From assembly GCA_965112735.1 (NCBI GenBank), contig OZ218964.1, positions 1,984,001 to 2,048,000 on the forward strand: a stretch of 64,000 nucleotides of DNA. Reading direction: 5' to 3'. How positions within the stretch are numbered: the first letter of the stretch is position 1; the number at the start of each line of letters is the position of its first letter. A program made the position numbers and the translations under genes. Positions 1 to 64,000 of the stretch are shown here, one piece after another. Under the pieces are notes generated by a model. It was not told the origin of the DNA. It was given only the letters and a program-made list of their open reading frames with translations, and did not search any database. The stretch is from Phaeosaccion multiseriatum (Eukaryota > Protista > Ochrophyta, other classes).

Positions 1-81
1 CAACGTGTTTTCCGCAACTCACCACGTCCTCAATGTGCTTGCAACTTCTCCATGCATATGCTCCTACCCACCACCGCGCAG

Positions 82-955
82 TTTGTGGCTCACGATCGAG
101 CCATACGTGGCCAAGCGGCTGCCCGGTTTCCTGGAGACGCTGAGAGACAACGCTACCTTGCTGGACGTTGCCATGACGGTGATAAGGAAAGCCCTCCTCC
201 GCTTCCAACAGCCAAGGCGAGTCAGCAGAAAGAAGGCGGCACGGGGGGCGGAGGGGGCGCGGCAAAGAGGCCAAGCAGTGGTGGCGGCAACGCACGAGGC
301 ATAGAGAAGTCTCGGCCATCATCGTCGGCCGGGGGGACAAAGAAGGTGGCATCCTCCGCACGCAAGAAGAGAGGGAGAGAGAAGAAGGATGATGACAGTC
401 GGGACAGTCGTGAAGGTGGGCAGAAGGGGCCGGGCACGGGGAGCGGCTCGGCAAACGGCGGAAATCGCCGATGAGTACGTGGTAGCACCACGCAAGAGAA
501 GGAAAACGCTTGGCCTGCGGCAGCGGTCTCAAAGGCGAAGGGGGGCGGAGGCGTGTCTTCAAAGAAGAGCGGGAAGGGTGCGAGTCAGGTCAGCGGTTGA
601 AGTGGCAGACAGCAGAGGCCGCTGCAGCAGAAGGAGGAGCAGAAGGAGGAGGGGGAGGAGGAAGGCTCAGTGACGGCGCAAGCTATGACCGGCAGCGAGT
701 ATCAACAAGCTTTCGGTGGCACGCACCTGACCGTCCTTCGTAGCGACGACGGACGAGCGGGTGAGAGTGAGTATGGCGCGCATGGGGATGAGCATGGGCA
801 GGAGGATGAAGACGAAGATGGCGCTCACGTGTCTGAGCAGTCAGACGACGAGCGCGACGATGACCATGACTATTCCTGCGGAGAGACAATGTCATCGTCC
901 CAGGAGCAAAGAGAGAAGGAAGAAAGGAGGAAGAAGAGGAGGAGGAAGAGTTGAG
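82..955 (+). pseudogene. Probable decayed host exon encoding a low-complexity G/S/K-rich then acidic region
   Basis: An acceptor-like 'ccaccgcgcag' ends at 81. A protein-like stretch (LWLTIEPYVAKRLPGFLETLRDNATLLDVAMTVIRKALLRFQQPR) shifts near 215 into the frame shared by ORFs 52..474 and 670..954. That frame is broken only by TGA codons (472, 598, 952), and a donor-like 'gag|gtgagt' follows at 956. No family recognised. Confidence 0.35.
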
Positions 956-2943
956 GTGAGTGGGTGGATGTTCAATAGCTACGTCGCACATCACGCGGCT
1001 TCAGCAACGAAGCCACGTACTTCGTCGCATGTATATACATACCTTACATTGCACATTCTTCTTCCTACAAGTATAGCATTACCATGCCGCAGGTCCAGCA
1101 TCACTAGCAGGACAAGGCACACGACCACCCGCCCTTTGTATGTTGCACAAAGAGGGTGGGTTGGGGCGATATGGGGGGAAGGCGGGGCAGCGGGGTTGGG
1201 GTGGGGTGGTGGGGTTAGCGACACACATGTCATGAACACGCGCGTACGCATGATGTTCGTATGTACATGCATGTCTTATGTATGTATATAGTGTATGACA
1301 CATGAGGGTGATGTGTGGAGGGGACGGACAAGTGCACGTGATGTATCAGAGAGAGGGTGCACTGGCGGCCGGCTGGGGTGCACATATGGGGGCGAAGCGG
1401 GGACACAGCAAGGACAGGGCAGTCAGAGTAGACTATATAGATCATCATGTAGAGAAGAGTGGGTGTAGAAAGAGAGAGAGAGAGACATGTATTGAAATAC
1501 TTGCTTATACCACCAAAACCTTCCTTTTGAGACCAACTTACGTGCAAAGACACTAGGAGGCTGTCATTGAGAGTACCAAGCTCTACGCACCAGAACACTC
1601 TCAGTTGAGACCCATCCATTCTATCACAGGATTCTCCGCTCCTCTTAATGAGACCCGGCCCAAGGAGCAGCCCCTTCTCAACGACGCTCTCAACAAGAGC
1701 CCCCCCAGAGGGCCTGGCCTCGATATGCCCTTGCTGCGCGCTACCTCAGCACAATAGGCCTAACCAACACACTATATCCCCACAACAAAGCCAAGTCGGG
1801 CATGGTGTAGTGGTCTCAAAATGCCCAATCTGGCACGTGGCTGGACCCAAAACCGGAATTTGCCAGGCATAAACAACCCAAACGAGGCAGTTGCTGGCCT
1901 TGATACGCTTGCGCCGGGCACTGGCTCTGCACAATAGGCCTAACCAACACACTACATCCCCACAACAAAGCCAAGTCGGGCATGGAATGGCCTCAAAACG
2001 CGCAATCTGGCACATGGCTGGACCTAAAACCGGCATTTGCCAGACACAAACACCCCAAACGAGGCAGTTGCTGGTCTTGATATGCCCGCGCCGGGCACTG
2101 GCTCAGCACAATAAGCCTACCCAACACACTACATCCCCACAACGAAGCCAAGTCGGGCATAGAATGGCTTCAAAATGCCCGATCTGGCACATGGCTGGAC
2201 CCAAAACCGGAATTTGCCAGGCACAAACAACCCAAACGAGGCAGTTGCTGGCCTTGATACGCTCGCGCCGGGCACTGGCTCTCCACAATAGGCGTAACCA
2301 ACACACTACATCCCCACAACAAAGCCAAGTCGGGCATGGAATAGCCTCAAAACGCCCAATCTGGCACATGGCTGGACCCAAAACCTGAATTTGCCAGGAA
2401 CACACACCCCAAACGAGGCAGTTGCTGGCCTTGATCTGCCCGCGCCGGGCACTGGCTCAGCACAATAGGCCTACCCAACACACTACATGCCCGTAACAAA
2501 ACCAAGTCGGGCATGGAGTGGCCTCAAAATGCCCAATCTGACCCTTGGCTGGACCCAAAACCAGCATTTGCGAAGTAAACACACCCCAAACGAGGCAGTT
2601 GCTGGTCTTGATATGCCCGCGCCGGGCACTGGCTCAGCACAATAGGCCTAACCAACACACTACATGCCCATAACAAAGCCAAGTCGGGCATGGAATGGCC
2701 TCAAAATGCCCAATCTGACCCTTGGCTGGACCCAAAACCGGAATTTGCCAGGCACAAACACCTCAAACGAGGCAGTTGCTGGTCTTGATCTGCCCGCGCT
2801 TGGCGCTACTACAGCACAGTGGGCCTACCCGACACACTACGACGCCACAACGAAGCCAAGTCGGGCATGGAGTGGCCTCAAAATGCCCAATCTGGCCCTT
2901 GCATGGCTGGACCTAAATTCAGCATTTATTAGGTAAAGACAAA

Positions 2944-3416
2944 TGGGTGGGAAAGAAAAGAAGAGTTCCGGCACGCAACACCGTGGAGACTGTCGGCACG
3001 CAACACCAGACACAGTCTCCCTAGCTCTTCCTCCCTCTTCCACGAGGATCCCGGCTCGCAACACCAGGCGGATCCCCTTGGCCAACACAAGCGCTCTGTC
3101 CGGGCCCAGGACAAGAGGCTCGCTTTCCACCACACCAGTATCTACTCTCCTCCTTGACAGTGTGCTCCACTCTTCCTGGGCTCTGTCTCCGCCGCCTCAG
3201 TAAGTGACAGCACACGCCAAGGTCTCTCCTCTTCTGAAAAATCTAAATTCCCTGCTTCACTGACATACTGTACATCTCCCCAGAGGGGACCCCTCCCTTG
3301 GGGCGGTACCAAGCACCTACGCTGACGCTTCGCCCTGCTGGCTCCCATGTCTCCCACCTCTTCCTCGTCTCTGTTCCGCGAGAAACAAAGTTCCGTTGCT
3401 GCGCTGCTGAACAGGC
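2944..3416 (-). mobile_element. Solo A2 split-direct repeat of the Ngaro-like family (non-autonomous type, UUGCG hairpin class)
   Basis: Matches the A repeat from 'gggaaagaaaagaagagttcc' to 'gctgctgaacaggc'. It is preceded by 'tgggtggg' from the A2-B2 spacer, which identifies it as A2. Confidence 0.9.
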
Positions 3417-6270
3417 TATTTGCCAGGCACAAACACCTCAAACGAGGCAGTTGCTGGTCTTGATCTGCCCGCGCTGGGCGCTACTACAGCACAGTGGGCC
3501 TACCCGACACACTACGACGCCACAACGAAGCCAAGTCGGGCATGGAGTGGCCTCAAAATGCCCAATCTGGCCCTTGCATGGCTGGACCTAAATTCAGCAT
3601 TTATTAGGTAAAGACAACCCAAACAAGGCAGTTGCTGGCTTCGATATGCCCGTGCGGGGTGCTAGCTTCACACTAATGGCCCAACCAACACACTGCATCC
3701 CCACAACGAAGCCGAGTCGGGCCTGGAGTGGCCTCAAAATGCCCCATGTGGCCCTTGGCTGGACACAAAATCGGTATTTGCAAGGCACAAACACCCCAAA
3801 CGAGGCAGTTGCTGAGCTCGATATGCCCGCGCTATGCACTACATCAGCGCAACAGGCCTAACCAACACACTACAGGGCCACAACGAAGCCGAGTCGGGCA
3901 TGGAGTGGCCTAAAAATGCCCAATCTGACCCTTGGCTGGACCCAAAACCAGCATTTGCGAAGTAAACACACCCCAAACGAGGCAGTTGCTGGTTATGATA
4001 TGCCCGCGCCGGGCACTGGCTCAGCACAATAGGCCTAACCAACACACTACATGCCCATAACAAAGCCAAGCCGGGCATGGAGTGACCTCAAAATGCCCAA
4101 TCTGACCCTTGGCTGGACCCAAAACCGGAATTTGCCAGACACGAACACCTCAAACGAGGCAGTTGCTGGTCTTGATCTGCCCGCGCTGTGCGCTACTACA
4201 GCACAGTGGGCCTACCCGACACACTACGACGCCACAACGAAGCCAAGTCGGGCATGGAGTGGCCTCAAAATGCCCAATCTGGCACATGGCTGGACCCAAA
4301 ACCGGAATTTGCGAGGAACACACACCCCAAACGAGGCAGTTGCTGGTCTTGATCTGCCCGCGCTGTGCGCTATTACAGCACAGTGTGCCTACCCAACACA
4401 CTACGACGCCACAACGAAGCCAAGTCGGGCATGGAGTGGCCTCAAAATGCCCAATCTGGCCCTTGCATGGCTGGACCTAAATTCAGCATTTATTAGGTAA
4501 AGACAACCCAAACAAGGCAGTTGCTGGCCTCGATATGCCCGCGCGGGGTGCTAGCTTCACTCTAATGGCCCAACCAACACACTGCATCCCCACAACGAAG
4601 CCGAGTCAGGCCTGGAGTGGCCTCAAAATGCCCAATGTGGCCCTTGGCTGGACACAAAATCGGTATTTGCAAGGCACAAACACCCCAAACGAGGCAGTTG
4701 CTGAGCTCGATATGCCCGCGCTATGCACTAGATCAGCGCAACAGGCCTAACCAACACACTACATCCCCACAACGAAGCCGAGTCGGGCATGGAGTGGCCT
4801 CAAAATGCCCAATCTGACCCTTGGCTGGACCCAAAACCAGCATTTGCGAAGTAAACACACCCCAAACGAGGCAGTTGCTGGTTATGATATGCCCGTGCCG
4901 GGCACTGGCTCAGCACAATAGGCCTAACCAACACACTACATGCCCATAACAAAGCCAAGTCGGGCATGGAGTGACCTCAAAATGTCCAATCTGACCCTTG
5001 GCTGGACCCAAAACCGGAATTTGCCAGACACAAACACCTCAAACGAGGCAGTTGCTGGTCTTGATATGCCCGCGCCGAGCACTGGCTCAGCACAATAGGC
5101 CTAACCAACACACTACATGCCCATAACGAAGCCAAGTCGGGCATAGAATGGCCTCAAAATGCCCAATCTGGCACATGGCTGGACCCAAAACCGGAATTTG
5201 CCAGGCACAAACAACCCAAACGAGGCAGTTGCTGGTCTTGATATGCCCGCGCCGGGCACTGGCTCTGCACAATAGGCCTAACCAACACACTACATGCCCA
5301 CAACGAAGCCAAGTCGGGCATAGAATGGCCTCAAAACGCGCAATCTGGCACATGGCTGGACCCAAAACCGGCATTTGCCAGGCACAAACAACCGAAACGA
5401 GGCAGTTGCTGGTCTTCATATGCCCGCGCCGGGCACTGGCTCTGCACAATAGGCCTAACCAACACACTACATGCCCACAACGAAGCCAAGTCGGGCATAG
5501 AATGGCCTCAAAACGCGCAATCTGGCACATGGCTGGACCCAAAACCGGAATTTGCCAGGCACAAACACCCCAAACGAGGCAGTTGCTGAGCTCGATATGC
5601 CCGCGCTATGCACTACATCAGCGCAACAGGCCTAACCAACACACTACAGGGCCACAACGAAGCCGAGTCGGGCATGGAGTGGCCTCAAAATGCCCAATCT
5701 GACCCTTGGCTGGACCCAAAACCAGCATTTGCGAAGTAAACACACCCCAAACGAGGCAGTTGCTGGCCTTGATATGCCCGCGCCGGGCACTGGCTCTGCA
5801 CAATAGGCCTAACCAACACACTACATGCCCATAACAAAGCCAAGCCGGGCATGGAGTGACCTCAAAATGCCCAATCTGACCCTTGGCTGGACCCAAAACC
5901 GGAATTTGCCAGACACGAACACCTAAAACGAGGCAGTTGCTGGTCTTGATCTGCCCGCGCTGTGCGCTACTACAGCACAGTGGGCCTACCCGACACACTA
6001 CGACGCCACAACGAAGCCAAGTCGGGCATGGAGTGGCCTCAAAATGCCCAATCTGGCACATGGCTGGACCCAAAACCGGAATTTGCGAGGAACACACACC
6101 CCAAACGAGGCAGTTGCTGGTCTTGGTCTGCCCGCGCTGTGCGCTATTACAGCACAGTGGGCCTACCCAACACACTACGACGCCACAACGAAGCCAAGTC
6201 GGGCCTGGAGTGGCCTCAAAATGCCCAATCTGGCCCTTGCATGGCTGGACCTAAATTCAGCATTTATTTT

Positions 6271-9200
6271 CGCGCCGTCGCGGCGCTCGGGCGAAGGTGG
6301 GAAGCCAGTGAGAGGCCTCCTCCCTTCAGTCGTAGGCGAGGGCCCGGGAGATGTCCGACTCCCGCTCCAAGGCGTCGCAGTATGCAAGCTGAGGACTATC
6401 CACATCCACGCCGTAGCCGGCTGTTCGAGGCCAAGAGGAATAGGGCTGGACTCCCAAGTGGCCACCTGCTCCGCAGGTGGAGAGGTCGTGGACCAGGGGT
6501 AGCTAACGTTGGGGGAAGGACTCATCATTAGTAGGGGGGGGCAGTCCCGTGAGGGACTCCCACCTTGGGAGCGCAGAGCGCCTCCAAGGGGGCCGCCTCC
6601 ATGGAGGGAGGCGGGCACCGGGTTTCGGATGTAGTGGAGCTTGGGGTGCCACCGCAGTGAGCACCCCAAGTCCCGCTTCACCCCCATAATGTATGAGTAT
6701 CTAAAACTAAAACTAAGACTGAGGGTGGGTGGGTGGGAAAGAAAAGAAGAGTTCCGGCACTCAACACCGTGGACACTGTCGGCACTCAACACCAGACACA
6801 GTCTCCCTATCTCTCCTTCCCTCGCCCACGAGGACCCCGGTACTCAACACCAGGCGGGTCCCCTTGGCCGACACAAGCGCTCTGTCCGGGCCCAGGACAA
6901 GAGGCTCGCTTTCCACCACACCAGTATCTACTCTCCTCCTTGACAGTGTGCTCCACTCTTCCTGGGCTCTGTCTCCGGCGCCTCAGTAAGTGACAGCACA
7001 CGCCAAGGTCTCTCCTCTTCTGAAAAATCTAAATTCCCTGCTTCACTGACATACTGTACATCTCCCCAGAGGGGACCCCCCCCCTTGGGGCGGTACCAAG
7101 CACCTACGCTGACGCTTCGCCCTGCTGGCTCCCATGTCTCCCACCTCTTCCTCGTCTCTGTTCCGCGAGAAACAAAGTTCCGTTGCTGCGCTGCTGAACA
7201 GGCTTTCGCGCCGTCGCGGCGCTCGGGCGAAGGTGGGAAGCCAGTGAGAGGCCTCCTCCCTTCAGTCGTAGGCGAGGGCCCGGGAGATGTCCGACTCCCG
7301 CTCCAAGGCGTCGCAGTATGCAAGCTGAGGACTATCCACATCCACGCCGTAGCCGGCTGTTCGAGGCCAAGAGGAATAGGGCTGGACTCCCAAGTGGCCA
7401 CCTGCTCCGCAGGTGGAGAGGTCGTGGACCAGGGGTAGCTAACGTTGGGGGAAGGACTCATCATTAGTAGGGGGGGGCAGTCCCGTGAGGGACTCCCACC
7501 TTGGGAGCGCAGAGCGCCTCCAAGGGGGCCGCCTCCATGGAGGGAGGCGGGCACCGGGTTTCGGATGTAGTGGAGCTTGGGGTGCCACCGCAGTGAGCAC
7601 CCCAAGTCCCGCTTCACCCCCACCCATCCGAGTACCCACCGGTGCGCTGCGAGGGTGCAGCAGCACCTGCCCCAGCCTAGTCGGGAGCCCACTCTCCCGA
7701 TCGTAGTCGGCCGGTACACAAAACACAAAGATACACAAACATTCATACGCACACAGACAAAATAATACACATACAGGGGCAACAGTAGACACAGACGCAC
7801 ACCAGTACACACACACATACAAACACCCGCCGCGTGTACCGGTGTAGGGCTGCTGGTGCTGTTGCCAAGGGCTGCGCTCCCCGCTGCTGGGGGAGGAATG
7901 ATGGCGAGGGAGGAGCCGCTGGTGTCGCCACGGGCAGATTCAGTGTCCTTTGAAGAGGTCCCTTCGCACGCCCCCTGCTGACCATCACACACCCCCCACT
8001 CGCTTGGGATGGTGTGCTGGGGGGGGCGAGCCACTGAGCGAAATACACTGCGCAGTCCTCTGGCACGGCGGGTGGAAGCAGCAAAGCGCGCCCAAACCAG
8101 CAAATTCGGATTCTTTTCGGAATCACAGATCCAAAAGTGTCCATATATCCAACCCCTGTAGAAAAGCCGAAAATGCCCTCACAGAAGCGCTCATGTTTTC
8201 CGCTCCAAGCTCTTCGAACATCAACTCGTAGAAGTTACCCTTCTGCACACGCCGTACCAAGACCACTCTGCGGCGATTCCAACCGTCCGCCGTGGACTTC
8301 CGCTGTACCAGCTGAGCAATACAGCGAATGCCAAACACCTCGGTGCTGCGGGCCCGAAAAATGAACAAGTCCGATATCTCAAGCGCGGCGGCACCAATCC
8401 CTCGACCACCGAGCACGATAGCAAGAGGGTAGTCCATCCATACTACCGGAAGTAAGTCGTGCAAGCAGAGCGAGCCACAAGCCCTGTTCTCTCCCATCCT
8501 CCATGTTCACACCGCTCACGAGCCCCAACGCCGAAAAAACCATCACCTTCTCTTCTGCATCACAGGCAGGCCCCGACTTCCACTCCATAGCTGTTGTGAA
8601 CGACCAAACATCATGCTTCCGCCGTCCATTACAGATAAGTAGCCAGATTGCTCAATGCCCCAATTTCCTTCAGCACCGGACGACGTACATCGCCGTACAC
8701 TCCGTAGACGGTCACCAAACGCTGCCGTACCTCCCGAAATGTGAGTACCGTACACTCCCAATGCCGCCTTCCAATTCTCAATTCTCCCTCGTATGCTGTG
8801 CCTCTCTTGTCGCCCATCGGTTCGCTGTTATGGCCACAGGTCCCATATCCGCTCCACACGCAAACTCGAGGCGCCAACCACGATCAAAGGGCTCTCCGGT
8901 TCCTTCCAACAGCCCGAATAGCTGCCTTCGCATCCATGCTGCCACCTTTGACGCTCGTACTATTTGCTTTGCTGTTGCTGTTTGTCCTGAGAGCTGAGCC
9001 TCCATCGGACCCCCCCCCTCCCCCTCCCATGCGTTCGAGATGGTGAGGGAGGTACAGCTGTAGTCCGTCTCCTTCCCTTCGCCGCTCCTCGGCCCGATAT
9101 GTCTCTCGGGTGTAGCTGCCGGAGGTGAGCCGTGCGAGCTCCCGTATCGAAGGTCAGCTACGCCCCCACCCATCCAGAGAGACTGCAGGCAAGCTCAGTG

Positions 9201-10299
9201 GCGACCACGTACGCCTCCTTCTGGCCATACTGCTGTTGTAGGTGGGAGACACTCCAACAACAAGGGAGGTACACGTAAACACGCAGACGTACACAAACAT
9301 TCACAGGCACACAGATATAGACAAAGGCACAATACAGGGACACCAGCACCCACAAACGCACACTAGCACACACAGACGCAGACCAGCACACACAGATACA
9401 AACACACATCGTGTGTAGGGGCAGTGACCACGGCTGCTGTTGCCTAGGACTGCCCCGCCCGCCGTTGAGGGCCGGAATGGCGAGGGATGAGCCGCTGTTG
9501 TCACCGCGCGCAGAGCCAGCCTCCTTTGCGGAGGAGGCGCATATTCGCACGCCAAACACAGGAAATACGCACCCTACACACAGAAACACCGTCTGGACAT
9601 ACACACACAAACATACAGACAAACACCTGGAAGAGCTAAGGGGCCTGCCGTCACCCGGGAGCCCCTTTCGTCTCGTAAAAAGACAAAAAATGCCGTGGAC
9701 CACACCCCCCAAACCTTGGGCCACGGGAGAGAGGAGAGGGCGGAGAGATGAGTAGGGCGTCGGCCTCAACACCGGACGCGGATCCTACGGCGATACCAGC
9801 AAGGAAGAAAGGGCGAAGAGGGCAAAAGGCGCCGGCACTCAACACCGGGGAGGCGGTCGGCACTCAACACCAGACACCGCTCCTAAGCCGTAGAGCCCCA
9901 CAACACCGGCAAAGGGAAAGAAAAGAAGAGTTCCGGCACTCAACACCGTGGACACTGTCGGCACTCAACACCAGACACAGTCTCCCTATCTCTCCTTCCC
10001 TCGCCCACGAGGACCCCGGTACTCAACACCAGGCGGGTCCCCTTGGCCGACACAAGCGCTCTGTCCGGGCCCAGGACAAGAGGCTCGCTTTCCACCACAC
10101 CAGTATCTACTCTCCTCCTTGACAGTGTGCTCCACTCTTCCTGGGCTCTGTCTCCGGCGCCTCAGTAAGTGACAGCACACGCCAAGGTCTCTCCTCTTCT
10201 GAAAAATCTAAATTCCCTGCTTCACTGACATACTGTACATCTCCCCAGAGGGGACCCCCCCCCTTGGGGCGGTACCAAGCACCTACGCTGACGCTTCGC
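6271..10299 (-). mobile_element. Non-autonomous Ngaro-like element NA-1 (A1-internal-B1-A2-spacer-B2), with A1 5'-truncated
   Basis: B2 6271-6685, A2 6735-7203, ttt junction, B1 7207-7621, internal region ~2.3 kb, A1 9914-10299. About 100 bp of the outer A1 and ~125 bp of adjacent satellite are missing. Confidence 0.92.
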
Positions 10300-12458
10300 T
10301 GCTGCGTGGAGTGGCCTCAAAATGCCCAATGTGGCCCTCGGCTGGACACAAAATCGGTATTTGCAAGGCACAAACACCCCAAACGAGGCAGTTGCTGAGC
10401 TCGATATGCCCGCGCTATGCACTACATCAGCGCAACAGGCCTAACCAACACACTACATCCCCACAACGAAGCCGAGTCGGGCATGGAGTGGCCTCAAAAT
10501 GCCCAATCTGACCCTTGGCTGGACCCAAAACCAGCATTTTGCGAAGTAAACACACCCCAAACGAGGCAGTTGCTGGTTATGATATGCCCGCGCCGGGCAC
10601 TGGCTCAGCACAATAGGCCTAACCAACACACTACATGCCCATAACAAAGCCAAGCCGGGCATGGAGTGACCTCAAAATGCCCAATCTGACCCTTGGCTGG
10701 ACCCAAAACCGGAATTTGCCAGACACGAACACCTCAAACGAGGCAGTTGCTGGTCTTGATCTGCCGGCGCTGTAGGCTACTACAGCACAGTGGGCCTACC
10801 CGACACACTACGACGCCACAACGAAGCCAAGTCGGGCATGGAATGGCCTCAAAATGCCCAATTGGCACATGGCTGGACCCAAAACCGGAATTTGCGAGGA
10901 ACACACACCCCAAACGAGGCAGTTGCTGGTCCTGATCTGCCCGCGCTGTGCGCTATTACAGCACAGTGGGCCTACCCAACACACTACGACGCCACAACGA
11001 AGCCAAGTCGGGCATGGAGTGGCCTCAAAATGCCCAATCTGGCCCTTGCATGGCTGGACCTAAATTCAGCATTTATTAGGTAAAGACAACCCAAACAAGG
11101 CAGTTGCTGGCTTCGATATGCCCGCGCGGGGTGCTAGCTTCACTCTAATGGCCCAACCAACACACTGCATCCCCACAACGAAGCCGAGTCAGGCCTGGAG
11201 TGGCCTCAAAATGCCCAATGTGGCCCTTGGCTGGACACAAAATCGGTATTTGCAAGGCACAAACACCCCAAACGAGGCAGTTGCTGAGCTCGATATGCCC
11301 GCGCTATGCACTAGATCAGCGCAACAGGCCTAACCAACACACTACATCCCCACAACGAAGCCGAGTCGGGCATGGAGTGGCCTCAAAATGCCCAATCTGA
11401 CCCTTGGCTGGACCCAAAACCAGCATTTGCGAAGTAAACACACCCCAAACGAGGCAGTTGCTGGTTATGATATGCCCGTGCCGGGCACTGGCTCAGCACA
11501 ATAGGCCTAACCAACACACTACATGCCCATAACAAAGCCAAGTCGGGCATGGAGTGACCTCAAAATGTCCAATCTGACCCTTGGCTGGACCCAAAACCGG
11601 AATTTGCCAGACACAAACACCTCAAACGAGGCAGTTGCTGGTCTTGATATGCCCGCGCCGAGCACTGGCTCTGCACAATAGGCCTAACCAACACACTACA
11701 TGCCCATAACGAAGCCAAGTCGGGCATAGAATGGCCTCAAAATGCCCATTCTGGCACATGGCTGGACCAAAAACCGGAATTTGCGAGGCACAAACAACCC
11801 AAACGAGGCAGTTGCTGGTCTTGATATGCCCGCGCCGGGCACTGGCTCTGCACAATAGGCCTAACCAACACACTACATGCCCACAACGAAGCCAAGTCGG
11901 GCAAAGAATGGCCTCAAAACGCGCAATCTGGCACATGGCTGGACCCAAAACCGGCATTTGCCAGGCACAAACAACCGAAACGAGGCAGTTGCTGGTCTTG
12001 ATATGCCCGCGCCGGGCACTGGCTCTGCACAATAGGCCTAACCAACACACTACATGCCCATAACAAAGCCAAGCCGGGCATGGAGTGACCTCAAAATGCC
12101 CAATCTGACCCTTGGCTGGACCCAAAACCAGCATTTGCGAAGTAAACACACCCCAAACGAGGCAGTTGCTGGCCTTGATATGCCCGCGCCGGGCACTGGC
12201 TCTGCACAATAGGCCTAACCAACACACTACATGCCCACAACGAAGCCAAGTCGGGCATAGAATGGCCTCAAAACGCGCAATCTGACCCTTGGCTGGACCC
12301 AAAACCGGAATTTGCCAGACACAAACACCTCAAACGAGGCAGTTGCTGGTCTTGATCTGCCCGCGCCGGGCACTGGCTCAGCACAACAGGCCTAACCAAC
12401 ACACTACATGCCCACAACGAAGCCAAGTCGGGCATAGAATGGCCTCAAAATGCCCAAT

Positions 12459-12979
12459 AAAAGAAAAAACCTTTGGCTAGACGAGAGCACAATCTTGCTA
12501 GCGGGTCAGGCCAAGGTTCTCAAACTTCTACTAGATGCGTGTGCGTAGCGCAAGCCCTTGCGACAGTTAGCATTGGGGGCACCTCTTGTGTTTGCGACAG
12601 TTAGCATGACACAGGTAAGCACACAGCATCCTCACCCTCACAAGGGAAGCAGTCGGGCCCTACTGCAATCCTTGCTTTCCTACACCACAGTCTCTACTCT
12701 CCTCCCTGCTTGCACACACCCCCGCGTACCTGCTCTCGATCTCCTTCAATCACGGTAGGGTGGTGAGTACAGCAGGGCTCCTCCTCTTCTGAGCTCCTCG
12801 AGCAGCAGAAAACACTGCTTCCATCTGCTACCATATATATTTCTATCCTAAAAACCCCCCTCGGGGTCCACACACGCACCCACCCTCCACACCCTACCCC
12901 TCGGCTCTCAAGACCCTGTTTATCCGTCGACTCCACTCTGCGAGAACAGAACTTCCGTGGCTCCGCTGCTGAAGCAGCG
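12459..12979 (-). mobile_element. 521-bp A-repeat-like relic of a related YR-retrotransposon family, copy 1
   Basis: Its end 'gcgagaacagaacttccgtggctccgctgctgaagcagc' resembles the A terminus 'gcgagaaacaaagttccgttgctgcgctgctgaacaggc'. It shares the internal blocks 'tctactctcctcc' and 'ggctcctcctcttct'. It is inserted into satellite 'cccaat^ctgg'. Confidence 0.75.
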
Positions 12980-14580
12980 ATCTGGCACATGGCTGGACCC
13001 AAAACCGGAATATGCGAGGAACACACACCCCAAACGAGGCAGTTGCTGGTCTTGATCTGCCCGCGCTGTGCGCTATTACAGCACAGTGGGCCTACCCAAC
13101 ACACTACATGCCCACAACGAAGCCGAGTCGGGCCTGGAGTGGCCTCAAAATGCCCAATCTGACCCTTGGCTGGAATCAAAACCAGCATTTGCGAAGTAAA
13201 CACACCCCAAACGAGGCAGTTGCTGGCCTTGATATGCCCACGCCGGGCACTGGCTCAGCGCAACAGGCCTAACCAACACACTACAGGGCCACAACGAAGC
13301 CGAGTCGGGCATGGAGTGGCCTCAAAATGCCCAATCTGACCCTTGGCTGGACCCAAAACCAGCATTTGCGAAGTAAACACACCCCAAACGAGGCAGTTGC
13401 TGGCCTTGATATGCCCGCGCCGGGCACTGGCTCTGCACAATAGGCCTAACCAACACACTACATGCCCATAACAAAGCCAAGCCGGGCATGGAGTGACCTC
13501 AAAAATGCCCAATCTGACCCTTGGCTGGACCCAAAACCGGAATTTGCCAGACACGAACACCTCAAACGAGGCAGTTGCTGGTCTTGATCTGCCCGCGCTG
13601 TGCGCTACTACAGCACAGTGGGCCTACCCGACACACTACGACGCCACAACGAAGCCAAGTCGGGCATGGAGTGGCCTCAAAATGCCCAATCTGGCACATG
13701 GCTGGACCCAAAACCGGAATTTGCGAGGAACACACACCCCAAACGAGGCAGTTGCTGGTCTTGGTCTGCCCGCGCTGTGCGCTATTACAGCACAGTGGGC
13801 CTACCCAACACACTACGACGCCACAACGAAGCCAAGTCGGGCATGGAGTGGCCTCAAAATGCCCAATCTGGCCCTTGCATGGCTGGACCTAAATTCAGCA
13901 TTTATTAGGTAAAGACAACCCAAACCAGGCAGTTGCTGGCCTCGATATGCCCGCGCGGGGTGCTAGCTTCACTCTAATGGCCCAACCAACACACTGCATC
14001 CCCACAACGAAGCCGAGTCAGGCCTGGAGTGGCCTCAAAATGCCCAATGTGGCCCTCGGCTGGACACAAAATCGGTATTTGCAAGGCACAAACACCCCAA
14101 ACGAGGCAGTTGCTGAGCTCGATATGCCCGCGCTATGCACTAGATCAGCGCAACAGGCCTAACCAACACACTACAGGGCCACAACGAAGCCGAGTCGGGC
14201 ATGGAGTGGCCTCAAAATGCCCAATCTGACCCTTGGCTGGACCCAAAACCAGCATTTTGCGAAGTAAACACACCCCAAACGAGGCAGTTGCTGGCCTTGA
14301 TATGCCCGCGCCGGGCACTGGCTCTGCACAATAGGCCTAACCAACACACTACATGCCCACAACGAAGCCAAGTCGGGCATAGAATGGCCTCAAAACGCGC
14401 AATCTGACCCTTGGCTGGACCCAAAACCGGAATTTGCCAGACACAAACACCTCAAACGAGGCAGTTGCTGGTCTTGATCTGCCCGCGCCGGGCACTGGCT
14501 CAGCACAACAGGCCTAACCAACACACTACATGCCCACAACGAAGCCAAGTCGGGCATAGAATGGCCTCAAAATGCCCAAT

Positions 14581-15101
14581 AAAAGAAAAAACCTTTGGCT
14601 AGACGAGAGCACAATCTTGCTAGCGGGTCAGGCCAAGGTTCTCAAACTTCTACTAGATGCGTGTGCGTAGCGCAAGCCCTTGCGACAGTTAGCATTGGGG
14701 GCACCTCTTGTGTTTGCGACAGTTAGCATGACACAGGTAAGCACACAGCATCCTCACCCTCACAAGGGAAGCAGTCGGGCCCTACTGCAATCCTTGCTTT
14801 CCTACACCACAGTCTCTACTCTCCTCCCTGCTTGCACACACCCCCGCGTACCTGCTCTCGATCTCCTTCAATCACGGTAGGGTGGTGAGTACAGCAGGGC
14901 TCCTCCTCTTCTGAGCTCCTCGAGCAGCAGAAAACACTGCTTCCATCTGCTACCATATATATTTCTATCCTAAAAACCCCCCTCGGGGTCCACACACGCA
15001 CCCACCCTCCACACCCTACCCCTCGGCTCTCAAGACCCTGTTTATCCGTCGACTCCACTCTGCGAGAACAGAACTTCCGTGGCTCCGCTGCTGAAGCAGC
15101 G
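14581..15101 (-). mobile_element. 521-bp A-like relic, copy 2
   Basis: Essentially identical to 12459-12979, with the same flanks. Confidence 0.75.
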
Positions 15102-16701
15102 ATCTGGCACATGGCTGGACCCAAAACCGGAATATGCGAGGAACACACACCCCAAACAAGGCAGTTGCTGGTCTTGATCTGCCCGCGCTGTGCGCTATTA
15201 CAGCACAGTGGGCCTACCCAACACACTACATGCCCACAACGAAGCCGAGTCGGGCCTGGAGTGGCCTCAAAATGCCCAATCTGACCCTTGGCTGGAATCA
15301 AAACCAGCATTTGCGAAGTAAACACACCCCAAACGAGGCAGTTGCTGGCCTTGATATGCCCACGCCGGGCACTGGCTCAGCGCAACAGGCCTAACCAACA
15401 CACTACAGGGCCACAACGAAGCCGAGTCGGGCATGGAGTGGCCTCAAAATGCCCAATCTGACCCTTGGCTGGACCCAAAACCAGCATTTGCGAAGTAAAC
15501 ACACCCCAAACGAGGCAGTTGCTGGCCTTGATATGCCCGCGCCGGGCACTGGCTCTGCACAATAGGCCTAACCAACACACTACATGCCCATAACAAAGCC
15601 AAGCCGGGCATGGAGTGACCTCAAAATGCCCAATCTGACCCTTGGCTGGACCCAAAACCGGAATTTGCCAGACACGAACACCTCAAACGAGGCAGTTGCT
15701 GGTCTTGATCTGCCCGCGCTGTGCGCTACTACAGCACAGTGGGCCTACCCGACACACTACGACGCCACAACGAAGCCAAGTCGGGCATGGAGTGGCCTCA
15801 AAATGCCCAATCTGGCACATGGCTGGACCCAAAACCGGAATTTGCGAGGAACACACACCCCAAACGAGGCAGTTGCTGGTCTTGGTCTGCCCGCGCTGTG
15901 CGCTATTACAGCACAGTGGGCCTACCCAACACACTACGACGCCACAACGAAGCCAAGTCGGGCATGGAGTGGCCTCAAAATGCCCAATCTGGCCCTTGCA
16001 TGGCTGGACCTAAATTCAGCATTTATTAGGTAAAGACAACCCAAACCAGGCAGTTGCTGGCCTCGATATGCCCGCGCGGGGTGCTAGCTTCACTCTAATG
16101 GCCCAACCAACACACTGCATCCCCACAACGAAGCCGAGTCAGGCCTGGAGTGGCCTCAAAATGCCCAATGTGGCCCTCGGCTGGACACAAAATCGGTATT
16201 TGCAAGGCACAAACACCCCAAACGAGGCAGTTGCTGAGCTCGATATGCCCGCGCTATGCACTAGATCAGCGCAACAGGCCTAACCAACACACTACAGGGC
16301 CACAACGAAGCCGAGTCGGGCATGGAGTGGCCTCAAAATGCCCAATCTGACCCTTGGCTGGACCCAAAACCAGCATTTTGCGAAGTAAACACACCCCAAA
16401 CGAGGCAGTTGCTGGCCTTGATATGCCCGCGCCGGGCACTGGCTCTGCACAATAGGCCTAACCAACACACTACATGCCCACAACGAAGCCAAGTCGGGCA
16501 TAGAATGGCCTCAAAACGCGCAATCTGACCCTTGGCTGGACCCAAAACCGGAATTTGCCAGACACAAACACCTCAAACGAGGCAGTTGCTGGTCTTGATC
16601 TGCCCGCGCCGGGCACTGGCTCAGCACAACAGGCCTAACCAACACACTACATGCCCACAACGAAGCCAAGTCGGGCATAGAATGGCCTCAAAATGCCCAA
16701 T

Positions 16702-17223
16702 AAAAGAAAAAACCTTTGGCTAGACGAGAGCACAATCTTGCTAGCGGGTCAGGCCAAGGTTCTCAAACTTCTACTAGATGCGTGTGCGTAGCGCAAGCCC
16801 TTGCGACAGTTAGCATTGGGGGCACCTCTTGTGTTTGCGACAGTTAGCATGACACAGGTAAGCACACAGCATCCTCACCCTCACAAGGGAAGCAGTCGGG
16901 CCCTACTGCAATCCTTGCTTTCCTACACCACAGTCTCTACTCTCCTCCCTGCTTGCACACACCCCCGCGTACCTGCTCTCGATCTCCTTCAATCACGGTA
17001 GGGTGGTGAGTACAGCAGGGCTCCTCCTCTTCTGAGCTCCTCGAGCAGCAGAAAACACTGCTTCCATCTGCTACCATATATATTTCTATCCTAAAAACCC
17101 CCCTCGGGGTCCACACACGCACCCACCCTCCACACCCTACCCCTCGGCTCTCAAGACCCTGTTTATCCGTCGACTCCCACTCTGCGAGAACAGAACTTCC
17201 GTGGCTCCGCTGCTGAAGCAGCG
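16702..17223 (-). mobile_element. 521-bp A-like relic, copy 3
   Basis: Essentially identical to copy 1, with the same flanks. Confidence 0.75.
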
Positions 17224-18823
17224 ATCTGGCACATGGCTGGACCCAAAACCGGAATATGCGAGGAAACACACACCCCAAACAAGGCAGTTGCTGGTCTTGA
17301 TCTGCCCGCGCTGTGCGCTATTACAGCACAGTGGGCCTACCCAACACACTACATGCCCACAACGAAGCCGAGTCGGGCCTGGAGTGGCCTCAAAATGCCC
17401 AATCTGACCCTTGGCTGGAATCAAAACCAGCATTTGCGAAGTAAACACACCCCAAACGAGGCAGTTGCTGGCCTTGATATGCCCACGCCGGGCACTGGCT
17501 CAGCGCAACAGGCCTAACCAACACACTACAGGGCCACAACGAAGCCGAGTCGGGCATGGAGTGGCCTCAAAATGCCCAATCTGACCCTTGGCTGGACCCA
17601 AAACCAGCATTTGCGAAGTAAACACACCCCAAACGAGGCAGTTGCTGGCCTTGATATGCCCGCGCCGGGCACTGGCTCTGCACAATAGGCCTAACCAACA
17701 CACTACATGCCCATAACAAAGCCAAGCCGGGCATGGAGTGACCTCAAAATGCCCAATCTGACCCTTGGCTGGACCCAAAACCGGAATTTGCCAGACACGA
17801 ACACCTCAAACGAGGCAGTTGCTGGTCTTGATCTGCCCGCGCTGTGCGCTACTACAGCACAGTGGGCCTACCCGACACACTACGACGCCACAACGAAGCC
17901 AAGTCGGGCATGGAGTGGCCTCAAAATGCCCAATCTGGCACATGGCTGGACCCAAAACCGGAATTTGCGAGGAACACACACCCCAAACGAGGCAGTTGCT
18001 GGTCTTGGTCTGCCCGCGCTGTGCGCTATTACAGCACAGTGGGCCTACCCAACACACTACGACGCCACAACGAAGCCAAGTCGGGCATGGAGTGGCCTCA
18101 AAATGCCCAATCTGGCCCTTGCATGGCTGGACCTAAATTCAGCATTTATTAGGTAAAGACAACCCAAACCAGGCAGTTGCTGGCCTCGATATGCCCGCGC
18201 GGGGTGCTAGCTTCACTCTAATGGCCCAACCAACACACTGCATCCCCACAACGAAGCCGAGTCAGGCCTGGAGTGGCCTCAAAATGCCCAATGTGGCCCT
18301 CGGCTGGACACAAAATCGGTATTTGCAAGGCACAAACACCCCAAACGAGGCAGTTGCTGAGCTCGATATGCCCGCGCTATGCACTAGATCAGCGCAACAG
18401 GCCTAACCAACACACTACAGGGCCACAACGAAGCCGAGTCGGGCATGGAGTGGCCTCAAAATGCCCAATCTGACCCTTGGCTGGACCCAAAACCAGCATT
18501 TGCGAAGTAAACACACCCCAAACGAGGCAGTTGCTGGCCTTGATATGCCCGCGCCGGGCACTGGCTCTGCACAATAGGCCTAACCAACACACTACATGCC
18601 CACAACGAAGCCAAGTCGGGCATAGAATGGCCTCAAAACGCGCAATCTGACCCTTGGCTGGACCCAAAACCGGAATTTGCCAGACACAAACACCTCAAAC
18701 GAGGCAGTTGCTGGTCTTGATCTGCCCGCGCCGGGCACTGGCTCAGCACAACAGGCCTAACCAACACACTACATGCCCACAACGAAGCCAAGTCGGGCAT
18801 AGAATGGCCTCAAAATGCCCAAT

Positions 18824-19345
18824 AAAAGAAAAAACCTTTGGCTAGACGAGAGCACAATCTTGCTAGCGGGTCAGGCCAAGGTTCTCAAACTTCTACTAGA
18901 TGCGTGTGCGTAGCGCAAGCCCTTGCGACAGTTAGCATTGGGGGCACCTCTTGTGTTTGCGACAGTTAGCATGACACAGGTAAGCACACAGCATCCTCAC
19001 CCTCACAAGGGAAGCAGTCGGGCCCTACTGCAATCCTTGCTTTCCTACACCACAGTCTCTACTCTCCTCCCTGCTTGCACACACCCCCCGCGTACCTGCT
19101 CTCGATCTCCTTCAATCACGGTAGGGTGGTGAGTACAGCAGGGCTCCTCCTCTTCTGAGCTCCTCGAGCAGCAGAAAACACTGCTTCCATCTGCTACCAT
19201 ATATATTTCTATCCTAAAAACCCCCCTCGGGGTCCACACACGCACCCACCCTCCACACCCTACCCCTCGGCTCTCAAGACCCTGTTTATCCGTCGACTCC
19301 ACTCTGCGAGAACAGAACTTCCGTGGCTCCGCTGCTGAAGCAGCG
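18824..19345 (-). mobile_element. 521-bp A-like relic, copy 4
   Basis: Essentially identical to copy 1, with the same flanks. Confidence 0.75.
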
Positions 19346-20948
19346 ATCTGGCACATGGCTGGACCCAAAACCGGAATATGCGAGGAACACACACCCCAAA
19401 CAAGGCAGTTGCTGGTCTTGATCTGCCCGCGCTGTGCGCTATTACAGCACAGTGGGCCTACCCAACACACTACATGCCCACAACGAAGCCGAGTCGGGCC
19501 TGGAGTGGCCTCAAAAATGCCCAATCTGACCCTTGGCTGGAATCAAAACCAGCATTTGCGAAGTAAACACACCCCAAACGAGGCAGTTGCTGGCCTTGAT
19601 ATGCCCACGCCGGGCACTGGCTCAGCGCAACAGGCCTAAACCAACACACTACAGGGCCACAACGAAGCCGAGTCGGGCATGGAGTGGCCTCAAAATGCCC
19701 AATCTGACCCTTGGCTGGACCCAAAACCAGCATTTGCGAAGTAAACACACCCCAAACGAGGCAGTTGCTGGCCTTGATATGCCCGCGCCGGGCACTGGCT
19801 CTGCACAATAGGCCTAACCAACACACTACATGCCCATAACAAAGCCAAGCCGGGCATGGAGTGACCTCAAAAATGCCCAATCTGACCCTTGGCTGGACCC
19901 AAAACCGGAATTTGCCAGACACGAACACCTCAAACGAGGCAGTTGCTGGTCTTGATCTGCCCGCGCTGTGCGCTACTACAGCACAGTGGGCCTACCCGAC
20001 ACACTACGACGCCACAACGAAGCCAAGTCGGGCATGGAGTGGCCTCAAAATGCCCAATCTGGCACATGGCTGGACCCAAAACCGGAATTTGCGAGGAACA
20101 CACACCCCAAACGAGGCAGTTGCTGGTCTTGGTCTGCCCGCGCTGTGCGCTATTACAGCACAGTGGGCCTACCCAACACACTACGACGCCACAACGAAGC
20201 CAAGTCGGGCATGGAGTGGCCTCAAAATGCCCAATCTGGCCCTTGCATGGCTGGACCTAAATTCAGCATTTATTAGGTAAAGACAACCCAAACCAGGCAG
20301 TTGCTGGCCTCGATATGCCCGCGCGGGGTGCTAGCTTCACTCTAATGGCCCAACCAACACACTGCATCCCCACAACGAAGCCGAGTCAGGCCTGGAGTGG
20401 CCTCAAAATGCCCAATGTGGCCCTCGGCTGGACACAAAATCGGTATTTGCAAGGCACAAACACCCCAAACGAGGCAGTTGCTGAGCTCGATATGCCCGCG
20501 CTATGCACTAGATCAGCGCAACAGGCCTAACCAACACACTACAGGGCCACAACGAAGCCGAGTCGGGCATGGAGTGGCCTCAAAATGCCCAATCTGACCC
20601 TTGGCTGGACCCAAAACCAGCATTTTGCGAAGTAAACACACCCCAAACGAGGCAGTTGCTGGCCTTGATATGCCCGCGCCGGGCACTGGCTCTGCACAAT
20701 AGGCCTAACCAACACACTACATGCCCACAACGAAGCCAAGTCGGGCATAGAATGGCCTCAAAACGCGCAATCTGACCCTTGGCTGGACCCAAAACCGGAA
20801 TTTGCCAGACACAAACACCTCAAACGAGGCAGTTGCTGGTCTTGATCTGCCCGCGCCGGGCACTGGCTCAGCACAACAGGCCTAACCAACACACTACATG
20901 CCCACAACGAAGCCAAGTCGGGCATAGAATGGCCTCAAAATGCCCAAT

Positions 20949-21469
20949 AAAAGAAAAAACCTTTGGCTAGACGAGAGCACAATCTTGCTAGCGGGTCAGG
21001 CCAAGGTTCTCAAACTTCTACTAGATGCGTGTGCGTAGCGCAAGCCCTTGCGACAGTTAGCATTGGGGGCACCTCTTGTGTTTGCGACAGTTAGCATGAC
21101 ACAGGTAAGCACACAGCATCCTCACCCTCACAAGGGAAGCAGTCGGGCCCTACTGCAATCCTTGCTTTCCTACACCACAGTCTCTACTCTCCTCCCTGCT
21201 TGCACACACCCCCGCGTACCTGCTCTCGATCTCCTTCAATCACGGTAGGGTGGTGAGTACAGCAGGGCTCCTCCTCTTCTGAGCTCCTCGAGCAGCAGAA
21301 AACACTGCTTCCATCTGCTACCATATATATTTCTATCCTAAAAACCCCCCTCGGGGTCCACACACGCACCCACCCTCCACACCCTACCCCTCGGCTCTCA
21401 AGACCCTGTTTATCCGTCGACTCCACTCTGCGAGAACAGAACTTCCGTGGCTCCGCTGCTGAAGCAGCG
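20949..21469 (-). mobile_element. 521-bp A-like relic, copy 5
   Basis: Essentially identical to copy 1, with the same flanks. Confidence 0.75.
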
Positions 21470-21679
21470 ATCTGGCACATGGCTGGACCCAAAACCGGAA
21501 TATGCGAGGAACACACACCCCAAACAAGGCAGTTGCTGGTCTTGATCTGCCCGCGCTGTGCGCTATTACAGCACAGTGGGCCTACCCAACACACTACATG
21601 CCCACAACGAAGCCGAGTCGGGCCTGGAGTGGCCTCAAAATGCCCAATCTGACCCTTGGCTGGAATCAAAACCAGCATT

Positions 21680-24600
21680 CGCGCCGTCGCGGCGCTCGGG
21701 CGAAGGTGGGAAGCCAGTGGGAGGCCTCCTCCCTTCAGTCGTAGGCGAGGGCCCGGGAGATGTCCGACTCCCGCTCCAAGGCGTCGCAGTATGCAAGCTG
21801 AGGACTATCCACATCCACGCCGTAGCCGGCTGTTCGAGGCCAAGAGGAATAGGGCTGGGCTCCCAAGTGGCCACCTGCTCCGCAGGTGGAGAGGTCGTGG
21901 ACCAGGGGTAGCTAACGTTGGGGGAAGGACTCATCATTAGTAGGGGGGGGCAGTCCCGTGAGGGACTCCCACCTTGGGAGCGCAGAGCGCCTCCAAGGGG
22001 GCCGCCTCCATGGAGGGAGGCGGGCACCGGGTTTCGGATGTAGTGGAGCTTGGGGTGCCACCGCAGTGAGCACCCCAAGTCCCGCTTCACCCCCATAATG
22101 TATGAGTATCTAAAACTAAAACTAAGACTGAGGGTGGGTGGGTGGGAAAGAAAAGAAGAGTTCCGGCACTCAACACCGTGGACACTGTCGGCACTCAACA
22201 CCAGACACAGTCTCCCTATCTCTCCTTCCCTCGCCCACGAGGACCCCGGTACTCAACACCAGGCGGGTCCCCTTGGCCGACACAAGCGCTCTGTCCGGGC
22301 CCAGGACAAGAGGCTCGCTTTCCACCACACCAGTATCTACTCTCCTCCTTGACAGTGTGCTCCACTCTTCCTGGGCTCTGTCTCCGCCGCCTCAGTAAGT
22401 GACAGCACACGCCAAGGTCTCTCCTCTTCTGAAAAATCTAAATTCCCTGCTTCACTGACATACTGTACATCTCCCCAGAGGGGACCCCCCCCCTTGGGGC
22501 GGTACCAAGCACCTACGCTGACGCTTCGCCCTGCTGGCTCCCATGTCTCCCACCTCTTCCTCGTCTCTGTTCCGCGAGAAACAAAGTTCCGTTGCTGCGC
22601 TGCTGAACAGGCTTTCGCGCCGTCGCGGCGCTCGGGCGAGGTGGGAAGCCAGTGGGAGGCCTCCTCCCTTCAGTCGTAGGCGAGGGCCCGGGAGATGTCC
22701 GACTCCCGCTCCAAGGCGTCGCAGTATGCAAGCTGAGGACTATCCACATCCACGCCGTAGCCGGCTGTTCGAGGCCAAGAGGAATAGGGCTGGGCTCCCA
22801 AGTGGCCACCTGCTCCGCAGGTGGAGAGGTCGTGGACCAGGGGTAGCTAACGTTGGGGGAAGGACTCATCATTAGTAGGGGGGGGCAGTCCCGTGAGGGA
22901 CTCCCACCTTGGGAGCGCAGAGCGCCTCCAAGGGGGCCGCCTCCATGGAGGGAGGCGGGCACCGGGTTTCGGATGTAGTGGAGCTTGGGGTGCCACCGCA
23001 GTGAGCACCCCAAGTCCCGCTTCACCCCCACCCATCCGAGTACCCACCGGTGCGCTGCGAGGGTGCAGCAGCACCTGCCCCAGCCTAGTCGAGAGCCCAC
23101 TCTCCCGATCGTAGTCGGCCGGTACACAAAACACAAAGATACACAAACATTCATACGCACACAGACATAATAATACACATACAGGGGCAACAGTAGACAC
23201 AGACGCACACCAGTACACACACACATACAAACACCCGCCGCGTGTACCGGTGTAGGGCTGCTGGTGCTGTTGCCAAGGGCTGCGCTCCCCGCTGCTGGGG
23301 GAGGAATGATGGCGAGGGAGGAGCCGCTGGTGTCGCCACGGGCAGAGTCAGTGTCCTTTGAAGAGGTCCCTTCGCACGCCCCCTGCTGACCATCACACAC
23401 CCCCCACTCGCTTGGGATGGTGTGCGGGGGGGGGGGCGAGCCACTGAGCGAAATACACTGCGCAGTCCTCTGGCACGGCGGGTGGAAGCAGCAAGGCGCG
23501 CCCAAACCAGCAAATTCGGATTCTTTTCGGAGTCACAGATCCAAAGGTGTCCATATATCCAACCCCTGTAGAAAAGCCGAAAATGCCCTCACAGGAGCGC
23601 TCATGTTTTCCGCTCCAAGCTCTTCGAACATCAACTCGTAGAAGTTACCCTTCTGCACACGCCGTACCAAGACCACTCTGCTGCGATTCCAACCGTCCGC
23701 CGTGGACTTCCGCTGTACCAGCTGAGCAATACAGCGAATGCCAAACACCTCGGTGCTGCGGGCCCGAAAAATGAACAAGTCCAATATCTCAAGCGCGGCC
23801 GCACCAATCCCTCGACCACCGAGCACGATAGCAAGAGGGTAGTCCATCCATACTACCGGAAGTAAGTCGTGCAAGGAGAGCGAGCCACAAGCCCTGTTCT
23901 CTCCCATCCTCCATGTTCACACCGCTCACGAGCCCCAACGCCGAAAAAACCATCACCTTCTCTTCTGCATCACAGGCAGGCCCCGACTTCCACTCCATAG
24001 CTGTTGTGAACGACCAAACATCATGCTTCCGCCGTCCATTACAGATAAGTAGCCAGATTGCTCAATGCCCCAATTTCCTTCAGCACCGGACGACGTACAT
24101 CGCCGTACACTCCGTAGACGGTCACCAAACGCTGCCGTACCTCCCGAAATGCGAGTACCGTACACTCCCAATGCCGCCTTCCAATTCTCAATTCTCCCTC
24201 GTATGCTGTGCCTCTCTTGTCGCCCATCGGTTCGCTGTTATGGCCACAGGTCCCATATCCGCTCCACACGCAAACTCGAGGCGCCAACCACGATCAAAGG
24301 GCTCTCCGGTTCCTTCCAACAGCCCGAATAGCTGCCTTCGCATCCATGCTGCCACCTTTGACGCTGGTACTAACCGCCTTGCGGTTGCTGTTTGTCCTGA
24401 GAGCTGAGCCTCCATCGGACCCCCCCCCTCCCCCTCCCATGCGTTCGAGATGGTGAGGGAGGTACAGCTGTAGTCCGTCTCCTTCCCTTCGCCGCTCCTC
24501 GGCCCGATATGTCTCTCGGATGTAGCTGCCGGAGGTGAGCCGTGCGAGCTCCCGTATCGAAGGTCAGCTACGCCCCCACCCATCCAGAGAGACTGCAGGC

Positions 24601-25791
24601 AAGCTCAGTGGCGACCAGCACGCCTCCTTCTGGCCATACTGCTGTTGTAGGGGGGAGACACTCCAACAACAAGGGAGGTACACTTAAACACGCAGACGTA
24701 CACAAACATTCACAGGCACACAGATATAGACAAAGGCACAATACAGGGACACCAGCACCCACAAACGCACACTAGCACACACAGACGCAGACCAGCACAC
24801 ACAGATACAAACACACATCGTGTGTAGGGGCAGTGACCACGGCTGCTGTTGCCTAGGACTGCCCCGCCCGCCGCTGAGGGCCGGAATGGCGAGGGATGAG
24901 CCGCTGTTGTCACCGCGCGCAGAGCCAGCCTCCTTTGCGGAGGAGGCGCATATTCGCACGCCAAACACAGGAAATACGCACCCTACACACAGAAACACCG
25001 TCTGGACATACACACACAAACATACAGACAAACACCTGGAAGAGCTAAGGGGCCTGCCGTCACCCGGGAGCCCCTTTCGTCTCGTAAAAAGACAAAAAAT
25101 GCCGTGGACCACACCCCCCAAACCTTGGGCCACGGGAGAGAGGAGAGGGCGGAGAGATGAGTAGGGCGTCGGCCTCAACACCGGACGCGGATCCTACGGC
25201 GATACCAGCAAGGAAGAAAGGGCGAAGAGGGCAAAAGGCGCCGGCACTCAACACCGGGGAGGCGGTCGGCACTCAACACCAGACACCGTTCCTAAGCCGT
25301 AGAGCCCCACAACACCGGCAAAGGGAAAGAAAAGAAGAGTTCCGGCACTCAACACCGTGGACACTGTCGGCACTCAACACCAGACACAGTCTCCCTATCT
25401 CTCCTTCCCTCGCCCACGAGGACCCCGGTACTCAACACCAGGCGGGTCCCCTTGGCCGACACAAGCGCTCTGTCCGGGCCCAGGACAAGAGGCTCGCTTT
25501 CCACCACACCAGTATCTACTCTCCTCCTTGACAGTGTGCTCCACTCTTCCTGGGCTCTGTCTCCGCCGCCTCAGTAAGTGACAGCACACGCCAAGGTCTC
25601 TCCTCTTCTGAAAAATCTAAATTCCCTGCTTCACTGACATACTGTACATCTCCCCAGAGGGGACCCCCCCCCTTGGGGCGGTACCAAGCACCTACGCTGA
25701 CGCTTCGCCCTGCTGGCTCCCATGTCTCCCACCTCTTCCTCGTCTCTGTTCCGCGAGAAACAAAGTTCCGTTGCTGCGCTGCTGAACAGGC
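21680..25791 (-). mobile_element. Complete non-autonomous Ngaro-like element NA-2 (~4.1 kb; A1-internal-B1-A2-spacer-B2)
   Basis: B2 21680-22094, A2 22144-22612, ttt, B1 22616-23029, A1 25323-25791. The satellite rejoins across the ends (accagc att | ttt tgcgaa) with no classical TSD. Confidence 0.95.
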
Positions 25792-26829
25792 TTTTGCGAA
25801 GTAAACACACCCCAAACGAGGCAGTTGCTGGCCTTGATATGCCCACGCCGGGCACTGGCTCAGCGCAACAGGCCTAACCAACACACTACAGGGCCACAAC
25901 GAAGCCGAGTCGGGCATGGAGTGGCCTCAAAATGCCCAATCTGACCCTTGGCTGGACCCAAAACCAGCATTTGCGAAGTAAACACACCCCAAACGAGGCA
26001 GTTGCTGGCCTTGATATGCCCGCGCTGTGCGCTATTACAGCACAGTGGGCCTACCCAACACACTACGACGCCACAACGAAGCCAAGTCGGGCATGGAGTG
26101 GCCTCAAAATGCCCAATCTGGCCCTTGCATGGCTGGACCTAAATTCAGCATTTATTAGGTAAAGACAACCCAAACCAGGCAGTTGCTGGCCTCGATATGC
26201 CCGCGCGGGGTGCTAGCTTCACTCTAATGGCCCAACCAACACACTGCATCCCCACAACGAAGCCGAGTCAGGCCTGGAGTGGCCTCAAAATGCCCAATGT
26301 GGCCCTCGGCTGGACACAAAATCGGTATTTGCAAGGCACAAACACCCCAAACGAGGCAGTTGCTGAGCTCGATATGCCCGCGCTATGCACTAGATCAGCG
26401 CAACAGGCCTAACCAACACACTACATCCCCACAACGAAGCCGAGTCGGGCATGGAGTGGCCTCAAAATGCCCAATCTGACCCTTGGCTGGACCCAAAACC
26501 AGCATTTGCGAAGTAAACACACCCCAAACGAGGCAGTTGCTGGCCTTGATATGCCCGCGCCGGGCACTGGCTCTGCACAATAGGCCTAACCAACACACTA
26601 CATGCCCACAACGAAGCCAAGTCGGGCATAGAATGGCCTCAAAACGCGCAATCTGACCCTTGGCTGGACCCAAAACCGGAATTTGCCAGACACAAACACC
26701 TCAAACGAGGCAGTTGCTGGTCTTGATCTGCCCGCGCCGGGCACTGGCTCAGCACAACAGGCCTAACCAACACACTACATGCCCACAACGAAGCCAAGTC
26801 GGGCATAGAATGGCCTCAAAATGCCCAAT

Positions 26830-27350
26830 AAAAGAAAAAACCTTTGGCTAGACGAGAGCACAATCTTGCTAGCGGGTCAGGCCAAGGTTCTCAAACTTCT
26901 ACTAGATGCGTGTGCGTAGCGCAAGCCCTTGCGACAGTTAGCATTGGGGGCACCTCTTGTGTTTGCGACAGTTAGCATGACACAGGTAAGCACACAGCAT
27001 CCTCACCCTCACAAGGGAAGCAGTCGGGCCCTACTGCAATCCTTGCTTTCCTACACCACAGTCTCTACTCTCCTCCCTGCTTGCACACACCCCCGCGTAC
27101 CTGCTCTCGATCTCCTTCAATCACGGTAGGGTGGTGAGTACAGCAGGGCTCCTCCTCTTCTGAGCTCCTCGAGCAGCAGAAAACACTGCTTCCATCTGCT
27201 ACCATATATATTTCTATCCTAAAAACCCCCCTCGGGGTCCACACACGCACCCACCCTCCACACCCTACCCCTCGGCTCTCAAGACCCTGTTTATCCGTCG
27301 ACTCCACTCTGCGAGAACAGAACTTCCGTGGCTCCGCTGCTGAAGCAGCG
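26830..27350 (-). mobile_element. 521-bp A-like relic, copy 6
   Basis: Essentially identical to copy 1, with the same flanks. Confidence 0.75.
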
Positions 27351-29126
27351 ATCTGGCGCATGGCTGGACCCAAAACCGGAATATGCGAGGAACACACACC
27401 CCAAACAAGGCAGTTGCTGGTCTTGATCTGCCCGCGCTGTGCGCTATTACAGCACAGTGGGCCTACCCAACACACTACATGCCCACAACGAAGCCGAGTC
27501 GGGCCTGGAGTGGCCTCAAAATGCCCAATCTGACCCTTGGCTGGAATCAAAACCAGCATTTGCGAAGTAAACACACCCCAAACGAGGCAGTTGCTGGCCT
27601 TGATATGCCCACGCCGGGCACTGGCTCAGCGCAACAGGCCTAACCAACACACTACAGGGCCACAACGAAGCCGAGTCGGGCATGGAGTGGCCTCAAAATG
27701 CCCAATCTGACCCTTGGCTGGACCCAAAACCAGCATTTGCGAAGTAAACACACCCCAAACGAGGCAGTTGCTGGCCTTGATATGCCCGCGCCGGGCACTG
27801 GCTCTGCACAATAGGCCTAACCAACACACTACATGCCCATAACAAAGCCAAGTCGGGCATGGAGTGGCCTCAAAATGCCCAATCTGACCCTTGGCTGGAC
27901 CCAAAACCGGAATTTGCCAGACACAAACACCTCAAACGAGGCAGTTGCTGGTCTTGATATGCCCGCGCCGAGCACTGGCTCTGCACAATAGGCCTAACCA
28001 ACACACTACATGCCCATAACAAAGCCAAGCCGGGCATGGAGTGACCTCAAAATGCCCAATCTGACCCTTGGCTGGACCCAAAACCGGAATTTGCCAGACA
28101 CGAACACCTCAAACGAGGCAGTTGCTGGTCTTGATCTGCCCGCGCTGTGCGCTACTACAGCACAGTGGGCCTACCCGACACACTACGACGCCACAACGAA
28201 GCCAAGTCGGGCATGGAGTGGCCTCAAAATGCCCAATCTGGCACATGGCTGGACCCAAAACCGGAATTTGCGAGGAACACACACCCCAAACGAGGCAGTT
28301 GCTGGTCTTGGTCTGCCCGCGCTGTGCGCTATTACAGCACAGTGGGCCTACCCAACACACTACGACGCCACAACGAAGCCAAGTCGGGCATGGAGTGGCC
28401 TCAAAATGCCCAATCTGGCCCTTGCATGGCTGGACCTAAATTCAGCATTTATTAGGTAAAGACAACCCAAACCAGGCAGTTGCTGGCCTCGATATGCCCG
28501 CGCGGGGTGCTAGCTTCACTCTAATGGCCCAACCAACACACTGCATCCCCACAACGAAGCCGAGTCAGGCCTGGAGTGGCCTCAAAATGCCCAATGTGGC
28601 CCTCGGCTGGACACAAAATCGGTATTTGCAAGGCACAAACACCCCAAACGAGGCAGTTGCTGAGCTCGATATGCCCGCGCTATGCACTAGATCAGCGCAA
28701 CAGGCCTAACCAACACACTACAGGGCCACAACGAAGCCGAGTCGGGCATGGAGTGGCCTCAAAATGCCCAATCTGACCCTTGGCTGGACCCAAAACCAGC
28801 ATTTGCGAAGTAAACACACCCCAAACGAGGCAGTTGCTGGCCTTGATATGCCCGCGCCGGGCACTGGCTCTGCACAATAGGCCTAACCAACACACTACAT
28901 GCCCACAACGAAGCCAAGTCGGGCATAGAATGGCCTCAAAACGCGCAATCTGACCCTTGGCTGGACCCAAAACCGGAATTTGCCAGACACAAACACCTCA
29001 AACGAGGCAGTTGCTGGTCTTGATCTGCCCGCGCCGGGCACTGGCTCAGCACAACAGGCCTAACCAACACACTACATGCCCACAACGAAGCCAAGTCGGG
29101 CATAGAATGGCCTCAAAATGCCCAAT

Positions 29127-29647
29127 AAAAGAAAAAACCTTTGGCTAGACGAGAGCACAATCTTGCTAGCGGGTCAGGCCAAGGTTCTCAAACTTCTACT
29201 AGATGCGTGTGCGTAGCGCAAGCCCTTGCGACAGTTAGCATTGGGGGCACCTCTTGTGTTTGCGACAGTTAGCATGACACAGGTAAGCACACAGCATCCT
29301 CACCCTCACAAGGGAAGCAGTCGGGCCCTACTGCAATCCTTGCTTTCCTACACCACAGTCTCTACTCTCCTCCCTGCTTGCACACACCCCCGCGTACCTG
29401 CTCTCGATCTCCTTCAATCACGGTAGGGTGGTGAGTACAGCAGGGCTCCTCCTCTTCTGAGCTCCTCGAGCAGCAGAAAACACTGCTTCCATCTGCTACC
29501 ATATATATTTCTATCCTAAAAACCCCCCTCGGGGTCCACACACGCACCCACCCTCCACACCCTACCCCTCGGCTCTCAAGACCCTGTTTATCCGTCGACT
29601 CCACTCTGCGAGAACAGAACTTCCGTGGCTCCGCTGCTGAAGCAGCG
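29127..29647 (-). mobile_element. 521-bp A-like relic, copy 7
   Basis: Essentially identical to copy 1, with the same flanks. Confidence 0.75.
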
Positions 29648-32600
29648 ATCTGGCACATGGCTGGACCCAAAACCGGAATATGCGAGGAACACACACCCCA
29701 AACAAGGCAGTTGCTGGTCTTGATCTGCCCGCGCTGTGCGCTATTACAGCACAGTGGGCCTACCCAACACACTACATGCCCACAACGAAGCCGAGTCGGG
29801 CCTGGAGTGGCCTCAAAATGCCCAATCTGACCCTTGGCTGGAATCAAAACCAGCATTTGCGAAGTAAACACACCCCAAACGAGGCAGTTGCTGGCCTTGA
29901 TATGCCCACGCCGGGCACTGGCTCAGCACAACAGGCCTAACCAACACACTACATGCCCATAACAAAGCCAAGTCGGGCATGGAGTGGCCTCAAAATGCCC
30001 AATCTGACCCTTGGCTGGACCCAAAACCGGAATTTGCCAGACACAAACACCTCAAACGAGGCAGTTGCTGGTCTTGATATGCCCGCGCCGAGCACTAGAT
30101 CAGCACAATAGGCCTAACCAACACACTACATCCCCACAACGAAGCCAAGTCGGGCATGGAATGGCCTCAAAACGCCCAATCTGGCACATGGCTGGACCCA
30201 AAACCGGCATTTGCCAGGCACAAACAACCGAAACGAGGCAGTTGCTGGTCTTGATATGCCCGCGTCGGGCACTGGCTCAGCACAATAGGCCTAACCAACA
30301 CACTACATGCCCACAACGAAGCCAAGTCGGGCATAGAATGGCCTCAAAATGCCCAATCTGGCACATGGCTGGACCCAAAACCGGAATTTGCCAGGCACAA
30401 ACAACCCAAACCAGGCAGTTGCTGGCCTTGATATGCCCGCGCCGGGCACTGGCTCTGCACAATAGACGTAACCAACACACTACATCCCCACAACAAAGCC
30501 AAGTCGGGCATGGAATGGCCTCAAAACGCGCAATCTGGCACATGGCTGGACCCAAAACCGGCATTTGCCAGGAACACACACCCCAAACGAGGCAGTTGCT
30601 GGTCTTGATCTGCCCGCGCTGTGCGCTATTACAGCACAGTGGGCCTACCCAACACACTACGACGCCACAACGAAGCCAAGTCGGGCATGGAGTGGCCTCA
30701 AAATGCCCAATCTGGCCCTTGCATGGCTGGACCTAAATTCAGCATATATTAGGTAAAGACAACCCAAACAAGGCAGTTGCTGGCCTCGATATGCCCGCGC
30801 AGGGTGCTAGCTTCACTCTAATGGCCCAACCAACACACTGCATCCCCACAACGAAGCCGAGTCAGGCCTGGAGTGGCCTCAAAATGCCCAATGTGGCCCT
30901 TGGCTGGACACAAAATCGGTATTTGCAAGGCACAAACACCCCAAACGAGGCAGTTGCTGAGCTCGATATGCCCGCGCTATGCACTAGATCAGCGCAACAG
31001 GCCTAACCAACACACTACAGGGCCACAACGAAGCCGAGTCGGGCATGGAGTGGCCTCAAAATGCCCAATCTGACCCTTGGCTGGACCCAAAACCGGAATT
31101 TGCCAGACACAAACACCTCAAACGAGGCAGTTGCTGGTCTTGATCTGCCCGCGCCGGGCACTGGCTCAGCACAACAGGCCTAACCAACACACTACATGCC
31201 CACAACGAAGCCAAGTCGGGCATAGAATGGCCTCAAAATGCCCAATCTGGCACATGGCTGGACCCAAAACCGGAATATGCGAGGAACACACACCCCAAAC
31301 AAGGCAGTTGCTGGTCTTGATCTGCCCGCGCTGTGCGCTATTACAGCACAGTGGGCCTACCCAACACACTACATGCCCACAACGAAGCCGAGTCGGGCCT
31401 GGAGTGGCCTCAAAATGCCCAAGCTGACCCTTGGCTGGAATCAAAACCAGCATTTGCGAAGTAAACACACCCCAAACGAGGCAGTTGCTGGCCTTGATAT
31501 GCCCACGCCGGGCACTGGCTCAGCACAACAGGCCTAACCAACACACTACATGCCCATAACAAAGCCAAGTCGGGCATGGAGTGGCCTCAAAATGCCCAAT
31601 CTGACCCTTGGCTGGACCCAAAACCGGAATTTGCCAGACACAAACACCTCAAACGAGGCAGTTGCTGGTCTTGATCTGCCCGCGCCGGGCACTGGCTCAG
31701 CACAACAGGCCTAACCAACACACTACATGCCCACAACGAAGCCAAGTCGGGCATAGAATGGCCTCAAAATGCCCAATCTGGCACATGGCTGGACCCAAAA
31801 CCGGAATTTGCCAGGCACAAACAACCCAAACGAGGCAGTTGCTGGCCTTGATATGCCCGCGCCGGGCACTGGCTCTGCACAATAGACGTAACCAACACAC
31901 TACATCCCCACAACAAAGCCAAGTCGGGCATGGAATGGCCTCAAAACGCGCAATCTGGCACATGGCTGGACCCAAAACCGGCATTTGCCAGGAACACACA
32001 CCCCAAACGAGGCAGTTGCTGGTCTTGATCTGCCCGCGCTGTGCGCTATTACAGCACAGTGGGCCTACCCAACACACTACGACGCCACAACGAAGCCAAG
32101 TCGGGCATGGAGTGGCCTCAAAATGCCCAATCTGGCCCTTGCATGGCTGGACCTAAATTCAGCATATATTAGGTAAAGACAACCCAAACAAGGCAGTTGC
32201 TGGCCTCGATATGCCCGCGCGGGGTGCTAGCTTCACTCTAATGGCCCAACCAACACACTGCATCCCCACAACGAAGCCGAGTCAGGCCTGGAGTGGCCTG
32301 AAAATGCCCAATGTGGCCCTTGGCTGGACACAAAATCGGTATTTGCAAGGCACAAACACCCCAAACGAGGCAGTTGCTGAGCTCGATATGCCCGCGCTAT
32401 GCACTAGATCAGCGCAACAGGCCTAACCAACACACTACATCCCCACAACGAAGCCGAGTCGGGCATGGAGTGGCCTCAAAATGCCCAATCTGACCCTTGG
32501 CTGGACCCAAAACCAGCATTTGCGAAGTAAACACACCCCAAACGAGGCAGTTGCTGGTTATGATATGCCCGCGCCGGGCACTGGCTCAGCACAATAGGCC

Positions 32601-33011
32601 TAACCAACACACTACATGCCCATAACAAAGCCAAGCCGGGCATGGAGTGACCTCAAAATGCCCAATCTGACCCTTGGCTGGACCCAAAACCAGCATTTGC
32701 GAAGTAAACACACCCCAAACGAGGCAGTTAATTGCTGGCCTTGATATGCCCGCGCCGGGCACTGGCTCTGCACAATAGGCCTAACCAACACACTACATGC
32801 CCATAACAAAGCCAAGTCGGGCATGGAGTGGCCTCAAAATGCCCAATCTGACCCTTGGCTGGACCCAAAACCGGAATTTGCCAGACACAAACACCTCAAA
32901 CGAGGCAGTTGCTGGTCTTGATATGCCCGCGCCGAGCACTGGCTCAGCACAACAGGCCTAACCAACACACTACATGCCCATAACGAAGCCAAGTCGGGCA
33001 TAGAATGGCCT

Positions 33012-35230
33012 AAGCCGAAAATGCCCTCACAGAAGCGCTCATGTTTCCGCTCCAAGCTCTTCGAACATCAACTCGTAGAAGTTACCCTTCTGCACACGCC
33101 GTACCAAGACCACTCCGCTGCGATTCCAACCGTCCGCCGCGGACTTCCGCTGTACCAGCTGAGCAATACAACGAATGCAAAACACCTCGGTGCTGCGGGC
33201 CCGAAAAATGAACAAGTCCAATATCTCAAGCGCGGCGGCATCAATCCCTCGACCACCGAGCACGATAGCAAGAGGGTAGTCCATCCATACTACTGCAAGT
33301 GAGTCGTGCAAGCAGAGCGAGCCACAAGCCCTGTTCTCTCCCATCCTCCATGTTCACACCGCTCACGAGCCCCAACGCCGAAAAATCCATCACCTTCTCT
33401 TCTGCATCACAGGCAGGCCCCGACTTCCACTCCATAGCTGTGGTGGACGACCAAACGTCATGCTTCCGCCGTCCATTACAGATAAGTAGCCAGATTGCTC
33501 AATGCCCCAATTTCCTTCAGCACCGGACGACGTACATCGCCGTACACTCCGTAGACGGTCACCAAACGCTGCCGTACCTCCCGAAATGCGAGTACCGTGC
33601 ACTCCCAATGCCGCCTTCCAATTCCCAATTCTCCCTCGTATGCTGTGCCTCTCTTGTCGCCCATCGGTTCGCTGTTATGGCCACAGGTCCCATATCCGCT
33701 CCACACGCAAACTAGAGGCGCCAACCACCATCAAAGGGCTCTCCGGTTCCTTCCAACAGCCCGAATAGCTGCCTTCGCATCCATGCTGCCACCTTTGACG
33801 CTCGTACTAACTGCCTGGCGGTTGCTGTTTGTCCTGAGAGCTGAGCCTCCATCGGACCCCCCCCCTCCCCTTCCCATGCGTTCGAGATGGTGAGGGAGGT
33901 ACAGCTGTAGTCCGTCTCCTTCCCTTCGCCGCTCCTCGGCCCGATATGTCTCTCGGATGTAGCTGCCGGAGGTGAGCCGTGCGAGCTCCCGTATCGAAGG
34001 TCAGCTACGCCCCCACCCATCCAGAGAGACTGCAGGCAAGCCCAGTGGCGACCACGTACGCCTCCTTCTGGCCATACTGCTGTTGTAGGTGGGAGACACT
34101 CCAACAACAAGGGAGGTACACTTAAACACGCAGACGTACACAAACATTCACAGGCACACAGATATAGACAAAGGCACAATACAGGGACACCAGCACCCAC
34201 AAACGCACACTAGCACACACAGACGCAGACCAGCACACACAGATACAAACACACATCGTGTGTAGGGGCAGTGACCACGGCTGCTGTTGCCTAGGACTGC
34301 CCCGCCCGCCGCTGAGGGCCGGAATGGCGAGGGATGAGCCGCTGTTGTCACCGCGCGCAGAGCCAGCCTCCTTTGTGGAGGAGGCCCTTATTCGCACGCC
34401 AAACACAGGAAATACGCACCCTACACACAGAAACACCGTCGAAACATACACACACAAACATACAGACAGACACCTGGAAGAGCTAAGGGGCCTGCCGTCA
34501 CCCGGGAGCCCCTTTCGCCTCGCAAAAAGACAAAAAATGCCGTGGACCACCCCCCCCAAACCTTGGGCCACGGGAGAGAGGAGAGGGCGGAGAGATGAGT
34601 AGGGCGTCGGCCTCAACACCGGACGCGGATCCTACGGCGATACCAGCAAGGAAGAAAGGGCGCAGAGGGCAAAAGGCGCCGGCACGCAACACCGTGGAGG
34701 CGGTCGGCACGCAACACCAGACACCGCTTGTCCCAAGCCATAGAGCCCCGCAACACCGGCAAAGGAAAGAAAAGAAGAGTTCCGGCACGCAACACCGTGG
34801 AGACTGTCGGCACGCAACACCAGACACAGTCTCCCTAGCTCTTCCTCCCTCTTCCACGAGGATCCCGGCTCGCAACACCAGGCGGATCCCCTTGGCCAAC
34901 ACAAGCGCTTTGTCCGGGCCCAGGACAAGAGGCTCGCTTTCCACCACACCAGTATCTACTCTCCTCCTTGACAGTGTGTTCCACTCTTCCTGGGCTCTGT
35001 CTCCGCCGCCTCAGTAAGTGACAGCACACGCCAAGGTCTCTCCTCTTCTGAAAAATCTAAATTCCCTGCTTCACTGACATACTGTACATCTCCCCAGAGG
35101 GGACCCCCCCCTTGGGGCGGTACCAAGCACCTACGCTGACGCTTCGCCCTGCTGGCTCCCATGTCTCCCACCTCGTCCTCGTCTCTGTTCCGCGAGAAAC
35201 AAAGTTCCGTTGCTGCGCTGCTGAACAGGC
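33012..35230 (-). mobile_element. 3'-truncated non-autonomous element NA-3 (A1 plus part of the internal region)
   Basis: Precise A end at 35230. Internal sequence is collinear with NA-2 down to 'aagccgaaaatgccctcacag' at 33012. No B repeat is present. Confidence 0.92.
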
Positions 35231-36848
35231 TAATGCCCAATCTGACCCTTGGCTGGACCCAAAACCGGAATTTGCCAGACACAAACACCTCAAACGAGGC
35301 AGTTGCTGGTCTTGATATGCCCGCGCCGAGCACTGGCTCAGCACAACAGGCCTAACCAACACACTACATGCCCATAACGAAGCCAAGTCGGGCATAGAAT
35401 GGCCTCAAAATGCCCAATCTGGCACATGGCTGGACCCAAAACCGGAATTTGCCAGGCACAAACAACCCAAACGAGGCAGTTGCTGGTCTTGATATGCCCG
35501 CGCCGGGCACTGGCTCTGCACAATAGGCCTAACCAACACACTACATGCCCACAACGAAGCCAAGTCGGGCATAGAATGGCCTCAAAACGCGCAACCTGGC
35601 ACATGGCTGGACCCAAAACCGGCATTTGCCAGGAACACACACCCCAAACGAGGCAGTTGCTGGTCTTGATCTGCCCGCGCCGGGCACTGGCTCAGCACAA
35701 TACGTCAAACTGACACACTACATCCCCACAACGAAGCCAAGTCGGGCATAGAATGGCCTCAAAATGCCCAATCTGGCACATGGCTGGACCCAAAACCGGA
35801 ATTTGCCAGACACAAACACCTCAAACGAGGCAGTTGCTGGTCTTGATACACTCGCGCCGGGCACTGGCTCTGCACAATAGGCCTAACCAACACACTACAT
35901 CCCCACAACAAAGCCAAGTCGGGCATGGAATGGCCTCAAAACGCCCAATCTGGCACATGGCTGGACCCAAAACCGGAATTTGCAAGGCACAAACACCCAA
36001 AACGAGGCAGTTGCTGAGCTCGATATGCCCGCGCTATGCACTAGATCAGCGCAACAGGCCTAACCAACACACTACAGGGCCACAACGAAGCCGAGTCGGG
36101 CATGGAGTGGCCTCAAAATGCCCAATCTGACCCTTGGCTGGACCCAAAACCAGCATTTGCGAAGTAAACACACCCCAAACGAGGCAGTTGCTGGCCTTGA
36201 TATGCCCGCGCCGGGCACTGGCTCTGCACAATAGGCCTAACCAACACACTACATGCCCATAACAAAGCCAAGTCGGGCATGGAGTGGCCTCAAAATGCCC
36301 AATCTGGCCCTTGCATGGCTGGACCTAAGTTCAGCATTTATTAGGTAAAGACAACCCAAACAAGGCAGTTGCTGGCCTTGATATGCCCGCGCGGGGTGCT
36401 AGCTTCACTCTAATGGCCCAACCAACACACTGCATCCCCACAACGAAGCCGAGTCAGGCCTGGAGTGGCCTCAAAATGCCCAATGTGGCCCTTGGCTGGA
36501 CACAAAATCGGTATTTGCAAGGCACAAACACCCCAAACGAGGCAGTTGCTGAGCTCGATATGCCCGCGCTATGCACTAGATCAGCGCAACAGGCCTAACC
36601 AACACACTACATCCCCACAACGAAGCCGAGTCGGGCATGGAGTGGCCTCAAAATGCCCAATCTGACCCTTGGCTGGACCCAAAACCAGCATTTTGCGAAG
36701 TAAACACACCCCAAACGAGGCAGTTGCTGGTTATGATATGCCCGCGCCGGGCACTGGCTCAGCACAATAGGCCTAACCAACACACTACATGCCCATAACA
36801 AAGCCAAGCCGGGCATGGAGTGACCTCAAAATGCCCAATCTGACCCTT

Positions 36849-37248
36849 CGCGCCGTCGTGGCGCTCGGGTGGGGGCGGGAATGCAGTGAGGGGCCTCCTC
36901 CCTTGTCGTCGGCGAGAGCCGGGGGAAGAACAGGTGCTCCTCAGTGTCGTCGCGGGAAGTGACGGACCTCAACATCCAGGGCGTCGCCAGCTGTGAGTGA
37001 GCAAGTGGGAGGGCTCCTCATCCACACAGTCGTCAGTTGTGAATGGGGCGCCGGTGAGTCAAGGGCTGGGGATGTTGGGGGAAGGACTCTTCATTAGGAG
37101 AGTGCAGCCCTGTGAGGGGCTCCTTCTTCGGAGGCCAGTTGGTCTCAGAAGAAGGCCGCTCCCATCACAGAGGGCGGGCACTGCATTTCGGATGTAGCGG
37201 AAGGTAGGGAAGTCACCATGGTGAGTGCCCTACGCCCCGCTTCACCCC
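36849..37248 (-). repeat. B2 split direct repeat (autonomous type, 400 bp)
   Basis: Near-identical to 37776-38175 and to the reverse complement of 60474-60873. Confidence 0.95.
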
Positions 37249-37303
37249 GTAGTTAATAAAGAGTATCTAAAACTAAAACTAAGACTGAGGGTGGGTGGGT
37301 GGG
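37249..37303 (+). other. A2-B2 spacer with (GGGT)3GGG G-quadruplex motif on the element antisense strand
   Basis: 'gagtatctaaaactaaaactaagactgagggtgggtgggtggg' is identical at 6695-6737, 22104-22146 and 37261-37303. Confidence 0.7.
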
Positions 37304-37772
37304 AAAGAAAAGAAGAGTTCCGGCACGCAACACCGTGGAGACTGTCGGCACGCAACACCAGGCACAGTCTCCCTATCTCTCCTTCTCTCGCCCACGAGGA
37401 TCCCGGCTCGCAACACCAGGCGGATCCCCTTGGCCAACACAAAGCGCTCTGTCCGGGCCCGGGACCGAGGCTTGCTTTCCGCCTCACCAGTATCTACCTC
37501 TCCTCCTTGGCAGTGTGTCCCGCCTTACCTGTGCACTGTCTCCGTTGCTTCAGTAGGCGGCAACACACTCCAAGGCTCCTCCTCTTCTAAATTCCTAAGT
37601 TTGGTACAAAAGTAATATCTGCAAGCATATGGGTTTTCCCCGGGGGAGAGGCCGCTCCCCTCGGGGCTGGACCGCCCGCGGCACTGCCCCTCGGGCCCTC
37701 GTTGCCTCCCGCCCACTCCCTCGTCTCTGCTCCGCGAGAAACAAAGTTCCGTTGCTGCGCTGCTGAACAGGC
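37301..37772 (-). repeat. A2 split direct repeat (autonomous type)
   Basis: Homologous to the reverse complement of 54664-55119, and joined to B1 by ttt (AAA on the element sense strand). Confidence 0.93.
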
Positions 37773-37775
37773 TTT

Positions 37776-38175
37776 CGCGCCGTCGTGGCGCTCGGGTGGG
37801 GGCGGGAATGCAGTGAGGGGCCTCCTCCCTTGTCGTCGGCGAGAGCCGGGGGAAGAACAGGTGCTCCTCAGTGTCGTCGCGGGAAGTGACGGACCTCAAC
37901 ATCCAGGGCGTCGCCAGCTGTGAGTGAGCAAGTGGGAGGGCTCCTCATCCACACAGTCGTCAGTTGTGAATGGGGCGCCGGTGAGTCAAGGGCTGGGGAT
38001 GTTGGGGGAAGGACTCTTCATTAGGAGAGTGCAGCCCTGTGAGGGGCTCCTTCTTCGGAGGCCAGTTGGTCTCAGAAGAAGGCCGCTTCCATCACAGAGG
38101 GCGGGCACTGCATTTCGGATGTAGCGGAAGGTAGGGAAGTCACCATGGTGAGTGCCCTACGCCCCGCTTCACCCC
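37776..38175 (-). repeat. B1 split direct repeat
   Basis: Begins directly after the YR stop codon with purine-rich 'aagggggtgaagcgggg' (sense), and is a direct copy of B2. Confidence 0.95.
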
Positions 38176-38178
38176 CTT

Positions 38179-39309
38179 TCATCCGTGTACCTGTGGGGGA
38201 GTCGTATCCGCCGTCAGCATGCGGCCCGCCCAGCCAAGAGCCTCCTGGACTGTCCTGTGGGCGTACTGGAAAGCCGTCGTCGACGACCAGCGCCCCCAAA
38301 ACTGGAGTGCGCGCCAGTCTGCTCCGCCAGCTGCAAGGGCTGTAGCACCTCCACTCCGCAGGGAGTGAGCGCTGATCCGGTTGGAGTCCCTCCCAGCCCT
38401 CGTTGCCCCAGCCTTGAGGGCTCTGCTGACTTGGTGGGAAGTGACGGATGTCCTTCGCCCCGTCTCGTCGGTGTAGGAGGCGAGGAGAGTGTGCCCTCCC
38501 CCAACTTCTCGAGGGCGTACCTGCTCTCCGCCGAAGTGGCAGCGGAGTGCGTCCACAGCAGCAAGTACCGGGCAAAGCGTGGGGGCGCCTGTCCTCTGGT
38601 GCGTACGTGCCTCTCCCTTCCTGAACGCATCTGTCTTGCTGCCTGTGAAAGCCAAAGTCACGCGCAGCATCCGCACCCCTCGGCCGACGGCTGCAAGGGC
38701 TTCTCTCCCTGAGTAGGCCCGGTTCGCGGCGTCTGTGAGCGAGACATCGAGAGGGGTTAGGATGTAGCGCACGTCTGTGCTCCCCCTCGTATTGGAGGGG
38801 GCAAACTCGCTCACACGCATCAGAAAGAACCACCCCAACCGGATGAGCGCCCAGAGCATGGTACCCTTCCTCCCCTCCGTGCTGAGCACGCCTCTGGTAG
38901 CCTCTAGAAGAGCTACGTCCACCGGAAGTTGTGGGATGGAGTCGCCATCGGTGAGTCTGTAACTCCGGAGAACCAACTGGACCTGCTTGCCCACCGCGGG
39001 GCCTTTCATCCCCTCCCGAGAAAACAGAGCATTCACCGCCGGTCCCTTCCCCTCCAACGTCGCCGCCTTGTTGCCTTTCTCCTCACGACACCACGCCAGA
39101 AAAGCCATGAAGATTTCCGAGTTCCGGGGGTCATCGTCTCCGAAAAGTAGAGGGGGTACCTCCACTAGTTGGCAGAACTCCATCCATTGGCGTTGGACCG
39201 ATGAGTAGCGATCCAGGGTGCTAGGGCGGAGACCGCTCGCTGCGGCTGCCCGAGCAGAGCTGAGAAGACCGCGTCCAAAACGATTGAGTCCGGCATGATT
39301 TGCGTCCAC
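38179..39309 (-). CDS. Tyrosine recombinase (DIRS/Ngaro-type YR); true start uncertain
   Basis: Full catalytic set: FFLMRVSE (R), GSKTD (K), SAHSLRSGGAT (HxxR), GRWSS (W), AFQY (Y). It has the N-terminal 'STLDRY...W..FC' motif and overlaps the pol 3' end. Confidence 0.95.
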   Translation of the reverse strand: MDANHAGLNRFGRGLLSSARAAAASGLRPSTLDRYSSVQRQWMEFCQLVEVPPLLFGDDDPRNSEIFMAFLAWCREEKGNKAATLEGKGPAVNALFSREGMKGPAVGKQVQLVLRSYRLTDGDSIPQLPVDVALLEATRGVLSTEGRKGTMLWALIRLGWFFLMRVSEFAPSNTRGSTDVRYILTPLDVSLTDAANRAYSGREALAAVGRGVRMLRVTLAFTGSKTDAFRKGEARTHQRTGAPTLCPVLAAVDALRCHFGGEQVRPREVGGGHTLLASYTDETGRRTSVTSHQVSRALKAGATRAGRDSNRISAHSLRSGGATALAAGGADWRALQFWGRWSSTTAFQYAHRTVQEALGWAGRMLTADTTPPQVHG

Positions 39310-41537
39310 TGAGTGAGGGGCTGTAGGTGAGGGGCAATGGGGGAGGAGCGGTCAGTTCCGATGAGATTTTCAATCCAATCACGGCTGAGGTCATCGGGGA
39401 TAAGGTTGATGCGCCCGGGGACATGGACGGTGTCGAGGCTGCACCGAGCACCGATCTCCAGGAGGCCCACCAGCCCTGCCAAGCCGTTGCTGATGGAGCT
39501 GTTGGGGGCCCCCTGGTTCTCTACCCAAGACAAGCTGCTGGTGTTGTCGCCACGCACTAGCACCGCTGAGAGGTCGAAAGCTGTTGGATGTTGGAGCCAG
39601 AAGGTGCAGAGGCCCGTAACGATCACGCCCATCTCCAAGTCGTTTACAGTGATCAATTTCGGGACCGTATGGTGTCGGGCTACTACCTCCGCAGGCCAGC
39701 GCCACTGTGCGAACATGGAGGCTTCTGCCCATACAATTCCCCCTCCCCAGTCAGACGCGTCTCCGTCGAGGCAAACGTCCGGTTGGCGAGGGACTAGTAG
39801 CTCCAAAGGGCACACCAGGATAGAGGGATCTTTCACCCCCCACACGCAGATAAGATGCCGCCAGCGCTGGAGGTCGAAGAGGGCGTCGTCGTCCAGAAAG
39901 AGCTTCGTACGCCCGGCAAAACGACCCGTACCACAGCCTCGGGTGAGATTGGTGAGCTGACGAAGCATGTAACGGCCGGGGCGAATGCAGAAGCTGATGC
40001 TGCGGAGCTTGCCGATAAAAGATTGAAGCTCCTTCAGCGTGCAAACGGTGCGAGTTGGAGGCCACTCAGCCAACAGAGTGTGCAGTTCGGCGAGCTTGTC
40101 GGGACGCAGAGAGGCAGTGCCGGCCTCCGTGTCGATCATGATGCCCAAAACTCGCTGCACGGAACGCCAGGGGCCCTCCTTCCCATGCTTCGCCAGATTG
40201 ATGCAGGAGGAAACATGTGGATTTTCCCCAGGCCAGCCGAAGAGGTTGTAGTGCATCGCCGTGATGATTCTGCTGAGCTGGAGGAGGGGGGCAGCTCGCT
40301 CGGCGGAGGGGAGGCCCCGTCGAGCTGCTTTAGCGGCTATGAGGTCGTCGCCGTGAACCACAGCATGGTGCTCTGGAATTTCCCCAACCGCCGTCGGAGT
40401 ACCCCGTAACTGTCGCCGTTGGATTGGCCGTTGCTCCTCCACATCAATCAGCTCCATGCCCGGGATGAGGCCGTTGCAACAAGCAGGGATGACGAGATGA
40501 GTGGTGAGAGCCGTAGCGCAGATGACGGCGACGAGACTCTGGGCCAAGACGAAGTAGAAAGAGGGGCTAGAGCAAGGGCCAAATCCGCAGCGCAAGTCGA
40601 AAACGCACACTGCTCCAACGACCGAGCAGAAGAAAGGCCAGAGGCCGGCCTGGCGGGAGTAGAAGATCCAGTTGAACGCAGAGCTGACGTCGGTCTTGGA
40701 GATGAGAATATCCCACTCGGAGGGGTCGAGAGAAAGGCTCCGCCGAACCAAGTAAGTGAGGAATTCCGTTAAAGCGTCGTGGCCCTTCATGTTGACTAAA
40801 GCCTCCTTGTCGGTCTGGCTGTTGGACGTAGGCTCTCCGTCGGAAGAGGCGAAGGTGGGGTCGGTGATGAGGCGCCACTCGCCGCTCTTCTTTTGGAGGA
40901 GGCCTAGGGGGTTGGGGCGCAAGTCCGGAAAAACCTGGCGCGCCAGCTCCACCGGTACCAGCAACACTTTCCCCTCCAACGAGCTAGTCACAGCGAGGTC
41001 CTCCAGCACCGTAGGATGCTCTCGTCCCGAGGGGTGGTTCCCGTACGCGTCTCGTTGGGCGGAAGGGACGGAGAAGAAGGTGCCAGGGACGGTGGCACCG
41101 TTGGTGGTAAGCTCATGGAGATGTGACCATAAAGGGACGTTGCCGAAGTAGCGCTCAATCCGTGCGGCGTCGAAGTAGGTGGGAGCGAAGGGAGGGCCTA
41201 GCCAAGCAAGGTAGGCCCCCAAGTCTCCGTGGAAGGCGATGAGGCCACGACCGTGGAGCTCGACGACGGAAGATGAAAAACTTTTCTCCCCATTGGCGCG
41301 GCGTCCAAATGCTGCGTCACTGAGGAAAGTCCGCTCCACCCACGCCCGATCAGCCGGCCGATGGTAGCACGGGACTTCGGGGGGCCGACGAGGCGGCCGT
41401 TCCGACCCTCGAGTAGCCAAGCCGCTCACCAACGTGTGCTCCGGAGGGCGGCGTGGGGGCCGGCCCTCGTTCCCCTCAGAGCCCTCTCCCCCTATCCCTG
41501 AAGGCACGATGAGAGGTGACACCGTGCCAGGGCCCCC
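39165..41537 (-). CDS. pol: Reverse transcriptase-RNase H, in frame with gag behind one TGA
   Basis: RT motifs: PLGLLQKKSGEWRLITD, SKTDVSSAF, LRCGFGPCSSP, HGDD, VLGIMIDT, LQSFIGKL. RNase H motifs: DGDASDWGGG, NDLE, VRGDN, HVPGRINLIPDDLSR. Confidence 0.95.
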   Translation of the reverse strand, partial: GGPGTVSPLIVPSGIGGEGSEGNEGRPPRRPPEHTLVSGLATRGSERPPRRPPEVPCYHRPADRAWVERTFLSDAAFGRRANGEKSFSSSVVELHGRGLIAFHGDLGAYLAWLGPPFAPTYFDAARIERYFGNVPLWSHLHELTTNGATVPGTFFSVPSAQRDAYGNHPSGREHPTVLEDLAVTSSLEGKVLLVPVELARQVFPDLRPNPLGLLQKKSGEWRLITDPTFASSDGEPTSNSQTDKEALVNMKGHDALTEFLTYLVRRSLSLDPSEWDILISKTDVSSAFNWIFYSRQAGLWPFFCSVVGAVCVFDLRCGFGPCSSPSFYFVLAQSLVAVICATALTTHLVIPACCNGLIPGMELIDVEEQRPIQRRQLRGTPTAVGEIPEHHAVVHGDDLIAAKAARRGLPSAERAAPLLQLSRIITAMHYNLFGWPGENPHVSSCINLAKHGKEGPWRSVQRVLGIMIDTEAGTASLRPDKLAELHTLLAEWPPTRTVCTLKELQSFIGKLRSISFCIRPGRYMLRQLTNLTRGCGTGRFAGRTKLFLDDDALFDLQRWRHLICVWGVKDPSILVCPLELLVPRQPDVCLDGDASDWGGGIVWAEASMFAQWRWPAEVVARHHTVPKLITVNDLEMGVIVTGLCTFWLQHPTAFDLSAVLVRGDNTSSLSWVENQGAPNSSISNGLAGLVGLLEIGARCSLDTVHVPGRINLIPDDLSRDWIENLIGTDRSSPIAPHLQPLTQWTQIMPDSIVLDAVFSALLGQPQRAVSALAPWIATHRSNANGWSSAN

Positions 41538-43262
41538 TCACCACCATGGTACCCCCGGAAGGCCGCCAAGACGGGCAGCGATGTTGTTGGTATGGGCCTT
41601 CTCCGCGGCGGTAGGAGCTTTGGAATCCCGCATGCCGCTCCGAAGGTGATTGACGGCTGTGGACTTCTGAGCAGTAGAGAGGGTGCCAGGGGTGCAGGGG
41701 GCGTAAGGGCATGAGCCAGACGAGGCCTCGGCGCACGACTGGGTCTTTAGCAGGGTGGTACAGGGTTTCAGAGCGCCATTCCCACGTCCGCCTCCCCCTC
41801 CGTTGCTGTTGCGTGTCCCCCCCAAGTCCATATCACGCAGCAGGCACGTGAGGAGGCCACGTTGGACGATGAGGGCCGCCGGGGAAGCGTAGTGGTCGAG
41901 CAGAGCGTGAAGAGAGAAGACAGGAGCGGTGTCGTAGGAAGCGGGAGGGAGGCTTTGGCAGCTGAGCCACTTAGCCGAATTGATGGAGTGGAGGTCGAGG
42001 AGAGCGTTGGTCGTGGAGCACAGGATGTCGGGGGGCATCCCTAGGGCCGAGGAGTCGCTGCGAGTGCACAGCTCGTCGAGGGTCGTAGAGAACTCGTCGA
42101 ACTCGTTGATAAAGTTGGCGTTCTCGGGGTAGACCAAACGGATGACGCTGACGAAGTTGTCGACAGTTGTCCGTAGGGCAGCGAACGAGCGAGGGAGGGG
42201 GCGAGCGACCGTAGGGAGTGCGATCACCGCGCCTCCTGCTTCTGCGCTCGAGCGTTGTAGGTCCGAATGCTCCAAGCGCAGAGCGGCGCTGAGCGCCGTG
42301 GTGCGCTCGCGGGGGGTGCAGCACTGAAGCTCGAAACCAGCAGGGATCCCAAACCGACCTTGGAGGAGCCCAGTGATGGCTTTGGGGTCGAACGCGACGT
42401 CTCGTGGGCTCATGAGCGTCTGCACGGCTGCAGTGACGCCGTGAGCGCCTTGGCGACGCACGTGAGAGACCTTGCCACCGTTAAGTAGGATAGCTAATGG
42501 GGCGACGGATTTACCTTTGTCTTCGCGGGTCGTGGTGGCGGAGGTGGCCGCTGTAGCCTTGGCCTCAGCGAGGCGAAGCTGCGCCAGCTCCGTCTCCGCT
42601 GTACGTCTCTCTAACTCAAGCTTATCCTCTGCTTCCGCGCGGTGGCGCTCACGATCTCGAAGAAAACGACGATGCTCGCGCTCAGCTGCTTCCTCCTCCC
42701 GAATCGCGAGAAGGGCCGCCTCGGAGAGGGGGGCCGAAGGCGAATGGGAGGAAGGTTGGGGAGGCAAGTGAGGTGCTGCCATCGTAGAAGAAGTCTGAAC
42801 CTTGGGCTCCGAATGAAGGCGAGCAGGGCCCGACGGAAGAGACGTGGTAGAAGTAGTAGGGAAGAGGGTGTGGAGGAGTGAGGCTGAAGTCGCCGGTTGG
42901 GCAACAACGCCTACTGCGGCGAGGTCTGCGAACGTCGAAACGGTCACGAGGTGCCAGCGAACGGATTCCTCCGCCGGCGAAGTGGGCAGAGAAGAGAGCT
43001 CACTCGGAGGGTTGGTGGAGGCCACCGCAAGCCACTCCTCCCAGACGTCTTGAGCGTAGATGTCGTCCGTGGGAAGGGAGAGGACGTGGTAGGAGGCCTC
43101 CGTGTAGTGACTTTTCCCTGAGCGAACCAGAATTGCTGGACGAAAAGAACCCTGAGACGACTTGTCCTTGTAGATGACGAGCGCTGCTTCCCCGTTGTTG
43201 GGACGGTGGGCGGCGACCCGAAGGAGCCTCGCGGCGTCCGATGAAGTGTCAAGAGGTGACAT
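41538..43262 (-). CDS. gag: Gag-like ORF1 (574 aa from ATG): Tudor-like N-terminus, coiled coil, C-terminal Cys cluster
   Basis: First ORF after the A repeat, with ATG at 43262. It has an E/R-rich coiled coil and a C-x8-C-x7-C-x4-C cluster near the C-terminus. The gag call is positional. Confidence 0.8.
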   Translation of the reverse strand: MSPLDTSSDAARLLRVAAHRPNNGEAALVIYKDKSSQGSFRPAILVRSGKSHYTEASYHVLSLPTDDIYAQDVWEEWLAVASTNPPSELSSLPTSPAEESVRWHLVTVSTFADLAAVGVVAQPATSASLLHTLFPTTSTTSLPSGPARLHSEPKVQTSSTMAAPHLPPQPSSHSPSAPLSEAALLAIREEEAAEREHRRFLRDRERHRAEAEDKLELERRTAETELAQLRLAEAKATAATSATTTREDKGKSVAPLAILLNGGKVSHVRRQGAHGVTAAVQTLMSPRDVAFDPKAITGLLQGRFGIPAGFELQCCTPRERTTALSAALRLEHSDLQRSSAEAGGAVIALPTVARPLPRSFAALRTTVDNFVSVIRLVYPENANFINEFDEFSTTLDELCTRSDSSALGMPPDILCSTTNALLDLHSINSAKWLSCQSLPPASYDTAPVFSLHALLDHYASPAALIVQRGLLTCLLRDMDLGGTRNSNGGGGGRGNGALKPCTTLLKTQSCAEASSGSCPYAPCTPGTLSTAQKSTAVNHLRSGMRDSKAPTAAEKAHTNNIAARLGGLPGVPWW

Positions 43263-43980
43263 GGTAGGAAAAACTTTGGTTGTCTGGTGGCGTGCACGTG
43301 GGCCACACCCCCCAAAGAATTGGGCCACGGGAGAGAGAGGAGAAGGCGGAGAGGGTAGTAGGACGTCAGGAGAGTCCTACTGTGATAGGCTGGTGGTGGG
43401 GAAAGGGCGAAGAGGGCAAAAGGCGCCGGTACGCAACACCGGGGAGGCGGTCGGCACGCAACACCAGACACCGCTGTCCTAAGCCATAGAGCCCCACAAC
43501 ACCGGCGAAGGGAAAGAAAAGAAGAGTTCCGGCACGCAACACCGTGGAGACTGTCGGCACGCAACACCAGACACAGTCTCCCTAGCTCTTCCTCTCTCTT
43601 CCTCGAGGATCCCGGCTCGCAACACCAGGCGGATCCCCTTGGCCAACACAAGCGCTCTGTCCGGGCCCAGGACAAGAGGCTCGCTTTCCACCACACCAGT
43701 ATCTACTCTCCTCCTTGACAGTGTGCTCCACTCTTCCTGGACTCTGTCTCCGCCGCCTCAGTAAGTGACAGCACACGCCAAGGTCTCTCCTCTTCTGAAA
43801 AATCTAAATTCCCTGCTTCACTGACATACTGTACATCTCCCCAGAGGGGACCCCCCCCTTGGGGCGGTACCAAGCACCTACGCTGACGCTTCGCCCTGCT
43901 GGCTCCCATGTCTCCCACCTCGTCCTCGTCTCTGTTCCGCGAGAAACAAAGTTCCGTTGCTGCGCTGCTGAACAGGCTTT

Positions 43981-46900
43981 CGCGCGGTCGCGGCGCTCGG
44001 GCGAAGGTGGGAAGCCAGTGAGAGGCCTCCTCCCTTCAGTCGTAGGCGAGGGCCCGGGAGATGTCCGACTCCCGCTCCAAGGCGTCGCAGTATGCATGCT
44101 GAGGACTATCCACATCCACGCCGTGGCCGGCTGTTCGAGGCCCAGAGGAATAGGGCTGGACTCCCAAGTGGCCACCTGCTCCGCAGGTGGAGAGGTCGTG
44201 GGCCAGGGGTAGCTAACGTTGGGGGAAGGACTCATCATTAGTAGGGGGGGGCAGTCCCGTGAGGGGGTCCCACCTCGGGAGCGCAGAGCGCCTCCAAGGG
44301 GGCCGCCTCCATGGGGAGGCCGCCCGGGTCCATGGAGGGAGAGCGGGCACCGGGAGCACCCCAAGTCCCGCTTCACCCCCACCCATCCGGACCCACCGGT
44401 GCGCTGCGAGTGGAGCTTGCAGCACCTGCCCCAGCCTAGTCGAGAGCCCACTCTCCCGATCGTAGTCGGCCGGTACACAAAACACAAAGATACACAAACA
44501 TTCATACGCAGACAGACATAATAATACACATACAGGGGCACCAGTAGACACAGACGCACACCAGTACACACACAGATACAAACACCCGCCGCGTGTACCG
44601 GTGTAGGGCTGCTGGTGCTGTTGCCAAGGGCTGCGCTCCCCGCTGCTGGGGGAGGAATGATGGCGAGGGAGGAGCCGCTGGTGTCGCCACGGGCAGAGTC
44701 AGTGTCCTTTGAAGAGGTCCCTTCGCACGCCCCCTGCTGACCATCACACACCCCCCACTCGCTTGGGATGGTGTGCTGGGGGGGAGGCGAGCCACTGAGT
44801 GAAATACACTGCGCAGTCCTCTGGCACGGCTGGTGGAAGCAGCAAAGCGCGCCCAAACCAGCAAATTCGGATTCTTTCCGGAATCACAGATCCAAAAGTG
44901 TCCATATATCCAACCCCTGTAGAAAAGCCGAAAATGCCCTCACAGAAGCGCTCATGTTTTCCGCTCCAAGCTCTTCGAACATCAACTCGTAGAAGTTACC
45001 CTTCTGCACACGCCGTACCAAGACCACTCCGCTGCGATTCCAACCGTTCGCCGCGGACTTCCGCTGTACCAGCTGAGCAATGCAACGAATGCAAAACACC
45101 TCGGTGCTGCGGGCCCGAAAAATGAACAAGTCCAATATCTCAAGCGCGGCGGCATCAATCCCTCGACCACCGAGCACGATAGCAAGAGGGTAGTCCATCC
45201 ATACTACTGCAAGTAAGTCGTGCAAGCAGAGCGAGCCACAAGCCCTGTTCTCTCCCATCCTCCATGTTCACACCGCTCACGAGCCCCAACGCCGAAAAAT
45301 CCATCACCTTCTCTTCTGCATCACAGGCAGGCCCCGACTTCCACTCCATAGCTGTTGTGAACGACCAAACGTCATGCTTCCGCCGTCCATTACAGATAAG
45401 TAGCCACACTGCTCAATGCCCCAATTTCCTTCAGCACCGGACGACGTACATCGCCGTACACTCCGGAGACGGTCACCAAACGCTGCCGTACCTCCCGAAA
45501 TGCGAGTACCGTGCACTCCCAATGCCGCCTTCCAATTCCCAATTCTCCCTCGTATGCTGTGCCTCTCTTGTCGCCCATCGGTTCGCTGTTATGGCCACAG
45601 GTCCCATATCCGCTCCACACGCAAACTAGAGGCGCCAACCACCATCAAAGGGCTCTCCGGTTCCTTCCAACAGCCCAAATAGCTGCCTTCGCATCCATGC
45701 TGCCACCTTTGACGCTCGTACTAACTGCCTGGCGGTTGCTGTTTGTCCTGAGAGCTGAGCCCCCATCGGACCCCCCCCCTCCCCTTCCCATGCGTTCGAG
45801 ATGGTGAGGGAGGTACAGCTGTAGTCCGTCTCCTTCCCTTCGCCGCTCCTCGGCCCGATATGTCTCTCGGATGTAGCTGCCGGAGGTGGGCTGTGCGAGC
45901 TCCCGTATCGAAGGTCAGCTACGCCCCCACCCATCCAGAGAGACTGCAGGCAAGCCCAGTGGCGACCACGTACGCCTCCTTCTGGCCATACTGCTGTTGT
46001 AGGTGGGGGACACTCCAACAACAAGGGAGGTACACTTAAACACGCAGACGTACACAAACATTCACAGGCACACAGACATAGACAAAGGCACAATACAGAG
46101 ACACCAGCACGCACAAACGGACACTAGCACACACAGACGCAGACCAGCACACACGGATACAAACACACATCGTGTGTAGGGGCAGTGACCATGGCTGCTG
46201 TTACCTAGGACTGCCCCGCCCGCCGTTGAGGGCCGGAATGGCGAGGGATGAGCCGCTGTTGTCACCACGCGCAGAGCCAGCCTCCTTTGTGGAGGAGGCC
46301 CTTATTCGCACGCCAAACACAGGAAATACGCACCCTACACACAGAAACACCGTCGAAACATACACACACAAACATACAGACAGACACCTGGAAGAGCTAA
46401 GGGGCCTGCCGTCACCCGGGAGCCCCTTTCGCCTCGCAAAAAGACAAAAAATGCCGTGGACCACATCCCCCAAACCTTGGGCCACGGGAGAGAGGAGAGG
46501 GCGGAGAGATGAGTAGGGCGTCGGCCTCAACACCGGACGCGGATCCTACGGCGATACCAGCAAGGAAGAAAGGGCGAAGAGGGCAAAAGGCGCCGGCACG
46601 CAACACCGTGGAGGCGGTCGGCACGCAACACCAGGCACCGCTTGTCCCAAGCCATAGAGCCCCGCAACACCGGCAAAGGAAAGAAAAGAAGAGTTCCGGC
46701 ACGCAACACCGTGGAGACTGTCGGCACGCAACACCAGACACAGTCTCCCTAGCTCTTCCTCCCTCTTCCACGAGGATCCCGGCTCGCAACACCAGGCGGA
46801 TCCCCTTGGCCAACACAAGCGCTCTGTCCGGGCCCAGGACAAGAGGCTCGCTTTCCACCACACCAGTATCTACTCTCCTCCTTGACAGTGTGCTCCACTC

Positions 46901-47168
46901 TTCCTGGACTCTGTCTCCGCCGCCTCAGTAAGTGACAGCACACGCCAAGGTCTCTCCTCTTCTGAAAAATCTAAATTCCCTGCTTCACTGACATAATGTA
47001 CATCTCTCCAGAGGGGACCCCCCCCCTTGGGGCGGTACCAAGCACCTACGCTGACGCTTCGCCCTGCTGGCTCCCATGTCTCCCACCTCTTCCTCGTCTC
47101 TGTTCCGCGAGAAACAAAGTTCCGTTGCTGCGCTGCTGAACAGGCTGTTGCTGCGCTGCTGAACAGGC
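43981..47168 (-). mobile_element. Non-autonomous element NA-4 (A-internal-B) fused directly upstream of autonomous copy 1, with a 23-bp terminal duplication
   Basis: A 46677-47145 and B 43981-44380, joined by ttt to the A at 43977. 'gttgctgcgctgctgaacaggct' is repeated at 47124-47146 and 47147-47169. Confidence 0.93.
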
Positions 47169-48792
47169 TTTGGCTGGACCCAAAACCAGCATTTGCGAAG
47201 TAAACACACCCCAAACGAGGCAGTTAAATGCTGGCCTTGATATGCCCGCGCCGGGCACTGGCTCTGCACAATAGGCCTAACCAACACACTACATGCCCAT
47301 AACAAAGCCAAGTCGGGCATGGAGTGGCCTCAAAATGCCCAATCTGGCCCTTGCATGGCTGGACCTAAATTCAGCATTTATTAGGTAAAGACAACCCAAA
47401 CAAGGCAGTTGCTGGCCTCGATATGCCCGCGCGGGGTGCTAGCTTCACTCTAATGGCCCAACCAACACACTGCATCCCAACAACGAAGCCGAGTCAGGCC
47501 TGGAGTGGCCTCAAAATGCCCAATGTGGCCCTCGGCTGGACACAAAATCGGTATTTGCAAGGCACAAACACCCCAAACGAGGCAGTTGCTGAGCTCGATA
47601 TGCCCGCGCTATGCACTAGATCAGCGCAACAGGCCTAACCAACACACTACATCCCCACAACGAAGCCGAGTCGGGCATGGAGTGGCCTCAAAATGCCCAA
47701 TCTGACCCTTGGCTGGACCCAAAACCAGCATTTTGCGAAGTAAACACACCCCAAACGAGGCAGTTGCTGGTTATGATATGCCCGCGCCGGGCACTGGCTC
47801 AGCACAATAGGCCTAACCAACACACTACATGCCCATAACAAAGCCAAGCCGGGCATGGAGTGACCTCAAAATGCCCAATCTGACCCTTGGCTGGACCCAA
47901 AACCAGCATTTGCGAAGTAAACACACCCCAAACGAGGCAGTTAATTGCTGGCCTTGATATGCCCGCGCCGGGCACTGGCTCTGCACAACAGGCCTAACCA
48001 ACACACTACATGCCCATAACAAAGCCAAGTCGGGCATGGAGTGGCCTCAAAATGCCCAATCTGACCCTTGGCTGGACCCAAAACCGGAATTTGCCAGACA
48101 CAAACACCTCAAACGAGGCAGTTGCTGGTCTTGATATGCCCGCGCCGAGCACTGGCTCAGCACAACAGGCCTAACCAACACACTACATGCCCATAACGAA
48201 GCCAAGTCGGGCATAGAATGGCCTCAAAATGCCCAATCTGGCACATGGCTGGACCCAAAACCGGAATTTGCCAGGCACAAACAACCCAAACGAGGCAGTT
48301 GCTGGTCTTGATATGCCCGCGCCGGGCACTGGCTCTGCACAATAGGCCTAACCAACACACTACATGCCCACAACGAAGCCAAGTCGGGCATAGAATGGCC
48401 TCAAAACGCGCAACCTGGCACATGGCTGGACCCAAAACCGGCATTTGCCAGGAACACACACCCCAAACGAGGCAGTTGCTGGTCTTGATCTGCCCGCGCC
48501 GGGCACTGGCTCAGCACAATACGTCAAACTGACACACTACATCCCCACAACGAAGCCAAGTCGGGCATAGAATGGCCTCAAAACGCGCAATCTGGCACAT
48601 GGCTGGACCCAAAACCGGCATTTGCCAGGCACAAACAACCGAAACGAGGCAGTTGCTGGTCTTGATATGCCCGCGCCGGGCACTGGCTCTGCACAATAGG
48701 CCTAACCAACACACTACATGCCCACAACGAAGCCAAGTCGGGCATAGAATGGCCTCAAAACGCGCAACCTGGCACATGGCTGGACCCAAAAA

Positions 48793-51700
48793 GCCTGTTC
48801 AGCAGCGCAGCAACGGAACTTTGTTTCTCGCGGAACAGAGACGAGGAAGAGGTGGGAGACATGGGAGCCAGCAGGGCGAAGCGTCAGCGTAGGTGCTTGG
48901 TACCGCCCCAAGGGGGGGGGTCCCCTCTGGAGAGATGTACAGTATGTCAGTGAAGCAGGGAATTTAGATTTTTCAGAAGAGGAGAGACCTTGGCGTGTGC
49001 TGTCACTTACTGAGGCGGCGGAGACAGAGCCCAGGAAGAGTGGAGCACACTGTCAAGGAGGAGAGTAGATACTGGTGTGGTGGAAAGCGAGCCTCTTGTC
49101 CTGGGCCCGGACAGAGCGCTTGTGTCGGCCAAGGGGACCCGCCTGGTGTTGAGTGCCGGGGTCCTCGTGGGCGAGGGAAGGAGAGATAGGGAGACTGTGT
49201 CTGGTGTTGAGTGCCGACAGTGTCCACGGTGTTGAGTGCCGGAACTCTTCTTTTCTTTCCCTTTGCCGGTGTTGTGGGGCTCTACGGCTTAGGAGCGGTG
49301 TCTGGTGTTGAGTGCCGACCGCCGCCCCGGTGTTGAGTGCCGGCGCCTTTTGCCCTCTTCGCCCTTTCTTCCTTGCTGGTATCGCCGTAGGATCCGCGTC
49401 CGGTGTTGAGGCCGACGCCCTACTCATCTCTCCGCCCTCTCCTCTCTCCCGTGGCCCAAGGTTTGGGGGGTGTGGTCCACGGCATTTTTTGTCTTTTTAC
49501 GAGACGAAAGGGGCTCCCGGGTGACGGCAGGCCCCTTAGCTCTTCCAGGTGTTTGTCTGTATGTTTGTGTGTGTATGTCCGGACGGTGTTTCTGTGTGTA
49601 GGGTGCGTATTTCCTGTGTTTGGCGTGCGAATATGCGCCTCCTCCGCAAAGGAGGCTGGCTCTGCGCGCGGTGACAACAGCGGCTCATCCCTCGCCATTC
49701 CGGCCCTCAACGGCGGGCGGGGCAGTCCTAGGCAACAGCAGCCGTGGTCACTGCCCCTACACACGATGTGTGTTTGTATCTGTGTGTGCTGGTCTGCGTC
49801 TGTGTGTGCTAGTGTGCGTTTGTGGGTGCTGGTGTCCCTGTATTGTGCCTTTGTCTATATCTGTGTGCCTGTGAATGTTTGTGTACGTCTGCGTGTTTAA
49901 GTGTACCTCCCTTGTTGTTGGAGTGTCTCCCACCTACAACAGCAGTATGGCCAGAAGGAGGCGTACGGGGTCGCCACTGAGCTTGCCTGCAGTCTCTCTG
50001 GATGGGTGGGGGCGTAGCTGACCTTCGATACGGGAGCTCGCACAGCTCACCTCCGGCAGCTACATCCGAGAGACATATCGGGCCGAGGAGCGGCGAAGGG
50101 AAGGAGACGGACTACAGCTGTACCTCCCTCACCATCTCGAACGCATGGGAGGGGGAGGGGGGGGGTCCGATGGAGGCTCAGCTCTCAGGACAAACAGCAA
50201 CCGCAAAGCAAATAGTACGAGCGTCAAAGGCGGCAGCATGGATGCGAAGGCAGCTATTCGGGCTGTTGGAAGGAACCGGAGAGCCCTTTGATCGTGGTTG
50301 GCGCCTCGAGTTTGCGTGTGGAGCGGATATGGGACCTGTGGCCATAACAGCGAACCGATGGGCGACAAGAGAGGCACAGCATACGAGGGGGAATTGAGAA
50401 TTGGAAGGCGGCATTGGGAGTGTACGGTACTCGCATTTCGGGAGGTACGGCAGCGTTTGGTGACCGTCTACGGAGTGTACGGCGATGTACGTCGTCCGGT
50501 GCTGAAGGAAATTGGGGCATTGAGCAATCTGGCTACTTATCTGTAATGGACGGCGGAAGCATGATGTTTGGTCGTTCACAACAGCTATGGAGTGGAAGTC
50601 GGGGCCTGCCTGTGATGCAGAAGAGAAGGTGATGGTTTTTTCGGCGTTGGGGCTCGTGAGCGGTGTGAACATGGAGGATGGGAGAGAACAGGGCTTGTGG
50701 CTCGCTCTGCTTGCACGACTTACTTCCGGTAGTATGGATGGACTACCCTCTTGCTATCGTGCTCGGTGGTCGAGGGATTGGTGCCGCCGCGCTTGAGATA
50801 TTGGACTGGTTCATTTTTCGGGCCCGCAGCACCGAGGTGTTTGGCATTCGCTGTATTGCTCAGCTGGTACAGCGGAAGTCCACGGCGGACGGTTGGAATC
50901 GCAGCAGAGTGGTCTTGGTACGGCGTGTGCAGAAGGGTAACTTCTACGAGTTGATGTTCGAAGAGCTTGGAGCGGAAAACATGAGCGCTTCTGTGAGGGC
51001 ATTTTCGGCTTTTCTACAGGGGTTGGATATATGGACACTTTTGGATCTGTGATTCCGAAAAGAATCCGAATTTGCTGGTTTGGGCGCGCTTTGCTGCTTC
51101 CACCCGCCGTGCCAGAGGACTGCGCAGTGTATTTCGCTCAGTGGCTCGCCCCCCCCCCAGCACACCATCCCAAGCGAGTGGGGGGTGTGTGATGGTCAGC
51201 AGGGGGCGTGCGAAGGGACCTCTTCAAAGGACACTGACTCTGCCCGTGGCGACACCAGCGGCTCCTCCCTCGCCATCATTCCTCCCCCAGCAGCGGGGAG
51301 CGCAGCCCTTGGCAACAGCACCAGCAGCCCTACACCGGTACACGCGGCGGGTGTTTGTATGTGTGTGTGTACTGGTGTGCGTCTGTGTCTACTGTTGCCC
51401 CTGTATGTGTATTATTATGTCTGTGTGCGTATGAATGTTTGTGTATCTTTGTGTTTTGTGTACCGGCCGACTACGATCGGGAGAGTGGGCTCCCGACTAG
51501 GCTGGGGCAGGTGCTGCTGCACCCTCGCAGCGCACCGGTGGGTACTCGGATGGGTGGGGGTGAAGCGGGACTTGGGGTGCTCACTGCGGTGGCACCCCAA
51601 GCTCCACTACATCCGAAACCCGGTGCCCGCCTCCCTCCATGGAGGCGGCCCCCTTGGAGGCGCTCTGCGCTCCCGAGGTGGGACCCCCTCACGGGACTGC

Positions 51701-51970
51701 CCCCCCCTACTAATGATGAGTCCTTCCCCCAACGTTAGCTACCCCTGGCCCACGACCTCTCCACCTGCGGAGCAGGTGGCCACTTGGGAGTCCAACCCTA
51801 TTCCTCTTGGCCTCGAACAGCCGGCTACGGCGTGGATGTGGATAGTCCTCAGCTTGCATACTGCGACGCCTTGGAGCGGGAGTCGGACATCTCCCGGGCC
51901 CTCGCCTACGACTGAAGGGAGGAGGCCTCTCACTGGCTTCCCACCTTCGCCCGAGCGCCGCGACGGCGCG
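48793..51970 (+). mobile_element. Non-autonomous element NA-5, short form A-internal-B
   Basis: Reverse complement of the NA-2 core. A 48793-49261, B ~51556-51970. The satellite rejoins as gacccaa aaa | aac cggcatt. Confidence 0.95.
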
Positions 51971-54900
51971 AACCGGCATTTGCCAGGAACACACACCCCA
52001 AACGAGGCAGTTGCTGGTCTTGATCTGCCCGCGCCGGGCACTGGCTCAGCACAATACGTCAAACTGACACACTACATCCCCACAACGAAGCCAAGTCGGG
52101 CATAGAATGGCCTCAAAATGCCCAATCTGGCACATGGCTGGACCCAAAACCGGAATTTGCCAGACACAAACACCTCAAACGAGGCAGTTGCTGGTCTTGA
52201 TATGCCCGCGCCGGGCACTGGCTCTGCACAATAGGCCTAACCAACACACTACATCCCCACAACAAAGCCATGTCGGGCATGGAATGGCCTCAAAACGCCC
52301 AATCTGGCACATGGCTGGACCCAAAACCGGAATTTGCAAGGCACAAACACCCAAAACGAGGCAGTTGCTGAGCTCGATATGCCCGCGCTATGCACTAGAT
52401 CAGCGCAACAGGCCTAACCAACACACTACAGGGCCACAACGAAGCCGAGTCGGGCATGGAGTGGCCTCAAAATGCCCAATCTGACCCTTGGCTGGACCCA
52501 AAACCAGCATTTGCGAAGTAAACACACCCCAAACGAGGCAGTTGCTGGCCTTGATATGCCCGCGCCGGGCACTGGCTCTGCACAATAGGCCTAACCAACA
52601 CACTACATGCCCATAACAAAGCCAAGTCGGGCATGGAGTGGCCTCAAAATGCCCAATCTGGCCCTTGCATGGCTGGACCTAAATTCAGCATTTATTAGGT
52701 AAAGACAACCCAAACAAGGCAGTTGCTGGCCTCGATATGCCCGCGCGGGGTGCTAGCTTCACTCTAATGGCCCAACCAACACACTGCATCCCCACAACGA
52801 AGCCGAGTCAGGCCTGGAGTGGCCTCAAAATGCCCAATGTGGCCCTTGGCTGGACACAAAATCGGTATATGCAAGGCACAAACACCCCAAACGAGGCAGT
52901 TGCTGAGCTCGATATGCCCGCGCTATGCACTAGATCAGCCCAACAGGCCTAACCAACACACTACATCCCCACAACGAAGCCGAGTCGGGCATGGAGTGGC
53001 CTCAAAATGCCCAATCTGACCCTTGGCTGGACCCAAAACCAGCATTTTGCGAAGTAAACACACCCCAAACGAGGCAGTTGCTGGTTATGATATGCCCGCG
53101 CCGGGCACTGGCTCAGCACAATAGGCCTAACCAACACACTACATGCCCATAACAAAGCCAAGCCGGGCATGGAGTGACCTCAAAATGCCCAATCTGACCC
53201 TTGGCTGGACCCAAAACCAGCATTTGCGAAGTAAACACACCCCAAACGAGGCAGTTAATTGCTGGCCTTGAGATGCCCGCGCCGGGCACTGACTCTGCAC
53301 AATAGGCCTAACCAACACACTACATGCCCATAACAAAGCCAAGTCGGGCATGGAGTGGCCTCAAAATGCCCAATCTGACCCTTGGCTGGACCCAAAACCG
53401 GAATTTGCCAGACACAAACACCTCAAACGAGGCAGTTGCTGGTCTTGATATGCCCGCGCCGAGCACTGGCTCAGCACAACAGGCCTAACCAACACACTAC
53501 ATGCCCATAACGAAGCCAAGTCGGGCATAGAATGGCCTCAAAATGCCCAATCTGGCACATGGCTGGACCCAAAACCGGAATTTGCCAGGCACAAACAACC
53601 CAAACGAGGCAGTTGCTGGTCTTGATATGCCCGCGCCGGGCACTGGCTCTGCACAATAGGCCTAACCAACACACTACATGCCCACAACGAAGCCAAGTCG
53701 GGCATAGAATGGCCTCAAAACGCGCAATCTGGCACATGGCTGGACCCAAAACCGGCATTTGCCAGGAACACACACCCCAAACGAGGCAGTTGCTGGTCTT
53801 GATCTGCCCGCGCCGGGCACTGGCTCAGCACAATACGTCAAACTGACACACTACATCCCCACAACGAAGCCAAGTCGGGCATAGAATGGCCTCAAAATGC
53901 CCAATCTGGCACATGGCTGGACCCAAAACCGGAATTTGCCAGGCACAAACAACCCAAACGAGGCAGTTGCTGGTCTTGATACACTCGCGCCGGGCACTGG
54001 CTCTGCACAATAGGCCTAACCAACACACTACATCCCCACAACAAAGCCAAGTCGGGCATGGAATGGCCTCAAAACGCCCAATCTGGCACATGGCTGGACC
54101 CAAAACCGGAATTTGCAAGGCACAAACACCCAAAACGAGGCAGTTGCTGAGCTCGATATGCCCGCGCTATGCACTAGATCAGCGCAACAGGCCTAACCAA
54201 CACACTACAGGGCCACAACGAAGCCGAGTCGGGCATGGAGTGGCCTCAAAATGCCCAATCTGACCCTTGGCTGGACCCAAAACCAGCATTTGCGAAGTAA
54301 ACACACCCCAAACGAGGCAGTTGCTGGCCTTGATATGCCCGCGCCGGGCACTGGCTCTGCACAATAGGCCTAACCAACACACTACATGCCCATAACAAAG
54401 CCAAGTCGGGCATGGAGTGGCCTCAAAATGCCCAATCTGGCCCTTGCATGGCTGGACCTAAATTCAGCATTTATTAGGTAAAGACAACCCAAACAAGGCA
54501 GTTGCTGGCCTCGATATGCCCGCGCGGGGTGCTAGCTTCACTCTAATGGCCCAACCAACACACTGCATCCCCACAACGAAGCCGAGTCAGGCCTGGAGTG
54601 GCCTCAAAATGCCCAATGTGGCCCTTGGCTGGACACAAAATCGGTATTTGCCAGGCACAAACAGCCGGTTCAGCAGCGCAGCAACGGAACTTTGTTTCTC
54701 GCGGAGCAGAGACGAGGGAGTGGGCGGGAAGCAACGAGGGCCCGAGGGGCAGTGCCGCGGGCGGCCCAGCCCCGAGGGGAGCGGCCTCTCCCCCGGGGAA
54801 CATATTACTTTTGTACCAAACTTAGGAATTTAGAAGAGGAGGAGCCTTGGAGTGTGTCGCCGCCTACTGAAGCAACGGAGACAGTGCACAGGTAAGGCGG

Positions 54901-54999
54901 GACACACTGCCAAGGAGGAGAGGTAGATACTGGTGTAGTGGAAAGCGAGCCTCAGTCCTGGGCCCGGACAGAGAGCTTCGTGTTGGCCAAGGGGACCCG

Positions 55000-55202
55000 C
55001 CTGGTGTTGAGTACCGGGGTCCTCGTGGGCGAGGGAAGGAGAGATAGGGAGACTGTGTCTGGTGTTGAGTGCCGACAGTGTCCACGGTGTTGAGTGCCGG
55101 AACTCTTCTTTTCTTTCCCTTTGCCGGTGTTGTGGGGCTCTCCGGCTAAGGAGCGGTGTCTGGTGTTGAGTGCCGACCGTCTCCCCGGTGTTGAGTGCCG
55201 GC
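55000..55202 (+). promoter_or_regulatory. Array of five leader hairpins GGUG-UUGAG-UGCC (candidate packaging signal)
   Basis: Five copies of ggtgttgagt(g/a)cc with complementary flanks upstream of gag. The array is retained in the non-autonomous copies. Confidence 0.5.
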
Positions 55203-55365
55203 GCCTCCTGCCCTCTTCGCTCTTTCCACACCACCAGCCTATCGCAGTAGGACCCCCCCTGACGTCCTACTACCCTTTCCGCCTTCTCCTCTCTCTCCCG
55301 TGGCCCAATTCTTTGGGGGGTGTGGCCCACGTGCACGCCACCAGACAACCAAAGCTTTTCCTACC

Positions 55366-57111
55366 ATGTCACCTCTCGGCACTTCCTCGGACGCCAAGAG
55401 GCTCCTTCGGGTCCCTGACCACCGTCCCAACAACGGAGAAGCAGCGTTCGTCATCTACAAGGACAAGTCACCTAAGGCCTTTTTTCGGCCAGCAATTCTG
55501 GTTCGCTCAGGGAACAGCCACTACATGGAGGCCATCTACCACGTCCTCTCCCTGCCCACGGACGACATCATCTACGCTCAAGACGTCTGGGAGGAGTGGC
55601 TTGCGGTGGCCTCCACCAACCCTCCGAGTGAACTCTCTTCTCTGCCCACTTCACCGGCAGAGGAATCCGTTCGCTGGCACCTCGTGACCGCTCCAACGTT
55701 CACAGACCTCGCCACGGTAGGCGTGGTAGCCCAATCGGCGACTTCCGCTTCACACCTCCACACCCTCTTCCCTACCACTTCTACCACGTCTCTTCCTGCG
55801 GGCCCCGCTCGCCTTCACCCGGAGCCCAAGGTTCAGACATCTACAACGGCGGCACTCCGCACCGCCTCCTCTCCACCCCACCTGCCTCCCCAACCTTCCT
55901 CCCGTTCGCCTTCAGCCCCCCTCTCGGCGGCGGCCCTTCTCGCGATTCAGGAGGAGGAAGCAGCTGAGCGCGATCATCGTCGTTTCCTTCGAGATCGTGA
56001 GCGCCAACGCGCGGAAGCAGAGGATAAGCTCGAGTTAGAGAGACGTACAGCGGAGACTGAGCTGGCACAGCTTCGCCTCGCGGAGGCCAAGGCTACCGCG
56101 GCCACCTCCGCCACCACGACCCGCGAAGACAAAGGTAAATCCGTCGCCCCATTAGCTATCCTACTTAACGGTGGCAAGGTCTCTCACGTTCGTCGCCAAG
56201 GAGCTCATGGCGTCTCGGCCGCAGCGCAGACGCTCATGGGCCCGCGAGACGTCGCGTTCGACCCAAAAGCGATCACTGGGCTCCTTCAAGGACGGTTTGG
56301 CATCCCCGATGGTTTTGAGCTCCAATGCTGCACCCCTCGCGAGCGCACCACGGCGCTTAACGCCGCTCTCCGCTTGGAGCACTCGGACCTCCAGCGCTCG
56401 AGCGCAGAAGCAGGGGGCGCAGTCGTCGCTCTCCCTACGATCGCCCGCCCGCTCCCTCGCTCTTTCGCTGCTCTCCGGACCACCGTCGACAACTTCGTCA
56501 GCGTCATCCGCCTGGTCTACCCCGAGAACACCAACTTTATCGACGAGTTCGACGAGTTCTCTACGACCCTCGACGAACTCTGCACACGCAGCGACTCCTC
56601 GGCGCTAGGGATGCCTCCCGACATCCTGTGCTCCACCACCAACGCTCTGCTCGACCTCCACTCCACCACCTCAGCTAAGTGGCTCAGCTGCCAAAGCCTC
56701 CCGCCCGCTTCCTACGACACCGCTCCTGTCTTCTCTCTTTACGCTCTGCTCGACCACTACGCTTCCCCAGCGGCTCTCATCGTCCAGCGTGGTCTCCTCA
56801 CGTGCCTCCTGCGTGATGTGGACTTGGGGGGGACACGCAACGGCAATGGAGGGGGAGGAGCACGTGGGAATGGCGCCCTCAAGCCCTGTATCACCCTACT
56901 CAAGACCCAGTCTTGCACTGAAGCTTTGTCTGGCTCATGCTCTTTCGCGCCCTGTGCCCCTGGATCCCTCTCTACTCCCCAGAAGAACTCAGCCGTCTCT
57001 CACCTTAAGAGCGGCATGCGGGATCCCAAAGCCCCTACCCCTGCGGAGAGGTCCCACGCCACCAACATCGCTCTTCGCCTTGGCGGCCTTCCAACGGTAC
57101 CGTGGTGGTGA
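55366..57111 (+). CDS. gag: Gag-like ORF1 (581 aa from ATG)
   Basis: Homologue of 41538-43262, with ATG at 55366. It is divergent at the N-terminus and in the C-terminal Cys region. Confidence 0.8.
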   Translation: MSPLGTSSDAKRLLRVPDHRPNNGEAAFVIYKDKSPKAFFRPAILVRSGNSHYMEAIYHVLSLPTDDIIYAQDVWEEWLAVASTNPPSELSSLPTSPAEESVRWHLVTAPTFTDLATVGVVAQSATSASHLHTLFPTTSTTSLPAGPARLHPEPKVQTSTTAALRTASSPPHLPPQPSSRSPSAPLSAAALLAIQEEEAAERDHRRFLRDRERQRAEAEDKLELERRTAETELAQLRLAEAKATAATSATTTREDKGKSVAPLAILLNGGKVSHVRRQGAHGVSAAAQTLMGPRDVAFDPKAITGLLQGRFGIPDGFELQCCTPRERTTALNAALRLEHSDLQRSSAEAGGAVVALPTIARPLPRSFAALRTTVDNFVSVIRLVYPENTNFIDEFDEFSTTLDELCTRSDSSALGMPPDILCSTTNALLDLHSTTSAKWLSCQSLPPASYDTAPVFSLYALLDHYASPAALIVQRGLLTCLLRDVDLGGTRNGNGGGGARGNGALKPCITLLKTQSCTEALSGSCSFAPCAPGSLSTPQKNSAVSHLKSGMRDPKAPTPAERSHATNIALRLGGLPTVPWW

Positions 57112-57166
57112 GGGGGCCCTGGTACGGTGTCACCTCTCATCGTGCCTTCAGGGATTGGGGGAGAGG
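57109..57166 (+). promoter_or_regulatory. Predicted stop-codon readthrough signal (UGA, G5 spacer, stem-loop/H-type pseudoknot)
   Basis: CCCUG/CAGGG and GUACGGUG/CAUCGUGC form a stem. Loop CCUCU is complementary to downstream AGAGG. The same fold is available at 41483-41540 on the minus strand. Confidence 0.6.
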
Positions 57167-59484
57167 GCCCTGCAGGGAACGAGGGCCGGCCCCCACGCCG
57201 CCCTCCGGAGCACACGTTGGTGAGCAGCTTGGCTCCTCGAGGGTTGGAACGGCCGCCCCGTCGGCCCCCCGAAGTCCCGTGCTACCAAAGGCCTGCTGAT
57301 CGGGCGTGGGTGGAGCGGACATTCCTCAGTGACGCAGCATTTGGACGCCGCGCCAATGGGGAGGAAAGTTTTTCATCTTCCGTCGTCGAGCACCATGGCC
57401 GTGGCCTCATCGCCTTCCACGGAGACTTGGGGGCCTACCTTGCTTGGCTCGGCCCTCCCTTCGCTCCCACCTACTTCGACGCCGCACGGATTGAGCGCTA
57501 CTTCGGCAACGTCCCTTTATGGTCACATCTCCATGAGCTTACCACCAACGGTGCCACCGTCCCTGGCACCTTCTTCTCCGTCCCCTCCGCCCAACGAGAC
57601 GCGTACGGGAACCACCCCTCGGGACGAGAGCATCCTACGGTGCTGGAGGACCTCGCTGTGACTAGCTCGTTGGAGGGGAAAGTGTTGCTGGTACCGGTGG
57701 AGCTGGCGCGCCAGGTTTTTCCGGACTTGCGCCCCAACCCCCTAGGCCTCCTCCAAAAGAAGAGCGGCGAGTGGCGCCTCATCACCGACCCCACCTTCGC
57801 CTCTTCCGACGGAGAGCCTACGTCCAACAGCCAGACCGACAAGGAGGCTTTAGTCAACATGAAGGGCCACGACGCTTTAACGGAATTCCTCACTTACTTG
57901 GTTCGGCGGAGCCTTTCTCTCGACCCCTCCGAGTGGGATATTCTCATCTCCAAGACCGACGTCAGCTCTGCGTTCAACTGGATCTTCTACTCCCGCCAGG
58001 CCGGCCTCTGGCCTTTCTTCTGCTCGGTCGTTGGAGCAGTGTGCGTTTTCGACTTACGCTGCGGATTTGGCCCTTGCTCTAGCCCCTCTTTCTACTTCGT
58101 CTTGGCCCAGAGTCTCGTCGCCGTCATCTGCGCTACGGCTCTCACCACTCATCTCGTCATCCCTGCTTGTTGCAACGGCCTCATCCCGGGCATGGAGCTG
58201 ATTGATGTGGAGGAGCAACGGCCAATCCAACGGCGACAGTTACGGGGTACTCCGACGGCGGTTGGGGAAATTCCAGAGCACCATGCTGTGGTTCACGGCG
58301 ACGACCTCAGTGCCGCCAAAGCAGCTCGACGGGGCCTCCCCTCCGCCGAGCGGGCCGCCCCCCTCCTCCAGCTCAGCAGAATCATCACGGCGATGCACTA
58401 CAACCTCTTCGGCTGGCCTGGGGAAAATCCACATGTTTCCTCTTGCATCAATCTGGCGAAGCATGGGAAGGAGGGCCCCTGGCGTTCCGTGCAGCGAGTT
58501 TTGGGCATCATGATCGACACGGAGGCCGGCACTGCCTCTCTGCGTCCCGACAAGCTCGCCGAACTGCACGCTCTGTTGGCGGAGTGGCCTCCAACTCGCA
58601 CCGTTTGCACGCTGAAGGAGCTTCAATCTTTTATCGGCAAGCTCCGCAGCATCAGCTTCTGCATTCGCCCCGGCCGTTACATGCTTCGTCAGCTCACCAA
58701 TCTCACCAGAGGCTGTGGTACGGGTCGTTTTACCGGGCGTACGAAGCTCTTTCTGGACGACGACGCCCTCTTCGACCTCCAGCGCTGGCGGCATCTTATC
58801 TGCGTGTGGGGGGTGAAAGATCCCTCTATCCTGGTGTGCCCTTTGGAGCTACTAGTCCCTCGCCAACCGGACGTTTGCCTCGACGGAGACGCGTCTGACT
58901 GGGGAGGGGGAATTGTATGGGCAGAGGCCTCCATGTTCGCACAGTGGCGCTGGCCTGCGGAGGTAGTAGCCCGACACCATACGGTCCCGAAATTGATCAC
59001 TGTAAACGATTTGGAGATGGGCGTGATCGTTACGGGCCTCTGCACCTTCTGGCTCCAACATCCAACAGCTTTCGACCTCTCAGCGGTGCTAGTGCGTGGC
59101 GACAACACCAGCAGCTTGTCTTGGGTAGAGAACCAGGGGGCCCCCAACAGCTCCATCAGCAACGGCTTGGCAGGGCTGGTGGGCCTCCTGGAGATCGGTG
59201 CTCGGTGCAGCCTCGACACCGTCCATGTCCCCGGACGCATCAACCTTATCCCCGATGACCTCAGCCGTGATTGGATTGAAAATCTCATCGGAACTGACCG
59301 CTCCTCCCCCATTGCCCCTCACCTACAGCCCCTCACTCAGTGGACGCAAATCATGCCGGACTCAATCGTTTTGGACGCGGTCTTCTCAGCTCTGCTCGGG
59401 CAGCCGCAGCAAGCGGTCTCCGCCCTAGCACCTTGGATCGCTACTCATCGGTCCAACGTCAATGGATGGAGTTCTGCCAACTAG
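57112..59484 (+). CDS. pol: Reverse transcriptase-RNase H, in frame with gag behind TGA 57109-57111
   Basis: Same RT and RNase H motifs as copy 1. The first in-frame ATG is only at 57859. Confidence 0.95.
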   Translation, partial: GGPGTVSPLIVPSGIGGEGPAGNEGRPPRRPPEHTLVSSLAPRGLERPPRRPPEVPCYQRPADRAWVERTFLSDAAFGRRANGEESFSSSVVEHHGRGLIAFHGDLGAYLAWLGPPFAPTYFDAARIERYFGNVPLWSHLHELTTNGATVPGTFFSVPSAQRDAYGNHPSGREHPTVLEDLAVTSSLEGKVLLVPVELARQVFPDLRPNPLGLLQKKSGEWRLITDPTFASSDGEPTSNSQTDKEALVNMKGHDALTEFLTYLVRRSLSLDPSEWDILISKTDVSSAFNWIFYSRQAGLWPFFCSVVGAVCVFDLRCGFGPCSSPSFYFVLAQSLVAVICATALTTHLVIPACCNGLIPGMELIDVEEQRPIQRRQLRGTPTAVGEIPEHHAVVHGDDLSAAKAARRGLPSAERAAPLLQLSRIITAMHYNLFGWPGENPHVSSCINLAKHGKEGPWRSVQRVLGIMIDTEAGTASLRPDKLAELHALLAEWPPTRTVCTLKELQSFIGKLRSISFCIRPGRYMLRQLTNLTRGCGTGRFTGRTKLFLDDDALFDLQRWRHLICVWGVKDPSILVCPLELLVPRQPDVCLDGDASDWGGGIVWAEASMFAQWRWPAEVVARHHTVPKLITVNDLEMGVIVTGLCTFWLQHPTAFDLSAVLVRGDNTSSLSWVENQGAPNSSISNGLAGLVGLLEIGARCSLDTVHVPGRINLIPDDLSRDWIENLIGTDRSSPIAPHLQPLTQWTQIMPDSIVLDAVFSALLGQPQQAVSALAPWIATHRSNVNGWSSAN

Positions 59485-60470
59485 TGGAGGTACCACCTCT
59501 ACTTTTCGGAGACGATGACCCCCGGAACTCGGAAATCTTCATGGCTTTTCTGGCGTGGTGTCGTGAGGAGAAGGGCAATAAGGCGGCGACGTTGGAGGGG
59601 AAGGGACCGGCGGTGAATGCTCTGTTTTCTCGGGAAGGGATGAAAGGCCCCGCGGTGGGCAAGCAGGTGCAGTTGGTTCTCCGGAGTTACAGACTCACCG
59701 ATGGCGACTCCATCCCGCAGCTTCCGGTGGATGTAGCTCTTCTAGAGGCTACCAGAGGCGTGCTCAGCACGGAGGGGAGGAAGGGTACCATGCTCTGGGC
59801 GCTCATCCGGTTGGGGTGGTTTTTTCTGATGCGTGTGAGCGAGTTTGCCCCCTCCAATACGAGGGGGAGCGCAGACGTGCGCTACATCCTAACCCCTCTC
59901 GATGTCTCGTTCACAGACGCCTCGAACCGGGCCTACTCAGGGAGAGAAGCCCTTGCAGCCGTCGGCCGAGGGGTGCGGATGCTGCGCGTGACTTTGGCTT
60001 TCACAGGCAGCAAGACAGATGCGTTCAGGAAGGGAGAGGCACGTACGCACCAGAGGACAGGCGCCCCCACGCTTTGCCCGGTACTTGCTGCTGTGGACGC
60101 ACTCCGCTGCCACTTCGGCGGAGAGCAGGTACGCCCTCGAGAAGTTGGGGAAGGGCACACTCTCCTCGCCTCCTACACCGACGAGACTGGGCGAAGGACA
60201 TCCGTCACTTCCCACCAAGTCAGCAGAGCCCTCAAGGCTGGGGCAACGAGGGCTGGGAGGGACTCCAACCGGATCAGCGCTCACTCCCTGCGGAGTGGAG
60301 GTGCTACAGCCCTTGCAGCGGGCGGAGCAGACTGGCGCGCACTCCAGTTTTGGGGGCGCTGGTCGTCGACGACGGCTTTCCAGTACGCCCACAGGACCGT
60401 CCAGGAGGCTCTTGGCTGGGCGGGCCGCATGCTGACGGCAGATACGACTCCCCCGCAGGTACACGGATGA
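59340..60470 (+). CDS. Tyrosine recombinase (YR); true start uncertain
   Basis: R-K-HxxR-W-Y catalytic set is intact. Only about four amino-acid differences from copy 1. Confidence 0.95.
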   Translation: MDANHAGLNRFGRGLLSSARAAAASGLRPSTLDRYSSVQRQWMEFCQLVEVPPLLFGDDDPRNSEIFMAFLAWCREEKGNKAATLEGKGPAVNALFSREGMKGPAVGKQVQLVLRSYRLTDGDSIPQLPVDVALLEATRGVLSTEGRKGTMLWALIRLGWFFLMRVSEFAPSNTRGSADVRYILTPLDVSFTDASNRAYSGREALAAVGRGVRMLRVTLAFTGSKTDAFRKGEARTHQRTGAPTLCPVLAAVDALRCHFGGEQVRPREVGEGHTLLASYTDETGRRTSVTSHQVSRALKAGATRAGRDSNRISAHSLRSGGATALAAGGADWRALQFWGRWSSTTAFQYAHRTVQEALGWAGRMLTADTTPPQVHG

Positions 60471-63400
60471 AAGGGGGTGAAGCGGGGCGTAGGGCACTCA
60501 CCATGGTGACTTCCCTACCCTCCGCTACATCCGAAATGCAGTGTCCGCCCTCTGTGATAGAAGCGGCCCTCTTCTCAGACCAACTGGCCTCCGAAGAAGG
60601 AGCCCCTCACAGGGCTGCACTCTCCTAATGAAGAGTCCTTCCCCCAACATCCCCAGCCTTTGACTCACCGGCGCCCCATTCACAACTGACGACTGTGTGG
60701 ATGAGGAGCCCTACCACTTGCTCACTCACAGCTGGCGACGCCCTGGATGTTGAGGTCCGTCACTTCCCGCGACGACACTGAGGAGCACCTGTTCTTCCCC
60801 CGGCTCTCGCCGACGACAAGGGAGGAGGCCCCTCACTGCATTCCCGCCCCCACCCGAGCGCCACGACGGCGCGAAACCCCAAACGAGGCAGTTGCTGAGC
60901 TCGATATGCCCGCGCTATGCACTAGATCAGCGCAACAGGCCTAACCAACACACTACATCCCCACAACGAAGCCGAGTCGGGCATGGAGTGGCCTCAAAAT
61001 GCCCAATCTGACCCTTGGCTGGACCCAAAACCAGCATTTTGCGAAGTAAACACACCCCAAACGAGGCAGTTGCTGGTTATGATATGCCCGCGCCGGGCAC
61101 TGGCTCAGCACAATAGGCCTAACCAACACACTACATGCCCATAACAAAGCCAAGCCGGGCATGGAGTGACCTCAAAATGCCCAATCTGACCCTTGGCTGG
61201 ACCCAAAACCGGAATTTGCCAGACACGAACACCTCAAACGAGGCAGTTGCTGGTCTTGATATGCCCGCGCTGTGCGCTACTACAGCACAGTGGGCCTACC
61301 CGACACACTACGACGCCACAACGAAGCCAAGTCGGGCATGGAATGGCCTCAAAATGCCCAATTGGCACATGGCTGGACCCAAAACCGGAATTTGTGAGGA
61401 ACACACACCCCAAACGAGGCAGTTGCTGGTCCTGATCTGCCCGCGCTGTGCGCTATTACAGCACAGTGGGCCTACCAAACACACTACGACGCCACAACGA
61501 AGCCAAGTCGGGCATGGAGTGGCCTCAAAATGCCCAATCTGGCCCTTGCATGGCTGGACCTAAATTCAGCATTTATTAGGTAAAGACAACCCAAACAAGG
61601 CAGTTGCTGGCCTCGATATGCCCGCGCGGGGTGCTAGCTTCACTCTAATGGCCCAACCAACACACTGCATCCCCACAACGAAGCCGAGTCAGGCCTGGAG
61701 TGGCCTCAAAATGCCCAATGTGGCCCTTGGCTGGACACAAAATCGGTATTTAAAGGCACAAACACCCCAAACGAGGCAGTTGCTGAGCTCGATATGCCCG
61801 CGCTATGCACTACATCAGCGCAACAGGCCTAACCAACACACTACATCCCCACAACGAAGCCGAGTCGGGCATGGAGTGGCCTCAAAATGCCCAATCTGAC
61901 CCTTGGCTGGACCCAAAACCAGCATTTGCGAAGTAAACACACCCCAAACGAGGCAGTTGCTGATTATGATATGCCCGTGCCGGGCACTGGCTCAGCACAA
62001 CAGGCCTAACCAACACACTACATGCCCATAACAAAGCCAAGTCGGGCATGGAGTGCCCTCAAAATGCCCAATCTGACCCTTGGCTGGACCCAAAACCGGA
62101 ATTTGCCAGACACAAACACCTCAAACGAGGCAGTTGCTGGTCTTGATCTGCCCGCGCCGGGCACTGGCTCAGCACAACAGGCCTAACCAACACACTACAT
62201 GCCCACAACGAAGCCAAGTCGGGCATAGAATGGCCTCAAAATGCCCAATCTGGCACATGGCTGGACCCAAAACCGGAATATGCGAGGAACACACACCCCA
62301 AACGAGGCAGTTGCTGGTCTTGATCTGCCCGCGCTGTGCGCTATTACAGCACAGTGGGCCTACCCAACACACTACATGCCCACAACGAAGCCGAGTCGGG
62401 CCTGGAGTGGCCTCAAAATGCCCAATCTGACCCTTGGCTGGAATCAAAACCAGCATTTGCGAAGTAAACACACCCCAAACGAGGCAGTTGCTGGCCTTGA
62501 TATGCCCACGCCGGGCACTGGCTCAGCACAACAGGCCTAACCAACACACTACATGCCCATAACAAAGCCAAGTCGGGCATGGAGTGGCCTCAAAATGCCC
62601 AATCTGACCCTTGGCTGGACCCAAAACCGGAATTTGCCAGACACAAACACCTCAAACGAGGCAGTTGCTGGTCTTGATATGCCCGCGCCGGGCACTAGCT
62701 CAGCACAATAGGCCTAACCAACACACTACATCCCCACAACGAAGCCAAGTCGGGCATGGAATGGCCTCAAAACGCCCAATCTGGCACATGGCTGGACCCA
62801 AAACCGGCATTTGCCAGGCACAAACAACCGAAACGAGGCAGTTGCTGGTCTTGATATGCCCGCGCCGGGCACTGGCTCAGCACAACAGGCCTAACCAACA
62901 CACTACATGCCCACAACGAAGCCAAGTCGGGCATAGAATGGCCTCAAAATGCCCAATCTGGCACATGGCTGGACCCAAAACCGGAATTTGCCAGGCACAA
63001 ACAACCCAAACGAGGCAGTTGCTGGCCTTGATATGCCCGCGCCGGGCACTGGCTCTGCACAATAGACGTAACCAACACACTACATCCCCACAACAAAGCC
63101 AAGTCGGGCATGGAATGGCCTCAAAACGCGCAATCTGGCACATGGCTGGACCCAAAACCGGCATTTGCCAGGAACACACACCCCAAACGAGGCAGTTGCT
63201 GGTCTTGATCTGCCCGCGCTGTGCGCTATTACAGCACAGTGGGCCTACCCAACACACTACGACGCCACAACGAAGCCAAGTCGGGCATGGAGTGGCCTCA
63301 AAATGCCCAATCTGGCCCTTGCATGGCTGGACCTAAATTCAGCATTTATTAGGTAAAGACAACCCAAACAAGGCAGTTGCTGGCCTCGATATGCCCGCGC

Positions 63401-64000
63401 GGGGTGCTAGCTTCACTCTAATGGCCCAACCAACACACTGCATCCCCACAACGAAGCCGAGTCAGGCCTGGAGTGGCCTCAAAATGCCCAATGTGGCCCT
63501 TGGCTGGACACAAAATCGGTATTTGCAAGGCACAAACACCCCAAACGAGGCAGTTGCTGAGCTCGATATGCCCGCGCTATGCACTAGATCAGCGCAACAG
63601 GCCTAACCAACACACTACATCCCCACAACGAAGCCGAGTCGGGCATGGAGTGGCCTCAAAATGCCCAATCTGACCCTTGGCTGGACCCAAAACCAGCATT
63701 TGCGAAGTAAACACACCCCAAACGAGGCAGTTGCTGGTTATGATATGCCCGTGCCGGGCACTGGCTCTGCACAATAGGCCTAACCAACACACTACATGCC
63801 CATAACAAAGCCAAGCCGGGCATGGAGTGACCTCAAAATGCCCAATCTGACCCTTGGCTGGACCCAAAACCAGCATTTGCGAAGTAAACACACCCCAAAC
63901 GAGGCAGTTAATTGCTGGCCTTGATATGCCCGCGCCGGGCACTGGCTCTGCACAATAGGCCTAACCAACACACTACATGCCCATAACAAAGCCAAGTCGG

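Follow-up and report, generated by a model that had tools for sequence, protein, structure and literature searches.

Ngaro-type tyrosine recombinase retrotransposons and a non-autonomous partner family in the satellite arrays, candidate centromeres, of Phaeosaccion multiseriatum

Introduction

Centromere-confined retrotransposons are well described among LTR and LINE elements. A satellite or centromere habit is well known in other transposon types and rare in tyrosine recombinase (YR) retrotransposons, whose centromere cases are known mainly from the satellite-free DIRS-1 clusters of Dictyostelium. DIRS-1 has inverted terminal repeats, an internal complementary region and a methyltransferase domain. 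PAT-like and Ngaro elements both have split direct repeats; in VIPER the YR precedes the reverse transcriptase and RNase H (RT/RH), and SIRE is dispersed.

The elements CRM and ATHILA of plants and ECR-1 of Ectocarpus are retroelements largely confined to centromeric DNA (PMC12477816; preprint 10.64898/2026.09.17.752431). The family described here resembles them in having settled in candidate centromeres, but they insert by means of a DDE integrase, which often carries a chromodomain, and produce target-site duplications (TSDs), whereas it carries a YR in place of the DDE integrase and leaves no TSD. In Dictyostelium discoideum, the YR retrotransposon DIRS-1 is concentrated at centromeres (PMC3950715, PMC7192593), and a 2026 preprint briefly notes YR elements in chordate centromere arrays. 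The likeness to DIRS-1 lies in a YR retrotransposon at centromeres, here candidate ones; the DIRS-1 clusters themselves are the centromere and have no satellite, whereas the present element has split direct repeats and is inserted in a satellite.

Ngaro-like elements, members of the order DIRS, occur, for example, in Cafeteria burkhardae and Ectocarpus (PMC8547959, PMC12477816, PMC6681497). They share with the present element the structure A1-[ORFs]-B1A2B2, the order gag, RT/RH and YR, the absence of a methyltransferase, and solo AB units, which are found in Cafeteria Ngaros (PMC8547959). Some Cafeteria Ngaro types strongly prefer one kind of target DNA (PMC8547959, PMC12477816, PMC6681497), namely, virophage DNA, whereas the preferred target here is satellite DNA, with a single array locus on each chromosome. 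Unlike those Ngaro-like elements, the present one has an RT with an HGDD box that is too divergent for Pfam RVT_1 and a 48-52-nt spacer between A2 and B2, and it is accompanied by a non-autonomous partner that is present in high copy number and carries foreign cargo. SIRE of Trypanosoma cruzi corresponds to the A2-B2 region of VIPER, with about 30 bp of unique sequence between the two repeats (PMC6681497). VIPER and SIRE are comparable as a YR retroelement with split direct repeats and a short non-autonomous companion similar to the A-spacer-B units seen here; unlike SIRE, the main non-autonomous family here carries about 2 kb of unrelated cargo beyond the AB unit.

Coding capacity and classification of the autonomous element

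The window analyzed is a 64,000-nt stretch of contig OZ218964.1 (C15 below). The autonomous element measures 7.1 kb when A2-B2 is present and 6.2 kb when it is absent. An intact copy in the A-ORFs-B form without A2-B2 lies at 54663..60875 on the plus strand, inserted precisely at CACAAAC/ACCCC. In its gag-like ORF (55366..57111, plus strand, 581 aa counted from the first ATG), a coiled coil occupies the central part and a Cys-x8-Cys-x7-Cys-x4-Cys motif the C-terminal part; the ORF terminates at a UGA codon in frame with pol. The pol frame (57112..59484, plus strand) encodes RT and RNase H, with TDVSSAF as motif A, HGDD as motif C in place of the YxDD box, and RNase H residues D588, E630 and D659. 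The first methionine of pol is at codon 250, so its translation requires read-through from gag. The YR ORF (59297..60470, plus strand) lies in the -1 frame relative to pol and overlaps it by 187 nt.

The second autonomous copy is part of a composite on the minus strand, with gag at 43262->41538, pol at 41537->39165 and YR at 39351->38179. The initial annotation had called both copies coding-intact and near-identical in pol and YR, and this holds: all three frames are open in both, and the pol proteins are 98.4% and the YR proteins 99.0% identical. Over the whole element, identity falls to only 94%, owing to divergence in gag (89%) and in the A repeat. The dN/dS ratios between the copies (gag, 0.20; pol, 0.20; YR, 0.08) place the coding regions under purifying selection.

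The YR catalytic residues (R, K, HxxR, W, and Y) are complete and align with those of relatives. The protein matches Pfam Phage_integrase PF00589 (E 2.4e-6) above the curated cutoff, and its closest named relatives are Phytophthora proteins (33-35% identity). The pol product gave no Pfam RVT_1 match, and the Pfam scan returned nothing beyond one sub-threshold DUF3391 match (E 0.041). Its assignment to the retroviral/LTR class of RT and RNase H comes from profile, structure model, and catalytic residues. A profile built from its relatives, 1146 of which, all distant, were found, matches HIV-1 RT (E 1e-6), and the AlphaFold model (pLDDT 83) has as top PDB matches the RTs of CaMV, foamy virus, Ty3 and HIV (E 3e-10 to 2e-9). 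The catalytic Asp and Glu are conserved, and RT activity is assumed from this conservation. All close relatives of pol are metagenomic proteins, and on the contig with the second-closest one ORF1, pol and an overlapping YR follow one another as they do here; standard Pfam screens miss this RT/RH lineage, which is hitherto almost exclusively metagenomic.

The proposed Ngaro affinity is supported by the YR, the retroviral-type RT/RNase H, the A1...B1A2B2 repeats, the gag-RT/RH-YR order, and the lack of a methyltransferase and of TSDs; the element is classed as Ngaro type by architecture and ORF order. A PAT-like element was rejected, as pol has no methyltransferase match and its model has no room for the domain, only helices occupying the approximately 60 residues that follow the final RNase H strand, up to residue 700. 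A DIRS-1 type was rejected for lack of inverted terminal repeats, the sole inverted repeat near an end being a local palindrome at the start of B. A VIPER-like order, with the YR ORF upstream of RT/RH, does not apply since the YR follows RT/RH.

Element insertions in the satellite array of the window

A 177-bp satellite array extends over 1714..64000 on the plus strand (on the contig, C15:1,985,714 to about 2,051,200), interrupted by YR elements. It comprises 14 arrays in the window, all in plus orientation and with 84-88% matches within arrays. The seven non-satellite blocks (2902-3417, 6240-10303, 21674-25806, 33012-35231, 36849-47169, 48792-51970, and 54664-60873) belong to one repeat family when the window is compared with itself.

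Non-autonomous copies account for five of these. On the minus strand, a solo A2 remnant of non-autonomous type (2944..3417) retains the A 5' terminus intact and passes through 5 nt of the A2-B2 spacer into satellite. The copy at 6269..10303 (minus strand) consists of A1 (9914-10299), 5'-truncated by about 84 bp, cargo (7623-9913), B1 (7207-7622), A2 (6735-7204), spacer (6687-6734) and B2 (6269-6686); its B repeats are 100% identical over 419 bp and its A repeats over 386 bp. A complete A1-cargo-B1-A2-spacer-B2 copy at 21678..25792 (minus strand) lies within a higher-order array without a TSD and has 99.8% identity between its A repeats and 99.5% between its B repeats. The copy at 33012..35231 (minus strand) has an intact 5' (A) terminus and is truncated at its 3' end, while that at 48792..51972, on the plus strand, is an A-cargo-B form without A2-B2 inserted precisely at CCCAAAA/CCGG.

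The 10.3-kb composite at 36847..47169 (minus strand) occupies one satellite site without a TSD. Read 5' to 3', it comprises a non-autonomous unit (47146->43979), preceded by a 23-nt partial extra A at 47169-47147, an autonomous unit with a non-autonomous-type A1 (43978->37774), and an autonomous-type A2 (37773->37301), spacer and B2 (37248->36847). Identity between B1 and B2 of the autonomous copy is 99.75%. This copy and the non-autonomous copies at 6269-10303 and 21678-25792 display the split direct repeats A1-[internal]-B1-A2-B2.

Seven minus-strand copies of a 521-bp terminal repeat, derived from a sister YR family, are spread over 12459..29647 (starts at 12459, 14581, 16702, 18824, 20949, 26830, and 29127). 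This relic derives from a single insertion (phase 3/4) that was then amplified along with the satellite, and forms with 9-10 monomers a higher-order unit of approximately 2.1 kb. Counting its site, the seven blocks with their own satellite junctions bring the total to eight, in agreement with the at least eight independent insertion events previously claimed. The claim of insertion in both orientations and at different monomer positions was likewise borne out, with two blocks in plus (phases ~27 and 49/50) and five in minus orientation (12/13, ~31, 33, ~37, and 172).

The copies might have spread through array dynamics, i.e., segmental duplication, unequal exchange or inter-centromere exchange, instead of retrotransposition. 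The 521-bp relic, with its mostly 2122-bp spacing, clearly multiplied in this way, and tandem multimers and solo A-spacer-B units reveal recombination acting on the elements. Each of the seven window copies, however, has its own junction and exact element ends, copies on other chromosomes sit within the satellite variant of their own chromosome, and the coding regions are selectively constrained, which together make this origin highly improbable.

A non-autonomous partner family

The A-cargo-B form of the non-autonomous family is 3.2 kb long, and its internal region of approximately 2 kb is unrelated to the autonomous element and contains no ORF. The two families have in common only nt 1-577 and 623-693 (A plus leader), the B repeat, and the 48-52-nt A2-B2 spacer. 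The leader hairpins that had been described did not stand up as hairpins, since the complete leaders are no more stably folded than shuffled sequence (z +0.86 and -0.64); the shared leader feature is a conserved 14-nt motif, GGTGTTGAGTGCCG, in four copies per leader.

The non-autonomous family outnumbers the autonomous one, and near-identical copies occur across chromosomes; among the matches listed, copies with 99-100% identity lie on different chromosomes within different satellite variants. The genome holds about 4 intact helpers, one sister lineage, and about 35 parasite copies among the matches listed. A relationship of helper and non-autonomous partner, as first proposed, is supported by the common termini, leader motif and spacer and by a more numerous partner that has no ORF. 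Judged from these sequences, the partner is probably mobilized in trans.

Genomic distribution and the nature of the arrays

On 15 contigs, the listed matches to both element families and to the sister autonomous lineage (62% pol identity) gather at just one locus in each contig, and these loci make up about 1.2% of the genome. Three places outside the clusters were found among the matches listed (C3 at 4.947 Mb, C14 at 1.433 Mb, and C1 at 6.466 Mb). A chromosome-specific 176-186-bp satellite was present at the element locus in all nine contigs checked (C2, C3, C4, C6, C7, C8, C10, C12, and C15). The mapping of copies inside and outside the arrays therefore upheld the suggested restriction to satellite: among the matches listed, elements occur almost only at one locus per contig, with related satellites directly seen at nine loci.

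These observations are best explained by a guild of Ngaro-type YR elements living almost exclusively in chromosome-specific ~177-186-bp satellite arrays, most likely regional centromeres, with a non-autonomous family copied in trans, and we regard this explanation as probable. That the arrays are regional centromeres is plausible from their position and repeat type, namely, one internal array per chromosome with a nucleosome-sized monomer. Their sequences would mark the candidate centromeres of the alga.

The biology of the elements could be as described and the arrays another heterochromatic domain, with the true centromeres elsewhere. Centromere identity is drawn from position and repeat type, seven contigs (C13 and C17-C22) showed no cluster among the matches listed, and the clusters on C3 and C4 are <200 kb from the contig end. 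Against this stand the occurrence of exactly one locus on each of 15 contigs among the matches listed, its internal location on C2 (3.72 of 5.99 Mb) and C12 (1.6 of 3.33 Mb), and monomers that are nucleosome-sized, chromosome-specific and arranged in higher-order units, as is typical of regional centromeres. We consider a non-centromeric nature of the arrays unlikely.

Somewhat less probable again is random integration, in which selection in a compact, gene-dense genome purged the copies outside arrays and low recombination let copies accumulate within them. The variable monomer positions, the two orientations and the three places outside the clusters would be expected under it; however, even the youngest copies among the matches listed (99-100% identity, different chromosomes) are in arrays, and retention should leave some young copies elsewhere. 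Weak matches to other YR/RT families are scattered outside the clusters, indicating that insertions elsewhere are tolerated, which also counts against random integration. Active targeting to the arrays is favored over selective retention.

Proposed mechanism and insertion preference

In a model taken from the published scheme for split-direct-repeat elements, element RNA would be reverse transcribed into cDNA, with RT/RNase H produced by read-through of the in-frame UGA and the YR from the overlapping -1 frame. The cDNA circle, a postulated intermediate, would be closed at the B/A junction (...GGCGCGAA/AGCC...), which the YR would recombine with an A-rich spot in the satellite, yielding a precise insertion with target bases neither duplicated nor lost. 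The autonomous proteins would copy the non-autonomous family in trans, by virtue of the retained ends, leader motif and spacer. Homologous or YR-mediated A/B exchange may then generate (A-int-B)n-A-spacer-B tandem multimers and copies without A2-B2, leave solo A-spacer-B units, and account for the 10.3-kb non-autonomous/autonomous chimera. No empty-site polymorphism was seen, so current activity is judged from sequence identity alone.

We tentatively propose, as a possibility to be taken seriously, that the elements are actively guided through the YR pathway to CENH3 chromatin of satellite centromeres as a convergent, integrase-free counterpart of CRM and ATHILA, and that two autonomous lineages and their parasite reshape the arrays through new higher-order units, inversions and tandem multimers. 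If this is true, centromere homing evolved also on a recombinase-based integration pathway, and the elements would offer a small natural system for the mutual remodeling of transposons and satellites. A search of the autonomous element proteins for a chromatin-reader domain found none. Nearly all host DNA within the loci is satellite, so that sequence and chromatin targeting are indistinguishable there. Insertions at many monomer positions and in both orientations argue that the satellite sequence is not a strict recognition site.

Clean insertions showed neither target-site duplication nor target loss, as expected for integration by a recombinase, and precise TSD-free junctions were seen in four window copies and at loci on C12 and C4. 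At 14 independent junctions, A occupied 34 of the 56 bases immediately upstream compared to 12.5 expected, a count reached in 0 of 100,000 randomizations.

Insertions in the C15 satellite array

The sequence studied was G000:C15:1,984,001-2,048,000 from the alga assembly of 67.1 Mb in 22 contigs (C1 to C22). The 177-bp satellite extended from position 1714 to the end of the window in + orientation throughout, with 84-88% matches within arrays, and the array ended about 3 kb past the window, so the satellite domain spans approximately 65 kb. The satellite accounted for 27.8 kb of the window, and nearly all of the remaining sequence belonged to one repeat family, which was resolved by comparing each non-satellite block with the others.

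Seven blocks, each with a distinct satellite junction, were recognized: a solo A2 remnant (2944-3417), two full non-autonomous copies (6269-10303 and 21678-25792), a 3'-truncated non-autonomous copy (33012-35231), a composite at a single satellite site (36847-47169), and a non-autonomous copy (48792-51972) and an autonomous copy (54663-60875), both on the + strand. An eighth event was a 521-bp block identified by genome search as the terminal repeat of a sister tyrosine recombinase (YR) family, inserted once and then multiplied seven-fold along with 9-10 monomers. The minimum of eight separate insertion events in the initial annotation, the sister-family relic included, was thus recovered. The copy at 21678-25792 lies within the higher-order array formed by this multiplication and is therefore younger than the array. 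From 5' to 3', the composite begins with a non-autonomous unit. An autonomous unit with an A1 of non-autonomous type comes next, and an A2 of autonomous type, the spacer, and B2 complete the composite.

Structure and coding capacity of the autonomous element

The element termini are 5' AGCC... and 3' ...GGCGCGAA. The autonomous form comprises an A repeat of ~470 bp followed by the leader, a gag-like open reading frame (ORF) encoding 581 aa from its ATG, a 790-codon pol frame with the first Met at codon 250, a YR ORF in the -1 frame with a 187-nt overlap with pol, and a B repeat of ~400 bp. The copy on the - strand has B1 directly joined to A2, followed by a 52-nt spacer and B2 (A1-[ORFs]-B1A2B2), and the + strand copy at 54663-60875 stops at B, without A2-B2. 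No inverted terminal repeats were found. A single in-frame UGA (57109-57111) lies between gag and pol, and the conserved YR residues start 5' of the first YR ATG, within the -1 overlap with pol (59297-59484). This arrangement suggests read-through and then frameshifting. A 58-nt imperfect palindrome (60475-60532), which opens the B repeat directly after a purine-rich tract, could act as a signal for priming or processing.

The YR scored above the Pfam Phage_integrase threshold and retained all of the catalytic residues R, K, HxxR, W, and Y. No match of pol to Pfam RVT_1 was obtained. An exhaustive HMMER search with pol recovered 1146 relatives, the best with 36% identity, and the profile built from them matched HIV-1 RT with an E value of 1e-6. 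The AlphaFold model of pol was confident (pLDDT 83, pTM 0.83) and aligned over ~600-700 columns with the RTs of cauliflower mosaic virus, foamy virus, Ty3, and HIV-1; the chain continues for only ~60 residues beyond the last RNase H strand, leaving no room for a methyltransferase. The motif C box is HGDD in the autonomous family and its sister, and Y/F/H-x-DD in the relatives. The second-closest pol relative lies on a metagenomic contig with the same order of ORF1, pol, and overlapping YR, the latter 29% identical to the YR of the present element. Cluster look-ups of the relatives returned metagenomic proteins only; a word-indexed homologue search found nothing with pol alone and one match, covering 3% of the query, with the profile of its relatives. 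The gag-like protein had no significant Pfam match, the protein atlas was uninformative, and a coiled coil was the sole confident part of its AlphaFold model (pLDDT 37); no chromatin-reader domain was identified in gag by Pfam, the protein atlas, or this low-confidence model.

The elements show all the testable structural characters of Ngaro-like retrotransposons, as initially annotated, an assignment made on structural grounds. The structures specific to DIRS-like, PAT-like, and VIPER-like elements were absent.

The non-autonomous partner

The A-cargo-B unit of 3.18 kb matched the autonomous element in four places, including A and the leader (nt 1-577 and 623-693, 83-84%) and parts of B (72-83%). 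The two were nearly identical over the first ~40 nt, the last ~25 nt, and the A2-B2 spacer. The remaining ~2 kb was unrelated to the autonomous element, its longest ATG ORF encoding 204 aa. This comparison bears out the earlier description of copies that keep termini, leader, and spacer around an unrelated cargo. The "leader hairpins" of that description correspond to a conserved 14-nt motif that occurs four times in the leader; the whole leader folded no more stably than shuffled controls.

Within the cargo, nt 1390-2346 (window 50181-51137, ~950 bp) shared 87-88% identity with a portion of a distinct repeat of ~2-3 kb that was found in centromere-like loci on at least 8 other contigs. Capture of the cargo from some other resident of these loci, or transfer in the reverse direction, is the probable origin of this shared segment.

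Integration junctions and rearranged forms

For the window's four insertions with clean boundaries, and for others on C12 and C4, removal of the element restored the satellite exactly, with neither target duplication nor target loss. Such exact junctions are what conservative recombination is predicted to produce, unlike the action of DDE integrases. In the four positions immediately 5' of the A terminus, A was strongly enriched (34 of 56 bases, compared to 12.5 expected), a count reached in 0 of 100,000 randomisations. This flank resembles the ...GAA|AGCC junction of the element itself, and on that basis strand exchange would appear to need short homology.

Multimers of the form (A-int-B)n-A-spacer-B and repeats of the A-spacer-B unit were present at the C12 and C4 loci. 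Cafeteria Ngaros include solo AB units (PMC8547959), and SIRE of Trypanosoma cruzi corresponds to the A2-B2 part of VIPER (PMC6681497). The B|A junction was present in contigs from four public runs, which is explained by tandem copies; no empty-site allele was seen in the contigs from these runs. At C4:177128-182160 (L013-L014), a single non-autonomous unit precedes two A-spacer-B units in a row, and the flanking satellite switches orientation across the cluster, suggesting an inversion between elements.

Age and activity

The two autonomous copies in the window, claimed from the outset to be near-identical in pol and YR, shared 98.4% and 99.0% protein identity, respectively, with dN/dS of 0.20 for pol and 0.08 for YR. 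Their gag was 89% identical (dS 0.28, dN/dS 0.20), and the two copies are therefore mosaics, a pattern that points to recombination between lineages. Two further intact pol copies were located on C8 and C10. The A1/A2 and B1/B2 pairs were 99.5-100% identical, and non-autonomous copies were listed at 99-100% identity on C3, C4, C5, C12, and C15.

None of the public runs was listed as RNA. In run X5, non-autonomous contigs (48801-52000) had a word depth of ~4000 compared to 20-56 for satellite contigs, which could mean that the element is strongly expressed, provided that X5 is RNA, or that it is amplified in a different strain. In run X1, the depth was ~70-120 for both. Low-depth contigs of run X6 (organism B, labelled as a different organism) mostly shared 94-99% identity with the non-autonomous element at 48865-51360, so the family is present in a related taxon or strain.

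Genome-wide distribution and probable targeting

The whole assembly was queried with pol, YR, the non-autonomous unit, the autonomous 5' part, the 521-bp repeat, and the sister pol. Among the matches listed, one locus per contig was found on C1-C12 and C14-C16, together making up ~0.8 Mb (1.2% of the genome) by a tally of the listed match ranges. Three places outside the loci were among the matches listed (C3 4.947 Mb, C14 1.433 Mb, and C1 6.466 Mb), and a decayed YR copy with 62% identity and internal stops was located at C1:2.917 Mb. The sister lineage (62% pol identity), with intact copies on C12 and C7, was confined to the same loci among the matches listed. Weak matches to more distant YR/RT families were scattered outside the loci, hence the clustering is not a search artefact. 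With one locus on each of 15 contigs and few outliers, equal density outside the satellite was clearly not seen, and the suspected satellite restriction is upheld.

The satellites at the loci measured 177 bp on C2, 186 bp on C4, and 176/185 bp on C12, with a core conserved with the C15 monomer, and in satellite searches each variant was found solely at the locus of its own chromosome. Related satellites with 66-84% identity were confined to the matching loci on C3, C6, C7, C8, C10, and C15. A pattern search with the conserved core gave 1104 matches compared to 0 for the control, those listed being on C2.

Confinement to a single satellite domain on each chromosome is strongly supported. Young copies on several chromosomes, in different satellite variants, rule out spread by duplication alone and favour targeting over passive retention. 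Insertion at many monomer positions and in both orientations makes it more likely that the specificity of targeting is regional, e.g., via chromatin, together with a weak preference for A-rich sites locally. On C2 (3.72 of 5.99 Mb) and C12 (1.6 of 3.33 Mb) the locus has an internal position, and on C4 and C3 it lies close to a contig end. We infer that the loci are centromeres.

The literature search yielded no account of a guild of Ngaro-type elements that is confined to satellite and includes a non-autonomous partner bearing cargo. Ngaro elements are already known in stramenopiles (PMC12477816, PMC8547959), and a target preference of Ngaros for one class of DNA has been described (PMC8547959). 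DIRS-1 resides at Dictyostelium centromeres (PMC3950715, PMC7192593), and YR elements have been mentioned for the centromere arrays of chordates (10.64898/2026.09.17.752431).

The sequence at 860-1713, immediately left of the C15 array, recurs at or beside array edges on C4 (197.6 kb), C8 (1.2157-1.2164 Mb), C5, and C11, which suggests an older border element common to several arrays. A word of ~40-57 nt at 605-665 matched dozens of places on most larger contigs with 81-97% identity and resembles short dispersed words elsewhere in the genome.

Follow-up and report, generated by a model that had tools for sequence, protein, structure and literature searches.

Retrotransposon copies in Phaeosaccion multiseriatum carry arrays of a short hairpin-loop motif that exist in two versions, and each array is uniform for one version: all of its loops read either UUGCG (C-type) or UUGAG (A-type). 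We analysed a window of 64,000 nt (GCA_965112735.1, contig OZ218964.1, positions 1,984,001-2,048,000) that contains two autonomous copies (helpers), non-autonomous copies (parasites; NA-1 to NA-5) and a solo repeat. We tentatively propose, at somewhat less than an even chance for the explanation as a whole, that the array serves in cis as a recognition signal of the sense-strand RNA, is present in two versions and is read by the tail of the Gag protein.

Results

The element is an Ngaro/PAT-type tyrosine-recombinase retrotransposon of the order DIRS. In copy 1 the repeats B1 and B2 are 99.75% identical and enclose A2, and the resulting split direct repeats A1-[ORFs]-B1-A2-B2 are an Ngaro/PAT-like arrangement (PMC6681497, PMC8547959). 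The recombinase (YR) matched PF00589 with E=2.4e-6 to 3.4e-6 and 27.4-27.9 bits, against a cut-off of 27.1. Pfam matched neither Gag nor pol of the window, and RVT_1 was thus missing from pol as well; RT-like motifs (KKSGEWRLITD and HGDD) were found by eye. The remote relatives of pol are encoded on gag-pol-YR contigs, two of them with weak RVT_1 matches, and are known from short metagenome contigs. The best identity of pol to any protein was at most 36% (1.84 billion representatives searched). Word searches for Gag and pol relatives found none, and a metagenome scan for Gag relatives was equally negative.

The first-pass annotation of this DNA had described the two helpers as almost identical in pol and YR, with dense differences in the Gag tail. 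The tail is indeed the most divergent protein segment, with 20 of 74 residues different (27%), but divergence between the helpers, at about 9%, extends through the entire leader and gag and into pol for the first ~95 codons, and only further downstream do they reach ~99% identity. At the protein level, copy 1 and copy 2 differ at 70/581 positions in Gag, 13/790 in pol and 4/376 in YR. Gag is the sole element protein that differs much between the helpers, and this comparison supports it as the only one different enough to be a matching partner. The A1 repeat of copy 1 shares only 80% identity with the A2 of the same copy, and A1 and the leader have an NA-type backbone. Copy 1 is thus a chimera, which we counted against the explanation.

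Features of the elements in the 64,000-nt window
Feature	Position	Strand	Details
Autonomous copy 1	36847-43978	-	A1, leader, gag, UGA, pol, YR, B1, A2, B2
Copy 1 repeats	B1 38175-37774; A2 37773-37249; B2 37248-36847	-	
gag allele 1	41541-43262	-	574 aa; Cys cluster Cx8Cx7Cx4C 41694-41762, tail to 41541
Copy 1 leader array	43428-43626	-	five motifs, all UUGCG
Copy 1 leader hairpins	H1 43614-43626; H2 43556-43568; H3 43531-43543; H4 43453-43465; H5 43428-43440	-	
Copy 1 degenerate motif	43491-43503	-	
Copy 1 A2 array	37322-37417	-	H1-H3, all UUGCG; helper-type (H) backbone of repeat A
Autonomous copy 2	54663-60876	+	A1, leader, gag, UGA, pol, YR, B1; without A2-B2
gag allele 2	55366-57108	+	581 aa; Cys cluster 56887-56955, tail to 57108
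Copy 2 leader array	55003-55199	+	five motifs, all UUGAG; degenerate motif 55126-55138
Solo A array	2970-3065	-	three UUGCG; solo A repeat 2944-3417, inside satellite
NA-1 leader array	9834-10030	-	five UUGAG; A2 array 6756-6851, three UUGAG
NA-2 leader array	25243-25439	-	five UUGAG; A2 array 22165-22260, three UUGAG
NA-3 array	34681-34879	-	five UUGCG; H6 (UUGAG) 34609-34620
NA-4 array	46595-46793	-	five UUGCG; H6 (UUGAG) 46523-46534
NA-5 array	49145-49341	+	five UUGAG; H6 49402-49413

The window was searched with GGTGTTGNGTGCC, allowing at most one mismatch. This gave 47 matches to the 13-nt motif GGTGTTG[C/A]GTGCC, where 0.99 were expected and the largest count in a shuffle was 4. The 47 motifs fall into 11 arrays of three or five, each all-C or all-A, and none of the 11 is mixed. 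The search confirmed the annotated loop classes: UUGCG throughout in copy 1, NA-3 and NA-4 (five each) and in the solo A (three), and UUGAG throughout in the leaders of copy 2, NA-1, NA-2 and NA-5. Since NA-1 and NA-2 stem from a single segmental duplication of 15,409 bp, the number of independent arrays is below 11. A degenerate seventh motif, GGTGTTG[T/C]GGGGC, sits between H3 and H4. All motifs have one orientation, the spacing within pairs is fixed at 25 bp, and H2-H3 and H4-H5 are duplicate modules. The array spans the 3' edge of repeat A. The gag ATG follows 65-360 nt downstream of the arrays, and the start of A, at which element and satellite adjoin, is 350-580 nt away.

NA copies that are nearly identical elsewhere have 26 differences in 280 nt of the block, and five of these are the loop positions, all C/A. 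The chance of such a concerted change is P=4.8e-6 for the positions and ~6e-8 when the same change is also required, and random substitution cannot account for the uniformity of the arrays (P ~5e-6). CpG deamination was rejected as the source of the C/A difference, since C to A is a transversion and decay would yield UUGUG or UUGCA. The idea that each lineage amplified its array independently was rejected as well, since the flanks of H1-H5 are orthologous between the classes.

Five hairpins of the form GGUG-loop-UGCC with complementary flanks had been annotated in the leader. The five motifs are present, but H3 and H5 are bare copies without supporting stems, which counts against the explanation, and UGCC is not constant, since H1 ends with AGCC in the C-type and with UACC or UGCC in the A-type. 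Complementary, covarying flanks or lower stems were found only in H1, H2, H4 and the parasite-specific H6, which consists of GGTGTTGAGGCC in a GCGUC/GACGC stem. These four hairpins have one common architecture with different lower-stem sequences. When the hairpins were aligned, 85% of the cells paired, against 29-50% with the partners slid. Five stem pairs have changed on both sides, and the covariation score was 0.397 against at most 0.113, a value that 0 of 500 shuffles reached. This evidence is made up of three paralogous stems and one orthologous compensatory change, from U-A to C-G in H1, which separates the C-type from the A-type.

Folding of the sense strand is 20-30 kcal/mol more favourable than that of the antisense strand because of the G.U pairs. 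Several observations count against the explanation: the lower stem of the A-type H2 contains a G.G mismatch, the block as a whole has no folding advantage over its shuffles (z -0.7 and -1.6), none of the RNA runs contained the element, and the 1.3-kb leader of L008 (L008:1-1291), the one pol relative with a long leader, has no comparable hairpin array. The same holds for H6, which is identical with loop A in 5/5 NA copies and, as annotated, reads UUGAG even in the C-type parasites NA-3 and NA-4. An Rfam search of the leader and a metagenome scan with the hairpin-pair DNA pattern gave no match. We consider it rather likely that the array acts as an RNA hairpin and that RNA would be the molecule that is read.

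The non-autonomous elements have few stretches in common with the helpers, and the hairpin block is among them. A-type NA elements and helper copy 2 showed 0 differences in 150 nt over H1-H3, and the adjoining backbone is unalignable. C-type and A-type NA elements are ~99% identical otherwise and differ only inside the block. Since the block is shared with the helpers and is the sole site of NA differences, it very probably acts in cis as a signal and is swapped as a unit through recombination, as judged from these alignments. Its place ahead of gag in the 5' leader and its retention by the non-autonomous partners are those of a packaging signal; the covariation-backed stem-loops of such signals were found for H1, H2, H4 and H6 only. 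We regard a role as a cis-acting mobilisation signal, common to helpers and parasites as the annotation had it, as likely.

Repeat A is a mosaic in which all four combinations of backbone and loop class occur, and the comparisons support the view that parasites change their loop class by block exchange. It had been suggested that NA-3 and NA-4 captured a UUGCG leader by recombination. The exchange is upheld, but it may have run in either direction: it is the A-type NA elements that are identical to a helper (copy 2) over H1-H3. Compared with the A2 of copy 1, the block of the C-type parasites has a different H1-H2 spacer.

The candidate reader region is the ~95-residue Gag tail, which consists of a Gly-rich stretch, the Cys cluster and a basic tail. 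ORF1 of three distant relatives ends with a Gly-rich stretch and a CCCH finger, in a position equivalent to that of Cx8Cx7Cx4C, and an aromatic residue stands two places after the third Cys both in the three fingers and in the window cluster. The annotated Cys cluster thus gained a positional counterpart. The relatives L002, L004 and L008 have the CCCH spacing Cx7-8Cx4-6Cx3H, and L004 matched zf-CCCH_10 weakly (E=0.007, below the cut-off). The cluster of the window Gag has neither this spacing nor a Pfam match, and the spacing of the retroviral CCHC knuckle, Cx2Cx4Hx4C, is absent from both Gag alleles; we counted this against the explanation. A search of the ESM Atlas with Gag gave no usable look-alike, and the AlphaFold model of Gag was poor (pLDDT 38.6) and confident only for a coiled coil.

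A per-domain dN/dS comparison had been proposed. The tail evolves fastest, and its N:S ratio exceeds that of the remaining gag sequence (Fisher p=0.0015) with dS not raised. However, its omega is 0.5-0.8 and not >1, and two other Gag segments are also near 0.5, which counts against the explanation. For Gag as the reader of the array, we put the chances at just short of even.

In public (Logan) contigs both gag alleles were present, at ~1:1 depth in one sample. Among the variant letters listed, 33 of 36 alternative letters were those of copy 1, and the hairpin block had 10-75 times the depth of gag. In a second sample the copy-2-type tail contig was absent, yet A-type markers dominated the block depth.

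The first-pass annotation had further read these data as two classes of Gag and packaging signal. Two discrete array classes do exist, and each helper combines one class with one gag allele. The proposed match between them did not hold up to the same extent: the association comes from two copies (n=2), and in both of them leader and gag adjoin within one diverged 5' block, so linkage alone would produce it equally well, and this counts against the explanation. Taken together, the earlier reading is partly supported.

Discussion

On the explanation that we tentatively favour, the stem-loops H1, H2 and H4, with H6 in the parasites and the bare H3 and H5, would display G-UUGNG-U at their tips. 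The signal would be read in several copies by an element-encoded protein, most likely by the Gly-rich, zinc-finger and basic C-terminal tail of the ORF1 (Gag-like) protein, and reading would mark the RNA for recruitment or encapsidation and then for reverse transcription. Non-autonomous elements may retain the block, and little other helper sequence, in order to be mobilised. The UUGCG and UUGAG versions would pass between helpers and parasites as a block via recombination and would correspond to the recognition preferences of the two Gag tail alleles. This last step is doubtful; a change from C to A may alter the specificity, giving two matched pairs of loop and Gag. It is similarly unlikely, though conceivable, that one family uses two orthogonal codes of Gag zinc-finger tail and RNA loop, in which a helper would escape its far more numerous parasites by changing all loops together and the parasites would catch up by recombining in the helper block.

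The same cis-acting signal could also be present with C and A not being a matched switch. One form would then be an improved or equivalent version that either Gag, or some other factor of the element or the host, can read. It would go back to a single haplotype and have spread by block recombination, and its pairing with gag would be physical linkage. We give this a limited likelihood. It agrees with the leader adjoining gag in one diverged 5' haplotype in both copies, with the frequent recombination seen in the mosaic of repeat A, with a Gag tail omega <1 and with the second sample, where A-type markers prevail in the block depth although the copy-2-type tail contig is missing. However, if the loops function equally, nothing would keep the arrays uniform under frequent recombination, and mixed arrays are lacking. 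Five identical transversions would moreover require selection at each site or conversion across identities of 13-22 nt, an unlikely route, and young copies are found in both classes, as judged from B1/B2 of copy 1 and from A1/A2 of NA-1, which are identical over the aligned stretch.

It is improbable that the motifs act on double-stranded DNA, as accessory (arm-type) direct-repeat sites for the recombinase or, within repeat A, as a promoter element or a site for a host transcription factor. With only 4/376 differences between the classes, the recombinase cannot match the switch, and the distance of the array from the start of A places it away from any crossover site. The single orientation, the fixed spacing and the position across the A edge would suit such sites, and a DNA palindrome would also conserve inverted-repeat flanks. 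However, the lower-stem sequences vary between hairpins with pairing kept, which fits a structure rather than sequence-specific duplex recognition, and the upper stem depends on conserved G.U pairs that form on the sense strand only. Slightly more remote still is a need for motif identity in nucleic-acid pairing, be it microhomology for template switches at the repeat A edge during reverse transcription, dimerisation of the RNA or priming by a host RNA. Uniform arrays are what such pairing would demand; the A boundary is the expected strand-transfer site in split-direct-repeat elements, and the duplicate modules agree with it as well. Against it, a complementary partner that covaries with the loop class was sought within the element and rejected: none was found, and the single ACGCAAC lies at a gag position common to both classes. 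The loop is also not self-complementary, and simple microhomology does not need a conserved hairpin architecture.

The psi signals of retroviruses and LTR retrotransposons (HIV-1 SL1-SL4, MLV psi) are read by the nucleocapsid domain of Gag. Like psi, the array belongs to the 5' leader that separates the terminal repeat from gag, has several stem-loops that expose conserved loop bases, is kept by defective elements and has a Cys-rich basic Gag C-terminus as its presumed reader. Unlike psi, it belongs to a tyrosine-recombinase (DIRS-order) element, repeats one 13-mer loop motif 5-6 times and is known from sequence alone; the cluster of its presumed reader is Cx8Cx7Cx4C (CCCH-like in relatives) and not the retroviral knuckle. 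In the literature searched, no paper connected tyrosine recombinase retrotransposons with a packaging signal. Packaging signals of the alphavirus and MS2 type have repeated stem-loops with one loop consensus and demonstrated binding. The 4-6 similar hairpins with the same short loop motif resemble them and would imply multivalent, cooperative capture by a coat protein. In contrast to those RNA viruses, a nuclear retrotransposon is concerned here, with two allelic loop versions in one genome.

LINE-SINE partners such as UnaL2/UnaSINE1 share a 3' stem-loop that is read by the reverse transcriptase. Here, too, the parasites keep the recognition hairpin of the helper and can gain it by recombination, but the array is in the 5' leader instead of at the 3' end and pol is nearly invariant between the classes. 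CCCH zinc fingers (TIS11d, ZAP) read single-stranded RNA bases. The predicted cluster of the window Gag agrees with them in how the first three Cys are placed and spaced and in the aromatic residue after the third, and the relatives have the true finger after the Gly-rich stretch; the window Gag has a fourth Cys, one residue further on, in place of the His. Among YR retrotransposons, VIPER/SIRE of trypanosomes and Ngaro of Cafeteria have the same A1-[ORFs]-B1-A2-B2 repeats, and VIPER has a short non-autonomous partner built of terminal sequences (PMC6681497, PMC8547959). The window element shares the split repeats with both and the non-autonomous partners with VIPER, but has the order gag-pol-YR and not gag-YR-RT as in VIPER. 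Neither is described as having specificity classes or a cis-acting array of hairpins (PMC6681497, PMC8547959).

The locus offers a compact candidate signal, a 13-nt motif on defined hairpins, together with a candidate reader in the Gag tail. It also offers a natural single-nucleotide switch in all signal copies at once, with parasites in both states. To our knowledge, almost nothing is known of how tyrosine-recombinase retrotransposons choose their RNA and how their non-autonomous partners are mobilised. If the two versions match the Gag tails, they would be a clear natural example of helper/parasite co-evolution over packaging specificity and a simple system in which to study single-base reading by a CCCH-like finger. 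Without such a match, the block would still define the minimal cis-requirements of this element family. Orthogonal codes, if true, would mean an intragenomic arms race over packaging specificity, in an order for which the literature searched describes no packaging signal.

The element copies and their repeats

Most of the window consists of a 177-bp satellite, and insertions of one tyrosine-recombinase (YR) retrotransposon family were found within it. The ends of the two autonomous helpers (copies 1 and 2) are common to five non-autonomous parasites (NA-1 to NA-5) and one solo repeat A. The YR of copy 1 matches PF00589. In both helpers, gag and pol share one frame with a single UGA between them (UGG UGG UGA GGG GGC). 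The B1 repeat of copy 2 directly adjoins the satellite and A2-B2 is absent, so that copy 2 is a one-unit (A-body-B) insertion. NA-5 terminates in a B-like end and is likewise a one-unit insertion, not the full split-direct-repeat form. NA-4 directly adjoins copy 1. NA-1 and NA-2, separated by exactly 15,409 bp, represent one segmental duplication, and the number of independent arrays is therefore about six or seven.

Repeat A occurred with two backbones that are about 80% identical to each other. The NA-type backbone includes A1 of copy 1; the helper-type is found in A2 of copy 1 and A1 of copy 2. A1 and A2 of copy 1 share only 80% identity, compared with 99.75% for its B1 and B2. Copy 1 is therefore a helper-parasite chimera, whose junction falls within repeat A or the hairpin block. 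In every A repeat, of helpers and parasites alike, the first ~55 nt (AGCCTGTTCAGCAGCGCAGCAACGG...) hardly vary, and they are a second candidate cis-acting site, e.g. for the recombinase or the RNA ends.

Coordinates of the features in the window and on related metagenome contigs
Feature	Position	Strand	Remarks
Copy 1	43978 to 36847	minus	A1, leader, gag, one in-frame UGA, pol, YR, B1, A2, B2
Copy 1 gag	43262-41541	minus	
Copy 1 B1	38175-37774	minus	
Copy 1 A2	37773-37249	minus	
Copy 1 B2	37248-36847	minus	
Copy 2	54663-60876	plus	A1 through B1 only
NA-4	47146-43979		with copy 1: 36847-47146, minus
NA-5	48792-51972		
gag-pol UGA	41538-41540 (copy 1); 57109-57111 (copy 2)		
First ~55 nt of A	43934-43978 (copy 1)		
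Plain 7-bp hairpin	43345-43385 (copy 1); 55240-55280 (copy 2)		GUAGGAC...GUCCUAC
H1-H2 spacer with tract after H3	43575-43600 with 43505-43530		same in copy 2
gag region in run X5	55347-57200		
Block in run X6	54918-55257		
L002 ORF1	L002:47-1642		Cx8Cx6Cx3H
L004 ORF1	L004:215-1813		Cx7Cx4Cx3H
L008 ORF1	L008:1292-3193		Cx8Cx4Cx3H

Two loop classes and their exchange between copies

With at most 1 mismatch, GGTGTTGNGTGCC occurred 47 times in the window (0.99 expected). The 47 copies form 11 arrays, each on an element's sense strand. The leader arrays have five copies, H1 to H5, and those of A2 or solo A contain H1 to H3, since the 3' edge of repeat A lies just beyond H3. All 11 arrays were uniform in loop class. 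UUGCG (C-type) was found in copy 1 (leader and A2), NA-3, NA-4 and solo A; UUGAG (A-type) in copy 2, NA-1 and NA-2 (leader and A2 of each) and NA-5. The NA-specific sixth hairpin, H6, read UUGAG in all five NA copies. Both the all-or-none classes and the UUGAG of H6 in NA-3 and NA-4, as described in the first-pass annotation, were thus borne out. Between H3 and H4 lies a degenerate motif, whose variable base is C in NA-3 and NA-4 but U in most copies. Between C-type and A-type NA elements the block has 26 differences in 280 nt, of which 5 fall on the five loop bases; differences placed at random would hit all five with P=4.8e-6, a value that drops to about 6e-8 when the same change is also required.

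Block sharing was assessed by sliding comparison between copies. C-type and A-type NA elements are about 99% identical everywhere outside the block. When A-type NA elements were compared with copy 2, the first ~55 nt of repeat A were nearly identical and the next ~200 nt unalignable; there were then 0 differences in 150 nt (H1-H3), 1-2 per 30 nt in H4-H5, and complete divergence thereafter. Backbone and loop class occur in all four combinations. A2 of copy 1 has its hairpins in common with the C-type (five differences in H1, three in H2-H3) and its H1-H2 spacer in common with the A-type. This mosaic reads as the footprint of a cis-required signal swapped by recombination. The proposal that NA-3 and NA-4 captured the UUGCG leader was therefore supported as regards the block swap, whereas the capture may have involved either class; it is the A-type parasites that match a helper (copy 2). 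Two other origins of the loop difference were excluded: CpG decay has no route to a C/A transversion, and separate amplification of arrays in each class is at odds with the H1-H5 flanks, which are orthologous between classes.

Structure of the hairpins

Folding of 45-nt windows gave one common architecture for H1, H2, H4 and H6, with a 5-9 bp lower stem, a 5' bulge of 3 nt, a 4-bp top (U.G, G-C, G-C, U.G) and the loop GUUGNGU, or UUGNG with the tandem G.U pairs closed. No supporting flanks were present at H3 and H5, which come second in their motif pairs, so the five hairpins with complementary flanks reported earlier are reduced to H1, H2 and H4. When the 16 distinct hairpins were aligned, pairing was seen in 85% of cells, compared with 29-50% with slid partners, and five lower-stem pairs are changed on both sides. 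The covariation score was 0.397 (at most 0.113 in comparison), reached by 0 of 500 shuffles; this signal comes mostly from three paralogous stems of unrelated sequence. One compensatory change is orthologous: the H1 stem is GGAUCC/GGAUCC in all C-type and GGACCC/GGGUCC in all A-type arrays. The sense strand folds better than the antisense by 20-30 kcal/mol because of the G.U pairs. Two observations speak against hairpins: whole-block folding showed no gain over shuffles (z -0.7 and -1.6), and the A-type H2 stem has a G.G mismatch.

At the H6 position both helpers have a plain 7-bp hairpin without the motif, which in the parasites seems to have been extended by an additional tip bearing the motif. 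The purine-rich H1-H2 spacer, the part that differs between C-type parasites and A2 of copy 1, is predicted to pair with a pyrimidine tract after H3, which would enclose H2 and H3 in one domain.

Divergence of the helper proteins

Downstream of about pol codon 100, as far as B1, the helpers are about 99% identical, whereas the leader, the entire gag and the first part of pol differ by about 9%; the helpers are therefore recombinants with a common 3' half. The differing residues number 70 of 581 in Gag, 13 of 790 in pol (8 in the first 94) and 4 of 376 in YR. Whole Gag is under purifying selection (dN/dS 0.20). The Gag tail consists of a Gly/Arg-rich stretch, Cx8Cx7Cx4C and a basic region. In its last 74 residues 20 differ (27%), with an N:S excess over the rest of gag (p=0.0015). 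The four Cys are kept in both alleles, and the intervening positions carry six differences, one of which is Y/F at the second residue after the third Cys. The dense differences noted by the first-pass annotation in this tail are real, but the divergence extends over the whole 5' part. By segment, omega is 0.5-0.8 in the last ~60 codons, where dS is not raised, and near 0.5 in two other short Gag segments.

Public contigs of the same organism

Wherever gag was covered, exactly two variants were found. One is copy-2-like; the other, with the same number of differences, agrees with copy 1 at 33 of 36 positions among those listed. Their depth was about equal in one sample. In the second (run X5) the copy-2-type tail contig was absent, and a marker of C-type NA arrays made up 26% of block depth compared with 11% in the first, a shift in the direction predicted by matched specificity and a very weak indication. 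In X5 the first two thirds of gag were covered by copy-2-like contigs and the tail by a copy-1-type contig only, which suggests gag genes recombinant between strains, although holes in contig data prove nothing. Block depth was 10-75 times gag depth, and parasites and solo repeats therefore vastly outnumber helpers. In a second organism of the same study (run X6) the block was present at about 98% identity and low depth, with no gag at 85% likeness or above; its parasites may lack a close helper, or the finding may reflect cross-sample carry-over. None of the RNA runs holds the element.

A possible reader of the loop

The block is likely a cis-acting signal and probably acts as an RNA hairpin. 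Inside the element no complementary partner covaries with loop class, and our literature search found no paper linking tyrosine-recombinase retrotransposons to a packaging signal. Two Gag/packaging-signal classes had been proposed, and each helper does combine one loop class with one gag allele. However, there are only two copies, loop array and gag lie side by side in one haplotype and the leader of copy 1 is of NA origin, so that a matched specificity is possible but rather doubtful.

The pol protein has only remote relatives (at most 36% identity), several of them on metagenome contigs where the order gag-pol-YR is also found. Three ORF1 proteins were readable, and each carries at its C-terminus a Gly-rich stretch and then a CCCH finger with C-x-F-x-H. 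The one on L004 has a weak zf-CCCH_10 match and aligns weakly with the central part of the window Gag (E=0.008). From these relatives, the Gag Cys cluster is most likely a modified CCCH-type finger; no paper on such a finger in Gag of this order was found in the literature search.

The loop classes are all-or-none despite frequent recombination, which argues that arrays must be homotypic and that their reader would discriminate between C and A. Among the element proteins, the two classes are set apart only by Gag, or by the first ~95 residues of pol. CCCH-type fingers read bases of single-stranded RNA, and with its CCCH-like finger Gag would be a reasonable reader of a loop base.

Follow-up and report, generated by a model that had tools for sequence, protein, structure and literature searches.

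An in-frame UGA and a conserved downstream hairpin between gag and pol of an Ngaro-like retrotransposon point to stop-codon readthrough

In the 64,000-nucleotide stretch of Phaeosaccion multiseriatum DNA analyzed here (the window), we identified a tyrosine-recombinase (YR) retrotransposon whose reverse transcriptase (RT) is most likely made by occasional stop-codon readthrough, because gag and pol share one reading frame and are split by a single UGA and a conserved hairpin. Programmed readthrough of this UGA, giving a Gag-Pol protein of ~1370 aa, is the best explanation of the compared sequences, and we regard it as probable. The in-frame layout is conserved between two element families, selection beyond the stop is specific to the gag frame, the hairpin carries compensatory changes, and distant relatives have signals of the readthrough type.

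Organization of the element and its copies

The window element is an Ngaro-like retrotransposon of the DIRS order with the gene order gag, RT/RNase H, YR. The window contains two copies, which together with the homologous copies on C8 and C10 constitute family 1 (n=4). The main features of the window copies are as follows.

54780..60880 (approximate ends), + strand: copy A of the tyrosine-recombinase retrotransposon, located in a 177-bp satellite
55366..57108, + strand: gag-like ORF of 581 codons counted from its first ATG; the frame is open from 55195
57109..57111, + strand: single in-frame UGA between gag and pol, present in all four family 1 copies and both family 2 copies
57112..59484, + strand: pol ORF, 790 codons, comprising a linker of ~130 aa followed by reverse transcriptase and RNase H
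59340..60470, + strand: tyrosine recombinase ORF, which overlaps pol by 145 nt and lies in its -1 frame
36810..43800, - strand: copy B including the 3' A2-B2 repeat unit, homologous to copy A
43328-41541, 41540-41538, 41532-41496 and 41537-39165, - strand: gag, UGA, hairpin and pol of copy B, respectively
39309-38179, 37618-37301 and 37248-36810, - strand: YR, A2 and B2 of copy B, respectively

The borders of copy A are marked by the satellite, which ends near 54775 and picks up again near 60866-60892. The third ORF matches the Pfam family Phage_integrase (E 2.4e-6, 27.9 bits, cut-off 27.1), has homologs in the third ORFs of the relatives described below, and has no early ATG. A search of pol and YR against Pfam gave no match to a Dam or other methyltransferase at E <=0.1, an absence that weighs less than a presence would. 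No protease was found by Pfam in the window element; as none is encoded, a Gag-Pol fusion may stay uncleaved. Downstream of the body of copy B lie a duplicate of the 5' leader (37618-37301) and, next to it, one of the 3' end (37248-36810), and an adjacent deleted element would have the same appearance. The A2-B2 unit is missing from copy A, and the joint of 55119 to 60474 is present in the genomic read contigs, which represent four genomic runs of one sample. The assignment to the DIRS order made by the first-pass annotation of this DNA was correct, and the organization is Ngaro-like in the gene order, the lack of a methyltransferase match, and the possible split direct repeats. The element looks active.

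A single UGA within a continuous gag-pol frame

Gag (open frame 55195-57111) and pol (57112-59484) are read in one phase, with one TGA separating them. This agrees with the first-pass annotation, which had described an in-frame gag and pol with a single UGA in both window copies; the sequence at 57100-57170 is as quoted there, with C for T at 57123 in copy B. The genomic read contigs contain no variant at TGA 57109-57111. The gag-like ORF has no Pfam match, and its pN/pS between alleles is ~0.2. The RT encoded by pol is highly diverged and is missed by a direct search with Pfam RVT_1. Its motifs were located by alignment, including A (SKTDVSSAF), B (FGPCSSPSFY), and C (HGDD, which is YVDD in relatives) for RT and DGDAS, NDLE, and RGDN for RNase H, and RVT_1 (cut-off 29.6) is matched by the profile relatives L052 and L066 with 36.4 and 41.4 bits, respectively.

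The first ATG in pol is codon 250 (57859) in four of four family 1 copies. The conserved N-terminal pol blocks and the K/R..I.D motif of RT (residues ~222-226) precede it and motif A (D283) follows it, which bears out the earlier claim that the first pol ATG, then placed at residue ~245, follows the first RT motifs. In the second family the first pol ATG is codon 161; thus the positions differ between the families, and both are downstream of conserved pol blocks.

The second family, with pol 62% and gag 31-34% identical to family 1, keeps the layout: it shares the stop, the 5-nt spacer, and the bulged 13-bp hairpin, whose inner stem has undergone compensatory changes. The UGA is placed one codon later in both of its copies, and the register of ..PWW(Q)-UGA-G.PG and the hairpin is kept despite the divergence of gag. 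The pol linker contains a 21-codon indel between the families, and a decayed fragment on C16 has CGA in place of the stop. The UGA and the stem, whose conservation in other copies the first-pass annotation had named as a check, are retained in the four copies of family 1 and the two of family 2, the stem with compensatory changes.

The hairpin downstream of the stop

The elements of the junction following the UGA in copy A are as follows.

57112..57116, + strand: G-rich spacer of 5 nt, GGGGG (GGGCG in family 2)
57117..57153, + strand: bulged hairpin with an outer stem (57117-57120/57150-57153) and an inner stem (57121-57129/57138-57146)
57130-57137 and 57147-57149, + strand: unpaired loop and bulge of the hairpin, respectively
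57162..57166, + strand: AGAGG, the proposed partner of the loop CCUCU in a pseudoknot that is not supported

The hairpin begins 5 nt past the stop and is composed of stems of 4 bp and 9 bp, separated on the 3' side by a bulge of 3 nt, and the stem starts at +9 in both families. Folded alone, it has a predicted energy of -18.6 kcal/mol (z -3.8), confirming the bulged 13-bp stem proposed earlier, and it belongs to the best 0.6% of all 40-nt windows in the gag-pol RNA. Folding of a 72-nt context gives no stability beyond that of shuffled sequence (z ~0), and the outer stem has a competitor in which the spacer pairs with GGGCCC further downstream.

Across only four distinct sequences, including a decayed fragment, the 13 pairs of the hairpin have 97-100% of cells paired, and in a control with the 3' partners slid by 1-3 columns the pairing falls to 43-56% of cells. 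Three pairs of the inner stem are changed on both sides and two on one side, and the encoded peptide changes from TVSPLI to ADGPST. The T/C difference at 57123 keeps the pairing as U.G vs C-G, as had been noticed for the window copies, with C found in three of the four family 1 copies.

The first-pass annotation had also predicted that the loop CCUCU pairs with AGAGG to form a pseudoknot. The two segments can pair, yet no better than chance, since an equal or better 5-bp match appears in 21% of downstream shuffles for family 1 and in 30% for the sister family. This pairing involves only 85% of cells, and in family 2 its best register is one position off. In addition, AGAGG lies within the conserved GAGGGCCC, which encodes E-G-P too and can alternatively pair with the spacer. 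An H-type pseudoknot is not supported, given the chance-level pairing, the family-specific register, and the competing long-range pairing.

Selection on the region of pol without ATG

We calculated pN/pS for pol codons 1-249 in each of the three frames. For the four more diverged copy pairs, the values were 0.24-0.35 in the gag frame vs 0.76-1.9 in the other two frames, while the near-identical pair of copy B and the C8 copy has too few changes to be informative. On these 249 ATG-less codons, purifying selection acts in the gag frame alone, and they are therefore translated. All intact copies of both families have three open ORFs, with pN/pS of 0.1-0.35 in the informative comparisons. The low variation right after the stop among copies is no separate sign of readthrough; it reflects only that pol is far more conserved than gag.

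Gag-pol junctions in distant relatives

Relatives from metagenomes, all having a homologous recombinase ORF, often carry an in-frame stop between gag and pol. Such a stop recurs in L045, L046, L049, and eight AT-rich relatives. The GC-rich relatives L045 and L046 have UAG-GGA and a very strong hairpin after the stop, which ranks 1st of 3409 windows of its own gag-pol RNA in L046 and within the top 0.29% in L045. In the AT-rich relatives with an in-frame stop, the UGA is followed by C in eight of eight cases (CUA, CUG or CUU in six; CAA in two, as CAA-CCA and CAA-UUG), and no significant hairpin was detected within 60 nt after the stop; the gags of these eight are only ~30-35% identical to one another. 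The contexts UGA-CUA/CUG/CUU and UGA-CAA are known as type II and type I leaky contexts, respectively (PMC13517186).

Other arrangements were found in the same comparison of frames, from which L048 was left out. In five relatives gag overlaps pol in a different frame, and in L047 gag is in a different frame and ends just upstream of pol. L051 has a gag-homologous domain and pol within one uninterrupted ORF of 1037 codons, and a Gag-Pol fusion is therefore a viable product in this group.

It is conceivable, with a chance slightly below even, that readthrough is a general and ancient Gag-Pol strategy of a large Ngaro-like clade, whose lineages would swap between all three classical types of signal depending on the base composition of the host, some lineages having fused the ORFs or moved to overlapping frames. 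The corresponding division of signals, by which AT-rich lineages would use UGA-CUA or UGA-CAA and GC-rich lineages a stop with a G-rich spacer and a hairpin, is proposed just as tentatively. If this is true, the sole control of RT dosage in the particle would be the Gag:Gag-Pol ratio that readthrough sets, because these elements have no protease.

Proposed expression of pol and alternative explanations

In the proposed mechanism, the full-length RNA would be translated from the gag AUG at 55366, and most ribosomes would halt at UGA 57109 to yield Gag of ~581 aa. In a minority of ribosomes the UGA would be decoded by a near-cognate tRNA, which other systems suggest would carry Trp, Arg or Cys, and translation would stay in frame to produce Gag-Pol of ~1372 aa. 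The candidate stimulator is a 3' module consisting of the 5-nt G-rich spacer and the bulged 13-bp hairpin, whose 9-bp inner stem has its first nucleotide at +13 (counting from the stop's U), approximately at the mRNA entry point when the stop is in the A site. We infer from these comparisons the occurrence and efficiency of readthrough, the identity of the inserted amino acid, and the role of the hairpin. As for the first-pass proposal of structure-assisted UGA readthrough, comparison supports it well through the sister-family layout, the compensatory hairpin, the frame-specific selection, and the signals in relatives; its pseudoknot part is not supported. To our knowledge, UGA-G is not among the classic leaky tetranucleotides, which counts against readthrough. 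So do a stem nearer to the stop (+9) than in MoMLV (+12), the unremarkable 72-nt fold with its competing pairing, the few sequences behind the covariation, and the relatives whose gag and pol are in different frames.

Expression of pol from a spliced mRNA, with an AUG-bearing exon joined at or just after the UGA, or from a subgenomic mRNA via an internal promoter, would leave the stop never read through. We consider this unlikely. The host genome is intron-rich, as illustrated by multi-exon HSP70 genes; the YR ORF also has no early ATG, so that the element needs some non-standard expression route anyway; and the Tca2 element has an internal promoter at its junction (PMC2194720). Against this route, selection in the gag frame begins directly after the stop, the ..PWW-stop-G.PG sequence and the spacing from stop to hairpin are kept with gag only 34% identical, and the junctions of families 1 and 2 show no conserved AG-type acceptor. 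Moreover, the leaky contexts of the distant relatives are exactly at the in-frame stop, and splicing needs none.

Production of a free Pol by independent initiation at a non-AUG codon, or by termination-reinitiation, just past the UGA appears more improbable still. Shortly past the stop there are GTG, CTG, and ACG codons, among them the GTG at 57127 at which ORF calling starts pol, and a hairpin 3' of a weak start codon can boost initiation. However, the GTG at 57127 is inside the 5' arm of the hairpin and not upstream of it, and the residues from the stop to this codon (G-G/R-P-G) are kept between families. Scanning ribosomes would have to cross 1.7 kb of gag together with its AUGs, and the fusion exists as a single ORF in L051.

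There is very little probability that the stop and hairpin have no programmed role and represent a nonsense mutation inherited by recent, inactive or decaying copies next to a chance GC-rich hairpin. The small number of copies (four close ones and two of the sister family), the ease with which GC-rich RNA folds, the 72-nt fold being no better than shuffles, and the CGA at the stop position of the decayed C16 fragment are all in line with such an origin. It is contradicted by the three ORFs that remain open in every intact copy of both families at the low pN/pS values given above, by the persistence of the stop across 38% pol divergence, by the compensatory changes in the hairpin, and by the recurrence of the same design in unrelated relatives.

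Finally, decoding of the UGA as selenocysteine, or as sense throughout the host, would fit a UGA followed by a hairpin and is scarcely credible, given the lone in-frame TGA among ~1430 gag-pol codons, a 376-codon YR frame free of TGA, the absence of in-frame TGA from long host HSP70 exons (so the host uses the standard code), the UAG used instead by GC-rich relatives, and the dependence of eukaryotic selenocysteine insertion on a SECIS element in the 3'-UTR, not on an adjacent hairpin.

Implications for elements of the DIRS order

Readthrough is a known kind of mechanism, and its use in the DIRS order appears to be new. We found no mention of stop-codon readthrough in the searchable literature on YR elements; an earlier mention is possible, the original Ngaro description being outside this scope. 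RT expression in the DIRS order is essentially unstudied, and reviews mention only whether the ORFs overlap or not. The conserved in-frame stop and recoding signals provide a concrete, testable model of Pol expression, in which Pol as a minor Gag-Pol fusion would imply a retrovirus-like control of stoichiometry without a protease or a DDE integrase. Gene callers split or truncate pol at the stop, and hence correct annotation needs knowledge of the in-frame UGA. New test cases for the stimulation of readthrough by 3' RNA structure would come from the compact +9 hairpin and from the range of natural signals in relatives.

Comparison with known systems

The element resembles the Ngaro-like superfamily in the order of gag, RT/RNase H, and YR, in having no methyltransferase match, and possibly in split direct repeats, as suggested by copy B (A1 .. 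B1 A2 B2), and differs in an RT so diverged that Pfam RVT_1 misses it. Ngaro ORFs are usually non-overlapping (PMC3266345).

Tca2, a Ty1/copia retrotransposon of Candida albicans, has an in-frame gag-UGA-pol arrangement with a predicted 3' pseudoknot, and its Pol is made from full-length RNA (PMC2194720). The window element shares with it the in-frame gag-UGA-pol and a predicted downstream structure. The Tca2 junction alone gave no readthrough in a Saccharomyces cerevisiae reporter, and an internal promoter was found (PMC2194720); this precedent is a ground for caution about our readthrough interpretation. In contrast to Tca2, the window element, known here from sequence alone, shows covariation across families and recurrence in relatives.

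The gag-pol junction of MoMLV is a type III signal in the Beier-Grimm classification and yields a minor Gag-Pol fusion (PMC13517186). Both elements have gag and pol in one frame with a single stop, then G, a short purine-rich spacer, and a compact GC-rich structure, and the relatives L045 and L046 share the UAG-GGA start of the spacer. On the other hand, the window element has UGA vs UAG, a spacer of 5 nt vs 8, and a structure at +9 vs +12, and a bulged hairpin is supported, not an H-type pseudoknot. It has no sequence similarity to the MoMLV element, has no protease, and relies for integration on a tyrosine recombinase, not on a DDE integrase.

In the type II signals of alphaviruses, coltiviruses, and dicistroviruses, a UGA is followed by a stem-loop starting +2 to +16 downstream (Firth et al. 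2011, cited in PMC13517186). The window element differs from these viruses in having UGA-G and not UGA-C and a hairpin of 37 nt vs extended structures of 70-180 nt. It shares with them the UGA stop and the downstream stem-loop, and the UGA-CUA or UGA-CUG of its AT-rich relatives is exactly as in Sindbis virus, ONNV, and PSIV.

Organization of the retrotransposon

We classify the element in the window as a DIRS-order tyrosine-recombinase retrotransposon with Ngaro-like organization. The first-pass annotation had already placed it in the DIRS order, and the placement is borne out by an ORF for a tyrosine recombinase (YR) that matches Pfam Phage_integrase, by the motifs A, B and C of reverse transcriptase (RT) and the RNase H motifs that emerge when related elements of this genome are aligned with it, by the relatives identified, and by the fact that no methyltransferase was found in the element. 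The copies of this family (family 1) in the window, and their insertion site, are the following.

Features of family 1 and of its insertion site
About 54780-60880, plus strand: copy A, whole, breaking up the 177-bp satellite
55195 to the TGA at 57109-57111, plus strand: gag open frame of copy A, first ATG at 55366
57112-59484, plus strand: pol of copy A, 790 codons, in a frame identical to that of gag
59340-60470, plus strand: YR ORF of copy A, in the -1 frame, overlapping the end of pol by 145 nt (Pfam Phage_integrase, E 2.4e-6)
43328-41541 (gag), 41540-41538 (TGA), pol to 39165, and 38179-39309 (YR), minus strand: copy B, by homology to copy A
1800-35000, 53000-54775 and 60866-63500: large 177-bp satellite array, the insertion site of the element family

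Several related fragments in the window are also inserted in the satellite array. On its 3' side, copy B is flanked by two repeats (36810-37618), the first of the 5' leader and the second of the 3' end; with them, its layout resembles the split direct repeats (A1..B1-A2-B2) found in Ngaro and PAT elements. In addition, one genomic read contig contains a joint of 55119 to 60474, in which the 5' leader is fused to the 3' end and 5354 nt are skipped. This arrangement, shared by the contig and the flank of copy B, represents either the A2-B2 portion of such repeats or a non-autonomous derivative with an internal deletion.

The reverse transcriptase is not recognized by Pfam, and the gag and pol proteins of this and the sister family described below have no significant Pfam match. 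A PDB sequence-profile search gave no match either, and an AlphaFold model based on a three-sequence alignment was unusable (pLDDT 31).

The four copies of family 1 (A, B, and those on contigs C8 and C10) carry two gag alleles, one in A and C10 and the other in B and C8. The alleles differ by ~109 substitutions in the last 300 gag codons, and pol differs by only 1-3%, a contrast that points to recombination of lineages close to the border of gag and pol.

The in-frame UGA and the host genetic code

The junction sequence reported in the first-pass annotation was found as given at 57100-57170, with gag and pol in frame and one TGA between them. It had been described as common to both copies; indeed, the stop and hairpin of copy B are identical, save for a C at the position that corresponds to T57123. 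The C8 and C10 copies also have C at this position. When other copies were checked for the UGA and the covarying stem, as had been proposed, both were found to be kept on C8, on C10 and in the sister family.

The junction is covered by unitigs from four genomic sequencing runs of one sample, the only runs found, and they show no variant at the stop; the TGA is therefore not an assembly error. Since it is the only in-frame TGA in about 1430 gag-pol codons of the element, and since in-frame TGA is absent from long host HSP70 exons, we infer that UGA is a stop in the host code.

Translation of the ATG-less start of pol

The first pol ATG had been placed near residue 245, past the first RT motifs. 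It is codon 250 in all four family 1 copies, 3' of the K/R..I.D motif; in the sister family it is codon 161. The position thus differs between the families, and in both it is downstream of conserved pol blocks that include the K/R..I.D of the RT fingers. Over the 249 codons without an ATG, the four copy pairs with more divergence gave a pN/pS of 0.24-0.35 in the frame of gag, versus 0.76-1.9 in the other two frames (B and C8 are nearly identical, with too few changes to tell). When gag and pol were aligned between the families as one protein, with the stop written as X, a 21-codon indel was found to separate them in the pol linker. The frame-specific pN/pS, the non-conserved ATGs and the linker indel together indicate that the 249 ATG-less codons are translated in the gag frame.

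Covariation of the post-stop hairpin

The sister family (family 2, copies L037 and L038 on contigs C12 and C7 of the same genome) has a pol that is 62% identical to that of family 1, and a gag that is only 34% identical. A single TGA separates its gag, with 699 open codons, from its 772-codon pol in one and the same frame. The stop is one codon later (..PWW-Q-UGA versus ..PWW-UGA in family 1), and the distance from stop to hairpin is 5 nt in both families (GGGCG in family 2 versus GGGGG in family 1). The hairpin architecture is also common to both: CCCU/AGGG forms the outer helix, three nucleotides bulge out on the 3' side, and the inner stem occupies matching alignment columns.

Across four distinct sequences (two family 1 variants, family 2, and one decayed fragment on C16), the 13 hairpin pairs are 97-100% paired, versus only 43-56% in a control with the 3' partners slid by 1-3 columns. 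Three inner-stem pairs have changed on both sides, twice from G-C to C-G and once in the series C-G, U.G, U-A; two further pairs have changed on a single side, and there is one unpaired cell. At the protein level, the stem encodes TVSPLI in family 1 and ADGPST in family 2. Because the pairs persist while the peptide changes, comparison of the families indicates that the hairpin is kept for RNA pairing rather than for the encoded protein. When every 40-nt window of each gag-pol RNA was scanned without bias, the post-stop hairpin was within the best 0.6% in family 1 and the best 1.8% in family 2.

The pseudoknot proposed between the hairpin loop (CCUCU) and AGAGG at 57162-57166 did not hold up. 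Among shuffles, 21% for family 1 and 30% for family 2 contain a 5-bp Watson-Crick match of the loop to the downstream G-rich stretch, and the best register is not the same in the two families. The proposed partner sits within GAGGGCCC, which is also conserved as E-G-P codons, and in the 72-nt minimum-energy fold GAGGGCCC pairs with the spacer instead of the loop; this fold does not exceed shuffled sequences in stability. We also rejected the low variation among the four copies after the stop as a signal of RNA structure, as the drop marks the border of the fast-evolving gag and the slow-evolving pol. Synonymous-site identity between the families just 3' of the stop (0.64-0.70) is not exceptional.

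GGGCCC palindromes occur on both sides of the family 1 hairpin (57114-57119 and 57165-57170), and family 2 has a perfect 12-nt palindrome, GGAGGGCCCUCC, downstream of it (4778-4789 in L038). These palindromes would allow a long-range helix enclosing the hairpin, or pairing of two RNA molecules.

Gag-pol junctions in distant relatives

A word-based homologue search with pol returned nothing, and an exhaustive profile search with the pol core identified 8637 relatives among 1.84 billion proteins. Relatives on metagenome contigs exceed the RVT_1 cut-off and have a third ORF homologous to the window recombinase. Among the contigs with the best profile matches and 41 loci from a metagenome scan, we examined all those that had enough upstream sequence. 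Three relatives in the same genome (L039-L041, 29-34% pol identity) were discarded as comparators, as their gag and pol differ in frame, are separated by a gap and look partly decayed.

In two GC-rich loci from a single metagenome (L045, L046), gag and pol are in frame across a UAG, after which come GGA, a spacer of 6-9 nt and a strong hairpin. No other 40-nt structure in the entire L046 RNA is as stable as this hairpin (rank 1 of 3409), and in L045 it is in the top 0.29% of 40-nt windows. In another locus, L049, a gag of 562 codons is followed in frame by UGA-C and pol, and a hairpin is absent. Eight AT-rich contigs (L052, L053, L056, L061, L062, L065, L066 and L078) also have gag-UGA-pol in frame, and their long gags are mutually only about 30-35% identical. 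In all eight the UGA is followed by C, with CUA, CUG or CUU in six and CAA in two (CAA-CCA, CAA-UUG). UGA-CUA/CUG/CUU are the type II leaky contexts of alphaviruses and dicistroviruses, and UGA-CAA is the type I context of tobamoviruses (PMC13517186).

Other layouts were also observed. In five loci (L060, L063, L072, L079 and L081) gag overlaps pol in another frame and ends 29-133 nt past the start of the open pol frame, which suggests frameshifting rather than readthrough; in L047 gag is in a different frame and ends just upstream of pol. The layout of L048 could not be assessed. Because some relatives are out of frame, the in-frame stop is common but not universal in the group. A single 1037-codon ORF without a stop (L051, 157-3267) contains a gag-homologous domain and RT/RNase H, and thus represents a natural sense-codon version of the junction.

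The gag C-termini carry motifs that may be nucleic-acid-binding tails: a CCCH-type zinc-finger-like C..C..C-[KR]F-[KV]-H immediately ahead of the stop in the GC-rich L045, L046 and L049, H-[PS]-E..S..CP in the AT-rich relatives, and C-x-FAPC in the window family.

Proposed mechanism and alternatives

The most economical reading of the junction, and probably the correct one, is programmed UGA readthrough. Most ribosomes translating gag would terminate at the UGA, and a fraction would insert an amino acid there and continue, to yield a Gag-Pol fusion of ~1372 aa. When the stop codon occupies the A site, the mRNA channel would enclose the outer 4-bp helix (+9 to +12), and the 9-bp inner stem would start at +13. 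Since no protease was found in the element, the fusion may remain intact and uncleaved.

Alternatively, pol could be translated from a spliced or subgenomic mRNA. The YR ORF lends this some plausibility, as it likewise lacks an early ATG (none before codon 43, in 59340-60470 and in minus-strand 38179-39309), so that the element uses at least one other unconventional expression route; no X_XXY_YYZ slippery heptamer is present in the 145-nt pol/YR overlap, and YR may be expressed by frameshifting, splicing or reinitiation. We consider a separate mRNA unlikely, however, since frame-specific selection begins immediately 3' of the stop, the junction is conserved inside the fast-evolving gag, and distant relatives have textbook leaky contexts at the equivalent position. 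Initiation of pol at a non-AUG codon, against which the same three observations stand, is more improbable still.

In the AT-rich relative L066 (3944-3952), a TAA terminates pol and is directly followed, without a change of frame, by the recombinase ORF, possibly as a second in-frame stop junction (pol-stop-YR).

Comparison with known systems

Gag-Pol readthrough is an established mechanism of gamma- and epsilonretroviruses, and some LTR retrotransposons have been proposed to use it. Four integrase-bearing LTR elements sampled in this genome each have gag and pol fused in a single frame. Stop-codon readthrough is not mentioned in the papers searched on YR retroelements, which deal with Cafeteria Ngaros, DIRS and Ngaro elements of fungi, VIPER and TATE, Xenopus and an overview of DIRS1. 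Ngaro ORFs are usually non-overlapping (PMC3266345). The element resembles Tca2 of Candida albicans, which has gag-UGA-pol and a predicted pseudoknot; the Tca2 junction alone gave no readthrough in yeast (PMC2194720), which we take as a direct warning. With regard to spacing, the structures of MoMLV, VEEV and CTFV start at +12 (PMC13517186), and the predicted +13 start of the inner stem is near this position.
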